64,000 nucleotides of DNA from Ramazzottius varieornatus (GCA_001949185.1 BDGG01000004.1:2732912-2796911), one strand, 5' to 3'. Shown: positions 1-64,000, counted from the stretch's first letter. Notes: generated by a model not told the origin, from the letters alone. Numbers and translations: made by a program.

Positions 1-3000
1 CGCTCCCAGCTCCAAACGGATTTGTATAACAAGCTGAATCTTTTGACGGAAATGAAAGGCATAAAAGTCCCCGGTGGAGCGTTATCTTCCCATTCTGCAT
101 CGACCAACGGCGCTTCCCAGGTACTAAAAAGGGGCAGAAGTTTTGCGCTGTATTTGCTCTAGATATTATTTGATCTGCGAGTCTTTCAAACTTTGTGCTC
201 GGAGCGCGGGTTACTTTCAGTGATGCTTCGAATTCGACATCTTTTTGTTTCGAAGGTCCAACATGGCTCCACCGAGAACTTGAATGGTACTGGCTCCCGG
301 CAGTCTCCAGCCCATCTCATGCATCAGCTACGTTCAGGTATTTGATTGCACAATTCTACAATGCCTCGCTCGATGAACTTTTCTGTATTGATATTAAAGT
401 TTTCAGCTGTGACTGAGTACCGAGTCTTACTATGCAACAGGCATCTGGAAGTCTTTCTATTTCAGAATATGAGCTGGAGAAACTCAAAAGGATGGTAGAA
501 CTGTTAACGATCAAAGTCGATCAAAAGGATCTCCGCATTCGCGAACTGGAGAGCCAACTGAAGCTACAGTCAAATTTTCGAGGTTAGAAAACCGGATTTT
601 TTGCGCATCTCATAAACTGCAACTTCGAGTTCTTCGATTAAATTTTCGGCATTCGATTGCAGAGACAGACCTGAACCATCGAAAAGTGGATGTTTCACAG
701 TCACGCGATGGCGGCAGAAAGCCACCTGTTGTTACTCGCCCACTGACGAACGGGAACAAAACCAGAAGTAATCCTTTGGCAACCTTGAATCTGCAACAAT
801 TGGGCAAGTCCACCGGATCAGACGAGAGCTTGGTCGTAAGTTAATCTCGGTTTCTCGTTCGGAAGTGTGCCCCGTGAAAACGCCTTTATCACTGCAGCGG
901 TATACAGAGTCGATAACGTCGGACCGAAGTGGGTTGAATGGAGTAGACGGTCGATCGCATCGTCGGGACTCATCCAGTAGGTCCAATGGGCACAATAGCA
1001 CATTGCGTTCCCGCAGTGTTGACGGGCGTTCGGTGCGTTCGACGACGGACTCGAAGAACGATGCTGCTGGTTTTTCGTTTGTCAGTCATCGCGAGCAGCA
1101 CTCTTTTCGGGTCTCTCCATTGTCACCTTCTAAAAGCTTTGCTGAAAAGCTCTGCCTTCCGTCCATGTCCTCTTCCTTTAGCTATCTTAGACAGAACAGC
1201 CTTATCAGTGATCCGGAAACCAATGCCCATGAATTCATGCGCTGCAATAGCGTCCCTAATCAGCTGGGAAGACTGGGTGCGTAAGGTGGCGGGCTAGCTT
1301 CGCTTTTTGGTCCTCGTATTGTATTTCCCTCTGTGTCAGTCTGTGATGTACCTCTTTTTCCTTTTTCTTTCCAACTCTATCAGAAAACGTTTCAAGACAA
1401 ATGCATTCTTGAGCTGGCTAACAATTGAAGTCGTGGGTTATGTGAAATGTTATGCTTCACTGCAGGTAGTGAATCAGATTCGATACGAATTCGCTCTTCT
1501 ACGCCCAAAAGCGCCACATCTGAAGACGCGAAACTCAACTTAAAAAAGTTCTTCGAAAAGTATGTTTCTGCCAGACCTAGCTCAAACTCGGGAGCCAGCT
1601 CGTTCGGTTCACGATCCTTCTTACGGTTTTATTTCGTCTCACTGTAGGTTCACGCGGGGCAGTTCGTCGAACCTGAACGATCCTAGGGCCAATAACGGGC
1701 ACTTCAAAAGAGGCGGGGTTCGTGCCACTGCTGGTCCGCGCTTGAACCTTGGTACTAATGGTTCGATCCGGAGAAAGCCGTTGTAAGTTCCATACAGGCA
1801 ATTGCAAGACTAATCCACGCCTTAGAACTACGTTCTCACACTTTTTTCTTCCATCTTTGACAGGGATTTCAGTGTGCCATTGCGACAGTGGGACCATGCT
1901 ACTTTGTTCCAGTGGCTGGAAGAATACGTGCAAATTCCGATCTCCGCCCATGGGAAACGAGGTTTGATGGACGGAGAGCAAATTCTCAAAGCCACTTCCG
2001 AAGATCTGGAAAAGGTATGAAAGAAGGATCTGTTGGAACTTTTCTGAATGACAAAAACACTAATCGTTGGTTAGCAGGAACTGGGTCTGCAACATCCAAT
2101 GCACAAAAAGAAGTTATTGCTAGCTGTGAAGGCGTTAGAAGAAAGAGACTCACACCCCATGGGTCGCCTCGATTTCCTCTGGGTTTGTCGTTGGCTGGTT
2201 GACATAGGCCTGGAACAATACAAAGACGTGTTCGCGGATGCCAGAGTTGATGGGCGAACACTGAACTACCTCACCAGTGTAAGATCTGTTCTCCCTTTGT
2301 GGCAGGGGACCAAATGCGCGACCGTGCGAGATTGTCAGTTCTTCTTTTTCACAGGAGGATCTTCTGTCGATGCGCATCACGAACTCGCTGCACCATGTCT
2401 CACTAAAGCGAGGTCTACAGGTATTACGCCACTGCGAGTTTGATCTCACTCGCATCAAGCGCCAACCTTCAAGTTCTGAGGTACCTGAGAAAACCAAAGC
2501 CTTTTAGAAGTGGACTGTTTTAGTCGATACGTACTCGTGTACCGTATTTATCTTTGATATTTGGACTTTTATCATCGTTATGAATATTCGTTCCTCATAT
2601 GTTGGTACATCATAGGTGATCGTGCCGGAAGACGTCTTATACTGGAGCCATCACCGTATAGTGGAATGGTTAAAATTCCTGGACCTTGCGGAATATATTC
2701 CCTGCCTGTAAGGACAACAATGTCATAATGACTGGGCTGAGATAGTTTACGTACTGTATTTTTTTTTGATTTGCAGACGCGGTACGGGCGTGCATGGAGC
2801 ACTGATAGTTCTGGAAGACTCGTTCAACGCGGATGTCCTCGCCGAGTTGCTCTCCATACCACCTAGCAAGTCCTTACTACGCCGGCATCTGAGCAAGAGC
2901 TTTAGCGAACTAGTAGGTTCCGAAGTCATTAGACGGAAAAGAGCGGCGCAAGCAGCTCCCGGATTCGTAGCTCTCCAGCTGCACCATAAGCTCAAGGTAA

Positions 3001-3247
3001 GGATGCACAAGCCGCGGTACGAAAATAGTCTAATCTTTTATTTGGCTTCCAGCCCCAGAGGAAAGGGTTCGGCTTAGCCAGCAAGAGAAAAGGAAAAGAA
3101 CCAGTGGATCTAATCTGTCCTTTCGATCTAAAAATTGACTTTTCGGCTTTCGGCAGCCATGTTAGCCCCGGAAACGATTCCTCCGAAGAAGTATCCACAT
3201 CGAGCTCAGTACGTGGAGACCTTCCCCTAACATCGAAGACGACGTGA
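1..3247 (+). CDS. PPFIBP: Liprin-beta family protein (3' part; coiled coil plus three SAM domains), multi-exon, 5' end outside window
   Basis: Spliced translation gives FKRGGVRATAGPRL (liprin-beta motif), SAM1 WDHATLFQWLEE...HPMHKKKLLLAV, SAM2 WVCRWLVDIGLEQYKDVFADARVDGRTL, SAM3 RGTGVHGALIVLEDSFNADVLAELLSIPPSKSLLRRHL; stop TGA 3245-3247. Confidence 0.9.
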
Positions 3248-3467
3248 TTTAGACTGCATAATTTTCGTTTGACTGAATTTGTACAAAATACGGTTGACTG
3301 TGTATAGTAATAAGGTTTTGTGGGCAAATACTTAGAAGAAAGGTCTGGGCAAACTGAAAATTTCAGCGTGAACAAGGTAGTGAAAGAACAAGCTTGATCA
3401 ATGGTTACGTCAAAAATCAAAGGAAAGAATGAAAAGATTCACAGACTGGAAGCATCACAGAAAGCTA

Positions 3468-6058
<2,591 letters not shown>

Positions 6059-6477
6059 GCCGACCCTGGTAATAGTATATGACTACCACGTTTTTTCCGA
6101 TTAGGCGCGAGAAAGCAATGCAAACGTTGGGTCTATGGTATGCGTCCGGGAAGAGCGACTTCCGGAAAGTAGAACCATAAAGTCCATAACATTGAGATAG
6201 TGTGACGATAATGACATTTGAAATAACGTAATCTAGAGATTGCGATAGGTAATATGACCTGGTATAATGGCCTATGTATTAATAAGCTCAGTAGGTAAGG
6301 TGAGCCGTTGAACAGAAGTTACAGAACAACAGATCCCATTTTATTTTCGGATCTTTTCACTTTATATCTTCTTCAGGATTCTGGATCATCTTTCATTTTC
6401 TACATGGATCTTCTTACACCTGGCGATGACATAAACGGCAGGTCCTTCTTGTGGTAAACTATCTCGGCGAAGCAACG

Positions 6478-9400
6478 ATGTTAACGGACGAGAAAACTTC
6501 GGTTCGCGTTGCTGTCAGGTAAGGCTTGGGTATCTCATCCTCTCCTCTGCCAGATTGTTGCACGTGATTTTGTGTTCGGAAGTTTCCTCAGAGATCAGGG
6601 AGCATAGAATTTGACTTTGCAGGGTGCGGCCGTTGTCCGTGAAGGAGCGTGCAGAATTTCAGAAGCCATGTTTGGCTGTCTCGGACACAGAATCCCAGAT
6701 TATCATTGGGACAGAGCGGGCTTTCACATTCGACTATACTTTTGACTGTGATTCCGAGCAAGATGACATTTTCTCCCAGACTACCAAGGATCTCATCGAT
6801 GGGTAATTCTTCCTTAGTGTACTAGATCGGTACTTTGATACCGATTTCGTCTTGCAGATGTTTCAAAGGGCTTAACGCGACCATTCTGGCGTATGGACAG
6901 ACTGGATCCGGTAAAACGTACAGCGTAAGTTTCATACTTCCTTCAAGGATACTCTAACGCCGAAAAGAGTATCAATTTCTGTTGAGACAGACCTAACAAG
7001 GGGGAATTGTTTTCAGATGGGCACGGGATTCGATGTTTCGATTCCAGCAGAACAGCTGGGCATCGTCCCTCGGGCGGTGGACTACATGTTCAGTGTCATG
7101 CAGAATCGGCACCAAGAGCATATCGACCAGAACCGAACGCCCCCGCTGTTCGATGTCCTTGTACAGTTTATTGAGGTAAACATGGCGATAGTGAACGTCA
7201 GTCCCTTCCCAAGCTTCTTAGTTCAGCTCCAGATAACAATGTCTTTTTGCAGTTGTATCAAGATGAACTGGTGGACCTTCTCGATCGGGCCACACGAAGC
7301 GCTCGCGGAAAGGTGTGCCGAGAAATTATTCTTCTTTGCTGTCAGTGTATCGGCAAGCGATATTGTTGTTTCTGTCTCTTGCAGAGAGGGAAACCGCCAC
7401 GTCTAGGAGAAGACAAGAATGGAAACGTCATACTCCATAACGTTTGCAAGAAAGCTGTATCCTCCAGAGAAGATGTAAGTACTGTAGCTCAACCAAACTC
7501 TGGAATGTTTAAATAGTTCTGATTCTCAAGTTATAATGGTTTTCGAAGTTGCAGATCATGGAGTGGTTGAAGCAGGGCGCCTTGGCTAGAACAACCGGTT
7601 CCACCAATATGAACGCCCAGTCGTCGAGATCGCACGCCATCTTCACTATCGAGATAAAACAGACCATTCAACAGCTGGACGAGGTACTAGTCTAACTATT
7701 CTTATTTCAACTTTGCCTAGTCGATAATCGCCAAAGAGTTCTGATCTGAAACTGATGCTGTTATTCACAGAACGAGAATCCGGCCGAGTTCCTGACAACG
7801 TCTGCCAAGTTCCACTTTGTCGATCTCGCTGGCTCAGAGCGACTGAAGCGTACTCACGCAACGGGCGAACGTCAGAAGGAAGGGATCTCGATTAACAGCG
7901 GGCTGGTAAGCCAAATAACTTCATATTCAGTTACTGATGCGGTTTCCAAAAGGAGTTATGTACACAGTAGAGATTTGGGAGGTCGGCAGATGTATTGATA
8001 TATGATTGTCATCTTGTTTCGAGTTGGCTCTGAACTGCAAGGATGACTGTATGAGTGAAGTAACGTCTTCATAAGTAGTGGGTTTTATTTAGTTTATTTT
8101 GTTCGAGGTCTTTAGCGAGTCGTTGGTGAACATCTAATTTTCGTAGTTGGCGCTGGGGAACGTTATTAGTAAGCTGGGCGACAAGAACCTGAAAGCCACA
8201 CATATTCCCTACCGTGAGAGTAAACTGACGCGTCTTTTACAAGACTCTCTTGGGGGCAACAGCCGAACTCTGATGATTGCCTGTGTGTCGCCAGCTGAGC
8301 AAGATTTCGTCGAGACACTGAACACACTACGCTACGCAAATCGTGCTCGAAACATTCAGAACAAGGTGGTGTCCAACCAAGACAAGACTGGTCAGACCAT
8401 CAGTACACTTCGAGCTCGCATTCTGGACCTCGAGAGAGAACTGATGGAGTTCCAGCAGGGCAAGCGACAGCCAGGAGTCGAAGCGTACAACGACATGTTC
8501 GTCGAGAACAGCGCACTGCAGAAAGAGAACGAAGAGCTACGCAGTCGGATACGCCACAGCGAGCAGTGTAACAAGGTCCTACAAGAGAATGTTAGGGACA
8601 GAGATGTTCGCATCGCTGAACTGCGAGCTGAAGGCGATCGGATGAAGGAGATGCTGGGTGGTGGCAGTGGCGACGGTCCGGGAATCTCTAGCTGTAAGTG
8701 AATTTTGAATTTTACTTTCTTGTTGACTATTTTCACGTTGTTCGGCATAGCTTTTGACTTTTGAGCTTGTATCTCGGCTCTTGATCATAACAGATTTGAC
8801 TCTCTTGTTGTAGCGAACCTGACGGATATGGACAAGATGCGGTTGCAGTATGCGGCCATGATCGAAGCGACAGAAACGAAGCTGAGAGAGGCCAACAAAG
8901 AGATCGAGCGCATGCAAACTTCTCATTCGCATGGTTCACCCTTCAAGCCCACCGACGGTTCTGGTAGCAAGACCTATCGTGTACAACGAAGGACGTTTGC
9001 GGTGACACCATCCGTCAAGATGGATCCGATGGAATGCTACCCGAGCGAAGACGCTGTTCTGCCACGCATTGATGTGTCTCTGTATGACAATGACGCACCT
9101 GAATCAGAAGAAGACATCCGTAGCATCGTGTCGGATATCGACGAGCAGGTAAGCTAGTCTGGTTTGATAGGAAGGTAACTCAAGTTTATACGGCGGCAAA
9201 CGGTGCGAGACAGTGACCTACGTACATACGCATGGGGAAATCTCATCGATTATGTATGCCGATGCGTGAAGAACCTTTTCCTTCGGCCTTACGCTCCTCG
9301 ATACATTTTGAATGTTTGATCCTGCTGTGCTTATGTATGTAGGTTCATGAAGGTTGCTCAGAATATGCCGGGCTTGTTTTGAAGTGCTGAAACTGTTGTT

Positions 9401-12216
9401 TCTCACAATCTTTGTATTACAGATCAGGGAAAAGGAGGAAAAGCTGCTGGAAATGAAGTTGGAGATGGAGTCGCAGAAAGCCAACTACGAAGCGAAGATC
9501 ATCCAGTTGTCTTCTCGAATAAGCGAGGTGGAGACCGAGCGCAATGCCTTCCTGAAAGAAGTGAAGTCAAAGAAGGGTGGCTTTGACCCGGAGAAGGTGA
9601 AGGAGCGACAGCTCAAGTACGAACACGAACTTGAGGAGCTTAAACGTCAAGTTAAGGAGCAACAACAGAAAGAGAATGAGTACAAGAAACTCCAGAAAGA
9701 CTTCTCGGCCAACGAAAAGAAAGTGACGAACCTTTCACAAGAGATCGCCAATTTGAAGAAGGTGAGTAACATCAACGAATTCCCCGCAAATGTTTGAGCT
9801 GACGTAGCTTTTGCTTTTAGGTTCGCTGCGAGACGATCAGAAAGGCCGAGCAAGATTCCAAGAAGGCGCGTGAGAAAGATCAGCAGCAGGCCAGAGTGAT
9901 GAGCCAGAAGGAGAAGGATGTCCGACAGCTGAAAAAGCAGAATGCCGATCTGAAAGACCAAGTAGTGCAGCTGAACAACAGGGTCGTTCGTTTGACGGCT
10001 GACTTGAAGGTGGCAAAGCGAATCCAGAAGACTGGTATGTCGGATCAAGTGGCCGGACGAGTCAACAAGGCATCGGGTATTGTGGACGAGGGACTGTTGA
10101 AACGCAACTGGGAGGACTTCTTGAAATATGTAATTCAAATGACACCTTTCTCATAACCGTCTTTCTGCTGTTAAATGTATCTTCCTCCTTGCAGTTCCGC
10201 GCTGTGACGTACAAGCGAATGCGTCTGAAGCAGTTCGAGAAGCAGTTGGCCACTTACAGCGAGGTATGCTACAATGAGAACCTGGTTTGTACAGCGAGAA
10301 CGACGTTGTTTGTCAGTCTGGTTAAATGTCTGTGGTTTCGGTGTTTAGGAATTGCGTGCACTGCGGGAATCTTCGCGGGACTGTGAGAGAAGACTGGCTT
10401 TGGCTGTGGAAGCACGTGTAAGTAGCTTCAACTACGCTCTGTTTATCCGTACTTTAGCATTGAGCATCATCTGGTTAGGATTTTACGGCTGTGGAGATGC
10501 TGAAAAGCCAGCTGGACGACACCCGATCCACCATCCACTTTTTCGAACAGAAGAACATGGAGGTCCAAAACGAGACAGCTATCTGTGAAGAGAGTCCCGA
10601 CGAATCGAACAACATCAGTCCAGACCACATTCAGACGTATTTCCCCGACGAAGTGGCCAGTCGCTACTTTCTAGACAACATCATCCACCTATGCATGAGC
10701 CAGGTACCTTCATTCAAACCATCCAGGGGATCGTTCGAGTACATATCGACGCATTTCTTTGCAGCAAGAGCAAATTACTTTGCAAGAAACCCGAGCGCAG
10801 TCCAAAGCCGCCGAGCATGCCATCAAGTTACGAGAGCTTGCTGCTGTTCACACAATTCTGCAGGGGCTCATCTTTGATAGCGCTGGCCAGTCCAAACTGA
10901 CAGCTGCCGAGTAAGTCATGACTATCGTAAATATATCGTAAGTCTGTTGAACTATCAGAAGCGATTTACTCATGTCATTCGAAGCTTTGGTGATGGTTTC
11001 TCGTCGTTCTGCAGGTTTCTCATTCGAAATCTCAAACCTCTTCTCTCCGCTGTTTACCTTCTGGTTATTGTGGTGCTGTGTGTGTCGCGCTCTTCTTCCG
11101 TCTTGTCGCTGTTTCTGATGCCTTTCTCTCCGCTTTTTCTGCTGACTGTCTCTGTGGTGTTCTTCCTTTCCGTGAGGCTGATACTTGTGGCTACCCTTGT
11201 TTTACGCTATGTTTGTGACGTGTAGTGTGGCCAGGAATTTGGAGCAGAATGGAGTGACGGAACTCAGTGCCGAAGACGTGCTGGACAAGATCAAGAATAC
11301 CCCGGTCTATTCGCGCACCGTCGGTCGCACTAAGGTACAATGCTTTTCCTGATCAAGATCCTCATTGTTAAACAAGACAAGCGTATCTGAAAAAAATGTT
11401 GCAAATGGGGAGGTATGCAAACATACCTGACAAGATCGTTTTCTCAGTGGCGCACTCTGTCGGCCATCAACACTGAATGCTTGCGCCACTTGGGAAAACA
11501 GTCTTGTCAAGTTTGTTTGCCGAGCTCCCAGTTCTTCAGTTTTGGAAAATATTTCAACAAAATATTAGATGCAGTCAGTGTTATGCACAATTGTTCTTAA
11601 CGTGCTTCTCGCTTGATAGGCTCGACAGTTGACTTTGAGTGGACCAGAAGACATGCTGGTGTCCGACAAGTCTCGATCTGGCTCGTCGACCTCATCGACC
11701 GCGGCAGGAAGCCCCGTTTCGAGCTCTGAGGACGATCATTCTTCGGTCGCGTCCAACTCTTCTGGCGTGACTGCTGACCTGAATTCACTGTCACAGAAGA
11801 TGCTGCCTCCGAAAAATGTCCCTATCAAGCGTGTCGTGCAGGATATGAAACTGCACGCCAAGAATGGCTCGTAAGTGTGTCAATCCTTTTCTGAGCAATG
11901 CTTCCGCTGTTCTAACCTGGCTTGTGTAAACAGGCACGGTCATCTTCCGTACGTCCCTCCCCTATCGCCAAGTTTGCTGAATGGTCACGAAACGCCGTCG
12001 ACACCTCTTCGCCCTCCTAACCGTTCCATCAGCATGAGTGAGATCTCTCCCTCCCACGCCAGAGCCTCACCTGGAAATGGATCTTCCTTGGAGAACATGG
12101 CGGCACCTCCAGCCACCCCGTCGCTGGGTAAGGTCCGTCGTCATGCGTGCCAGACTCAGTTGAATATGCTGCCGAAGCCGTCCACTTCCGTACAGACTCC
12201 GGTTGTCAGAAGATAA
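6478..12216 (+). CDS. KIF21: Kinesin-4 family, KIF21-like motor with coiled-coil stalk; no WD40 tail found
   Basis: SVRVAVRVRP; [19 protein letters not shown]; SSRSHAIF; [45 protein letters not shown]; [24 protein letters not shown]. Confidence 0.88.
11406..11530 (+). mobile_element. Intronic palindromic element copy 1 (GTGGCGCA-N27-TGCGCCAC family), in KIF21 intron
   Basis: TGGGGAGGTATGCAAA...TTTGCCGAGCTCCCA ends; GGCGCA 11449-11454, TGCGCC from 11482; arms TGACAAG/CTTGTCA and GTTTTCTCA/TGGGAAAAC. Confidence 0.8.
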
Positions 12217-12568
12217 AGAGCCGTGTTTTGAGCTCTATGTTTAGGTTTGAGTGCCTTGGTTAGTTAAGTATTAGTTCGTTTTTGAGAACTTCGAAATGAA
12301 ATTTTGAGTGTATCTGCCGTCCTTTTTGTATATTGCTCTCCTTGCACTTTCTGTGTTACATTTCAGAGACCAAATCATTTTTGTCTGCCTCGACCTTTAC
12401 TATCACCTATAGTTCCTTTTACATCCGAGATCAGTGCTCTACCAATGTTTTATGCGATTTGACTTTTGAGTTGCACATGGTTTTTGATTTTACGGATACA
12501 GTTTTGCAACGGAATAATTATGTGTCAGGCTTGTATGAAATAACGTTTTCTGCGTTCTGTCGACTGCT

Positions 12569-15176
12569 TCACTTGTAAACATTCTTGAAAATTCGACAAC
12601 TTCCGTACAAGACACCGTTGGTGTCTTTCGCTTGTATGCCAACCCCGTTCGGGTCGCGCATAAAGGTGAGGCTTACGCGGAAGAAGAATCGTTCGCCAGT
12701 GGTTTCTCCTCTCTTTTCCTCTGGAATGTGGAGATGCAGTTGCGAGAGGCACTCCATAGTGTCGACCGAGACGCTTCCTTTCTGTTCTACGTCTGAGAAG
12801 AAGACTCGAATGAGGATGCTGTTCTGAGAGAAGGTCGCGGCGCAGAAGTGGTGAGTGTAGGCTTGGTCCGGCGAACCCGTCAGGTACTCGTCTTTCTGGA
12901 TAATTGGAATGAAGGCGTTCTTAATGACGGATAAATTCTTGACCGACCTGCAAAGTAGCCGGTATTATGCATCCAAACTTTTTTATTCAGTACTTTATCG
13001 TTTTTACATTGTTTCTAACGATACTGTTCGTGAGTACTCAGTCACTTACAGGCTTTTCATGAAGTCACAGTGCCCGACAGCCGTCACACCAATTGTGTAG
13101 GCACTCTGCAGAGTTCGAAAAGTTTCGAGATTTTTCACGGTAGAGGTGCCAGAAAGAGCCTGCTTCAAAGTTCCGACAACAGGAAGGATTGCCTGATCGG
13201 AATGTCTTTTCATGCGAAGGAAGGGAAGCGATTGTTCGAGCAGACCGCGGACATAGGGATTGTCGGCTGTTCCGCCAACCGCGTACACTGTGACCAGACC
13301 ACCATGCAGCAAGTTTTCCTCTCGAAGTACTTCCGTGATGAGATCAACCAGCTTGTCGATAAAGGGTTTGAAGATGTGCCGAACCAACTGTGTGTCCAGC
13401 ATTACGCAGTTATTGACGCTATCGTAGTAGTGGCCTTTCTGTTTCACCTTTTCCGCCAGATGTTTGCCTGAAATGCAAAACACTGATACATAAATACCAA
13501 AAAACTGTACAAGAAAATTCAGTAATCGTAGCGCAAGTTCCTGCGGTTGATATGAGACGTTACCAAATTTGCGCTTGAAGTGGGCTTCGAATGAAAACGG
13601 TAAATGACATGCCAGTTTCTGGTTCAGTTCTGCGTTGCGCTTGGCCTTTTCCAAACAGTTGAGGATCTCAACAAAACCTTCGTAATTTTCGGCTTTGTAC
13701 GTGCTAAGGACTTTGCTTCCAAAAATATCCTCCATAATCTTGTACAGCGCCGTCGATATCGTTTGGCCTCCAACAGGGATCTTTCGAGAATAGGCTGGAC
13801 AAACTACGTTCCCGCAGATGGTAAAGTATGAGACTTCCGTGTGGTAGGTTCCGATATCCAGTAGAAGGAACCCGGAAGTACCGACGTTCCTCTGCGATGC
13901 ACGTTGATTTGCGGACCATGTCGCAGGACGCCGGGGCCGGTTCTCTAGTGGAGCGAGGAATGTCGCGATGACGTCACGTTTGTAGACGGTCGAGACGTTC
14001 ATGTAGTTTCGACAAACCTGCAAGAAGAAGTCAAGATTAATACATTTCATATACTGTAGCGGCCAAGCCATTTAGTGGGCAGCTACGTCTCACCAGAAGG
14101 AACGGGTTGAAGCTTGAACACAACAGATTTACTTACGGGGAGGACCATGCTTTCCATGTTGTTTCGAACTTCGATATCGGCCACAGTAACATACCACTTC
14201 ACGTCTCGGACATCCGCAGCTGATGTTATTATCAGCCTTTGCGTGAGATCGTCCAATACCAGACTTCGAAGCTTGTCTAGAACTGATCTGAAAAGACCGG
14301 CGCCGTTCACACCCACTGCGCAAGTGCCGTTTGTTATCGGCTGCGCCAGTTGGTCCTTCAAGGAACACAATAATAATGATAAACAGATTGTACTACACCA
14401 CTACTTACAGGGTTTCCCCGTTTTTCTGGACTTCAGATGTATTATTTCCTTACGTTTGAGGAGAGCAAGGCGGGAAAATTCTCCAAGTAGAGCAGCTTCT
14501 TCCGCTGCCCGGAAGAGCAGCTCAAATGATCTTTGTGGGCTTTGTATCCGATCGCCAGGAGGTCTCCGCTTGGCTTGGCCAGCAGCATGTCACTCAGTGT
14601 CCGGCGAGGATCTTCTTTCGGACAATTCTGACAACCTAGAAAAGCAGGTCAATATGGGGCGTCGGCAAATAATTGATTTCATCAACAACTGATTTCATCC
14701 GGATCGTTTTCTAAGTGGCGCACGCGGTCGGTCAAGAACCAAGACATTGTGCGCCACAATGTCGCAGTTCTGTCTGGGCGAAATCGTTTGCCGACGTCCC
14801 ATGCCGACGTACATTCGGTTTTTATATCCGCCTGCATAATTAGAAAGACAAACTCACCCATCCAATTGTCTAGAACATGGTAGACAAGAGATCCGCGGCT
14901 GTCGGTCCAGCCATATCCGCAGCATGAGTATGTGGCTCCCAGGTGAATGACACCCACGATATCTCGCTTGGTAATCGAGCCGGACTGAGACAAGGTTTTG
15001 TGAATCTTGGACGTCAACGGAAACACTGTGTCCACTGTGGTCCGGGGATAGTCTGTGCTGCTGATATGAGATGCGAAAATACCGTCCACTTTTTTCCTCG
15101 AAGCAGTAGCTCGATGACGAGCTATCGAGGAGGGTTCACTGGAGGACCCGCTTCGTAAACGTAAACTGACCGCCAT
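12569..15176 (-). CDS. Divergent Hsp70-superfamily protein, HSPA12-like, multi-exon
   Basis: Actin/Hsp70-fold motif remnants VGVIHLGATYSCCGY, WYVTVADI, FLLLDIGTYHTEV, VYAVGGTADNPYV, and C-terminal RVSLTF...IQAKD as in HSPA12; alternative start at 15200. Confidence 0.7.
14655..14801 (+). mobile_element. Intronic palindromic element copy 2, in HSPA12-like intron (antisense to host); best-preserved TIRs
   Basis: TGGGGCGTCGGCAAA (14655) / TTTGCCGACGTCCCA (14801), 14/15 inverted match; core GGCGCA 14717-14722 + 27 nt + TGCGCC from 14750. Confidence 0.8.
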
Positions 15177-15458
15177 TTTGCCGACACAATACCGAACCAT
15201 TCAACAATAGACTCAACGACGAACATCATTGTTTCTGACAAGTGAGTTTATGATAGTTCAGTGCATTGCGTGAAACGAACAAAAATCACGATCGTTCATA
15301 AAACTATGGCGACTTATGGCTGTGAAAACGCATTGAAGCGAACCCAACCGTCGATTTACGATAAGATAGCACCTCTCTCCTAAGTTAATCACAGCCCTTG
15401 AGGCCGTTCCGAAAATACCGCCTAATGTGTAGAGGTATTCCAATCAGAGCACGCTCAG

Positions 15459-18401
15459 TCAATTTCTGGAATTTATTTCCCCATAAAGGAGAAAACGGTG
15501 GTCGAGAGTGGGGCAACTTAACAGATCTGGTGCGCCAAGCACCACTTCATCATGCACCGTGAATTCAACGGTGGGCTGAACCGGTTGCTTCTTCGGCGCT
15601 GTGGAACAGAATCTCGCGGGACATGCCATGGAATAGAATAACCACTCACGGATATCTCGAACACAAATACGCTGGTACAGAAAGAATGGGATATCACAGG
15701 CACAATAATCCTGAAAAGTCCTATTGCCTATGATTACAGGTTCTTCCACCTTTTCTTCGACTTCAACGTCCCAGAAAGAAGACTTGTTCTCCTTCCCAGC
15801 TTGCGAATGCCGCCGCTTCTTCTTTCTTCTAAACTTGTCGGAGTCTTTAGTCAGTCCCAACATGAACGGTACATTCAAGTTATCCCGGACAGACTTTAAA
15901 AACGAGTTGGCTGCTTTGTTATCTGCCGAGCAACACTGGACGGCGGACAAATCGAACGGATGGGCTTCCGTGTTGAAAACGAAGCTACCCGAGGACAAGA
16001 CGCATGATGATTTTTCTCGCTCCAAGACTTCGGCAGTCCCATCGTCAGTGTGGATGAAGTTGTCCTCGTCGAACAACAGGTATAGGTACTTGATCGTTTC
16101 CGCCAGGAAGAACGACTCCATGCGGTTCTCCAGGTTATGAGTTTCAACGTTCTTCACCTGCAAAACAAAATCTTCGACGTCGCTCCATTACTATTCGGGT
16201 TCACCAAATCAAGAAGAATATACCGTAGCGTATCCACAGGGAACTCGAGCTATCGTTTCGATCGATTCGACAATTTGCGCTCCGAAGTGCAGGAGCATTG
16301 GATCTTTAGTCGATCGGTATAAGTGGTAAATACTTTCTATCAGTTCTGCAAGTGGAAATAATCGAATGAATATTACGAAGTCGGTTCCAAGCACACTACG
16401 AATAACACGTACAGTACCTGGTCGAAGCGGATAACCTTCGCGGCCACGAACAACTTTAGCTTTGACAACATCGAAGAATTCCGGAGTGAAACCGTAGTGT
16501 CGCCATAAGTTCATGTAGTGCATCAAGGAGCGATACGCAGGTTCGATATCTCCAATGCCCGCCAGTATACCAGGCCAGAATGCTTCCAATGACTGGAAGA
16601 AGGCCATTGTGATGTGTGTGGAAAGAGATGAGACCCAGAAAAACCTGCAGATCAAACATCAACGTTAGTTTTCCTGCTGAGCAAGAGCACAGCTAAATAA
16701 AACCATCCGGTCTTTTTGCGTACCAGTCATCGTGGTTGACGTATTTGTGAATAGCGTCCATGCTATCTATCAGTAACAAAAAACCAATCCTTGTCGAGGA
16801 ACAACCGCTGACAAGTTATGTAGAAAAAGGTTCCGAGACAAACCGAGAAGAATGGCCATCAGTTCGGGGCTTTGAAATGCAGCAGCGCCCTATAGCGAAA
16901 GAAGACCATTGGTTTCACGAAGCACGAATTGTATCGAAGTATCATTCATGCCTTAGCTAAGTACTCGAACATGGAATCCACTCCTGCAGAACAATACATA
17001 AATGTGGCAAGTCAAAGAGTTCGACGATTGAGCAAATTAAGGTCCTTCTCAAAGCACTTCTCGCTTACCGGCTCCGATTCCAGCGTCAAGAGCTTTCCAT
17101 TGGCCCGTCTGGACGTCAATGTGGTTACCCAGCTGTAAACTTTGCACGTTAAAAAGTCACCGATGTCACCCACTAGGTACGACAGAATGATGGGCATCCG
17201 AACTAACCAGTCCAAATTTGGTCCTTGTGGACCACATGGCTCGGACAGCCCTCATAGCGACGTCCTCGTACAGGGGATTGCCCGTAAGGCGACTAAGAAC
17301 CCCGAACTCCAACACGAAGGTCGCTACTCCAGCTGTACAAGTCACTGGGGTCTCCTCCTTCGGTACTCCATGAATTAAGTTCACCTAAGAACAAGAAAGC
17401 TTTTCGTCATATTGTTATAAAATGATGATTGGGATCAATATATGACAAAGCAATCCGGGAGTCTGTCCAAATGCAAATTCAGCCATGATGCGTCCCACTT
17501 ACAGTACCGTATGGCATTCCCGTGTTGGTATTGAATGCTACAGGAAGAAATTTCGCAATTACATTGGTTACAAGGCCGGGAAAATCGGAAAAACCACAGA
17601 GTTGTACCGATACCCGGAAGCAATCTTTGCGCGGCATCTTCCGCTAGTTGGAGGAGCCTTCCAGAACATGGCCATTCCGCCTCAACTTGCATTTCGATAC
17701 GGTGAGCCATAAGATGTGCAGCGAGTAACCCACCGACCACTGTATGGAAACGCATAATGTCCCATCCCTCGAGAACCCAAATGTCACGGACTCACAGTAT
17801 TCCAAAATTAATCTACGATCATATCAATCGTACCTGCCTCTGATGTTGGTTTCGAAGACGGAAACGTCCACATCCTTGTCGAAGCGTAAAGTGCTGGTCA
17901 AGTGATTTGTCACTCTCCGAAATTCAGTGTAGTTCCCCATAACTGCGAGTGTGTCCAATGCATCGATCAGCGTCAAGGAGTAACTGAAACAAAACGATAC
18001 AATGACACTGCGTTTGCAGACATTTAATAGGCGGCTGCCACAGGACATGGACATCCTACTAACCTTCCCCAGGTGTCGACGCCGTTGCATGTAAGTGGAC
18101 GGAGCTCGTCGTAGGGAAATGCATTGTGCAAATACGAATCGTATGCATGGTAGAACATTTTCTCTACGCGATGCCTGCAACGAAGACAATTTGCACAGTC
18201 CGTTTGTTATATGCCATTACCATAGTTGAACTAAGCGCCGGAAGTGTGTCGAAGATGCAAGGCTTACCTATAGTGTTCCTGTCTTTGACGGTCGAATTTG
18301 ATGTAGCCATCTGCTCTGGGCACGCAGAAGCTGGACAATATCAAAAAGAGCGGTACAGAGCTCCGGCGGTACTGCCGCAGTGAATCGGAAACCATGACCA
18401 T
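15459..18401 (-). CDS. EDEM2: ER degradation-enhancing alpha-mannosidase-like protein 2 (GH47), multi-exon
   Basis: MFYHAYDSY...YDELRPLTC; [22 protein letters not shown]; VSVFETNIR; [14 protein letters not shown]; [10 protein letters not shown]; GYPLRPELIES; [21 protein letters not shown]; FNTEAHP. Confidence 0.95.
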
Positions 18402-18977
18402 GAGGCTTTAGTGATAATGGATACTGCGGCAGATGAGCTTCTGGAAGTGTCTGGAGCGCCTCCGACGTCTTAGCCAGTGTAAAGGATCAAGAAGTCTTGT
18501 AGACCGTTGCGGACCATTTTTGTCCAAGAGGATAAAGGCAACACTGGCAACACGCGTCTCTTATTCCTACTCGAACCGTGGAACGTTTGATATCTTGAAG
18601 ACAGATAGGATTATCTATTTGATGGCGCAGAATCCGCTGAATTTCAGATCATCATTCGATTTTCACGTTCCTCGCATGACATGACATAATGTCATCAAGT
18701 TGGCTCTCTTACCGATATTCGGCGTCATAACGAGATCATTGGTACCGGTACTCGTAGCTCATAATTATTTTTCTTCGCCATCTTCTCGTAATTCCGAACT
18801 TGCAGTTTATTTGTGAGATCCATACTTCTCGAGCTTCCGTACAGACATACTCTTACGTGCAAACCACATCGCATCTCGTTCCCTCTTGCTACGACGACTC
18901 CGGCGAGGACATATTGACGGACAGTTTATCCGATAGAAGAACTTCGGAAGCCACGGATCGCTCAAGAGAATCCAACA

Positions 18978-19510
18978 ATGGAAGCAGATCCAGAACTTAC
19001 TAAGGTACCTTATACCGTAAAGAGCCCATAGAGTGCCAGTTATGCAGCTGTCGTTGCTTTCCACTCAGGAAAGCTGAACGTTAGCGTCGGAAGACATCCA
19101 TGTAATCACGTTCTGACACTTCGCGTACTGTATAAGCAGTACACGTGTATACCGTTATATTGCAGGCTTTTCAAGAGCTACAGGCGAAGAAAGTCGAGGC
19201 TGTTCAGCATCTGGACTCTTTAGATGCCAAGATCGCCGGTACTGCCCGCGCAGTGAAAATTTCGGAATTAACTTTGGCGGAAGTGGCTCAACAGGACGCG
19301 TCTGCTAAACTGTATCGAAACGTCGGACGAGCGTACTTTCTGTCGTCGAAAGACAAGATGGAAGATCTGTTCCGCTCGAAAGTGACAAGATTATCCGAGA
19401 ACATTCGTAACTTTAACGACAGCAAAGTTGCCATAAACAACGAACTGAAGGAAGCAGAAAACTCGATCCGCGAACTGATAACAAAGAAACGACAAGGACC
19501 TTCCTCATAG
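18978..19510 (+). CDS. PFDN1: Prefoldin subunit 1 (2 exons)
   Basis: MEADPELTK|AFQELQAKKV...LYRNVGRAYFLS...LKEAENSIRELI; GT-AG intron 19005-19165. Confidence 0.9.
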
Positions 19511-20629
19511 CTGTCCATTTTACAGTTAACTGCATGCCTCTGCGTCGTTCTCTACTCTCTCAAGCCATCTTTGACGTTGCTTTATAACCCAGTATTTTGT
19601 TTTGGGTCTGGCCCAGATTGTAAGAAGGGTTTCCGCAAATGACTTTACAAAATTTTGATCGGGATTCGGAATCCACTGCGGTTCCATCGCGCCCACGAAC
19701 TGTAAGAACCGATAGCGCAACTGCTTTAAGCCGATAGTACTTAAACCCATCGACTTTGTCCACTATGAAGTATCAGAACCAATCGCCTTTTTCCTCTTCT
19801 TTGGCCAGAATTCGCAGGTTTCGTCCGGATCGGGCGAAAAACACTGGTTTGCCATCATACACCAGATACTTTAAAGTGTCAATGACGGGGGACAGGTTTG
19901 GGTCCGGGTGCGTGCAAAAAGACCGCGCGGATGGTGGGTGAAATATCTGGTCAACGTGTGTATCGATCACCTGATCGCTATGACATGACACATAACAGCC
20001 AAAACGGCGCGTACCGGGGGATTCTTTACGCGGACCCGGACCAATCTTGTCCCACTTCATTGGCACTTTAAAGTACGTGAGTGCCTGCGTGACATGACAT
20101 GATATGACGTTACGTACTGTATGTCATGATCGTTATCGCGTTTGTTATATTTTCATGAAATTGGATTTCTTATACTCGTAATCAGAGTTCCCAGCTATAA
20201 CCATATTTGTAAATTTCCTAAACGACCTTCTGCGAATGAATCTTCCTCAAACATTAATTTCTGCACATACTTCTCGGCCAAATCTGAAGAACTTGTTGTC
20301 GGACGAGGTACAGCAGTCGTCTCCACTGGCTCCAGATTTCTTCGAAGAGACGGAGTCGCTGCGAGAGATACGACTTTCGCACGGATCAGTTTTATCAGTT
20401 CCTATCTGCTGATCTTGCGGGTGGTTTGGATATCGTCCTGCGCTACAGTCGAATTACAGGTACATAAGTATAGTCAGGAAGCAGCTGATAGTCTGCTACC
20501 CTACCCAAGTGCTCACTACAAGTATCCGTTTCTTCACGCTTGCTAAGTACAATGTATATATACTGCGATAAGATATCAGCCAAAATATGCCCAGTAACGA
20601 CCGAATAACGAGCACTCTTCACTTTACAG

Positions 20630-20665
20630 GTTCGAATAACCGAATGACTTATTCGAACATCACTA
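20630..20665. repeat. 10-bp perfect inverted repeat followed by ATCACTA; possible transposon-end remnant
   Basis: GTTCGAATAA (20630-39) / TTATTCGAAC (20649-58), 9-nt loop; another CGAATAA at ~20602. Confidence 0.4.
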
Positions 20666-23207
20666 TGGTATGAATCGAATACGGAATTTTACAGAGGACG
20701 GACAGCAACATTTTTTCTGCATGGTCAGCATGAAGATCGATGCAGTCTAAATAACGCCTCAATTTCGGAATTACCACAGCCGCAGGTATGTTTAAGTGCA
20801 CACCACGAGTGTCGTCTTGAGCTCGATCTTTGTTGGAAATATTATGCGCTCCTCAGACAAGCCCCTGGATGAGTGATATGAGAGCGAAAGGAAAATTCTG
20901 GTTTTTGCCGCCGGCCAGCTAATTGAGATTGCCGCCGATATCCAATAAGGTTGTCAAAGTTGCTGTGAAGGTGAAACGTTCATCTCCTTCCGGCTGTTCG
21001 GGTTCTTGTAACCTCTTCTGTTGCTTGTTTATGTGATCTTCCGAGTTGGTTTTCCTGAAGCTGAGAAGGAAGCAATACGCGCTCGAAGCTGTGGTTCCAC
21101 TTTCCAGCCTGCGTAACTGTGCCACACGTGACGGGTTCTTATGACATCTTTGGGCGTAAACGTTTACGCACGAAGCTCGAGAAGAGTCGTTATCACGCGA
21201 GACGGATGAATTATCGGAGCGACCTAGCCATTCTGAAGCTTGATTAATAACAGTTTTGATGATTGACAGCGGTTGAATCTAAAGATCTGTCCAAACTTGT
21301 CGGGTCGAACAGGTCGCTTAACTGCCCCATTTATGCCGTACTGCTGAGCTATGGAGCTCCACTCGATCGATGTGACTCGTAACTGTAAGTTTTTGGTTCA
21401 GGCAGAAATGCTGCTTTTTAATCTCACTTTTTTTTCAGGCTCGGAAACGAGCGAAAGGTTCTTCGTGGTATTCGGCGCTCTTCAAAAGGCTTTCGAAAGG
21501 CGTAGTCTGTCTAGCGAGTGAGATTGAGAGGTTCACACTTATCGACAGCAATCTCGAGAAGGGAAAACAAGGAAGTTTGGCTTCAGAATGAGGAATGAGT
21601 ATTGATCGTAAGGCCCGTACACACGGGATCCTAGCATCGAAGGGATGACCAGCAGACGATAGGGAAGCCGGACTAGAATGTAGAGAGTAGTGGTGTAAAT
21701 GGTGAGGTTGAAAGGAAGGCTGTCACATGCAAAGCGATGATGGAAGAGCCCGCGACGACGTCAAATATTTGGTTATGTAATGGATAATGAGCCCAAGTTT
21801 GAGTTGGTGGATACACTCCTTAGTACGCAGGAACAGTATATAGAGTGGTATTTTTGTTCCTTATCACTCTGCTTATAGCTGCGGTTGGCGATAGCGATGC
21901 TTTGAAGTGAGGGCGATATCTACGAAAAACTGAGTAAAAAGTGAACCAATGAACGCGAGAGTGGAGATCTTTCTGGCCGTGCGGTGCGGCTCTCTATAAT
22001 CTCAGCAGGGATGTTGTTCACACTTCATCGTCTATTTTGCTTCTTTGCGGTGTTCCGCACCGATGCATCGTCAAAATATTCGATACAGCATCATTGCTTG
22101 TTTTATTGCTGACATGTTTGATATCGTTCGGACGTATTAAACCGGTCTTGTTCTCTCACGTAGGTACCGGCCATTATCCTGCGAGTTTTTTCGGCTCTTC
22201 GGTTTTCGATGAGAGAAGACATAGTGGCAGAACATAATATTGATCGTGCTCTCTGTGATGCCTTTGGTTCCAGGTCGGTGCTTGTGTTTAAAACATTGCT
22301 CTCATTGCTGGATATAAACGTCCGTAAACTGGACTATGTAAACTCAACTTTGTTTTGTACTGTACAGTCCTACAAGGGGATCTTTCGGTGCTTCGTGGCA
22401 TAATTGACAATGAAGCCTTGTAAGGCTGACCGCCGTTTATGACTCGAAGGAGCTATAGCTAAGTTGACGTCGGATGTGAACCCGATATGTTGTTGGTGAT
22501 CCGATTTATACACAGCCGCCATCATCGATGTGCGTTGTGTATAGTGTGTGTGATGGTCCTCCTCATCTTGAATGTCATTTCCGCCCAGTTTATAAAAGGC
22601 AATCTAGTACACATCAACGCTCCGCTAACCCCTCCTGACACTCTGTCAGCAGCAGAGTTTATCTGCTGGCGCAATTTGCCTGCAGTATACCTTTGAGCGG
22701 CGAGGTGCGCAACCCCCATCGGAAATTGTTGGGCATTCGAATTTATCTTTTGAAGTACTGTATACTGATAACGGAAGCTTCCTCGTTGATATTTAAGGCC
22801 TCCGGCTGAGTGAGTCCGGCAGCTGATCTTTTACGCTGTGGGACATTTGCAGGAAAATCTAATCTGATGGACTTTGAAGAAAGTCACTTGACTAATATGA
22901 AATCAAGATTATCCCAAAAAATTTCAGTATCCGAAATTTTTGAATTTTCTATTGTTGTCTAAATACACGGGATTCTGGTTCATGCTAAGTCTGGTGGAGT
23001 TGAAAGTAGGTAAACTAACTATTTTTCCCGCGTTGTTAGTTGGGTCGTAGGCGCGTAGATTGTGGTTGAAAGGGGTATTCAGAAAAAACATGTCGAGCTC
23101 AAACGCCCACTTTAATTTGTGTTTATCCATCCTTATTACCTGTACTGTAGCTCGCAACAATAGTAAATTAATTTTCTAACGGTTTTCTCGGTCTTGCAGG
23201 ACTCACA

Positions 23208-26200
23208 ATGAGCGTTCGTGAGAGTAAGCGCCGGCAGAAGGGAAAGGAAGAGCTTCCCAAAATCGATCCATCCGAGGAAGTAGCCGACGACGTGATTAAG
23301 GACATCGTCAAAGGCCGCACAGGTAACGTTTTCTGCGTCAGTCGGGGATCCTCGAGAGTGATCTCAGCAAATTTGGCTAATTTACGCTTAGTTCTGCGTG
23401 CGGAGAAGTTGTCCTCGGGAAAAAAACACTTGACATGATTGTGGGTCGAAAATTCGCTCCATGTTGGTACAGTAATCGAGCCGGAAGTGCCGGAACTTCA
23501 AGAAACCGTACGCGAGCACTGTGGATGGTTTGACATTGAGGAGCTACGGGAGACGAATATTAGGGAATTTGGTCGTGCGAAGTGGAACGGAGAATTGATT
23601 TGTCTGGCGATGGATGGAAGACAAAGTGATTTCTCTAATGGATTGAACTTGTTCCCCGTCGGGCTCGACGGTCGGAGACACGTGTCGGCACTTTTTCCGC
23701 TCTAAGTGGTTGAAACCAGCGCAGCATACGATTGTCTTCGAGAAACCTTTTCGGAGTTCCAGGCTCAAAAATCTTGCATTCACATGTGGCTTGCATTCAC
23801 ATGTGGCTTGCATTCACATTTCCGAAATGCGTATCAATATAATAGCATTTGAAAGACCGGCAAACGAAACGTATAGGGCCGATATTCCCAGTGGCGCACT
23901 GTTTCAGCCAAAGACAGTGGAAACATGCGCCAGTTGGATTACTGATCTTGCACGTTTCATTTGCTAACCTCCCCTCTTTGTACTTGTGCTTTTTTCGAGT
24001 CCCTTTCGCATTACGAAATGACATTGTTGATATGGTGGGAACATAAGGAGGACAACAGTTTGTTGATATTATGTGAGGTAACACTAGGAGCAAAAGTAGC
24101 GATTGCTCATTATGGACCACATGGTCATGCAAATTAGCAGAGAAATTTAAGTGACATGCACAGGGTCACAGTGGTGCACTTCACTATCAAAGCATCCGTC
24201 ATATGCTGACCCAACTTCTCTTTCTTCGGCACTTATCAGTGCTAGCATAATTGCTATATTGATGTGATCCATATTTCTGTGATGCAAGTTTGCCGTCGAG
24301 CTAATTCACCGACAGCCGACGGCCAGAAATACAGCCTGTGCATCTCTTTGATGGCTTTTAACTTAATTTTTATGTGTACTGTGCTGAGGCGACCAAAGTT
24401 TCCAAATGTGGGTCCGTCACGGCTGAAACTCTTGTCCGCGTCGCTATCTTCACGCAGATACATCATAGAACAAAGAGAATCTTTGAGGACGAACTCACGG
24501 CGTACTGTAAACGGAAGGCAGGGAAGGTCTTGGTTAAAAATAGTAATTGGTGTTTTTGGAGGAGGTCGCCGCCTGGGTTTCGGAACCCGCGCAGAAATCA
24601 CAAGGCTGCAGCCATCGTAATCCTCTTTTGTTGTTTCAGATGAGCAAGAACGAATCCAGCAGAAAGTGTTCGGCAGATGGATCAACTCGCGTTTCGCAAA
24701 GGTGAAACAGGGCTTTTTCTACCATACTGCACGGTTGAAAGTACCGTTTGTCGATATTACGTATGGTCATAAAGAAGAGCTGGTATGAATTATGCTAACT
24801 TAGAGTTGTGTTGACAGACCATCGAAAAGTAACCCTTGTACCTGTGCGTTTGTGATTACCCTGTCAATCTCCCTTGGGCCGTGAAACTACGCGATAGAGA
24901 ATCGCGTTATTACGCTTGTCGTTGTGCATTGTAGGCGAACAGTCCCCTGCGCGTTGATGATCTCTTTCAAGACTTCCGCACCGGAGTAACCCTCGCTGCT
25001 TTGGTGGAACTCATAACGGGGATCAAAGTGGTGATTTCATCTCAAATCTTGATCCTTTCTTTATTACTGATAAATAGCCTTTATTGTTGTTAGCCTGTCG
25101 AGAAGGGTCGTACCCGATTCGCCTGTGCGTCGAATATCTCGTCGGCGCTTGAAGTCCTCCAGAACGAAGTGAGATTCCACTTGACAATGCACTCATCAAG
25201 TGCTCACCGACTGCCGATTGCGTTCTCACGCCTAACCTTGTGATTGTTTTGCAGATTAAGCTGGTGAGTGTCTCTACCGAGGATATTGAAGAAGGCAACA
25301 GCAAGCTGACTTTAGCGCTCACTTGGTCCATCATTCAGCACTATTACGTGAGTTTAAAGCATCCTGCCGAATAATCTATACCGTATTTTCTATATTTCGC
25401 TCGAGAAAGAACCGATCGCCTGTTTCATGAATGTTTTCCTTGAAATGTAGGTGAAACGCCTTGGTAGTACCGTCAGCGACCTCCGAGTGAACAATTTGGA
25501 GAAGACTCTTCTATGCTGGTGTCAGTTAGCCACCAAGGGGTAAGTGCTGGACATTCAGGGAAACTTCCGCGTATATAATCGTTACAATGAACGATTTTAT
25601 TTCTTCTAGATATGCTCATGTTGACGTCAAGAACTTGCATACCTCCTGGACCGACGGTCTAGCCTTTAATGCTGTGATACATAAATACCGGTAACTTTCG
25701 GACTATCGGCTTTTGCGAGAAGTGCGTTAATTGAAATTGCGGAAGTTTCATCGACGCTGTTGTTTTTTACCAGTGAGGACCTGTTCAAGTACAGTGATCT
25801 GTTAAGCAATACGGCTAAAGTTAACCTTCGCCACGCCTTTGATCTAGCAGCACAGCACTTGGACGTGCCCCGCTTACTGGAACCGGAAGGTAAGTCTTCA
25901 TTTCTGATCTGCTGCCTCGTGATTGTGCTCGATAAATTAGTTCGTTTTTTAGATCTTCTACAAAGTTATGTGGACCAGAAAAGCATTGTGATATATTTAT
26001 TGTGTCTTCTGGAGTCGCTACCTCACGAGAGCATGGAAATGAATGCGGTGACATCGGTTTCCATGTTGGAAACGAACGTACGCTAAGCAATTTTTTATAG
26101 TGCTGGCTGTCTGCTGGGTAACCTTTAACCTTGCCTGATTCTAGCCGGCGGCAGGCGATGCGGATTCCAACCGAACATATCAGAGTTCAGCGGAAGCCGT

Positions 26201-29200
26201 TTTGGCCTGGCTTTTGGCAGCGGAAGAGAAACTTGATCGCAGTGAGATATCGGAGTCGCTCGAAGAAACAACCCAGCTGTGGAACGATCATGAAGTATGA
26301 GATCCTCATCCATAGGCCTTGGTTCCACTCGGCGGCTTTGTAATTCACCGACTTTACTTCAGGCCCTGTTGGGGGAGATATCAATGCAGGAGAGTGTTGT
26401 CCAGAAAGTATTGGATCACGGTGCCAAACTCCTCCAACGCATAAAGAGCCAACCAAAGCAGTCGGCTGAAGTGGAGAATTCTCTCACGCTGCTGATGGAG
26501 CGGTGGGAGAACCTTCGGAGTAAAGCCACAGAAAGATCACACCTGTGAGTATTGGTACTTCAACCGTTCATAATTAGTCGGTCAGTTCCGACTCGTACGA
26601 GTAATAGCTGACTGAATGTTTCTCTTTTCCGCAGGTTACAAAGGATGATATCCGTTTTGCAGCAGGAGCATCTGAAAGAGGTGGATAGCTGGTTACAAGA
26701 TACCGAGAAGCGTGTTAACTCGCTAAAAGCCAATACAACATCCATCGAAAGTATGGACGCGCAACTTCGAGAACTCTCGGTACGATGGAATGTTCGACTA
26801 TCTTACAATGGAATATTCGATCTTCAACGAAATTGCTTCTGTTTAGAAACTTCAGGACGATCTGGAGAAACAGCTGCTCGTCATGAACAGATTATTGCGA
26901 GTTCTTTTTGTTGGAGAGATTTCGGAGAACGAAGGTGCGTATCGTTTTGCCAGCTTCAAATTCATTCACATTGAAACTATACATTTGCGTGAACGTAACT
27001 TATTTTGCCGTCTTTTGTAGCTTTGGAATCGAAGCTACTAGGTTTCCGGCAGCGGTGGGACGAGATTTGCCACTGGACCGAATTCCAGTGGGCGTTTGTG
27101 CAACGTATTCGGAATACTTACGATGAGTTTTCCAAATTGTGTGCCGCATGTGGCGAATGGATAGCAGGTCGAATTGAGCTTCTTCAGAGTCTTCCCAGAC
27201 TAACGGACGAACGTGTGCAGTGGGTGCAGAGGAACCTCGACATGCTCCAGGTATGTTTGCATAACATACCAGTTTACTTATTGACGTTATGCACCGTTCA
27301 ATTACAACTTGTCGTGACCTGTTTAGGAGTTGCATGACCAGATGGCGGACCAGCAGGAGAGTATCCAGGACCTGCAGGAAAAGTCCGAAGTCTTGCTGGG
27401 TTACTTCACGCCGCAAACTTCTGTCGGCATGCAGATCCGGCATCGCGAAGAGAAGATTAGTTCCGACTGGAATATCCTGGTGGACCTTCTAGAAGTCCTG
27501 ACTGCGGATGTACGACATGATCTTCATATGTTACCTCTCTTACTTGTTAAAGTAAGAGTTCTTCTAATCGTGTTGAATGGGCTTCAGGTCGACTTGCGGT
27601 TCGAGAAAGCGGATGAGTTACGTACATCGAAGCTTCGGCAGTCGAAACGTTACTCAGACCACGTTGACACCGCGACTGTTTTCACGCAATCTTCGGAAGA
27701 AACGGAACCCAAAACTAAGAAAGCTCGTCAAGAAGAGGAGGACGAAGGCGTCTTGGAGAACTGCAACGTTCTCATCGACTGGTTAGAGGAGCAGAGCGAG
27801 CTGTTGGATAAACAAAATGGCGGTTCCCTTTTGACGAGCCAGACAATCAAGGATGAGATCAAGGCAAAGGAGCTCGAATACAACAGCGTGCGCATGCTGG
27901 CAGAGACTGTCATCGCAGAAAAGCGAAAAAGTACGACTTCGCGTGTCACAACGTATGTTCCTCTGGCTAACGAAATTCGCTTTGGTTTTAGTGAATGTTC
28001 CCTTCGAAGAGGTCGAAAACAAGCTGAACGAACTGGCAGCCGCGTGGAGCAGAGCGGAAGCATGGAACATGGATGCTGACAATGATATTCAGATGAAAGA
28101 CGATGAACTGACCATGAACAGCAATCTGGAGGTCTTGAAGGATGTCTTGATCAGTTGTCAAAGTGCTGTGGATAGACTGACTACGGACAAGGACCCACTT
28201 CCTGGTCGGATCGAGCAGGACCTGACCGATTGCAAGGTTTGCACGAGTCCATGTCACGGAAGATCTTCTCCTCTCGATTATGCTCTAATTAAGTTCGCTC
28301 TACAGGATCGGCTTCATTTGATAGAGTTGAACAGCGAACGGTTCAAAGAGACGGCCGGACTGGTTGATAAAGTCAGCAACGACCTGCGAACTTCTCCAAC
28401 CAGCTCCACTGATATCGAATCCTCTTGGGCCGAAGTCGCGAAACGATGGCAGGTCGTCAAACAGTCGCTTGGTAAGTCGCTGTTAGCGAGGCATTGAGCT
28501 TGGCCAGCTGATAACACCTTACCACGATTCTTCTGTTGACGTAGGGGATCTGGAGAAAAGATTGTCCGACTTCAAAGAGAACCAGCCTGTCCGACTGTTC
28601 TTGGCAGAAATCGAATCCCTTCTGGCTTGGACGAATGGTATACATCAGTCCCTGATGGAAGAACCTCCATTACGACCGACCTATCTGGACCGAATGGAAG
28701 AGCTACTACGTCGCTACCAGAGTATCCAGAATGCCGTCAATCAGCATCAGCAGAGTCTGGAGCTGGCCAACTTACCGCCGAAGCAGCTGGTTGAGAAGCT
28801 GTCCGGCACAAACTATCAAATGAGTCTGCTTGACTTGAATGCAAAGTGGAAAGACATCCTCCAGTACCTGCAGCACAACACGGAAGAAATGACCAAATGG
28901 ATTGAGAATCTTCGAGACTTTCAGGTGGATGTGGAAGGACTGAAGCAGTGGATGGCTGACGTCAACTCATTCCTCGATATCGACACGGAATCCGTCGACG
29001 ACCCACAAGCCTTCTCGGCCTTGCAAGAACAGTTCCAGGTGAGAACCACCTGATTAACTTCCAGTCGTATTACGGGTCGTATAGGAATGCTTTTCAGGGT
29101 TTGGAAGAAGACATCAAGGCCTTGTCGCCAACGACCGACAAGCTGATGGAAGCAGGTCGGCTGTTTTTGCGATCCAGTCACGAAGACTTTGTGGAGGATA

Positions 29201-32200
29201 TGCGTGGGATACTACAAGATGTCGAAGCGCAATGGAGCGCCACCTGTGCTCGGGCTTCTCGCCAGATGCAAGCTGTACCAGTCATCGCTGCACAGAGGAA
29301 CATGGCGGTCGGAAGCCCAGCAAGAGCAGTTGGGAAGATGACACCTGTCACTGATCGCGTCAAGCATATTCAGGAGGAGATGCGCAGCATTGAGAACATG
29401 AATGATCTGCGGAGACTATCACATGAGACTAAGGCATGTCAATGAAGCCTTTTTATTTGTGTGCAAATTTGCCTGACTAACGGTGCGTGAATTTTAGGAA
29501 GCCATGAAAACGGCTCAGCTTTACCTGGCTCCAGCTACCGGTCGAACCCCGACGGACTCTGAACTGGCGCTCGTGAAACAGTGCTTGGACGACCTGCACT
29601 CGTACGAAAGCACTCTAAACCGCCACCAGGAAATGTGGAAGGACCTTTCCGGTGCGAAACTTTGGTCAGTCTGTCACGACAATGCTTTAGGCTCTGATAC
29701 ATCTTATCTTATGCAGGCTTTCTGAAGGAGGCAGAAGACTGGGTTGTGGTGGCAGAGAAGAAGGCTCTCGACGTGGAGAAGGCCTTCAGTGACACACAGC
29801 GACGCAAACAGTTGCAGGTACGTACAGGAGACTCGGAAGCTAGGTACGAAGCTTCCGAAGGGAATTATTTTGTTTTTTGGTTCGCAGGAACTGACGGCCT
29901 ACATGGGTGCTCAGAATACGGACAAGTACGTCTCCATTGCTGATTTAGCGGAACAGTTCACTGCAGCCGGCGTCCTGGTATCATTGGTCAGGACGGAAGT
30001 GGACAAGATGAGACAAAGACTGAGCAGTCTGTCAAAGCAGGTATGCTTCTGGACTGCAAGAAGATGTGGAAGTAAAGAGAGATTGAAGATTTGGTTGGGT
30101 TCTTGATGTAGGTGTCGGATTTACAGCACATGAACTCGGCAGATGGGACAGATTCTCGCTCCGAGGATGTTTCAAGGGCCGAAATTGCTGCTCATACCAC
30201 GCTCTTTGATAGCTTAGAACCCGTTGATCGGTTACTGAATGAACTGCAGAAGAAATTGCCGTCGATGGACCTCAAACAGTTTGATTCGGCGACCATCAAG
30301 ACCCAACTCGAGGACTGCGTGGTAAATATTCCATTACACACTTGCACAGTGAATGGTCTTATTGTGAATGTGTCCTACGCAATCAGATTTTTAATCGGAT
30401 TTGATTGTAGATGCTTTACAAAAAGCTCAGTGAAATTAAAGCTGAAGTAGAATCACTGATAAAGCAAGGTCGGGAGGCTGTCGAGTCTGATCCCACAAGG
30501 CCGGAAAATGAGTCGCTCAGCCGTAAGCTGGATAGCATGAAGACCCAATACAACCAACTGGGTGCTCAGGTACTTTACATTCTCTAGTTGACTTTGTTGC
30601 TTAACTTCAACCTCTCAGTATCTGCAACTAAAATTTAGGATGGAGTTTTCTATGTAGGTTACCGCAGCGAAAGCCGAACTCGATAATGGTTTCAAACTGG
30701 TGAAGAAAGCCGAGAAAGAGTTGGATCTCTTCCGCCTCGCCATGGACGAGATGGAAGCAGCACTTGCTGAGTTGGACAAGATCACCGACCAGCTGGAATA
30801 CGAGTCTACCATAGAGGTGTGTTTGTTACGCGTTCCATGCACTTATCTAGCCCATGCAATACGTCGTGTTCTCTTTAGGACATCAAGTCAGCCATTAAAG
30901 AGAGAGAGGAAACCCTGAATAATTTGCGAAGTTCCCACCAGCAGATGAGAGAGCTTGCCATGAAGAGCAACGTTCCCGGCTTCGAACTGAAGTACTCGGC
31001 ACAAATGCAGCGTTGGACAAAGCTACAAACGCACTTGAAGTCGCTAAAGACCATTGAGGTACTCCCTCCCTTCCACTTTCGGCTACTTTTCTAATTGAGA
31101 TATTTGAAAAACCAGTTTGCATGCACCTGCATGCTTGATGCATGAGGCATAATAGTGCAACTGTTTTACCGCCCACTATTCTAAATTCGGTTGCAGAAGG
31201 ACAAGATGCACAAGCCCATGTCGGTCGCTCGGGAAGCTTTCTTCAGCGACATGATGACCGTTCAAGTAGCATCTGCTGGGTCCACCAAGACCTCCGAGTC
31301 CCCCACTATAAGCACCGAGAACAAGCCAAAGCAAGACCATCAACAAGAAGTGCAACGTAAAATTGATGAGAAACGCCAGATGATCACTTCGACCCATCTA
31401 AGGGCTTTTGCTGAGAATAAGCGGACGGAAGAACAAATCGAAAGAATTCTGCAGTTGGATGGCCAAATCCAGCAACTTTACTCCGCAGATGTTGAAATTG
31501 AGAAAAAACTGGATGGGCTCTTCACCGAGCCTCTGGATTTGAAGCAATTCAATGCTAGGTTGCAAGTTCTCGAGGTATTTGAAACACCCCGTCGTACATA
31601 TCCGAAAATCGGCCGAAATAACACTTTGACCGACGGCAAACCTTTCACGTAGGGAATCCAGCGGGATTTACCTGCTCGTGATCATGACAAGCAGAAAGTC
31701 GTCGATCAGTTGAGCACGCTGAAGTCTGATCTCCGCGGATCCGCCGACGTCTCTCATTTAGTCTCGTTGGAACAAGACATCACTCAACGCACGACAGAAG
31801 TCCACGATAGGTATGGTGATCTTGGTTATTTTACTGATGACGTGTCAGGTATCGGGGACCTCTCTTTTTGAACATTCGACATTAAACTCAGGGTGACTGG
31901 TAGGTCGGCCAAAAGCCGGAAAATCCTGGAAGATCTACAGTTATACTATAAGCTCGCGGAAGAGGACTTACTCGTTTGGCTGCCGAAAGCAGAGGCGGTA
32001 GCAACTGAACTGGCCACTTCCTCAAAACGCGGTACATTCAGCAACGAGCGTTACCGGGTAAGACGGCGAACTCTCAAAAGGTGTGAAGGCCGCCACTCAA
32101 AAACGTACTCTATTAATCGTGTTTGGTTACAGCGGTTGGTGGAAGAGCGCGACAGCCGCATCCCCCACTTCGACACTGCCGTACGGTCCGCCCATAATGC

Positions 32201-35200
32201 TGTCGCAGAGAAGGAAAGCGAACCGGTCGGAAGTACATTGAAACGGGATCTGGCTAGTCTCACCCTCAGATGGGATAATCTGAATACCGCGATTAGCGGA
32301 ATCAAGTAAGCTTTGATTTCCTGAGTATTCTACAGTGGAATAACACCTTTAGTTAATGGCGACAACCACCTGCATACCACGATCCCTGGTTCTTCGCAGG
32401 AAGTGTTGTATGCGGATACACGATAGGGTTTCCGATAGGTGGAGTTTGATTTGCCGGACGTAAGGCTCTAATCGGCGCTGACTATTGACAACCAGATAAG
32501 CACAATGTCGTGTGTTTTTACACGCCATTGTTATCTTACTTGCCTTTTCACGGTCTGGTACGGTCATATCTGTATGGATCACTAAACATGAGAAATGCGT
32601 GATTGAATGTGTGACATTGTTTAGCATCTGCGACAATACACGCAAATGTCAAGTGCCCGTTTTCGGTGGCACTGACGGCAAATGTTGAGTCTCTGTGTCG
32701 GTAAATCTAAACGGTGATGATGTTTACAGAGAGACGCAAATAGAGGACAGACTAGATGTGGAGAGCTACATGGCTAGTCTCCTTGAAGCCGAGAAGTGGG
32801 TGATGAGGAAGAAAGACGAGCTGATGACAATGCGACCGTCGGGTGATCGAGCCTTCCTCGGTAAACTGCAAGACTATCATCACCTTTTCCGCGCACAGTT
32901 GGAAAGAGAAAAGCCGAATATCGACAGTCTGTTGGCCCGTGGAAAATTGCTGGAAGAACAACTGACAACCGATCCAAGTGAGCATTCAATCGGTTGATAA
33001 CATGCTTGTTGTTGGTTCATAATTTGACCCTTATCAGTGGGTTGTCAAAATATGAGTGTTATGAGTGTTGTGGAATTTCTTACAGTGCCATTCCATGTCG
33101 ACCTTGTTGTGTTTGTGTGATGGATTTGACCTACTCTTCTGACTTCCTTGGTATTACAGGAAAAAGCGCGCATGGAAAAAGCACGATGGGGGACCTTAGC
33201 GAAAAACTAAAATCGTTATCGGCCAGCTGGCAGTCCTTGTTCCAGCAATCAGATGCTCTACAAGTGGAGACGGAAGGTGTCACCGAGGTTGGTTCTTAAT
33301 CGATGTTCTCTGATCAGCCTGACGGCCCGAAGACGTATCAGTTGTCTGCTGATGTTGTACAGCTTACTGCTCGTCCAATATGTATGTGATTGTAGGAGCT
33401 CGAAAGGCTCCTGGAACTGTGTGATGCCGCTCGAGAGAAACTCGAAAATTTGCAAAGAGACACCGAAAAATGGGACCTTCCGGATGACGTTAACGTCGCA
33501 GAACTACCAAAGAAGATCGAAGATTCCAAGGTACGCCAAACGTGACGTTCCATAGTATTGGTTGCTTGAATTGCGCAATCGTTTCCTCGAGTGGCTAAAC
33601 GGTTGTTCGGTCTGTGCGCAGAAATTTAAAAGCAAAGTGGATGCACAAGCAGCCAAGCTGGAAGAAGTCAACTCTTTGGCGGCTCGTATACAACGCACAC
33701 ACGCTGGGTTATCGGAAGAGGTGGTTCGATCTGTTGCGCATCTCAACGAGCGGAAGCAGGACCTGCAAGACAAAGTTGATAACCGACTCGAGAAACTTCT
33801 GTCCGCCACCGAAGATGTGACGTCTTCCGAAAATCAGCATTTTCTAGCAAGTAAGTTACAATGAAACTTCGATTTCGCATACTTTCATCTTACAAGTTGT
33901 GTTGCAGCATCGGTCGACGAACCCTGGGAACGCCGAGTTGGACCCAACAGAACGCCGTACTACATCAAGTATGAATTTTTATCTGTTTACTATCCTCCAG
34001 ATTTGGAATTTGGTCTGATTTGGTCTGTTTTCAGTCATTCCGAGCAGAAGACTCAATGGGACCATCCGAGGATGACGGACCTGATGTCTGCGTTGCTGGA
34101 AGTGAACAATATTCGCTTCTCAGCCTACCGGACAGCGACGAAGTTACGGCTCATGCAGAAGAAGCTACATTGTATGTTAATTAAACATCTTTTTCCACAT
34201 TGGATTACTCAAAAAGTTATTCTAACGTCGAGGTTTGCAGTGGACCTTCTACCGCTGAACACAGCCAGTGAAATCTTCGATAAATGTGGACTTCGGGCTC
34301 AGAATGATACGGTTCTAGACTGCTCCCAAGCTGTTACCTGTCTTATGGCAATATACAGCTATATCGACGCACAACACCCTAACCGCATAAACTTCTCCTT
34401 GAGTATCGACGTGTGCTTGAATTGGCTGCTGAACTGCCATGACCCGTAAGTGTGACGTCTTCAGTAATACATCGATAAGTACATCGTCAGCTGAATGGTT
34501 CTTGTTTCTTCAGGGAACGCACTGGACAGATCAGCGTTTTGACCTTCAAGGTGTCCATCGTCATCTTGTGTCAGGGCGAACTTAACGCAAAGTACCGCTG
34601 TAAGTCTGTGAAATTTTGCTGCAACCGGAAGTCATATTGGTGTAATGTGCTACTTGTTCCTTTGTAGATCTCTTCCGGCTCATCTCCGATGCAAATGGCT
34701 TTGCCGATCAGAAGAGAGTTGGGCAGTTACTGTACTCTTGTATCCATATCCCGAGGCTCCTGGGAGAGGTCGCCGCGTTTGGAGGAACCGATCCACAGCC
34801 GAGTATCGACAGCTGCTTCAAATTTGTATGTAGAGCACAGCTTGTTATTTACCGAGTCATGAAGGTGACGCATGCATTCGTAGTAGAAAAAGTACCGCCT
34901 TTTTTAGTCAAAAACCAATGGACTCAACATCCAGCAGAAGGAGTTCCTCGCCTGGCTCAACCGCGAACCCCAGGCTGTCGTGTGGCTGAGTGTTCTCCAC
35001 AGACTCATTGCCGCTGAGGGATCTCGTCATCCAGCGAAGTGCAATGCCTGTCGCCAGTTCCCCATCATTGGACTACGGTACGAAGCATTATCAGATGAAC
35101 TGTCCTGCTGTATTTGGCAGGTTTCAGTCTTGCTTTACTTTCTTTATATGGACCGTTCTAGGTATCGGTGTCTCAAGTGCTTCAACTTCGACTTGTGCCA

Positions 35201-36765
35201 GAACTGTTTCTTCACTGGACAGCGCTCGAAGAACCATAAGATCTCTCACCCAATGCAAGAATACTGCTTTCCGGTTGGTATCAGTTGTTTTCGGTGGAAT
35301 GTGAGTGCGTTTTGTTCAGTCAAACCTGTGGCTGTTTCAGGCAACTTCCGGGGAAGACATGCGAGACTTCAAGCGGGTTCTGAAGAACAAGCTTCGCTCG
35401 AGGGAAAGCCTCACGGGTAGCTCGAAGTCCCTTGGGTATTTACCTGTGCAACAAACTTCGGCTCGAGGTTCTGACTATGAAAAGTCCGCTACCTTAACGT
35501 CGTTAGCCGCCAAGGGATCGATAGGATCGAATGATGCGGCTGACTTTACTCAAAGCAGGCTGGTTTACAGTGTTCGACAATCGTTATTCAAATTAATGAC
35601 CTATAAGGACTTAATGGTCGTTCGTTGTAGAATCATCGAGTTTGAAGGCTCGCGCGGTGCGTCGTCGCCGGAAGCGTAAGTTAATATAACTTGGCTTGAA
35701 GACTTTTTACAGTCTTGATAGCTGGTGTTTTACAGAGACGAGGAGCATACTTTGATCACACGATACTGTAACACCCTGTCGGCTCCAGCGCATGACTTCG
35801 TAAGTCTGTAATTTCGACCTGTCAGCACAAGCTTGTTTTGCTTCTGAGGCGTTGGTCACAGTGAAAGTAAAGAACGAACCACAAGCTGTTGGTCCAGCTC
35901 TTTCTGACTACCTTACTTTCAAACTCCTCGAAAAGCTGGTCGTTATCGTCTTCACTTCCTCGAACTGCTTGCCTCTGATTCTTTTGTTTGTACTGGCGAT
36001 TTTCGTCGTCCATCCCCAAAGTTTCGCGATGTATTGCGACTTTGGGCTACACGTCTTTATTGGGTGGTTTTCAGAGTCAGATGCCCGATCAGATACTACG
36101 TGCAGTCGATAAAGAGGAGAAGGAGGAAATGGAAGATTATCTGCGCCAGTTACAGGAAGACCACGAGTAAGTTCTACAACTGTTATCTGCACGATCTAAG
36201 TATTAGTTATCTACAGTATTAACTCACCTTCTTGTTACTGTAGCAAGCTGATTGTCGAGCTGGAAAGTGTGAAGCAACTGCACGACGAAATCCCCGCTGA
36301 TGATCTGTTGGCTGAAGCATCGATGCTGCGCGACGACAAAGGACGTCTTGAAGCCCGGATGAGGGTTCTGAAGGACCATAATCAGCAGCTGGATTCGCAG
36401 CTTCAAAGAATCAAGCATCTTCTGGAAGAGGTAGGTCAGAGACAATAGCAATTTTGTGGGAATGTCATTGCAAACGGGCTTTCCTGTAGACGCCCGAACG
36501 TGTGCCGGCTTCTCCCGTACCGTCAAATTACAGCAACGGCCGTGCGACGCCTGCTGACAACCTGATTACGAAAGGATCGTCTTCCGTAGCTAATGGCAGC
36601 TCACCTTTACCGACCAAAAAGGCCGCCCGCCAAGAAACGTACTCCGTAGGTCAGCTCTTCCATGCGGCTGGAAGCCTAAACGTGGCTGTGGGCTCGCTTG
36701 TCACTGTGATGAACGAGGAAGAGCAAGCTGCACTCAATAAGCCCAGCGCAGTAAGCGGGAGTTGA
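23208..36765 (+). CDS. DMD: Dystrophin (CH1-CH2, shortened spectrin rod, WW, EF-hands, ZZ, C-terminal coiled coil), multi-exon
   Basis: [17 protein letters not shown]; [14 protein letters not shown]; [10 protein letters not shown]; [13 protein letters not shown]; [29 protein letters not shown]; [15 protein letters not shown]; [36 protein letters not shown]; [23 protein letters not shown]. Confidence 0.96.
23773..23819. repeat. Tandem repeat, 17-bp unit CTTGCATTCACATGTGG x2.7, in dystrophin intron
   Basis: Exact copies at 23773, 23790 and partial at 23807. Confidence 0.85.
23850..23974 (+). mobile_element. Intronic palindromic element copy 3, in dystrophin first coding intron
   Basis: GCAAACGAAACGT.../ACGTTTCATTTGC arms; GGCGCA 23893-98 + 27 nt + TGCGCC from 23926; right end TTTGCTAACCTCCCC. 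Confidence 0.78.
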
Positions 36766-37585
36766 TGTCTTCACGAGTACGCTGTTGTATATTTTTCTTG
36801 TTACAAAATTTCTCAAAGCTTCCTTTAGTGAGGTGATAATCAAAAGCAGCTAGTTTTCAGTGTGTTTTGGTAACATTCGCTTTTCACTTTTCTAACTTTG
36901 AGTGGTTCTTTTTTAACTTTGAATATTTTCAGTTCGATGAAAAGAGCTAGGAAGCTCAGTGCCTTTTTCATTAACTATGCAGCAATACAGCTTTCTAATA
37001 TTCGAATATGGAAAGAAACCGCTTACATGTCCTGAACTCAAAGAGCGGCAAACACGTATGGCCTTCTTACGTACACCTGCACACGGCGAACGATGACAAA
37101 TACGCGGGTCCTTGTACTTAGATGCTTGAGAGTTTTGAGCGGATGGGTTGTCTGCATCTTATGTAGCTAAAAAACCGCACAGATCCACTTCCCGTTCCGT
37201 GAAAGGAGAGGGAACACTACTGCACTATTTGACTAACAATTCCGCCAGCAGACAGGCGCCCAGTGCATGCGGGCGTACATGCGTTAGGAATGACGGGACG
37301 GGATGAAAACCCAATAATCAGGGAAGATAGCTGTAGGCATCTCGTGGTCTGTCGCTTCATCGTGACCTGATTATGGATTGGACGTTTGAATCGAGCCTTC
37401 ACGGGCATGTGGCGGTGACCAGACTCTCAGAGTCCTACTCACTTGCAATCTTTTCCACGGCTAGCACGCACGAATCCATCCACTATGTAAAGAGAGCATG
37501 TGTCGACTAGCAATTGTCTGGATACTCAATTCTGAGCTGCGGTAAATGCCGGATAAAGGCAGCTTCGTGACATTTCTGGTGAATC

Positions 37586-39015
37586 ATGATGCAATCCTCT
37601 AATAACTCATCTTTGCTTTCTTCCTGGTGCAATTACGTGGACTGGCTCTACTCCATAGCAGGTAAAAAACATAAGACCTTCCCTTGCCTCCATAACATGC
37701 GCTGACGACTTCTCTCTTTGCAGATCCTCGTGTCGAGAAATGGCTGTTCATGTCGTCACATTGGCCATCCTTGATTATTGTCAGCGCATACCTCGGTAAA
37801 TTTTTTTTTCGGCCCCGAGACTAGTAATATTTGCGTTATTTTCGTTGTTTTGTGAAGTTTGTTCGTCAGGAGCTTCACCTGCTTTGCCGTTGCACATCGC
37901 TGTTTGTTGTAGGAATGGTCAAGTGGGGACCGCAGCTTATGCGCCATAAATCACCGCTCCACCTCAAGCCCCTAATGATCATCTATAACTTATCAATTTC
38001 AGCACTCAATGCCTACATCTGCAAACAGGTTTGCAAGTTTACCATCATAGGGTTATCAATACCAACAAAGTTTGAGCGGTGCCTCTTTTGAACCTTTTAA
38101 AAAACCTGCTCCCTTTGAAAACCTAATATCAGTCTTTTGGTAGAGCTACTCTGCTGCTACTGCGCTGGGATACAGCTATGTCTGCCAGGAAGTCGTCTAT
38201 TCCTATCACCCGGAAGAGCTCAAGGCAAGTAGCCACTGATGTCCTTTATTACATCGCAGCCCTGCGGGCGAAAATTTGTCCGGAATATTTTATGGGCATG
38301 GGTCACATTGTTGATTGTTCTTTATCCTACAGATGGCGTCTACTGTATGGTGGTTTTATTTTTCCAAAATTATCGAGATGGCGGACACGGTATTCCTGAT
38401 ACTACGAAAGAAGAACAACCAGTTATCGTTCCTCCACGTTTACCATCACGCTACGATGATCTTATTTTGGTATATTGGCGCACGATGGGTCGCCGGAGGA
38501 TCAGGTAAGGTTTCGCAAGCGCGAGTGTCCACGAACTCGAGCATCAGGCTCGACTTTCAAAACTGATTTCGTTTTATTTCTCGTAGCGTTCTTTCCGATG
38601 ATGACCAACTCTTTCATCCATGTTCTGATGTATTCCTACTACGGGCTGGCGGCCCTTGGACCAAACGTTCAGCGGTTTCTGTGGTGGAAGCCATACTTGA
38701 CGCAAATCCAAATGGTACGTGCGAGTATGTTGTATTTCTTGCTGGTGGGATGCTTCTCAATGTAAACCGTTTTCTTGGTTGCAGGCGCAGTTTCTTCTTG
38801 GCCTTTACTTCGCAGTGCAATCATTCTACGTACCATGCAGATTTCCCTTATGGATGAAGCTGGCTTTCATCGCGTACATGGTTTCGCTTTTGGCTCTTTT
38901 CGCCAACTTTTACCTGAAACGATATTCACACGGGGAACCACCCAAGAAGGTGGACCATGTGCACCTAACAGACGAATCTTCCGTTACACATGCCGTGAGT
39001 AAGAAAAAACTTTGA
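37586..39015 (+). CDS. Very-long-chain fatty acid elongase (ELOVL4-like), multi-exon
   Basis: [12 protein letters not shown]; [34 protein letters not shown]; [14 protein letters not shown]; [12 protein letters not shown]; C-terminal KKKL ER-retention signal. Confidence 0.92.
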
Positions 39016-39644
39016 CCACCATAGGCGATGTGGTAACAGTTGCAATTATAAAATTACCTTTACTCGGACTGTATGTGAGGCGAGATGCAGCGAGAGAAGT
39101 CTAGCTGAAGAGCATTATAATAACTCCTGCAGGTCGCGCATTCATTCGAATACGGGCAGAAGGTGAGCCGTTTTTTTGTTTCACTCGACAATATCCATCA
39201 ACAGCATCACCCAAAAAGCAAAAGCGTGAATCGAACAAGAAAGGAAAAAATCTATGCTGTTTGATGGTCATTTTGTAGTGACTATGGCTGCTACAGTCGT
39301 CTAGTCGAAGCAGTACGCGGTCGTAATTTCTTGCTATAAGGTAGGTACTAGCCCATCAGTCACGGTCAACCATGAGGCCTACATACAAAGTACGGTTTGC
39401 ACTATAGGTTCTACCTGCTGCCATTATGACTGTCAAGTCCGCAAGTGGGTCAAGTGAATCTACGGCATAGTTTTCTGATAGTTTCGTCATGACTTTCATT
39501 AACCGTGAACTTCAAGAAACGAAACGAACGCCATGATAATCAGTTAGCCTCCTTGCCCAACTGTTCGTCTGCCTGCCTGCCCACAATAGATTTCACCGCA
39601 CCGAAAAACTAGACGCCCATGTTGCCTGGCTGGCCGGCAACAAT

Positions 39645-41499
39645 ATGGGCACCTTGTGGAGAACGCCATGGATAACTCCAATCGAAATGCTTACCTTATT
39701 GCTGGTCAATATATTGTCGTTCGCCATGGGCGATATGTTCAATCTTGGCGGATCGGCATCTTCGGACTATCTACCGCGAATGCGGCCGGACTTCGATCTC
39801 AACGATATTCCATGCGACATGCGAGACACCCCTACATGCAATAGACCTGGAAAAGCCTACCCTTGGTACGGTAGGTACTTTGTTACCAGAATCAGTCATA
39901 TGGAAGTGAAATAAGCTCGGCGAATGGAAACCACTGATGGTTCTTTTCATCGCCTTTCTGTGCAACGTTGATGATAATTTACATTGCAGGTACGGCATGC
40001 AAAACTACATTCGGGATAACGGTGGGTTCATCAAGCGCATGTACGGAGACGCACGGTTCGATCGGGGACCCTCGAAAGTTCGCGCGCAAGGACCTGTGAC
40101 GAGCTCCTCAACAGACCGAATGTCCAGAAAGGATGACGGAGTGTGAGTCGCCTATTGCCTAACACTTGCAAATCGTAAAGTTTTATTGCTATTACCGCTT
40201 TGATTTTCGTAGTAATGCTTGTCCATCAGAACAGTTCGTGATGACACCGTTCTGGGCAAACAATAGCGATGGCCGCGCCCTGGCCGTCGTCAACTTCCAC
40301 CCGTTCGAACAAGCCATCCAACAGGAAATTTGCAAGTGAGTATTAGCTTATGCAAGACTTACCTTATGTCATCGTACATTAAACTTAAGACCGTATACTG
40401 AATATTAAAAATCATTACAACAACAGTCACTGATCATAATTTCCCCAATTCAGGTCCGGAGTCCAAGGACGCTGCAGAGATGGATGTGTCTGCGAGCAAA
40501 AATATGCTTGGTACCGGCTTTTGGCTTTCGACCCAACGAACGAATGCAAAGGAATATTTATGGACTGGTTTCAGTTCCCTTCTTGCTGTACATGGTAAGA
40601 ATTTCGACAGACTGAGTGCGCTACTTTGGGCTTGGTTATACGTGTTCGTCGCAGTTCAAACTTGATCAGGAACGACGAAAACGTTGGTCTCTTGTAGCCG
40701 TTGTTATGACTTGGTTTCTCGAGAAGTCCCTATCACCGCACCATCGATTATCATCGCCGTCCAGTCCAAAAACAGCTCAGTGGTCAATCAGGAAGGAAAA
40801 TCCGACCCAGATGCCATCATTGAGCCTAAGATTGGCTCCATACCATCTGTGAATCTGGACACAGGTCCAGTCGACGGCACAAGCCTGGAGGATGACTTTA
40901 GCATAACCGCAGTGAATATTAGGCCGTCGACGCGCAACCATTCGACAACCAGCACAACCTCTTTCCCGCAGTTCACCACTGTGACACCACCGACCACGAC
41001 CTCAGTATTCCGAAGGAACACGCTTCCAGAAGTCCAAGCAACGTCGACTTCCTCGTGGCATACACCTGTCAATACGACCATGTTCAGCACCAGTACTAGT
41101 TCTTCGACGGAGTCGGACCTGGCTACCGGTAGTCTCTTCTTTCCCCTTAACGTCTCGTCAGGCAGTAAAGTAATCTCGGCGGAACTGGTTCAAAGCTCCT
41201 CTCCTCGTAGCGTTGTCAACCCGCGAAAGGCCATGGGTAGTGGCCTCCCCAACCGACTACGTTATCTTACGGTACCTCAGACTAAAACCTCTACCAGCCT
41301 TCCCACGACAAGTTCCGCGTTCCCCGTAACTGATGATCCGCTTATTAACTCTACTGATCTTCCTCGAACAACTTCTAATGTAGACACGTTAAACCATTCT
41401 ACCGATAATAATATCATCTCTATATTTGTTGAACAAGAACCCTCCGCTCAAAAGAAAATGGAGCAATCTGTTCGGAGCAATCGCATTCCACGAATGTAA
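39645..41499 (+). CDS. Spaetzle 3/4-like cystine-knot ligand with signal peptide and long Ser/Thr-rich C-terminal extension
   Basis: Signal [15 protein letters not shown]; PCD...[30 protein letters not shown]; [17 protein letters not shown]...[10 protein letters not shown]...[43 protein letters not shown]. Confidence 0.88.
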
Positions 41500-41904
41500 A
41501 ATCTTTATTATTACCATCTCCTTCGCGTTTACTGTTATCTAACGTTGCAAATTTCCAAGCGCGACGCACATTGTTCGAAATACCTTCACTGTAACACTAT
41601 ACTTCCTTCTTCTCGGCTTCGAACCTCCAACAGTGCAGTTTTTACCGAGATCCACGAGCTAACGAACAAGACCGAGGTCTTCAGCCGAAGCGACCTATGT
41701 TGCGACACGCGCGATCCTCTTTCGGTTCTTTTGAAACGACTTTCGGACGTGGTGAACATTGGGATTCACTCTTAGATTTTGGTGAAACTTCAATCGATGT
41801 ACATCAGTGTAGACATCCGCGTTAGTGTTTACACTGCATGAACCTGTTCTTTCTTCTCACATAAAACGCACAGTTTAATGTAAAATAAAAGAAGCTGGAA
41901 ATCA

Positions 41905-42733
41905 CTAATATCCTCCTTGACCTCCCTGGCCTCCTTGAGGACGAGGACCAGATCCGCGACCGTATCCTGAAAATCCGCGACCATATCCCGAAGAGGGAGC
42001 ACCTCCACGCTGTAACCGGAAACAAGAACGTCAATATCAAAAAACATTGAGCAGTACGTCGGCAAATTATTTCACCTAGATCACTATCACAAGTGGCGCA
42101 TATTTTGAATGTTATTAGCTAAGACCATGCGCCACTCGGGAAATTTCGTTTGTCGACGTCTGGAATGATGTTCAACAAGAATGCAAAAGTTCCATTGCCA
42201 CTTACGTATTCCATCTGTTGTCCGGGAGCAAGACCAAGGTCGTCTTTCTTCTGTTCGGTTTTTCTGTAGTCGTCACGGTTATCGTATGGTCTTGCTTCGT
42301 AAGCTCCAGCTCGCTGCAAGGGCTTAGCTCGCTGAGTCTCAGCACGGGCCTTAGGCTTCATGGTGGCAGGTACAATCTCGGTGGGTAAATGGAGGTATTC
42401 CCGGATGTATTCAATGCCTTCATTCGTCAGGTACCAGTAGAAATGTCTCCACGCAAACTGCTCCTTCACGTAGCCTCGGCTTTTCATTGACTGCACAACA
42501 ATGAATATAAATCAATCAATCAAGCCTTACCAATAATGTCGTACAGAATACCGGGTAGCACAGCTTACAAGGTCCCCCAGTGCGCTTACCTGAAGACATT
42601 TCATCACATGAAGATTCGGCACCGTTGATATAAGAGGGTGCTTTGCAAGGTGCACATCCTTCTTAGCTACGAGAACACCTTCGTTGAAGAGGTATTCGTA
42701 GATATCCTTGGTGTGCTTCTTGGGCATTAACAT
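41905..42733 (-). CDS. RPS10: 40S ribosomal protein S10 (eS10), 3 coding exons plus upstream non-coding exon
   Basis: [26 protein letters not shown]...VPNLHVMK; [43 protein letters not shown]; RGG/GYGRG tail. Confidence 0.97.
42056..42160 (-). mobile_element. Intronic palindromic element copy 4, in RPS10 last intron (sense to host)
   Basis: Minus strand GACGTCGACAAA...GAGTGGCGCA-N27-TGCGCCACTTG...TTTGCCGACGT; spacer 42101-42127. Confidence 0.78.
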
Positions 42734-43503
42734 TTTCTGTAAGAAGAACAACAGCAACTCGCCCTACGCTCCATCATTAGTCCGTTCATATGGCACCCAG
42801 ACACAACAGCGAACACTTACCGCTCGTTTTCAGGGGATGAGCTGCTTATTGAACAGAACAGATGTTGTGGATGGAACAGATTTACCTAGAGATCAAGTTC
42901 TTCGACGAATCTTCTGATGGAGCTCGTCAGAAAATAATTTTGGTCGACTGCTTTTCCGGCTGGCCCCTCTCTCAACCTGGCGATCACCGCAGCGCAACCC
43001 TTGACATGAGCGCCCGTGTTCATTGCTTTGGTTGGCAGCAGTGTCGAGAACTTTACTTCCGTACGCCATGAAACGCAGCCCCTCACTTCCCCAGGGACTG
43101 CATTCACTGTAAGTTTGCAACAGGGTGACCTTCCGTATTTTAATGAGTCAACTCGACAGAGTCGATAACGGCCAACGGTTGATTCTTGATTACACTGGTT
43201 TGAAACCGGAATCTTGCCGGAAGTCCATAAACGCAGAGAAACTGAATCAAATTCTGCTGAATGATCACGAGTCCATCATTGCTTCCTTCACTGGTTCGAG
43301 AGTTTCCTGGATGGACGGTACTGCGTGGGATACTGACAGGAAGTCCGGAGTCTGAAGTCACATAGGGAACATGCGAGGATAGGTTGCACGAATGGTACCT
43401 GCGAGTCTGAGCAGCTGCATGTGCGTTTATCACCCGTGGTGGTCTGATCTCCTTCTCGCAACTTCATAGACGTATTTGACAAGTATCTCCCCGCACGGTG
43501 ATC

Positions 43504-44997
43504 ATGGATGCGGAAAACCTACCGCCAAGCGATCCGGGTGAGTGGCGCGTCGAGGGCCTTTGATCGTTCTTTGCATCATTACTAACGCACATTCAACCCT
43601 ATATGTATACGTATACTGCGGAAAGGAAGTCCTGAGAACATCTTGTCCAACACGGTGCTATCTGTGCGAACCTACCTGACTGAACTACGTCTTTTGCAGA
43701 GCTGCGCAAAATAATCGAGACGCTGGCACAATATGTGGGGAAGAATGGGACGCAGTTCGAGGAAATGGTCAGGACAAGAGAAGCGAACAACCCGCAGTTC
43801 TCTTTCCTTCGCGGCGGGGACTTTTACAAGTACTACGCAAACTGCGTTGCTGCCGAGCAGAAAAAACTCCCCGGACGTCCACCTTTGACTCCATCGACTC
43901 CTGTAAGTACGCCGAACAACCTAACACCTGCAAGCTCTTCACGCTTCTCCCAGGCACCACCAGCTGCAGCAGTTCCTCCGACCACCCACGGACTAGCCCA
44001 AGGTCCCTCCATGCCTGGCACGACATCTTTCGGCAACACGACGGAACCTCCGGCTGCAGTGATACCTCAACTGCCAGCTTTCTCGGGACTTCCTCCTCAT
44101 ATCCAACATCAAATACAGCAGCAAATGGCGCTGAGGTTCGGCAGCCCGCCGCCTCTCTGGCAGTCTTCAGGTAACGACGGCCATCTGAAGTTGGTCGACA
44201 AGCGCGATAACTTTTAAACGGAAGTGCTTTGCGTGATAGGTACCACAGATGCCAGTCGTCTCCCTCAGGCCATGGGAGACCAAACATTCCCACCGCAGAA
44301 TCAGCAAGGTCTTAACTTCCCTCCGCCGTCCATTCGTCCGCGGTTCAATCAGCCACCTGGGCAAAGTCCCCATATGTTTGGTCCGCCACCTAGTTATCAA
44401 GGTGGCATGGGAGCTTTTCCTCCTCCCGGCCTTGTCCGGCCTGGATTTGTCCTTCCGGCAGTGCCTCCTCCTTTTCAAGCACCGCACGAGATGCCGGCCA
44501 GTGAGGCACAACGACCTGAGTCTCGTCCGTGGTATGAACTTCCGGCGGGACTGATGCTGTCGCTGGTGCGGACAGAGGACTTCAACTACAGGAGCCTGGA
44601 CCCGAAGGCCCTGGCTATTCCGCCACCTCAGCCCATCACGGAGAGGATACTTCGAGCGGTCGAAGCGTTCTACGCTCCGCCAAATCCTTCTCAACCTCGT
44701 AGTGCCGAAGGATGGGAAAAGCTTGGTACGCATTTTTTAACAGCTGTATGGTGTACTATCAAAACGTGCTCATGTTTTATTCTTCCAGGTCTGTACGACT
44801 TCTACAAAGCCAAAGATGCGGCCAAGAAGAAAATCGGACGAGGAGAGAAGGTGCGGCAGTACAGACCTGGACAGTCTCGTTCTCCGAGTCCTGAATCAGA
44901 CTATTCGAGGTCACGGTCCCGCAGTCGGGGTAGGACGGATTCTCGTTCAAGATCTCGATCGATGTCGCCTAAACGTCGGAGGAGGAGTAGATCGTAA
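43504..44997 (+). CDS. CHERP: CHERP-like splicing factor (SURP domain, Pro-rich region, CHERP C-terminal conserved domain, RS tail)
   Basis: ELRKIIETLAQYVGKNGTQFEEMVRTREANNPQFSFL; PWYELPAGLMLSLVRTEDFNYRSLDP...RILRAVEAFY...EGWEKLGLYDFYK; RS repeats. Confidence 0.85.
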
Positions 44998-45340
44998 CGT
45001 TTTTCACCTAAAACAATTGACCAAACAAATGCGGCACTGTAGTGTGTTGAGAATTGCCCAATGCCCATGGGGCAATGCCTAAATCTGCGAGTCCGTAAAA
45101 CTTTTTTTGTTCCTTGTTACTGTTTTACCCATTGGCCGTGAAAAACTGTAACGGAAGTGTAGTCTTCAGAGTTTAGACACGCGTTGAAGACGTGCCAGCG
45201 GAGTGTTCAGACTTCAGAGTCTAGACTTGATAGACAGGAGGCAAACTCTGGCCACGCCCTGCTGTAAAGGTGTTATACTTATACGGCATAATATCGAGTT
45301 GATTGATTTGATCGTCCAAACGGAATTTCAAACTTCGAAG

Positions 45341-45547
45341 CAGTGTTCGCCAGGTAAGCATTTACCAACCTTTCGAATGGCTTGCCAAATGGCTGCTGAA
45401 TAATGATGGTATAAGCAAATCGCACCAAAAATCGGTGACTTGAATAATTCTAGCTGATTTGTGTTCGGATTTGATTGAGTGTCTGGTCTTGGGGCAAGCT
45501 TTGGTGTCTCAGAGTACGTCGGTAAAAGTTTACCTTGACGAACACTG
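45341..45547. mobile_element. 207-bp non-autonomous DNA transposon (MITE) with ~30-bp TIRs and 9-bp TSD
   Basis: Left CAGTGTTCGCCAGGTAAGCATTTACCAAC vs reverse complement of right CAGTGTTCGTCAAGGTAAACTTTTACCGAC; direct repeat ACTTCGAAG at 45332-45340 and 45548-45556. Confidence 0.85.
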
Positions 45548-46194
45548 ACTTCGAAGTCCAGTCTGCAGTCAGCGGGAATCTTCCTTTGATTATCGTAGTA
45601 ACATTTTAATCTACAACTTCCCGTTTGTTTTTCTGGGTGGCCAGATCCTGGACGATGTCAGCGGGGAACACCAAAGAATTTGAGAAAGTGATACGCCGGA
45701 AGAAGATGGAAAGTTGATCGCGGATCTTGCCATTCTCAGACCGGAACACTAAACCGAGCACGTTCATATATTTGACGGAAAAGCCATCTCACCCTCCGGT
45801 ACTGTTCTTTGCCGCTGGCACTAATACCTTTTGTTGTTCACCTTCGGGACAGTCCAAGTGAGCATTGCGAGGACAGATCAGCTGACAATCACTTCTTCCA
45901 AAGTACCCGCACAAGGTTAGTTAGGGAATGATGAGCATAATGTCCGTACATGCGCGCTGCATTCCTCATGGAAGGTACTGATGAACAAAACTTCCATTAG
46001 TCTGTCCGACACTCTTTCTCGCAAACAAAACACGAACATCGTGCGATACCGTATCGTACCGCAAGATGTCCACGCACTGGCGCGCACCCACGCAATATCT
46101 CACAGGATTACAATACCAGTCTATCAGAATCTGATGATTTACCATGTTCGAGTATACAACATAAAGCAGTGCGAACATGGTTTTTGCAGGAAAA

Positions 46195-49100
46195 ATGTCT
46201 TTGCCGAGGTGGAGGAGGATCGCTCGAGGAGCCGGTATCGTTGGTGGGATAGCAGGCGCGGGTTATGGCGTATTCATGCTTTATCGAATGCGGGATGTGA
46301 GAAAGGTGCGTACGAACTCCTCTTCTAAGTTAGTTACTCACTAGGTTACACTCACTCCGCTAGGCTGCACATGGCCGAGCTTCTCAAATGACCCCTGACA
46401 TCTTCGTCGTTCGTTACAGGTTTATGCAGAATCGTCGGTGTCCCGGAGTAAGCCGAAGGGCTATTTGCCGTACATTCCGAGCAGGGAAGAGCAGGTGAAA
46501 GCACTGCAAACCGTCCCGGAGTACGATGTTCTTATCATTGGCGGTGGCTGCACAGGCACCGGTGTAGCGTTGGATGCTGTCAGCCGAGGTAAATCGTTCA
46601 CTGTAACTACCAGGTGACATTCCAGTTTACAGATTTACTTTTAGGCTTGAAAACCGCACTGGTCGAAATGGATGACTTCGGAGCCGGCACTAGCAGCCGA
46701 AGTACCAAGCTGATCCACGGCGGTGTTCGGTACCTCCAGAAGGCTATCTTAGGTCTTGACCATGAACAGGTACCTCCTGAGTGGTATTGAACAGCGCTGC
46801 AGCCGTGCAGCGAATCTAGTAATTCATGTTCATATGCTTTCAGTACAAAATGGTGAAGGAGGCCCTTACCGAACGCGCGAATCTTCTCGACATCGCCCCG
46901 CATTTGTCGAAACCCTTGCCTATTATGCTACCAGTTTACAAGTAAGACACTGTACAGACTTCGTTCTCTGGTGTTCGATGTCTTGTTTCCGAGGGAAGAT
47001 TTATATCGATTCGCAACTTTCATTTCTGCTGTATGTGCAGATGGTGGCAAGTTCCTTATTACTGGGTTGGTATCAAGGCCTACGATTTGGTCGCTGGTCG
47101 GCGGAACCTAAAGAGCAGCTACTTCCTGTCCAGTGAACGAGCGCTGGAACTGTTTCCCATGTTGAAGAAAGAAAAATTATGCGGCGCACTTGTTTACTAT
47201 GACGGTATGTTGTTTCTGACAAGTTTATAGTGAAGTATTTATAGAGTTCTGTGATTATTTAACAGGACAACACAACGACGCCCGTATGAACTTGGCCATT
47301 GCTTTGACTGCAGCCCGCTTGGGGGCTAATACCGTCAATCACGTCAAGGTTACCGAACTGTTGAAGGAACCGAATGCCGAAGGAACGGCAATTGTCAGAG
47401 GGGCTCGTCTCCAAGACATGGTTACTGGTTAGTCTGTTGTTTCTTTAGATAATATGTATCCGTACAGTACAAACCTTCCTGTGATGGAGGGGCGTTGGGC
47501 AAACAAACCGCACAAGATCGTTGTTCCAAGTGACGCACACTTCCAGCTGATAACGATAAGTGTCTGCGCCACTTGGGCTGACGAACTTGTGTGTTTGGTT
47601 TGCGTGGCTGTGATTACATCGTAATGTAAATTTGTTAATTTCGCTCAGGCAAGGAATGGAATGTGCGGGCTAAATGTGTGATCAACGCCACGGGTCCATT
47701 CACCGACGGCATCCGGCAGATGGATGATCCCAAGCAGCCCAAAATCTGCCAGCCCGCTTCGGGCATCCACATCGTCCTGCCAGACTACTACAGTCCGGCC
47801 AACATGGGTCTCCTGGATCCCAATACCAGTGACGGGCGTGTCATCTTCTTCCTTCCCTGGGAGAAGGTGACGCTGGCCGGAACGACAGACTCGCCCTGTG
47901 AGATCACCCACCACCCCATACCGGCTGAGAAAGAAATCCAGTTCATTCTCAAGGAGGTACGAGGGTACCTGGACAAGTCCGTGGCGGTCAGACGTGGGGA
48001 TGTTATGTCGGCATGGGCTGGTATCAGACCTCTAGTCAACGATCCAAACTCCAAAAAGTCTACGCAAGAAATTGCCCGTAACCATATCATTCACGTTTCC
48101 GACTCGAAACTCGTGACCATTGCTGGTGGTAAATGGACAACTTACCGGCTGATGGCGGAAGAAACAGTTGATGTCGCCATTCAAGCGTGCGATCTGAAGG
48201 TAGGGCAAGTATGGAACCGAAGAGATAAAAAAAGTAAAATTTTTGTGCTGTTGGAAAACCTTTTCCAGAAATTTTACTTCGGAGCTGATTCTGTGGGGTA
48301 TACTGGTACGATTTCTTGTTACAGCCCACTCAGCCAGAATGTCAAACTATGGGACTGATTCTCGACGGAGGCCACGAATGGACACCCACGACATACATTC
48401 GTCTCGTTCAGGACTTCGGCCTGGAGAACGAGGTGGCACAGCATCTGGCCCGAACATATGGAGATCGCGCTTACAAAGTTGGTCGCTCCTGCAAGCTGAC
48501 AGGTCGTAGGTGGCCGGTGGTGGGGAAGCGTCTGCACGAAGACTATCCCTACCTGGAAGAAGAGATTGGTGTCGCGGTGAAAGAGTACGCCCAAACGGCT
48601 GTTGATGTAATAGCGCGTCGTTTCCGCCTGGCCTTCATCAACACTCAGGCCGCACTCGAGTGCCTTCCGCGCATCATCGATCTGATGGCTGAAGAACTGA
48701 AGTGGTCCAAAGAAGAGAAAAAGGTAAGGAGTGATTCACTCTCCACCTGCGTTCGACAGGTGTCATCTGTTTATTTTCTCTAGGCCCAGATGGAGCAAGC
48801 TGTCGAGTTCATCCACAAGGATATGGGACGAAGTGTTCAAGCTGAATCTCGCAATGTACCGATCAACTTCACGCTCGATGAAGTCAACAGATACCTCTCG
48901 CAGTTCAAAACACTGGACAAAGAAAATAAGGGATACATTACGATTCCTGATATCAGAAGAACACTGAAGGTACCGAACAGCGCTAGATCCTTTTTGGTAG
49001 TTTCTCAACTGGCGCACATTTCCAGCCAACAACCACGAGAAAGTGCGCCTTTTGAGATAACCTGGTTCAGTTTTTGCCTACGTCCCAAATTTAGTTTTCT

Positions 49101-49467
49101 GCGTTGACACGAATGCTTTGCAGCAACATGGGGAAACTGTCAGCGACGCTGAGCTGCATGAGCTGCTGAATGAAGTCGATATGAACAGGTTTGTGGATCG
49201 AACGACCGAAACTTCCTGGTACGTTGTAGTGACGGTGTGGGTCTTTGGTTTTTAGGAATGGTCAAATCGATACTGGAGAGTATCTTCAGGTAAGCACTTG
49301 ATCGTACCATCGCCATGCGATTCTTTAAGACCTAACGGAAGTTGCTTTTTTAGTTTATGTCGGCGTTGAAGACTGGGGCTGTTGCCAGTAGCCGTTTCGC
49401 CCACGCACTGGAAATCGATCCAGGTAGTACCCAAGTGGCGGTGAACCGAAGTGGGGGTGGTTTATAA
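46195..49467 (+). CDS. GPD2: Mitochondrial FAD-dependent glycerol-3-phosphate dehydrogenase with C-terminal EF-hands, multi-exon
   Basis: [53 protein letters not shown]; [16 protein letters not shown]; [10 protein letters not shown]; [20 protein letters not shown]; ends VNRSGGGL. Confidence 0.96.
47489..47605 (+). mobile_element. Intronic palindromic element copy 5, in GPD2 intron; long, nearly continuous hairpin
   Basis: GCAAACAAACCGCACAAGATCGTTGTTCCAAGTGACGCA-N27-TGCGCCACTTGGGCTGACGAACTTGTGTGTTTGGTTTGC; spacer 47538-47564. Confidence 0.8.
49000..49087 (+). mobile_element. Intronic palindromic element copy 6 (left arm eroded), in a second GPD2 intron
   Basis: TTTCTCAACTGGCGCA-N27-TGCGCCTTTTGAGA; right end TTTGCCTACGTCCCA; spacer 49017-49043. 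Confidence 0.72.
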
Positions 49468-51734
49468 TTTGTCAAGTCGACCTGCATTGAGATACCGACC
49501 GCGATGGACGAACTGGCCCGAATCTCCTTGTGATAGTCCTGTGCAGCTGTCCCGCAGCAAGAGTCCATATTCCCGTGTGTCCAAGTTCCTCGAGTTTTAG
49601 TCATCCTTGAATTCCGCAAATAGATTCGTAGCTGTTTGATTTTGTCTCGTGGGTTTCTTGTGTACGTCTTTTTATTTTATTTATTTAATTTCTTGATGTG
49701 GAGTAGAGTTCGTTGCCAACACTGTAGTAGTCTTGACATGATTGAGTAGAAGCTTGTTACGCAGGTAGTCGTGTAAGTGGGAATTATCTCTTTTTCGACG
49801 AGATAGTTGGCGGTGATTTGACTCTTCTTTAACTTATTACCGGCTTCGATCTATCCATCACGCGTACCGGCTACGGCTGTGCACAAGATTTACGCGGACA
49901 ATAAAAGAGAGTGGGTCGAATGCTACGTGCTCACGACGTTAGAAGTCTACGTACACGTGTATGCGAATTCCGGCCTTCGCATAGGTTAAGTTGCTCGCCG
50001 CTCGGTAATCGCTGAAAGGATCACCAAAAGTCGGGCCTACACTTCTTCGCGAAAGAAAGCGAAACATATGTAAACTGTCTCCCGTCTCATCTGGTCCCAT
50101 CTGAACAGGGGACTACTGGTACTTCGAGTAGGTTCGAGAACCAGTGCTCGAATCAAGTGCTACTTCCGGGTGCCAGTTTCTGGGACCTCCAAATTAAATC
50201 GAGACACTCAATAAATATTTGATTTAATTTTCCGTACTTGTTCACCACGGCACGCGAAAGAACTTGACAGCTTGGTGGAGTTACAGGTTTTTCATTTCGG
50301 GAAAAGGGAACTGGGTGTGGTAATCTCGATCGGCTTGCGTACTTAGCCTGCTGGGAAAACAAGGGGCTGTCAAAGTTTTGGAGGCTAAAAGAAAGGGGGA
50401 AGGCACTGCATCTGTCGATTCACAAGCCTGATCCAATAAATAACGGGATATCAGGTTTTTCCTACCATAAGGAGCCTTATGGTGTTACTGCCGGAAGAAA
50501 TGTCCAAAGATGTTTCACAGATCTAATTATGTGTTGCTTGATGGTGAGATCGGTGGAACATTACAGACTTACATGTTGGCGTCATAGTGCCACGATAGTG
50601 ATAGCCATAACCCTCTTCAAACGTCAAATTATTGTCTCGTGTAACGCGATAGTAAACCCCGTGTCGCACACCAACAAACAGTAATTATATTTCCCCTTGC
50701 ATTGTGAGTTTGCTCGTCTCAAAGGAGTGTCTCCTATCGAAAAGCAATTGCTCCTGACGAGCCCGCCGGAACGACCTCGACGTCATCGTTAGCGATTTCC
50801 ATTTTGTCTCTTGGTTATGGTGGCAGGGTATCATGCTGGCAAACTTACATAGCGCAACGTTGTGATTTGCTCTTTGTAATCCGCACGCATGCGGACTGCT
50901 TAGGTGTGGTCAAAAAGGTTGTATTCGACCAGAAAACTGTCCTTCTACGGCGATAATTAAAGGTTCAAAATCGAAAAAAGACGGACATGAATGTGAGCAG
51001 TCAGGTAAAGTGTACAGGACATGAAAACCGATCATGATTCATGCCTATAATCACATCGGTTTACCGGAAAGCATTCCCCGGCACGTTCTCGCAGTCGGTA
51101 TAATGAGTTCGTGCACCTGTGATGTTAACCAGACTACACCTGCCCACGTATTCTTCAGGAATTTAATTGCTGGACGACACGCGAAATTCATAAGTAGCAG
51201 AATTTTATGGTTGCCATCTCAGAGAAGCGCAAGGTTGAGGACCTCAAGCTCTTCGACTCATTCAAAAGATTGTGGAATCAGCTGATGAAAAAATTAGAGA
51301 TGACCTTTTGGATAATATGAGGCGAGGATGATATACCGGCTATTGCTATTACTTCATCGGTTCTTCGACGAGGCTGACTTCGAAGTGACTGACCTGTGAT
51401 ATATGGAATATTTATATGAATATTTTTGGATACACCATACGTCAGACCACGTCTGATACAAATCAAACCACTACTCATAAACGTTAAATCCGCAACAGAA
51501 AAGCTGAGAAAGGCCTGCCACGCAGTCTGTGCCGTTGTGAAAAGTCTAGTACCGAAGACAGGGTAAAAGCCCAGATATCTGTTCCCAAGTACGCCAAAAG
51601 TAATTACATGAAGAGACTTCCGTTTCGCGGTAACATTAGAAGAAATAAATTAGCTCCTGGTGAAAAACTGGCTACGTCTAATAATTAGCAAACTAATCAA
51701 AACTTCGTCCGTGCTTGGAACATCGACTCGCTCG

Positions 51735-52220
51735 TTATTTTCCCCAACTAGCCAGTTGCCAGTTGCTAGCTCGTCGATTCTTGGCTGCCGCTATTTGGCG
51801 TTGTAGTGATCGGACATATTCATCAGTCCACTCGACTGGTGTCCGCTTTCCCCAGGCTCGCAGGTTCTGGCTCCACGCTCCTCGCTTCCCCCAAGCCTTC
51901 AGTCCGCTGGTCCATCCATTAGATACATCTCGATCAGCTCGCTTCCCCCATGACGCTCGCATACCATCCCTCCATCCGGCGGCTTCTCGGATGCTTCGGG
52001 TTGGGATTTCCGCTAGTTGAAGGTCTTCGACAGTAATGTCATCCGGCTCTTGGCTTCGCTTTCCCCAGGAAGACTTCATGTCGGCCCAATCTCGCTTCTC
52101 CGCTTTGTCCATTCCCGTCGAAATGGCAGCTGTTGACTGAGCTGAAGTCTTCGGGGCGAAACTTCCGAGCAGGACGAAGCCCAGTAGACAGAGTCCAGAG
52201 AGGCTGACGATCTTCTCCAT
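51735..52220 (-). CDS. MIP: Myoinhibitory peptide / allatostatin-B (Wamide) neuropeptide precursor
   Basis: Signal peptide MEKIVSLSGLCLLGFVLLGSFA; five W...W-G-K(R) peptides: DWADMKSSW, AAGWRDGMRASW, NGWTSGLKAW, GAWSQNLRAW, ASNWQLASW. Confidence 0.9.
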   Translation of the reverse strand: MEKIVSLSGLCLLGFVLLGSFAPKTSAQSTAAISTGMDKAEKRDWADMKSSWGKRSQEPDDITVEDLQLAEIPTRSIREAAGWRDGMRASWGKRADRDVSNGWTSGLKAWGKRGAWSQNLRAWGKRTPVEWTDEYVRSLQRQIAAAKNRRASNWQLASWGK

Positions 52221-52491
52221 ATCGAGACCGAAGGAAGGTCGCGACTGTTGGGACGATGAATAAAGTTTGGTGACCAAAGAAAGTGCTCCTGTTCACGACC
52301 AGGAAGAGCAAATCAAGCTTGACAGAAAAATTCCGCTCTGATCTAAATCAACGACATTAGTAAAGTTGGAAAATCCGCGATGGGCTATTAATGTTGAAGG
52401 GTCGTCACAACAGATTATGGAGAGAGAAAACAGGATAAACGTTGGTGTTTTCTCACGGTGCGGGTATGGGAAGTTCCAGCTGCGGTTCGTC

Positions 52492-52497
52492 TTTATA
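52492..52497 (-). promoter_or_regulatory. Candidate TATA box of the MIP gene
   Basis: Minus-strand TATAAA ~270 nt upstream of ATG, upstream of a probable 5'-UTR intron (acceptor near 52289). Confidence 0.35.
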
Positions 52498-53480
52498 AGG
52501 TTTCCATCCTCAATCTTCCCCTCAAAGATTAGTCCCGCCCTGTTAACGGAGAACTTTCCAGCTGGTACGCGTACTCGACCGCTAATTTGATCCCGTCATC
52601 GTTAGCCACATATGTGAAGTCTTCAGGAAGCGGGATACCGAAACTCATTTGGGGACTACATGTAATTCGATAACCTACTGTCGACTCAGCGACAACTTAA
52701 TTGCTCAACATACATACGAAGTCTGATCCGCCACCGAGCACTGCAGGTGTATATACCGTACTTCACTTGATTCTGTGGGACATGGCACTAGACAGGAGGC
52801 CACGGCCAGAAGAGCAGGGGACCTTCTGGGCTTCAAACTCTCTTCGAACCGAGCAACAGCTGATTCAAAACAACAGCAATGGATCGGTCCCTTCCTTTTC
52901 TTGTCACCATTTACTCATTTACAGGTCCTGGAAAATATCTGTGTGATATCCCATGACCGGACTACATTATTTTCCGGCGGCAGCCAGATTTTTGACAGCG
53001 AAACTCAAAACCGGAAACGTTACTCAAACCAAGTGCAAGAACCACCACACGAGTTATCACTCGTGCGCCACCTGTAGGCGGTCTTACCTGGCATACGTTC
53101 AATACAAGTCGTGTAGCACAATCAATTAAATCAACCGTTCAGGTTTCTTTTCACCACTCTAACTATATACTTCTAGCATTTTCATATTCATATATGGATA
53201 TAGTTGCATAATCTCCTCGGTTTGTGATCGCCTGATTCTTTCAGTTTCGTCTCTGGATCCTGCGATCTTAAGCCTAGATAAACCACAGTTTTCCACGTTT
53301 GAAAGTTGGAACAGCTTGCCTGTAATGGATGGAAGGCGCTTGGCTTGTAAGTTCCGATGCCTGTATAGGACGCCGAGTTCTACAGTCCATCTAGTGTATA
53401 TATCTCCATGAGTGTGGAAGTTTGTTGTCTGAACCGTGGCATGTTTGGCATCTGTGGGTTAAAGTCTCCCATCTGACAAC

Positions 53481-56400
53481 ATGGCTGCGCCCGCTATCAG
53501 ACCTCCGGAGAATGCTCGTTTGGCAGATTACTTCGTAATCTGCGGACTTGATGCGTCAGCTGATCTGGAACCTGAAGCTCAAGCGGAGAATGACTCCGGT
53601 GATAGTGTAGCTCCGCTGGAGCGCTCCTACCAATGTCGCGTACTTGCTCATTACCCCGAATTCGTGCCATGGAACCCCTTCGACGAAAAGGCTGTCCGCA
53701 TGGTTTGTAGATAACTCCGCGATATTCATTTCCGGATAATCGAATACTTGTATCAATGTCATAATGCTTTTCTGTTCGTAGCTTTGCATGCCTGGATGTT
53801 TAACGTTCCGGACGGAAAAGAGGATAGCTTCTCCCAAGTACCACACCTTCCTAGTTACACGGGAAGATGGGACAAGGTACTACGGCTATGCACTCACTTT
53901 CTTTGAGGAAGTCACCGACGAGAACATATGTCGAGCTATCGCGACACTACAGGTATGCCCGTTGCTCATTGCAGAAGCACATATATGATGAGCTTAGGTT
54001 AGTTATATGCATGGAGTATAATATAGAGATTCTTGCCTTGGTGTTGGACAAATTTTGATATCTTGATATATGTGGGTATTTTGAGGTATTTTGCTAATCG
54101 CGAAAGATGGGTTTCCTTGCAGGAAATGCACTTGACGGAGGTGGCTTCCAAGCGACGGCAGTATGTTCGCGGAGCTTCACATACAAACTCCCTGCCACGT
54201 TCCATGAAAATCGGAAGTCACCGGTTGACCACACCGTCAGAGGATATCAGTTCAAGTAGCGCCATGTTATTCGATCCGACAAGAGATCGTCTGTTTGTCA
54301 ACAAGTGCATATGCTACGTGTCACAGCATCAATTTGTGGTGGCCTTCCGGCTTTTGCTGCAGTCATTGTACGACCGCCACCGTGGCCAGCCTCCGCACCT
54401 TCTACCGCTGGAAAGCTATGTCTTTAGCGTCCTGTACGAGATTTGTGTGCCAGGTCCCGGAGAGAGCTCACGGTTCTACTTTTACCCCGATTCTTTCTTT
54501 GTACTGCAAGTACCAGGTAGTTTCGGTTGTTCCCATTTAAATTCGTCTAAACGATATTCATATGATATTGATGCCTTGTGCTATTCCAGCGAAACACGAG
54601 CTACCGCTGTTCGAATACCCAATGAGGTCCCTCTTCGCGCTGTTTGGAGTGGACACTGTGGTCGATCTGGTTAGCTGCGCGTTGCTGGAATATCAGATAC
54701 TACTTTGCTCAAAAGGTTTGGCTTGAGAATACATCGACGCTTTCATAGGTTCAGCGTTTATTGTCTGAAGTACTCGTAGCATCATTCGTTGCTTTTTCTC
54801 AGATGACTTTCTACTGATGCTGGTCGCGGAGTGCCTGGCTACCCTCCTCTTTCCCTTTGCGTGGCAGCATGTCTATGTGCCAATTTTGCCCGAATCCATG
54901 GTCTCGTTTCTGGATGCTCCTGTTCCCTTCATCATGGGCTTACATCGCCGAGACCGCGTTCTGGACGTTCCAAGGACTGAGGTAAACTTTTGCTAATATC
55001 AGTATGCGGAATGCTGCTTCTGTTCATGCGTACCTTGCGCTGTACACTTACTGTGGAGCGTGTGGATGCAGGTACATTGAGCTGTAGAAATATCAGAGCG
55101 AAGCGACAGGTCAATGTGGTTGTAATTTGCGTTGCAGGGGAATGTTTGCTTCGTGGACATTGACTTTCAGAAAGTGCGGCTTCCCGAAGAAAGCCTACCA
55201 TTGTTCCCTAATCGTCAGTATTTGATAAAGGAATTGACGAACGTGGTGCGGTGCTATGGTGCAACCATTAACACTGAGTTCGTAAGGCAGCGAATCCAGC
55301 AGAAAGGAAAGGGTCTGCCCCGAAAGTTCTCTCTTACCGACATGACATTGCGCAACTCAAATAACCCAGGCCAAAACATACCAAACCTGCCGAAATCGAG
55401 TGTGGCACAGCCTGTGCTTTCAAGTCAGGAGAACATGCAGAACGAGAATATGTCGCCGAAACGAGGAAGTCGCGGGAATGCTGTGGACGGCAGCGCTGAA
55501 ATGATTATCTCCTACGTCGACGATATGCGCTTCAACATCGCCATTCGCGAGATCTTCCTGAATCGATTTGTACAGATGTTTCACTCGTATGAACATTTCG
55601 TTCTTCATGCCGATGCCGCGGAGTCACAGCGGGAAAGCGTTCACACTTTCGACAAGGTACCCCAAAAACATTCCCATTCGAAACCGGGATGTTATGTGAA
55701 TGGGTCCGGTTATTTTTTTAGGTGGTATTCCTGTCGGATCAACCCGATACCCACTTGGCCTGGCTTTCCCCGTTTCTTGAGACTCAAATGTACGTACACT
55801 TCCGGGTTGGTAATATCATGAGGACACTGTGAACTTATGCGTCTTTTTATCGTAGGTTTGCGACTTTTATTGACGGGAGAATTCAGAATAAGACGGGTAT
55901 CGCCGAAAACGTGGAGACCAGCACGGCGTTCCAGAGTAGAGTTGAAAAAGTGCGTCAGCAGATGGGGGAATCATTAGTTCGTGCCGACAAGTACCAGCCG
56001 TGCACATCGATAGAGAAGTCCGAGTTTTCGTTCGTCCACCGGCTAAAGACCCTTCATTCCGCTAGTCCGAAACCTCGACAGATGCTGAACATGAAACGAA
56101 GCCTGTCCATTGCGGAGAAAGGAAGAAAGAGTTTCCCGCTTTTGGACAAGCCAGTTCTCAACCCCGTCAGCCAACCGTAGGGTTACCGCCATCACCGTCC
56201 CACTAAGCCACAGTTGTCGATTGTGGTTAATGACTTACATTGTTACAGGATTGTGGACATTGCTCTGAATACCAAAAGAAAAGGTTCTGCTATCCTTCCG
56301 AACGGACAGAAGAAGGAAAGTAACCAGATTCCGATGTCGACACAGCAGTCTGGCGGCGATATGACGCCGTCGTCTATGGTCACAGAGAACTGGGATTTCG

Positions 56401-59400
56401 TGGACAAGCTGTTGAAGGAATGCAAATCAAGGGTATCGAACCGGAAATTTTACTTGTATCGCACTATGTCTTTGACAAAGTAGCGAAAAATCCTTTGTTG
56501 TTTTCCGGCTAGACTAAAAGGATGTTGGTCGAGAAGCTCAGCAAAGAAGCGGTCGAACTGGGGAACAATCATGAAGGCCTCGTGACAGGTATAGAAGAAA
56601 ATACTCAGATAGCCAGTCTGTGCGATCTGCTGGAGCGAGTGTGGAACCACGGACTGCACACGAAACAAGTACGTACCATACACAAACTGAACTGGCCGTA
56701 CGTGAACTCGACATACTTTGATGATTTCCAACTCGCGCATTTCAGGGGAAATCTAGCCTGTGGTCACATCTGTTGTATTACCAGCAACGACACGATAAGA
56801 TAGAGGAAAAGCAATCGGCGGTGCCGCAAGATCAGCCAGGTACCTCGGCATTTTCTCTCGGCTGATCAACTGGCGTTCTCTAACTTGTGTGTCTTCTGCT
56901 TCGTTCTCCGAAAAACCCGTGAAACACCACGATTTTCTGAGGCGACCCGGTCTCAGCAAAGTCTTTGTAAAATTGTCGCTAACTTTACTTCTTGTAGTGT
57001 TGGCGTGGAACGTCCTCCGTCAGCGTCTTGAATGTATGTAGCTAACTCATTAACCAACTAGCAAACCGATGCGCCACTTCCGGGTCATAGGAGCTTTGTA
57101 CCCTGTATGAATGGTTCTTGTGTTTCTTCAGCTCGTGACGTCATAAGGGTGATCATCGTGTGCTTTTTCGATCTGCTTGTCTTAGTGCACGTGTTAAGTA
57201 CTCAATGCGCGTTTGGCAGCTGCTTGTGTCGGGATCGCTTCGCAAGCTTGCACGAGGTTGAATGATAAACTGTCTTATTCTTTTAATTTATTTTCTTGTG
57301 TTTTATCTTTATTTATCTTATATTTGAATTCCTGCAGCCGAGCCGCGTAACCGAAGTTCATCTCGCGTACGTATCATCGAAGCTGCGAGACTGGGCAACC
57401 TGACGTTGGCCAAGCTCCAGCATCTTGTGGGATCTCCGAAGTCGTCTACAGGTGCCTATTTTACTTCTTCCATTGTTTATCTTATTGGTTTATCTTCGAT
57501 TTTTACGGTCGCGTAACTTAAGTTTTTAACCTGTTGTTCTGTCGAAGATCCGGCGAGCAATCCTGCCATGGTGACTCACATTTTTTTGTCCTAGAAGTAA
57601 TTCTGTGTTTCCTTTACAGATTTGGCATCCGTCAGCATGGATCTTGGCGGAAGTGCTTTGGGGTACCCTTCTCGAGGTACAACCGGGCAGACGGAAACCG
57701 ACAGCTTGGATTCCTCTCCCTCTTCTTTGCTCTTCGATATGAAGTAAGAAAGCCTCCATTTTAGTCTAATGGCTATGGTCGGTCTGAAAGTCTTCACTTA
57801 AGGACATATGTTCTCCAGGAACGTACTGGCGATGCCGGAAGTCCGCACGGCACTCGGCTACGCCCGCGCATGGGTCCGTCTTTCATTGGAGAAGAAGCTT
57901 CTTGCCAAACATCTTAGGGCACTCCTAGCAGACTCTGTCTTACTTGAGTAAGTTCACCGATGGTTTTCTTGGAATTCGTGTTATCACTGCTGGTGGAAAA
58001 CAATACTCTAATTGCAGCTCGCTGTACAAACGGTACGCCTTTCTTCGGAACGAAGACGAGCGCGAACAGTTTGTCTTTCATCTGCTGTCGCTCAACGCCG
58101 TGGACTTCTACTGCTTCACCAATACATTTGTGAACACATGTAAGGGTGAAGTTTTTTCCGCCCCGCTTTTCCGGTCATTAGAATATGGGTTGCTTTTTCG
58201 GATAGTGATCCCGTATCGAGTGATCTTCTTCCCAAGCCGAAAAATCACCTCCAGCATGCCGTCCAACTTTTGGTTTTCTTTGAGCGGTGCTTTGGGAGAC
58301 TCGGGAAACATCTTTCTGACCAAGTCAAGCCTTCAAATGGTGTTTCAGCGAAAGAACCTCGGACTTCTCACGACCATTCGCATAGGTCTGGGCAAAGACT
58401 ATCCAAACTCCAAATGTCTGATTGACCAAATTCTGGTGCGCAATGAAGTCACCGGCCATCTTGCGAGGTACTTTGTTATGTTGCGAGCTTATGTCGATTT
58501 TTCGAATCACATAATCTTGGCGGTTCTCACATTCTGTATCCTGTTTGCCCTAGGTTTCCATGTGGTCGATGGCTTGGGCGTAATGTTGACGATGGAAGCG
58601 TCGAAAGATTATTGGTCGCCGATTTCGCATCATCAGCACCGGAATACTGCGCGTCAACCGGCAGTGATCTTCGTAGTTCCACCCTTCCTCGCACTCCATC
58701 GCGCACTCGTTCCCCCAGCGCCAGTCGAAGGTCAACTGATTCCAGTAAGTCAAATTAACAAGTTTTGTACTACTGCTTGAAGAGTGAAGACAAGTTAGAA
58801 ATTCTGTAGGATTCACCGCTGCCGAGATTCAGCAGATACTCGGGGATGCCGCTAACTCGATCGTGAAGTACTACTTCAAACCGGAAAAAGAGGTAGGAGC
58901 AATGAAGTCACAGTTTCCTCCTGTGTGGTTTCTCCGTCGTACTTTTCGCTGATGCTTTAATCCTCGTAGCGCGGAAGTATAACTGGTTTGTTATGCGGTG
59001 AGATGGGCTTGGTATTCTGTCTGGAGCAAGCGCTACTTTATGGCACCGCCCAAATGCGGCTTTTACGGCAAATATTCGTATGGAACATTTTCGGTAAAGA
59101 AAATTGATACTTTTTGTATTGATTGCTTTGCATTCTGCTTGAGCCAGTCGAAACCGAATACCATGTTGCAGAGAAGAGCGACAACTTCTTTCGTGCGGAG
59201 TTACTGGGGGAGAAACGGATGCCACTGCAGCGTCGCGAAGACATCCGCACGTTCTGTCGGCTGGTTCGACAGATCAACTCGTCGCCTTCCCTAGGCAAAG
59301 ATGGGAAGTTCCAAGTCTTTGCGGCTCTTTCCTTACGGTGAGAACTACGTTGTCTCGTAACTCCAAGAAGAGCGTGGGCGTAATGTGAAATTGTCTGATG

Positions 59401-59596
59401 TGTTAGAGATCGGTGTCTGGATAAATGGCTCGACTTGGTTCGGTCGTGTCCGATCGTGGATTCCATCTACGACCGCAACAGTTTCATCCGTGATCCCGCC
59501 ATGTTTGAGTTCTTGATGGACATTCTGGAGTCACTCAAAGAGTTCCAGATAGTATTGGAACCGTCGATTACCAAAGGTTTTGACCATCACTCGTGA
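53481..59596 (+). CDS. DENND5: DENN domain protein 5 (Rab6-interacting; uDENN-DENN-dDENN, RUN, PLAT, RUN), multi-exon
   Basis: [12 protein letters not shown]; [13 protein letters not shown]; [14 protein letters not shown]; IREIFLNRF; [10 protein letters not shown]...[13 protein letters not shown]; [12 protein letters not shown]; [20 protein letters not shown]; GKDGKFQVF. Confidence 0.95.
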
Positions 59597-59835
59597 GCGA
59601 TAAGTTTTTGTTTTAGCCGTCCAAGTCCCCGAACCGTTGTTTGTACTGGATGTGATTTGTTTCGTTTTCGTTTTCGTTTCGATTTCAAGTTTTACAAAGT
59701 TTGATTTGTCGTCTTACTGATTTTACCGTTTCAGTTCAAACAAGTGGCCTTGAAAAGCCAAAGACTTTACGCAGTATTGGGAAGACAGAAAAATATATGT
59801 ACAAAAATTACTGGAGAATGAAGATCAGGTCGAGA

Positions 59836-62800
59836 TCAACGGCGGTTATTTCGTAAAACATTTCGAAAGTCCACTTGGCTGACTGGCTCGTAAGATTTTG
59901 CAAAGGACGGAGACACAGGGTTGAAAGAAGTTTTTCTTAAAACTTTTCTGAAATCATTATTGTTGTCTGTACAACCGAAGGAATCTGGACTTGCAACACC
60001 GGTATGCATAGTCTCGGCTGGAACACCTTGCACTTGGCTATCCCTGTTGAAATGCGGACGAGAATCTTCTGCTGTTTGTCTTATGTTAATTTGCAAAGGT
60101 TCCACTTCCACTTCCGATCTCATCTGTCCATGGAAAGACGGAGCACGCTTTACCAGGTTTTGGTTTGTGATATCCCCAAGGACCCTAGCAGGAGACTGCT
60201 GGGCCATACGCTCCACGCTGTGAGCTGTGCGGTCTTGTTTCTTCCAGCAGGGCGGTCTCGAACTGACAGAGGCAGAGTCGGAAGTACCGCCTTTCTCAAA
60301 GGCTGCTATGAAGGCTTTCACTCTCGAACATCGCGTGCTCTGCTTGTCGGTGCTTTCAGCAGGTTCCACAACGTCACTTATGTTCGAGCTCCTCTTTCTG
60401 GATATTTGCTTCTTGGAAGAAGGTGGTAGGTCCCTTGGTGGGTGACAGTGAGCGTCCTTGTTGGACGAACTCGGGAGACTTTCCATGTCAATATCGTGCC
60501 GATGGGCCTGGAAGTTCTCGTTGTCTTTGACGCGTTTAAGGTTCTTGGCGAGAGGCTTCTCTTGTACTGGAGGTTGATGTTTGGTGTGGGGGACGGGGGA
60601 AAGCTGTTCGGTTTCACTGAGTGGGGAAGAGCAAGGGCGTTTCCGGTTAGCCTGCATCTTATCCGGTACCTGGACTTGCATTACAATGTTTGGATGTTTC
60701 AACTTCCTCCTCTGATGGATTAAATGTCTGCATCGTCGACGTACAATCCAGCCACGGAACACTGGAAAATATTTACAGTGAACAAGCGCCTTCGACTAAT
60801 TAACTACAGTACAACTAACCTTTCTGGATTGTTGTCGCGCAGTGCTTCCTGAGCTGGAGATAGTCTAAGTATCTCTTCCTGGCCATCCATCCGCGAAACC
60901 TTGTTTGGATTCTTGTTGCTGCCGTTATGAGAAGGTTGAGCTTTACGGAGAGCTGATCAGCTACATAATGTTTCAGGAAAACCTTCGGCAATAAGCAATA
61001 GTACGGAATAGCTAATAGGCAAAGCAAGTAATTTCCTGACTTACTTTGGTCCGGCCCGTCACCCAACCCGATTCGGGAATTTGCAGTTGACGAAGCACAG
61101 CTTTACAGCTATCTGCGGTACTCTGGATGTGTCGGTTCCACGAAAAAGCCAGGACGTAGTAACTGAAAATATCCCATTCAAAATAGAACGATCAGAGTTT
61201 AGCGAAAGCAGATAAAATTACCGTTTTAGAAAGTCCGAGAACGTGACACGGTATGCATGTCCCTCCCGTCTGATCCTGGCGGTTTCGAGGACTCCCGCGT
61301 AGCACAGTTGCAGCTTCACCTTGGAGTAGCAGAAGAAACCAGCCGCCATCTCATCATTAGGCTTGATGCATCTAGATTAACACACGGTCTCAAACAATAA
61401 GAGTCGAGGATGAAAAAGTACGAGTGGCGAAAACAAGATTTGCTTCTACAGTACAACTTGCCTTATGAAATGAGGGTTGCCTGCAACGATCTTGGAGAGA
61501 AGGTCCATAAGTGAATACCGGAAGTGGGTCGACAAGCTCTGCTGTGCCTTGGTTTGACTGGCCAATGTTCTCAGCCGCTTATTCTGGTTCCTCGAGATGT
61601 TCAATCCACCTAGTGCACCACTGAGCAGGACAGACGAAGAAAACAGCGGTCTGGACTCGACAGTAGCCACGCCCTCACACAGGTTACCCGTTCTGGACAG
61701 AAGATTGTGGAAAAGTGTCCCCAATAGCGGTATCTCGGACGTCCTCATCACCCGAATGATGTCCGTAGCAAGGTAGTCTCGGTTCTTTTCCAAAAACCCA
61801 TGAACGCTATACTCAATCTAACGAGAAGAAAACCGAGGAATTCATGTATGTCTCACTTTGGTGATACAGTAGAAACTAGGAAGATCTTACTTTGCCAGCA
61901 TAGTGTTCAATAAGGAACCGTGAGCCGTCTGTTCGATTGCGCTGGTACAGCGAAGAGCTTCTCAGGTTGTACTCGAACTTTTCAGCCAGGGACTGATCTG
62001 TTGATTTGGGGAATCTAGACTCTTCGTCCATCAATGCCAGGATACCAACCGGCTTTGACAAAAAGAGGTCAAGAACGGGTCGGTTATCACAGAAAACAAT
62101 GGGGATCCAGTCGAGTCCTTCTTCGGCGTACTCCTTTTGCTCCCAGGTGAACACAGTGTGGTTGAAAAAATACTGAAGTTGTTCGTTCTGGAAACATCAC
62201 AGGCTTCTCGGTAATGCGAAACGCCATGTATAGTCGAACAGTATGTCGATAACTTATAAAGTGGATGAGGATATTCTTACGGTAATATTTATGTACATCT
62301 GTTCGACTGAGTTGGTCTTGAAGTTTTCAAATCCAAAGATATCCAGAATGGCAACCGAGGAGATCGGATCACTACGAGAAAAGTACGCCTATATTTAATC
62401 ACTGTAACGCATGGTGTCACTGCGGAGTACCGAAAAGTACCTTGCGCTGCCGTGAGCTTGAGGGTTGGTTGCGCTTAGATGGCGGTTGATCTGGTTGACT
62501 ATCCAGTCAAACAAGCGTCCATAAAGCGCTTTGGCAAGGCTGTCCCGTACATTTCTCGATTCGGCAGTGCTGAGGTGGCGGTTAATTGACTCTCCTTTTG
62601 TTACGACCAGCTCTCGAGTGAGCGCTTCGCTTAGCTCATGTATGTTGATGGCCAGGAGCTTCGCCACTGAATCCAAAAACGCGCTTGATGACGTCACTGC
62701 GAACCAAGACTGCAGCAGATGGCAGAGTGCTTACCGGTTACCAATGTATCAACATTGCTAATGACACTTCTGTCATCCATATGTCTGACTTCCTGCGCGG

Positions 62801-64000
62801 ACTGGAACTGAATGTCACCCAGATGGAGGATGGCTGCCAGTACACGGTACACCGACGTTAATTCTTGCAAGTTGAACCCAATATTTTGTAGATGGTCGTG
62901 GAGCAAAGCGAATTTGGCTCGATGAGCCGAGACCAGAGCCGCATTGTCGCCCGTGTATTTGTTCAAGTAATTGTGTCCATGACGGGGCTTCAGGTTGTAA
63001 AAGTCTTGGGCTGAAGAATTAGGAAGGTTGGTCGCTCTGCTCAGTCCATCATATACGTAGTAGAAGACATGGAAATTTTCTTCATTTCTACAATACACAA
63101 CATCACTATTTCGTTCAGTTGTATCCAAATATGTATGGTATTAGAAACTGTGCACCAATAAAAATAATGACTTTGTGATCTCAGTTGATTAGTCAATCAA
63201 CCCATGGGTCGTCACATTTACATACTATAACCTCGAGCGCAACTAGCGCAACTAGCTCGTATGATCTACATTATGCTTTCTGTATCACTGTATTTTGGTT
63301 CGTTCATCGCTAAATATTAATACGAGCAACAGTACGCAGGATGGGTTTTTTACAAGTAAACGTACGGAGCCTGGTGAACCACTCGGCCTTTTTCCAGAAG
63401 ATACTCCGAGAGCCTGACAGCGCTCAGGTGACCAGCTTTGCTGAAGAGCAACTCCATGTACTTGCCAAAGCGTGAGCTGTTTTCGTTGAGACCTATTCAT
63501 GAAAGTGTATTAATACACAGGTCGTGCTTTCATAATTATATCAGGACCATTGACCATTCGATCAAGTTCGGATCGTCGATACTCATGAAAGGCAAAACTG
63601 GCTTGAAAAAAATTGGACTAACCAGTCTCTTACCGGTCTTGGCATTGCCGAAAGCTTCCATCGCCGTACTGATTATGAGGATCTTTTGTTCGAGAGTCTT
63701 GTTGACCGTCTGAAAGCGGCTTTTAGTTAGATAAGCCATGGTGGTCTGTGAAATGAACAATGGACAAAAGAGCATGCATGAACTCCACGTACCCGCCCGA
63801 GCCGAGTTAAATGCTGGATCAAGTACTTTGCGTTTTCCGTCTTGCCGGATCCGGATTCACCAGATATCACTACCACCTAAACCAAACTATGAGAGCCATC
63901 CAGACTGAAGCGACTTCTCAAATCTTTCTGTACCTGGTTTTGCGCACTCTGAAGCATGGTGTGATATGCGGAATCGGAGATCCCGAAAATGTGAGGCGGC
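59836..64000 (-). CDS. Class III myosin-like (motor, two IQ motifs, tail with DFRxxL motifs); 5' part outside window
   Basis: ISGESGSGKTESAK; EAFGNAKT...[85 protein letters not shown] and DFRNVL in tail. Confidence 0.85.

Follow-up and report, generated by a model that had tools for sequence, protein, structure and literature searches.

What are the six short palindromes that lie in introns of this 64,000-nucleotide stretch of Ramazzottius varieornatus DNA (the window), and why do they share a mirrored core around a spacer of 27 nt? They are decayed copies of ramVar1-7, a catalogued Sola-type MITE of about 123 bp. The family HMM found exactly six copies in the window, at the places where the original prediction had put them. 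GTGGCGCA-N27-TGCGCCAC occurs exactly at 11447, 14715 and 42093, GGCGCA-N27-TGCGCC matches additionally at 23893 and 49011, and 100 shuffles never yielded that many core-pair matches. The remaining core pair (47530-47572) differs by one mismatch in one half. The copies, and the two introns whose borders were read from spliced RNA contigs, are as follows.

11408..11529, plus strand: copy 1 of ramVar1-7, full length at 122 bp with both termini; core pair 11447-11489
14655..14800, plus strand: copy 2, nhmmer 40.4 bits, fold z = -5.3; core pair 14715-14757
23854..23972, plus strand: copy 3, 51.8 bits, fold z = -2.9; GGCGCA-N27-TGCGCC at 23893-23931; termini decayed
42053..42162, minus strand: copy 4, 43.1 bits; core pair 42093-42135; minus-strand loop CTAATAACA
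42010..42205, minus strand: RPS10 intron with copy 4, 196 nt, CT..AC ends; spliced contigs from four runs of four studies
47490..47608, plus strand: copy 5, 63.7 bits, fold z = -3.9; core pair 47530-47572, left half GTGACGCA
47427..47647, plus strand: GPD2 intron with copy 5, 221 nt, GT..AG ends; skipped by spliced contigs
48975..49087, plus strand: copy 6, 35.6 bits; GGCGCA-N27-TGCGCC at 49011-49049; left terminus decayed or missing

Copy 1 scored 117 bits in nhmmer over model positions 1-122, and its DNA fold reached -36.2 kcal/mol (z = -8.2). In copy 2, extra sequence interrupts the left arm, the termini are of the GACGTC variant, and the element is antisense to the neighbouring minus-strand coding segments. 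Copy 6 probably lies inside an intron of about 154 nt, judging from borders read by eye.

ramVar1-7#DNA/Sola belongs to the curated transposable element library of R. varieornatus (Peona et al. 2024, Mob DNA 15:10, PMC11071193, supplementary tables), where it is recorded as complete at 123 bp, with 56-bp terminal inverted repeats (TIRs), a 4-bp target site duplication (TSD) and the class Sola. Our own consensus, built from 29 loci, is the same palindrome. When the two were compared by eye, length, termini, core, inner stem and loop all agreed: both are 123 bp long with inverted arms of 56/57 bp, both have termini starting GGGAGCT, and both contain the core AAGTGGCGCAC, the inner stem, the CCAATAACA loop and a 4-bp TSD, so that there is no difference in family identity. 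Thus, ramVar1-7 as a repeat family is already known, and its novelty falls away, as the original prediction had itself stated for a match to a catalogued neutral MITE, although the word 'neutral' does not fit the core. The published report presents only the consensus; the words 'MITE' and 'intron' are absent from its text, and it gives neither copy number, intron bias, two-core forms nor slow core decay for this family (PMC11071193). Neither the concentration of the copies in introns nor a mirrored 10-bp motif pair that resists decay, together with its spacing, in thousands of independent copies appears in the literature that was searched.

Of 60 candidate positions in the consensus, 51 are complementary, which makes it a near-perfect palindrome; its termini are GGGAGCTCGGCAAAC and the complement. 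The element usually ends in GGGAGCTSGGCAAAC, the GACGTC form in the window being a variant. The 27-nt spacer consists of a decayed 9-bp inner stem, a 9-nt loop and the other side of the stem (consensus CGYTTTCAG-CCAATAACA-CTGAAARCG). The absence of a common TSD had been noted before; here, a duplication was found in both the curated record and our own copies, where 4 bp was the only register with signal, although the sample of 21 terminus pairs is small (38 of 84 matches versus 30.4 in shuffled pairs, p = 0.025). The four perfect pairs among the listed rows are AAAT, AAAT, AATT and AGTT. The ancestral element would have been a near-perfect 123-bp palindrome, with two 57-nt arms ending in GGGAGCTSGGCAAAC around the asymmetric 9-nt loop CCAATAACA, and would have made a 4-bp target duplication of the ANNT type. 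With about 122 bp, no coding capacity and high copy number, the family is a MITE, and like hairpin MITEs generally it is small, has no ORF, long inverted arms and a TSD, reaches thousands of copies and prefers genic sequence (general statements on MITEs were taken from iMITEdb). In 357 kb, no terminus lacking an adjacent core flanked a long insert, as would be expected of an autonomous Sola element with matching termini and a DDD transposase.

Genome-wide counts bore out the expectation of an old family with thousands of copies. The 55.8-Mb genome contains 4,872 matches to GGCGCA-N(15-45)-TGCGCC, compared to 27 for the reversed-pattern control, and the predicted peak of spacer lengths is sharp, with 3,825 matches (78%) at exactly N27. 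The longer pattern, GTGGCGCA-N27-TGCGCCAC, was found 2,277 times exactly and 5,866 times with at most one mismatch (controls, 0). In 264 kb of unselected sequence, which is the whole of the unbiased sample, nhmmer detected 51 copies; extrapolated to the genome, this gives about 10,800.

The copies of the family appear to have decayed independently after one burst, because their variation is star-like and the variable sites show no linkage (mean r2 0.0184 versus 0.0174 +/- 0.0018 after shuffling). Genome-wide, the nearest relatives of copy 1 share 77-81% identity with it over model positions, no more than a simulated family of independent columns shows (0.766 versus 0.784). A single burst would have left roughly 10,000-13,000 copies. 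The arms had been thought to stay self-complementary; in fact, hairpin pairing is not maintained, since 525 pairs are broken and 57 compensated, where 42.6 compensated pairs are expected by chance.

Set against this decay, ramVar1-7 is an ordinary mobile-element relic in all but one respect, a slow-decaying pair of 10-bp motifs. With the core masked during detection, AAGTGGCGCA/TGCGCCACTT showed 9.8% mismatch, compared to 21.5% in the outer arms (p = 7.5e-13) and 30.5% in the spacer (p = 2.7e-26), so the claim that the core is constrained beyond the rest of the element holds. The exact to one-mismatch ratio of cores genome-wide gives a divergence of about 0.09. Even where the remainder of a copy has fallen to only 63% identity with the consensus, core identity stays near 0.90, and cores persist beside largely decayed termini. 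Ordinary MITE families keep their termini best, whereas here an internal motif pair outlasts them. The spacer was predicted to be of fixed geometry, invariant and directional. Its length is indeed kept better than that of the arms (0.0064 versus 0.0147 indel events per nt, p = 0.007), but its sequence is the least conserved part of the element, and the supposedly invariant G9, A16 and C17 are found in 85%, 75% and 74% of 75-76 aligned copies. Core mismatches per copy follow a unimodal, Poisson-like distribution. Such a distribution is equally compatible with a uniformly reduced mutation rate and with uniform weak selection, while use of only some of the cores would predict a bimodal one.

We consider it the best explanation, with a probability of roughly 0.6, that the copies are relics of one burst in which the core pair has been constrained after insertion, most likely by protein binding. 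Constraint is placed after insertion because the variation is star-like. One 10-bp motif in each arm, AAGTGGCGCA and, inverted and 27 bp away, TGCGCCACTT, would have evolved at one half to one third of the rate of the remaining sequence, with the spacing retained after insertion. The constraint would act on the DNA itself, in the same way on both strands, and the putative binder could be a sequence-specific host factor or a transposase-derived DNA-binding domain. If the pair were a genuine binding site, transposon co-option would be seen here with unusual clarity, in a genome that is both small and tractable, and the copies offer thousands of independent replicates for measuring selection. Purifying selection over some 10,000 dispersed sites is, in itself, a heavy demand, and the sample contained no second abundant repeat family that could serve as a rate control.

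A possible, though rather unlikely, account is that the family is a purely neutral relic, whose core decays slowly through lower mutability or an unrecognised technical effect and has no function. The single Poisson-like mismatch distribution, and the independence of core identity from the decay of the remainder, speak for it, because a uniform rate effect would yield both; every other feature also fits a decaying transposon. However, the effect cannot come from base composition, since the core is slower both at G/C positions (9.0% mismatch versus 25.3% elsewhere) and at A/T positions (11.0% versus 24.3%). CpG methylation is excluded by a genome CpG o/e of 1.02; CpGs in the arms are among the least conserved sites, and the core CpG is 96-97% conserved. 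Detection bias is excluded as well, because the core-masked model gave the same result and found no core-less copies. Within a single base at the motif's inner edge, conservation falls abruptly from 0.93 to 0.66, and the spacer keeps its length though its sequence is free; both observations also speak against this account. No mutational process known to us would shield a mirrored block of 10 bp. If the core were nevertheless a mutational cold spot, this would be relevant to the neutral-decay models that date repeats. The slow core could also reflect a filter on the element rather than on the host, if it had been a cis site for the transposase and long mobility had propagated only elements with an intact core. 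Several class II superfamilies have internal or subterminal transposase-binding sites, and the core falls within the 56-bp TIR of the curated record. We nevertheless regard this as very improbable. The star-like family, with no linkage between variable sites and nearest relatives as in the simulation, indicates that arm divergence was not inherited through shared lineages. Cleavage would also need termini, and copies with a near-intact core average only 61% identity to the consensus over the terminal 14 nt (random baseline 43%), with 40% of them reaching 70%; decayed termini beside near-intact cores mean that the copies have long been immobile and yet kept their cores.

The original prediction had also offered a structured intronic RNA, in which the hairpin or the GC-rich core helix would be kept for splicing or small-RNA pathways. 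As single strands, all six window copies still fold better than shuffles (z = -2.3 to -8.2). In addition, nearly all copies lie within transcribed introns, and a palindromic core reads identically in RNA in either orientation. However, the excess of broken over compensated pairs given above contradicts a maintained helix. The sense bias reported for the window copies does not extend to a larger set, in which the orientation was 21:16 over 37 copies (p = 0.51). Sense RNA showed no excess of G:U over A:C in the arms (59:51), the core (19:22) or the inner stem (36:39), and no Rfam family matched the window at gathering score, where generic miRNA hairpins gave 15-30 bits against cut-offs of 48-150. 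We therefore give this reading hardly any weight. The lack of both orientation bias and sense-RNA G:U preference is also the reason why constraint, in the protein-binding reading, is placed on DNA rather than on one strand.

A more specific version of protein binding can be proposed from the motif itself. The Sola-type burst might have put about 10,000 convergent CTCF-like motif pairs (AAGTGGCGCA, 27 bp apart) into introns, where they would be under purifying selection as sites for a zinc-finger or transposase-derived protein. We regard this as improbable. The Drosophila CTCF consensus is AGGTGGCGC, with a shared AGGNGGC (Holohan et al. 2007, PMC1904468). AAGTGGCGC agrees with the strong 3′ part of the fly motif at 8 of 9 bases, which is weak evidence given how many motifs are known. 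The one base that disagrees is the G of 'AG', a strong feature according to the same study (PMC1904468), and the upstream CC is shifted. It has been inferred in the literature that CTCF predates Panarthropoda. If the proposal were true, it would amount to transposon-built wiring of gene-body chromatin, genome-wide, in a compact tardigrade genome.

There are known systems in which a repeat spreads a short motif to thousands of sites and the motif outlasts the repeat, as would be the case here for a pair of motifs at fixed spacing. Rodent SINE B2 carries CTCF sites, and the CERP2/CELE2 MITEs of C. elegans carry the m1m2 motif pair in germline promoters. The CERP2/CELE2 sites are promoter-borne, whereas ramVar1-7 copies are intronic rather than intergenic or located in promoters.

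Placement in introns was directly observed for two copies. The RPS10 intron with copy 4 measures 196 nt, and the other two introns of that gene 99 and 84 nt; exon 42206-42490 matches Pfam S10_plectin (E = 1.9e-23), and the copy is flanked to either side by 43 nt of intron outside the element. Similarly, the 221-nt GPD2 intron with copy 5, flanked by exons matching Pfam DAO and DAO_C, compares with 56-114 nt for six of the seven other introns examined. Since these two introns minus the element are as long as their neighbours, copies 4 and 5 entered existing introns, lengthening them by about 120 nt. ramVar1-7 would account for many R. varieornatus introns being about 120 nt longer than their neighbours. 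For the wider sample, gaps between predicted coding segments had a median of 187 nt at MITE loci, compared to 813 nt at random non-coding positions, and were shorter than 300 nt at 70% versus 17% of them (p = 1.4e-9), as measured with a noisy home-made coding predictor that missed several RNA-verified exons. The excess in introns may reflect a preference at insertion, better survival where intergenic DNA has been lost from the genome, or the two together.

Introner elements, reportedly MITE-like transposons that create new introns, are comparable in that ramVar1-7, too, is MITE-like and almost confined to the introns of unrelated genes. ramVar1-7 was rejected as an introner, because it occupies only about half of each of the two RNA-verified introns, where the spliced RNA contigs show 40-63 nt of further intron sequence to either side. 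Copy 6, whose intron was read from sequence, is ambiguous in this respect. The bacterial REP/REPIN elements, likewise short dispersed palindromes that sometimes form doublets or arrays, differ from ramVar1-7 in that the latter is an animal class II transposon with TIRs and a TSD, for which no RAYT-type partner is expected. ramVar1-7 also has variant forms with two or more cores, spaced 82 bp from core to core.

The six intronic palindromes in the window are copies of a known, catalogued Sola-type MITE. TE libraries for two tardigrade species were curated by Peona et al. (2024, Mob DNA 15:10), whose supplementary tables list ramVar1-7 as a complete DNA transposon of superfamily Sola, 123 bp in length, with a 4-bp TSD and a 56-bp TIR, and the printed ramVar1-7 consensus agrees with the window family in termini, core, inner stem and loop. 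The element is not discussed in the text of that paper, from which the words 'MITE' and 'intron' are absent. Since R. varieornatus and Hypsibius exemplaris have no TE family in common (Peona et al. 2024), the family arose after the two lineages split.

In the window, the strict pattern of the core pair, GTGGCGCA-N27-TGCGCCAC, matched at 11447, 14715 and 42093, the looser pattern GGCGCA-N27-TGCGCC additionally matched at 23893 and 49011, and the sixth copy carried GTGACGCA at 47530; none of 100 window shuffles reached the observed number of matches. The family HMM recovered exactly these six copies, at the places where the original prediction had put them. Across the genome searched (55,842,812 bases, 200 contigs), GGCGCA-N(15-45)-TGCGCC occurred 4,872 times, compared to 27 for the reversed pattern, and 3,825 (78%) of these pairs had exactly 27 nt between the halves, as had been expected. 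Among the first 100 matches listed, counted by eye, 79 were N27, 11 were N26 and 2 were N28, so that the spacer-length distribution is a sharp peak at 27 with the usual excess of deletions. An unselected 264-kb sample, comprising the window and twenty 10-kb pieces of contig 1 and not picked for the repeat, contained 51 copies according to nhmmer, or one per 5.2 kb, which corresponds to about 10,800 copies genome-wide. Genome-wide core-pair counts over 16 core positions (2,277 exact and 5,866 with at most one mismatch, d about 0.09) similarly imply about 10,000 N27 pairs. A second repeat family was sought as an intended control for positional conservation; after ramVar1-7 masking, blastn self-comparison of the 264-kb sample left 60 HSPs and no other repeat with at least six copies. 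ramVar1-7 dominates the detectable interspersed repeats of this sample. Practically identical copies with identical flanks at L007 and L008 (two places on contig C24) and L009 (contig C22) lie on small contigs and represent recent segmental duplicates or haplotigs left uncollapsed, rather than insertions that occurred independently. A metagenome scan for the 20-base core pair yielded one match; its contig has 65% G+C and is not recognised by the family HMM, and it was taken as a chance match rather than a family member.

Alignment of copies from 29 loci across the genome gave a consensus of about 122 bp that is a near-perfect palindrome. Each 57-nt arm starts with GGGAGCTCGGCAAAC and runs inward via ...CCCAAGTGGCGCAC and GYTTTCAG, and the central loop is 9 nt long (CCAATAACA). 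The 27-nt spacer is a 9-bp inner stem on either side of the 9-nt loop, and what had been described as its asymmetric centre is this loop. The description of it as directional, with G9, A16 and C17 invariant, did not hold, as this stem and loop had a mismatch rate of 30.5% and the three positions were conserved in 85%, 75% and 74% of 75-76 aligned copies. A TSD, originally described as not visible, left a signal in 21 pairs of termini, where 4 bp was the sole register with flank agreement (38/84 vs 30.4 shuffled, p = 0.025); perfect 4-bp duplications were read by eye in four pairs (AAAT, AAAT, AATT, AGTT), and this TSD also accounts for the tendency to find T at the end of left flanks and A at the start of right flanks. 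A tRNA or SINE origin was rejected: GTGGCGCA is A-box-like and the loop anticodon-loop-like, but this is no more than a likeness, and the element has TIRs and a TSD. Many loci had two cores within one pair of termini, and arrays with 82 bp from core to core exist (e.g. C1:1482, 1564, 1646). At the very start of contig 1 (C1:1482-1684), three core pairs 82 bp apart form a tandem array of the element's inner unit.

Against this background of decayed copies, the core pair was kept far better than its surroundings. Per-position identity to the consensus was 0.85-0.97 in AAGTGGCGCA (model positions 39-48) and 0.80-0.97 in its mirror (76-85), compared to 0.66 one base inward of the core. Against detection bias, core columns were set to N in a rebuilt model, which found 38 copies, none of them without the core.

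Mismatches to the consensus by part of the element, core-masked detection
Core: 71/724 (9.8%), reference for Fisher tests
Outer arms: 378/1,758 (21.5%), Fisher p vs core 7.5e-13
Spacer: 301/987 (30.5%), Fisher p vs core 2.7e-26

An HMM of the arms only had little power, giving 13 matches, each adjoined by a core-like GGCGCA-type motif. Mismatch in the core was lower than elsewhere both at G/C positions (9.0% vs 25.3%) and at A/T positions (11.0% vs 24.3%). The genome is without CpG depletion (CpG o/e 1.02), and the core CpG was 96-97% conserved, while arm CpGs were among the least conserved sites. The outer arms had 0.0147 indel events per nt, compared to 0.0064 for the spacer (p = 0.007) and 0.0026 for the cores; the low spacer rate indicates that spacing is maintained even though sequence within the spacer is free to vary. 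Core identity stayed at about 0.90 in copies whose remainder matched the consensus at 63% as well as at 86% (Spearman 0.16, p = 0.28). Outside recognised copies, the bare 10-mer occurred 4 times in 264 kb, compared to 0.5 expected, and some stray core motifs look like relics of which only the cores survive. Stray sites were seen at 57070 (a lone TGCGCCACTT) and 53064 of the window, at 8037 and 8125 of L035, where an inverted pair of core motifs lies about 78 nt apart, and at 4811 of L032, where a GTGGCGCA-N27-TGCGCAAC pair has no recognisable arms (L035 and L032 both belong to the contig 1 part of the sample). In the sample, the core pair and its spacing are indeed conserved in excess, and for the core this is also true of the genome-wide counts.

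The decay history of the copies bears on possible causes. Mean pairwise identity among copies was 0.666, nearest-neighbour identity was 0.764 vs 0.751 with columns shuffled, and linkage over 21 variable sites (mean r2 0.0184) matched that of shuffled data (0.0174 +/- 0.0018). The best genome-wide relatives of copy 1 (start 11408) were 77-84% identical by BLAST and averaged 0.766 over model positions, no closer than the top matches in a family of 10,800 copies simulated with independent columns (0.784), and its private variants were no commoner in these relatives than in simulation (0.214 vs 0.239). We read this variation as star-like, left by a single old burst after which the copies decayed independently. 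ADAR-type editing behind the A-to-G changes was rejected, as several of the A sites that vary most were preceded, on reading by eye, by a G, and GC-biased repair within the palindrome was rejected as arm G/C positions were kept no better than A/T positions.

A structured intronic RNA, one of the roles originally suggested, was not borne out. Among palindromic position pairs, 525 cells were broken one-sidedly and 57 were compensated, with 42.6 expected under independent variation; hairpin pairing is inherited, not maintained. One-sided changes gave no excess of G:U over A:C in sense RNA in arms (59:51), core (19:22) or inner stem (36:39), which argues against RNA-level action of the element, and Rfam had no match at gathering score. 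The suggested sense bias (5 of 6 copies) was a small-sample effect, since the 37 copies for which a host strand was inferred had CCAAUAACA in host RNA in 21 cases and its complement in 16 (p = 0.51).

The pattern consists of two inverted 10-bp motifs with sharp bounds and a conserved separation; the spacer sequence varies freely and neither strand is favoured. Such a trace would be expected from paired protein-binding sites on DNA. Conservation by a filter during transposition is unlikely, as arm variation is unlinked and private and cores outlast termini: the terminal 14 nt beside near-intact cores had a mean identity of only 61%, compared to 43% for a random baseline. The core block may instead have a lower mutation rate, which would agree with the unimodal distribution of core mismatches per copy; no mechanism for this is known to us. 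As to which protein might bind such paired sites, AAGTGGCGC agrees at 8 of 9 bases with the 'strong AGGTGGCGC consensus' reported for CTCF sites in Drosophila (Holohan et al. 2007), the mismatch being the G of the 'AG' that the same authors count as a strong feature. CTCF has been inferred in the ancestor of Panarthropoda (Pauli et al. 2016), and the likeness, to a consensus that is Drosophila's, may serve as a lead only.

Contigs of four runs from four studies, which contain spliced forms and are thus transcriptomes in practice, were aligned to 41851-47850. Copy 4 lies inside a 196-nt intron (42010-42205) of the minus-strand gene RPS10 (Pfam S10_plectin), whose other introns are 99 and 84 nt, and copy 5 inside a 221-nt intron (47427-47647) of GPD2 (Pfam DAO and DAO_C), in which 6 of 7 other aligned introns are 56-114 nt. 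Both copies are flanked by 40-63 nt of non-element intron, so they inserted into introns that were already there and did not give rise to them. Using a dicodon model trained on long open frames, we measured the net gap separating the closest predicted coding segments around 33 MITE loci and around 5,000 random non-coding positions of the unselected sample. Median gaps were 187 and 813 nt, respectively, and 70% vs 17% were under 300 nt (Mann-Whitney p = 1.4e-9), with a predictor that is noisy and missed several RNA-verified exons, its noise acting alike on both sets. Given that introns make up 22% and intergenic DNA 43% of the R. varieornatus genome (Yoshida et al. 2017), these short gaps indicate that the family is concentrated in introns. 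The concentration is real in the 264-kb sample and may reflect the sites of insertion or those of survival; the A/T-rich 4-bp target and this lineage's loss of non-coding DNA (Yoshida et al. 2017) are possible contributors.

The host labels KIF21 and dystrophin found no confirmation, nor did HSPA12-like beside copy 2, where a 338-aa minus-strand open frame (13049-14062) had no Pfam match at E up to 0.01; the minus-strand exon 15498-16187 encodes the C-terminal end of a glycosyl hydrolase family 47 (mannosidase) domain. A 162-nt intron (43537-43698) of the plus-strand gene 43137-45281 starts with GGTGAGTGGCGCG, with a core-like GGCGC at the 5′ splice site, and contains an internal ATCTTGTCC resembling the right-arm motif. 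nhmmer with the family model gave no match in this intron, which, by these motifs, may be a ramVar1-7 copy decayed past the reach of the HMM. At 47513 and 47526, contigs of RNA runs X6 and X9 match copy 5 from the core on, preceded by left arms of other copies. They are assembly chimeras through the common core, and thus unspliced MITE-bearing intron sequence is present in those libraries. RNA contigs place two donors in the first GPD2 intron (45797-46189): three runs skip 274 nt from 45913, and X6 skips 391 nt from 45797, which suggests an alternative 5′ splice site.
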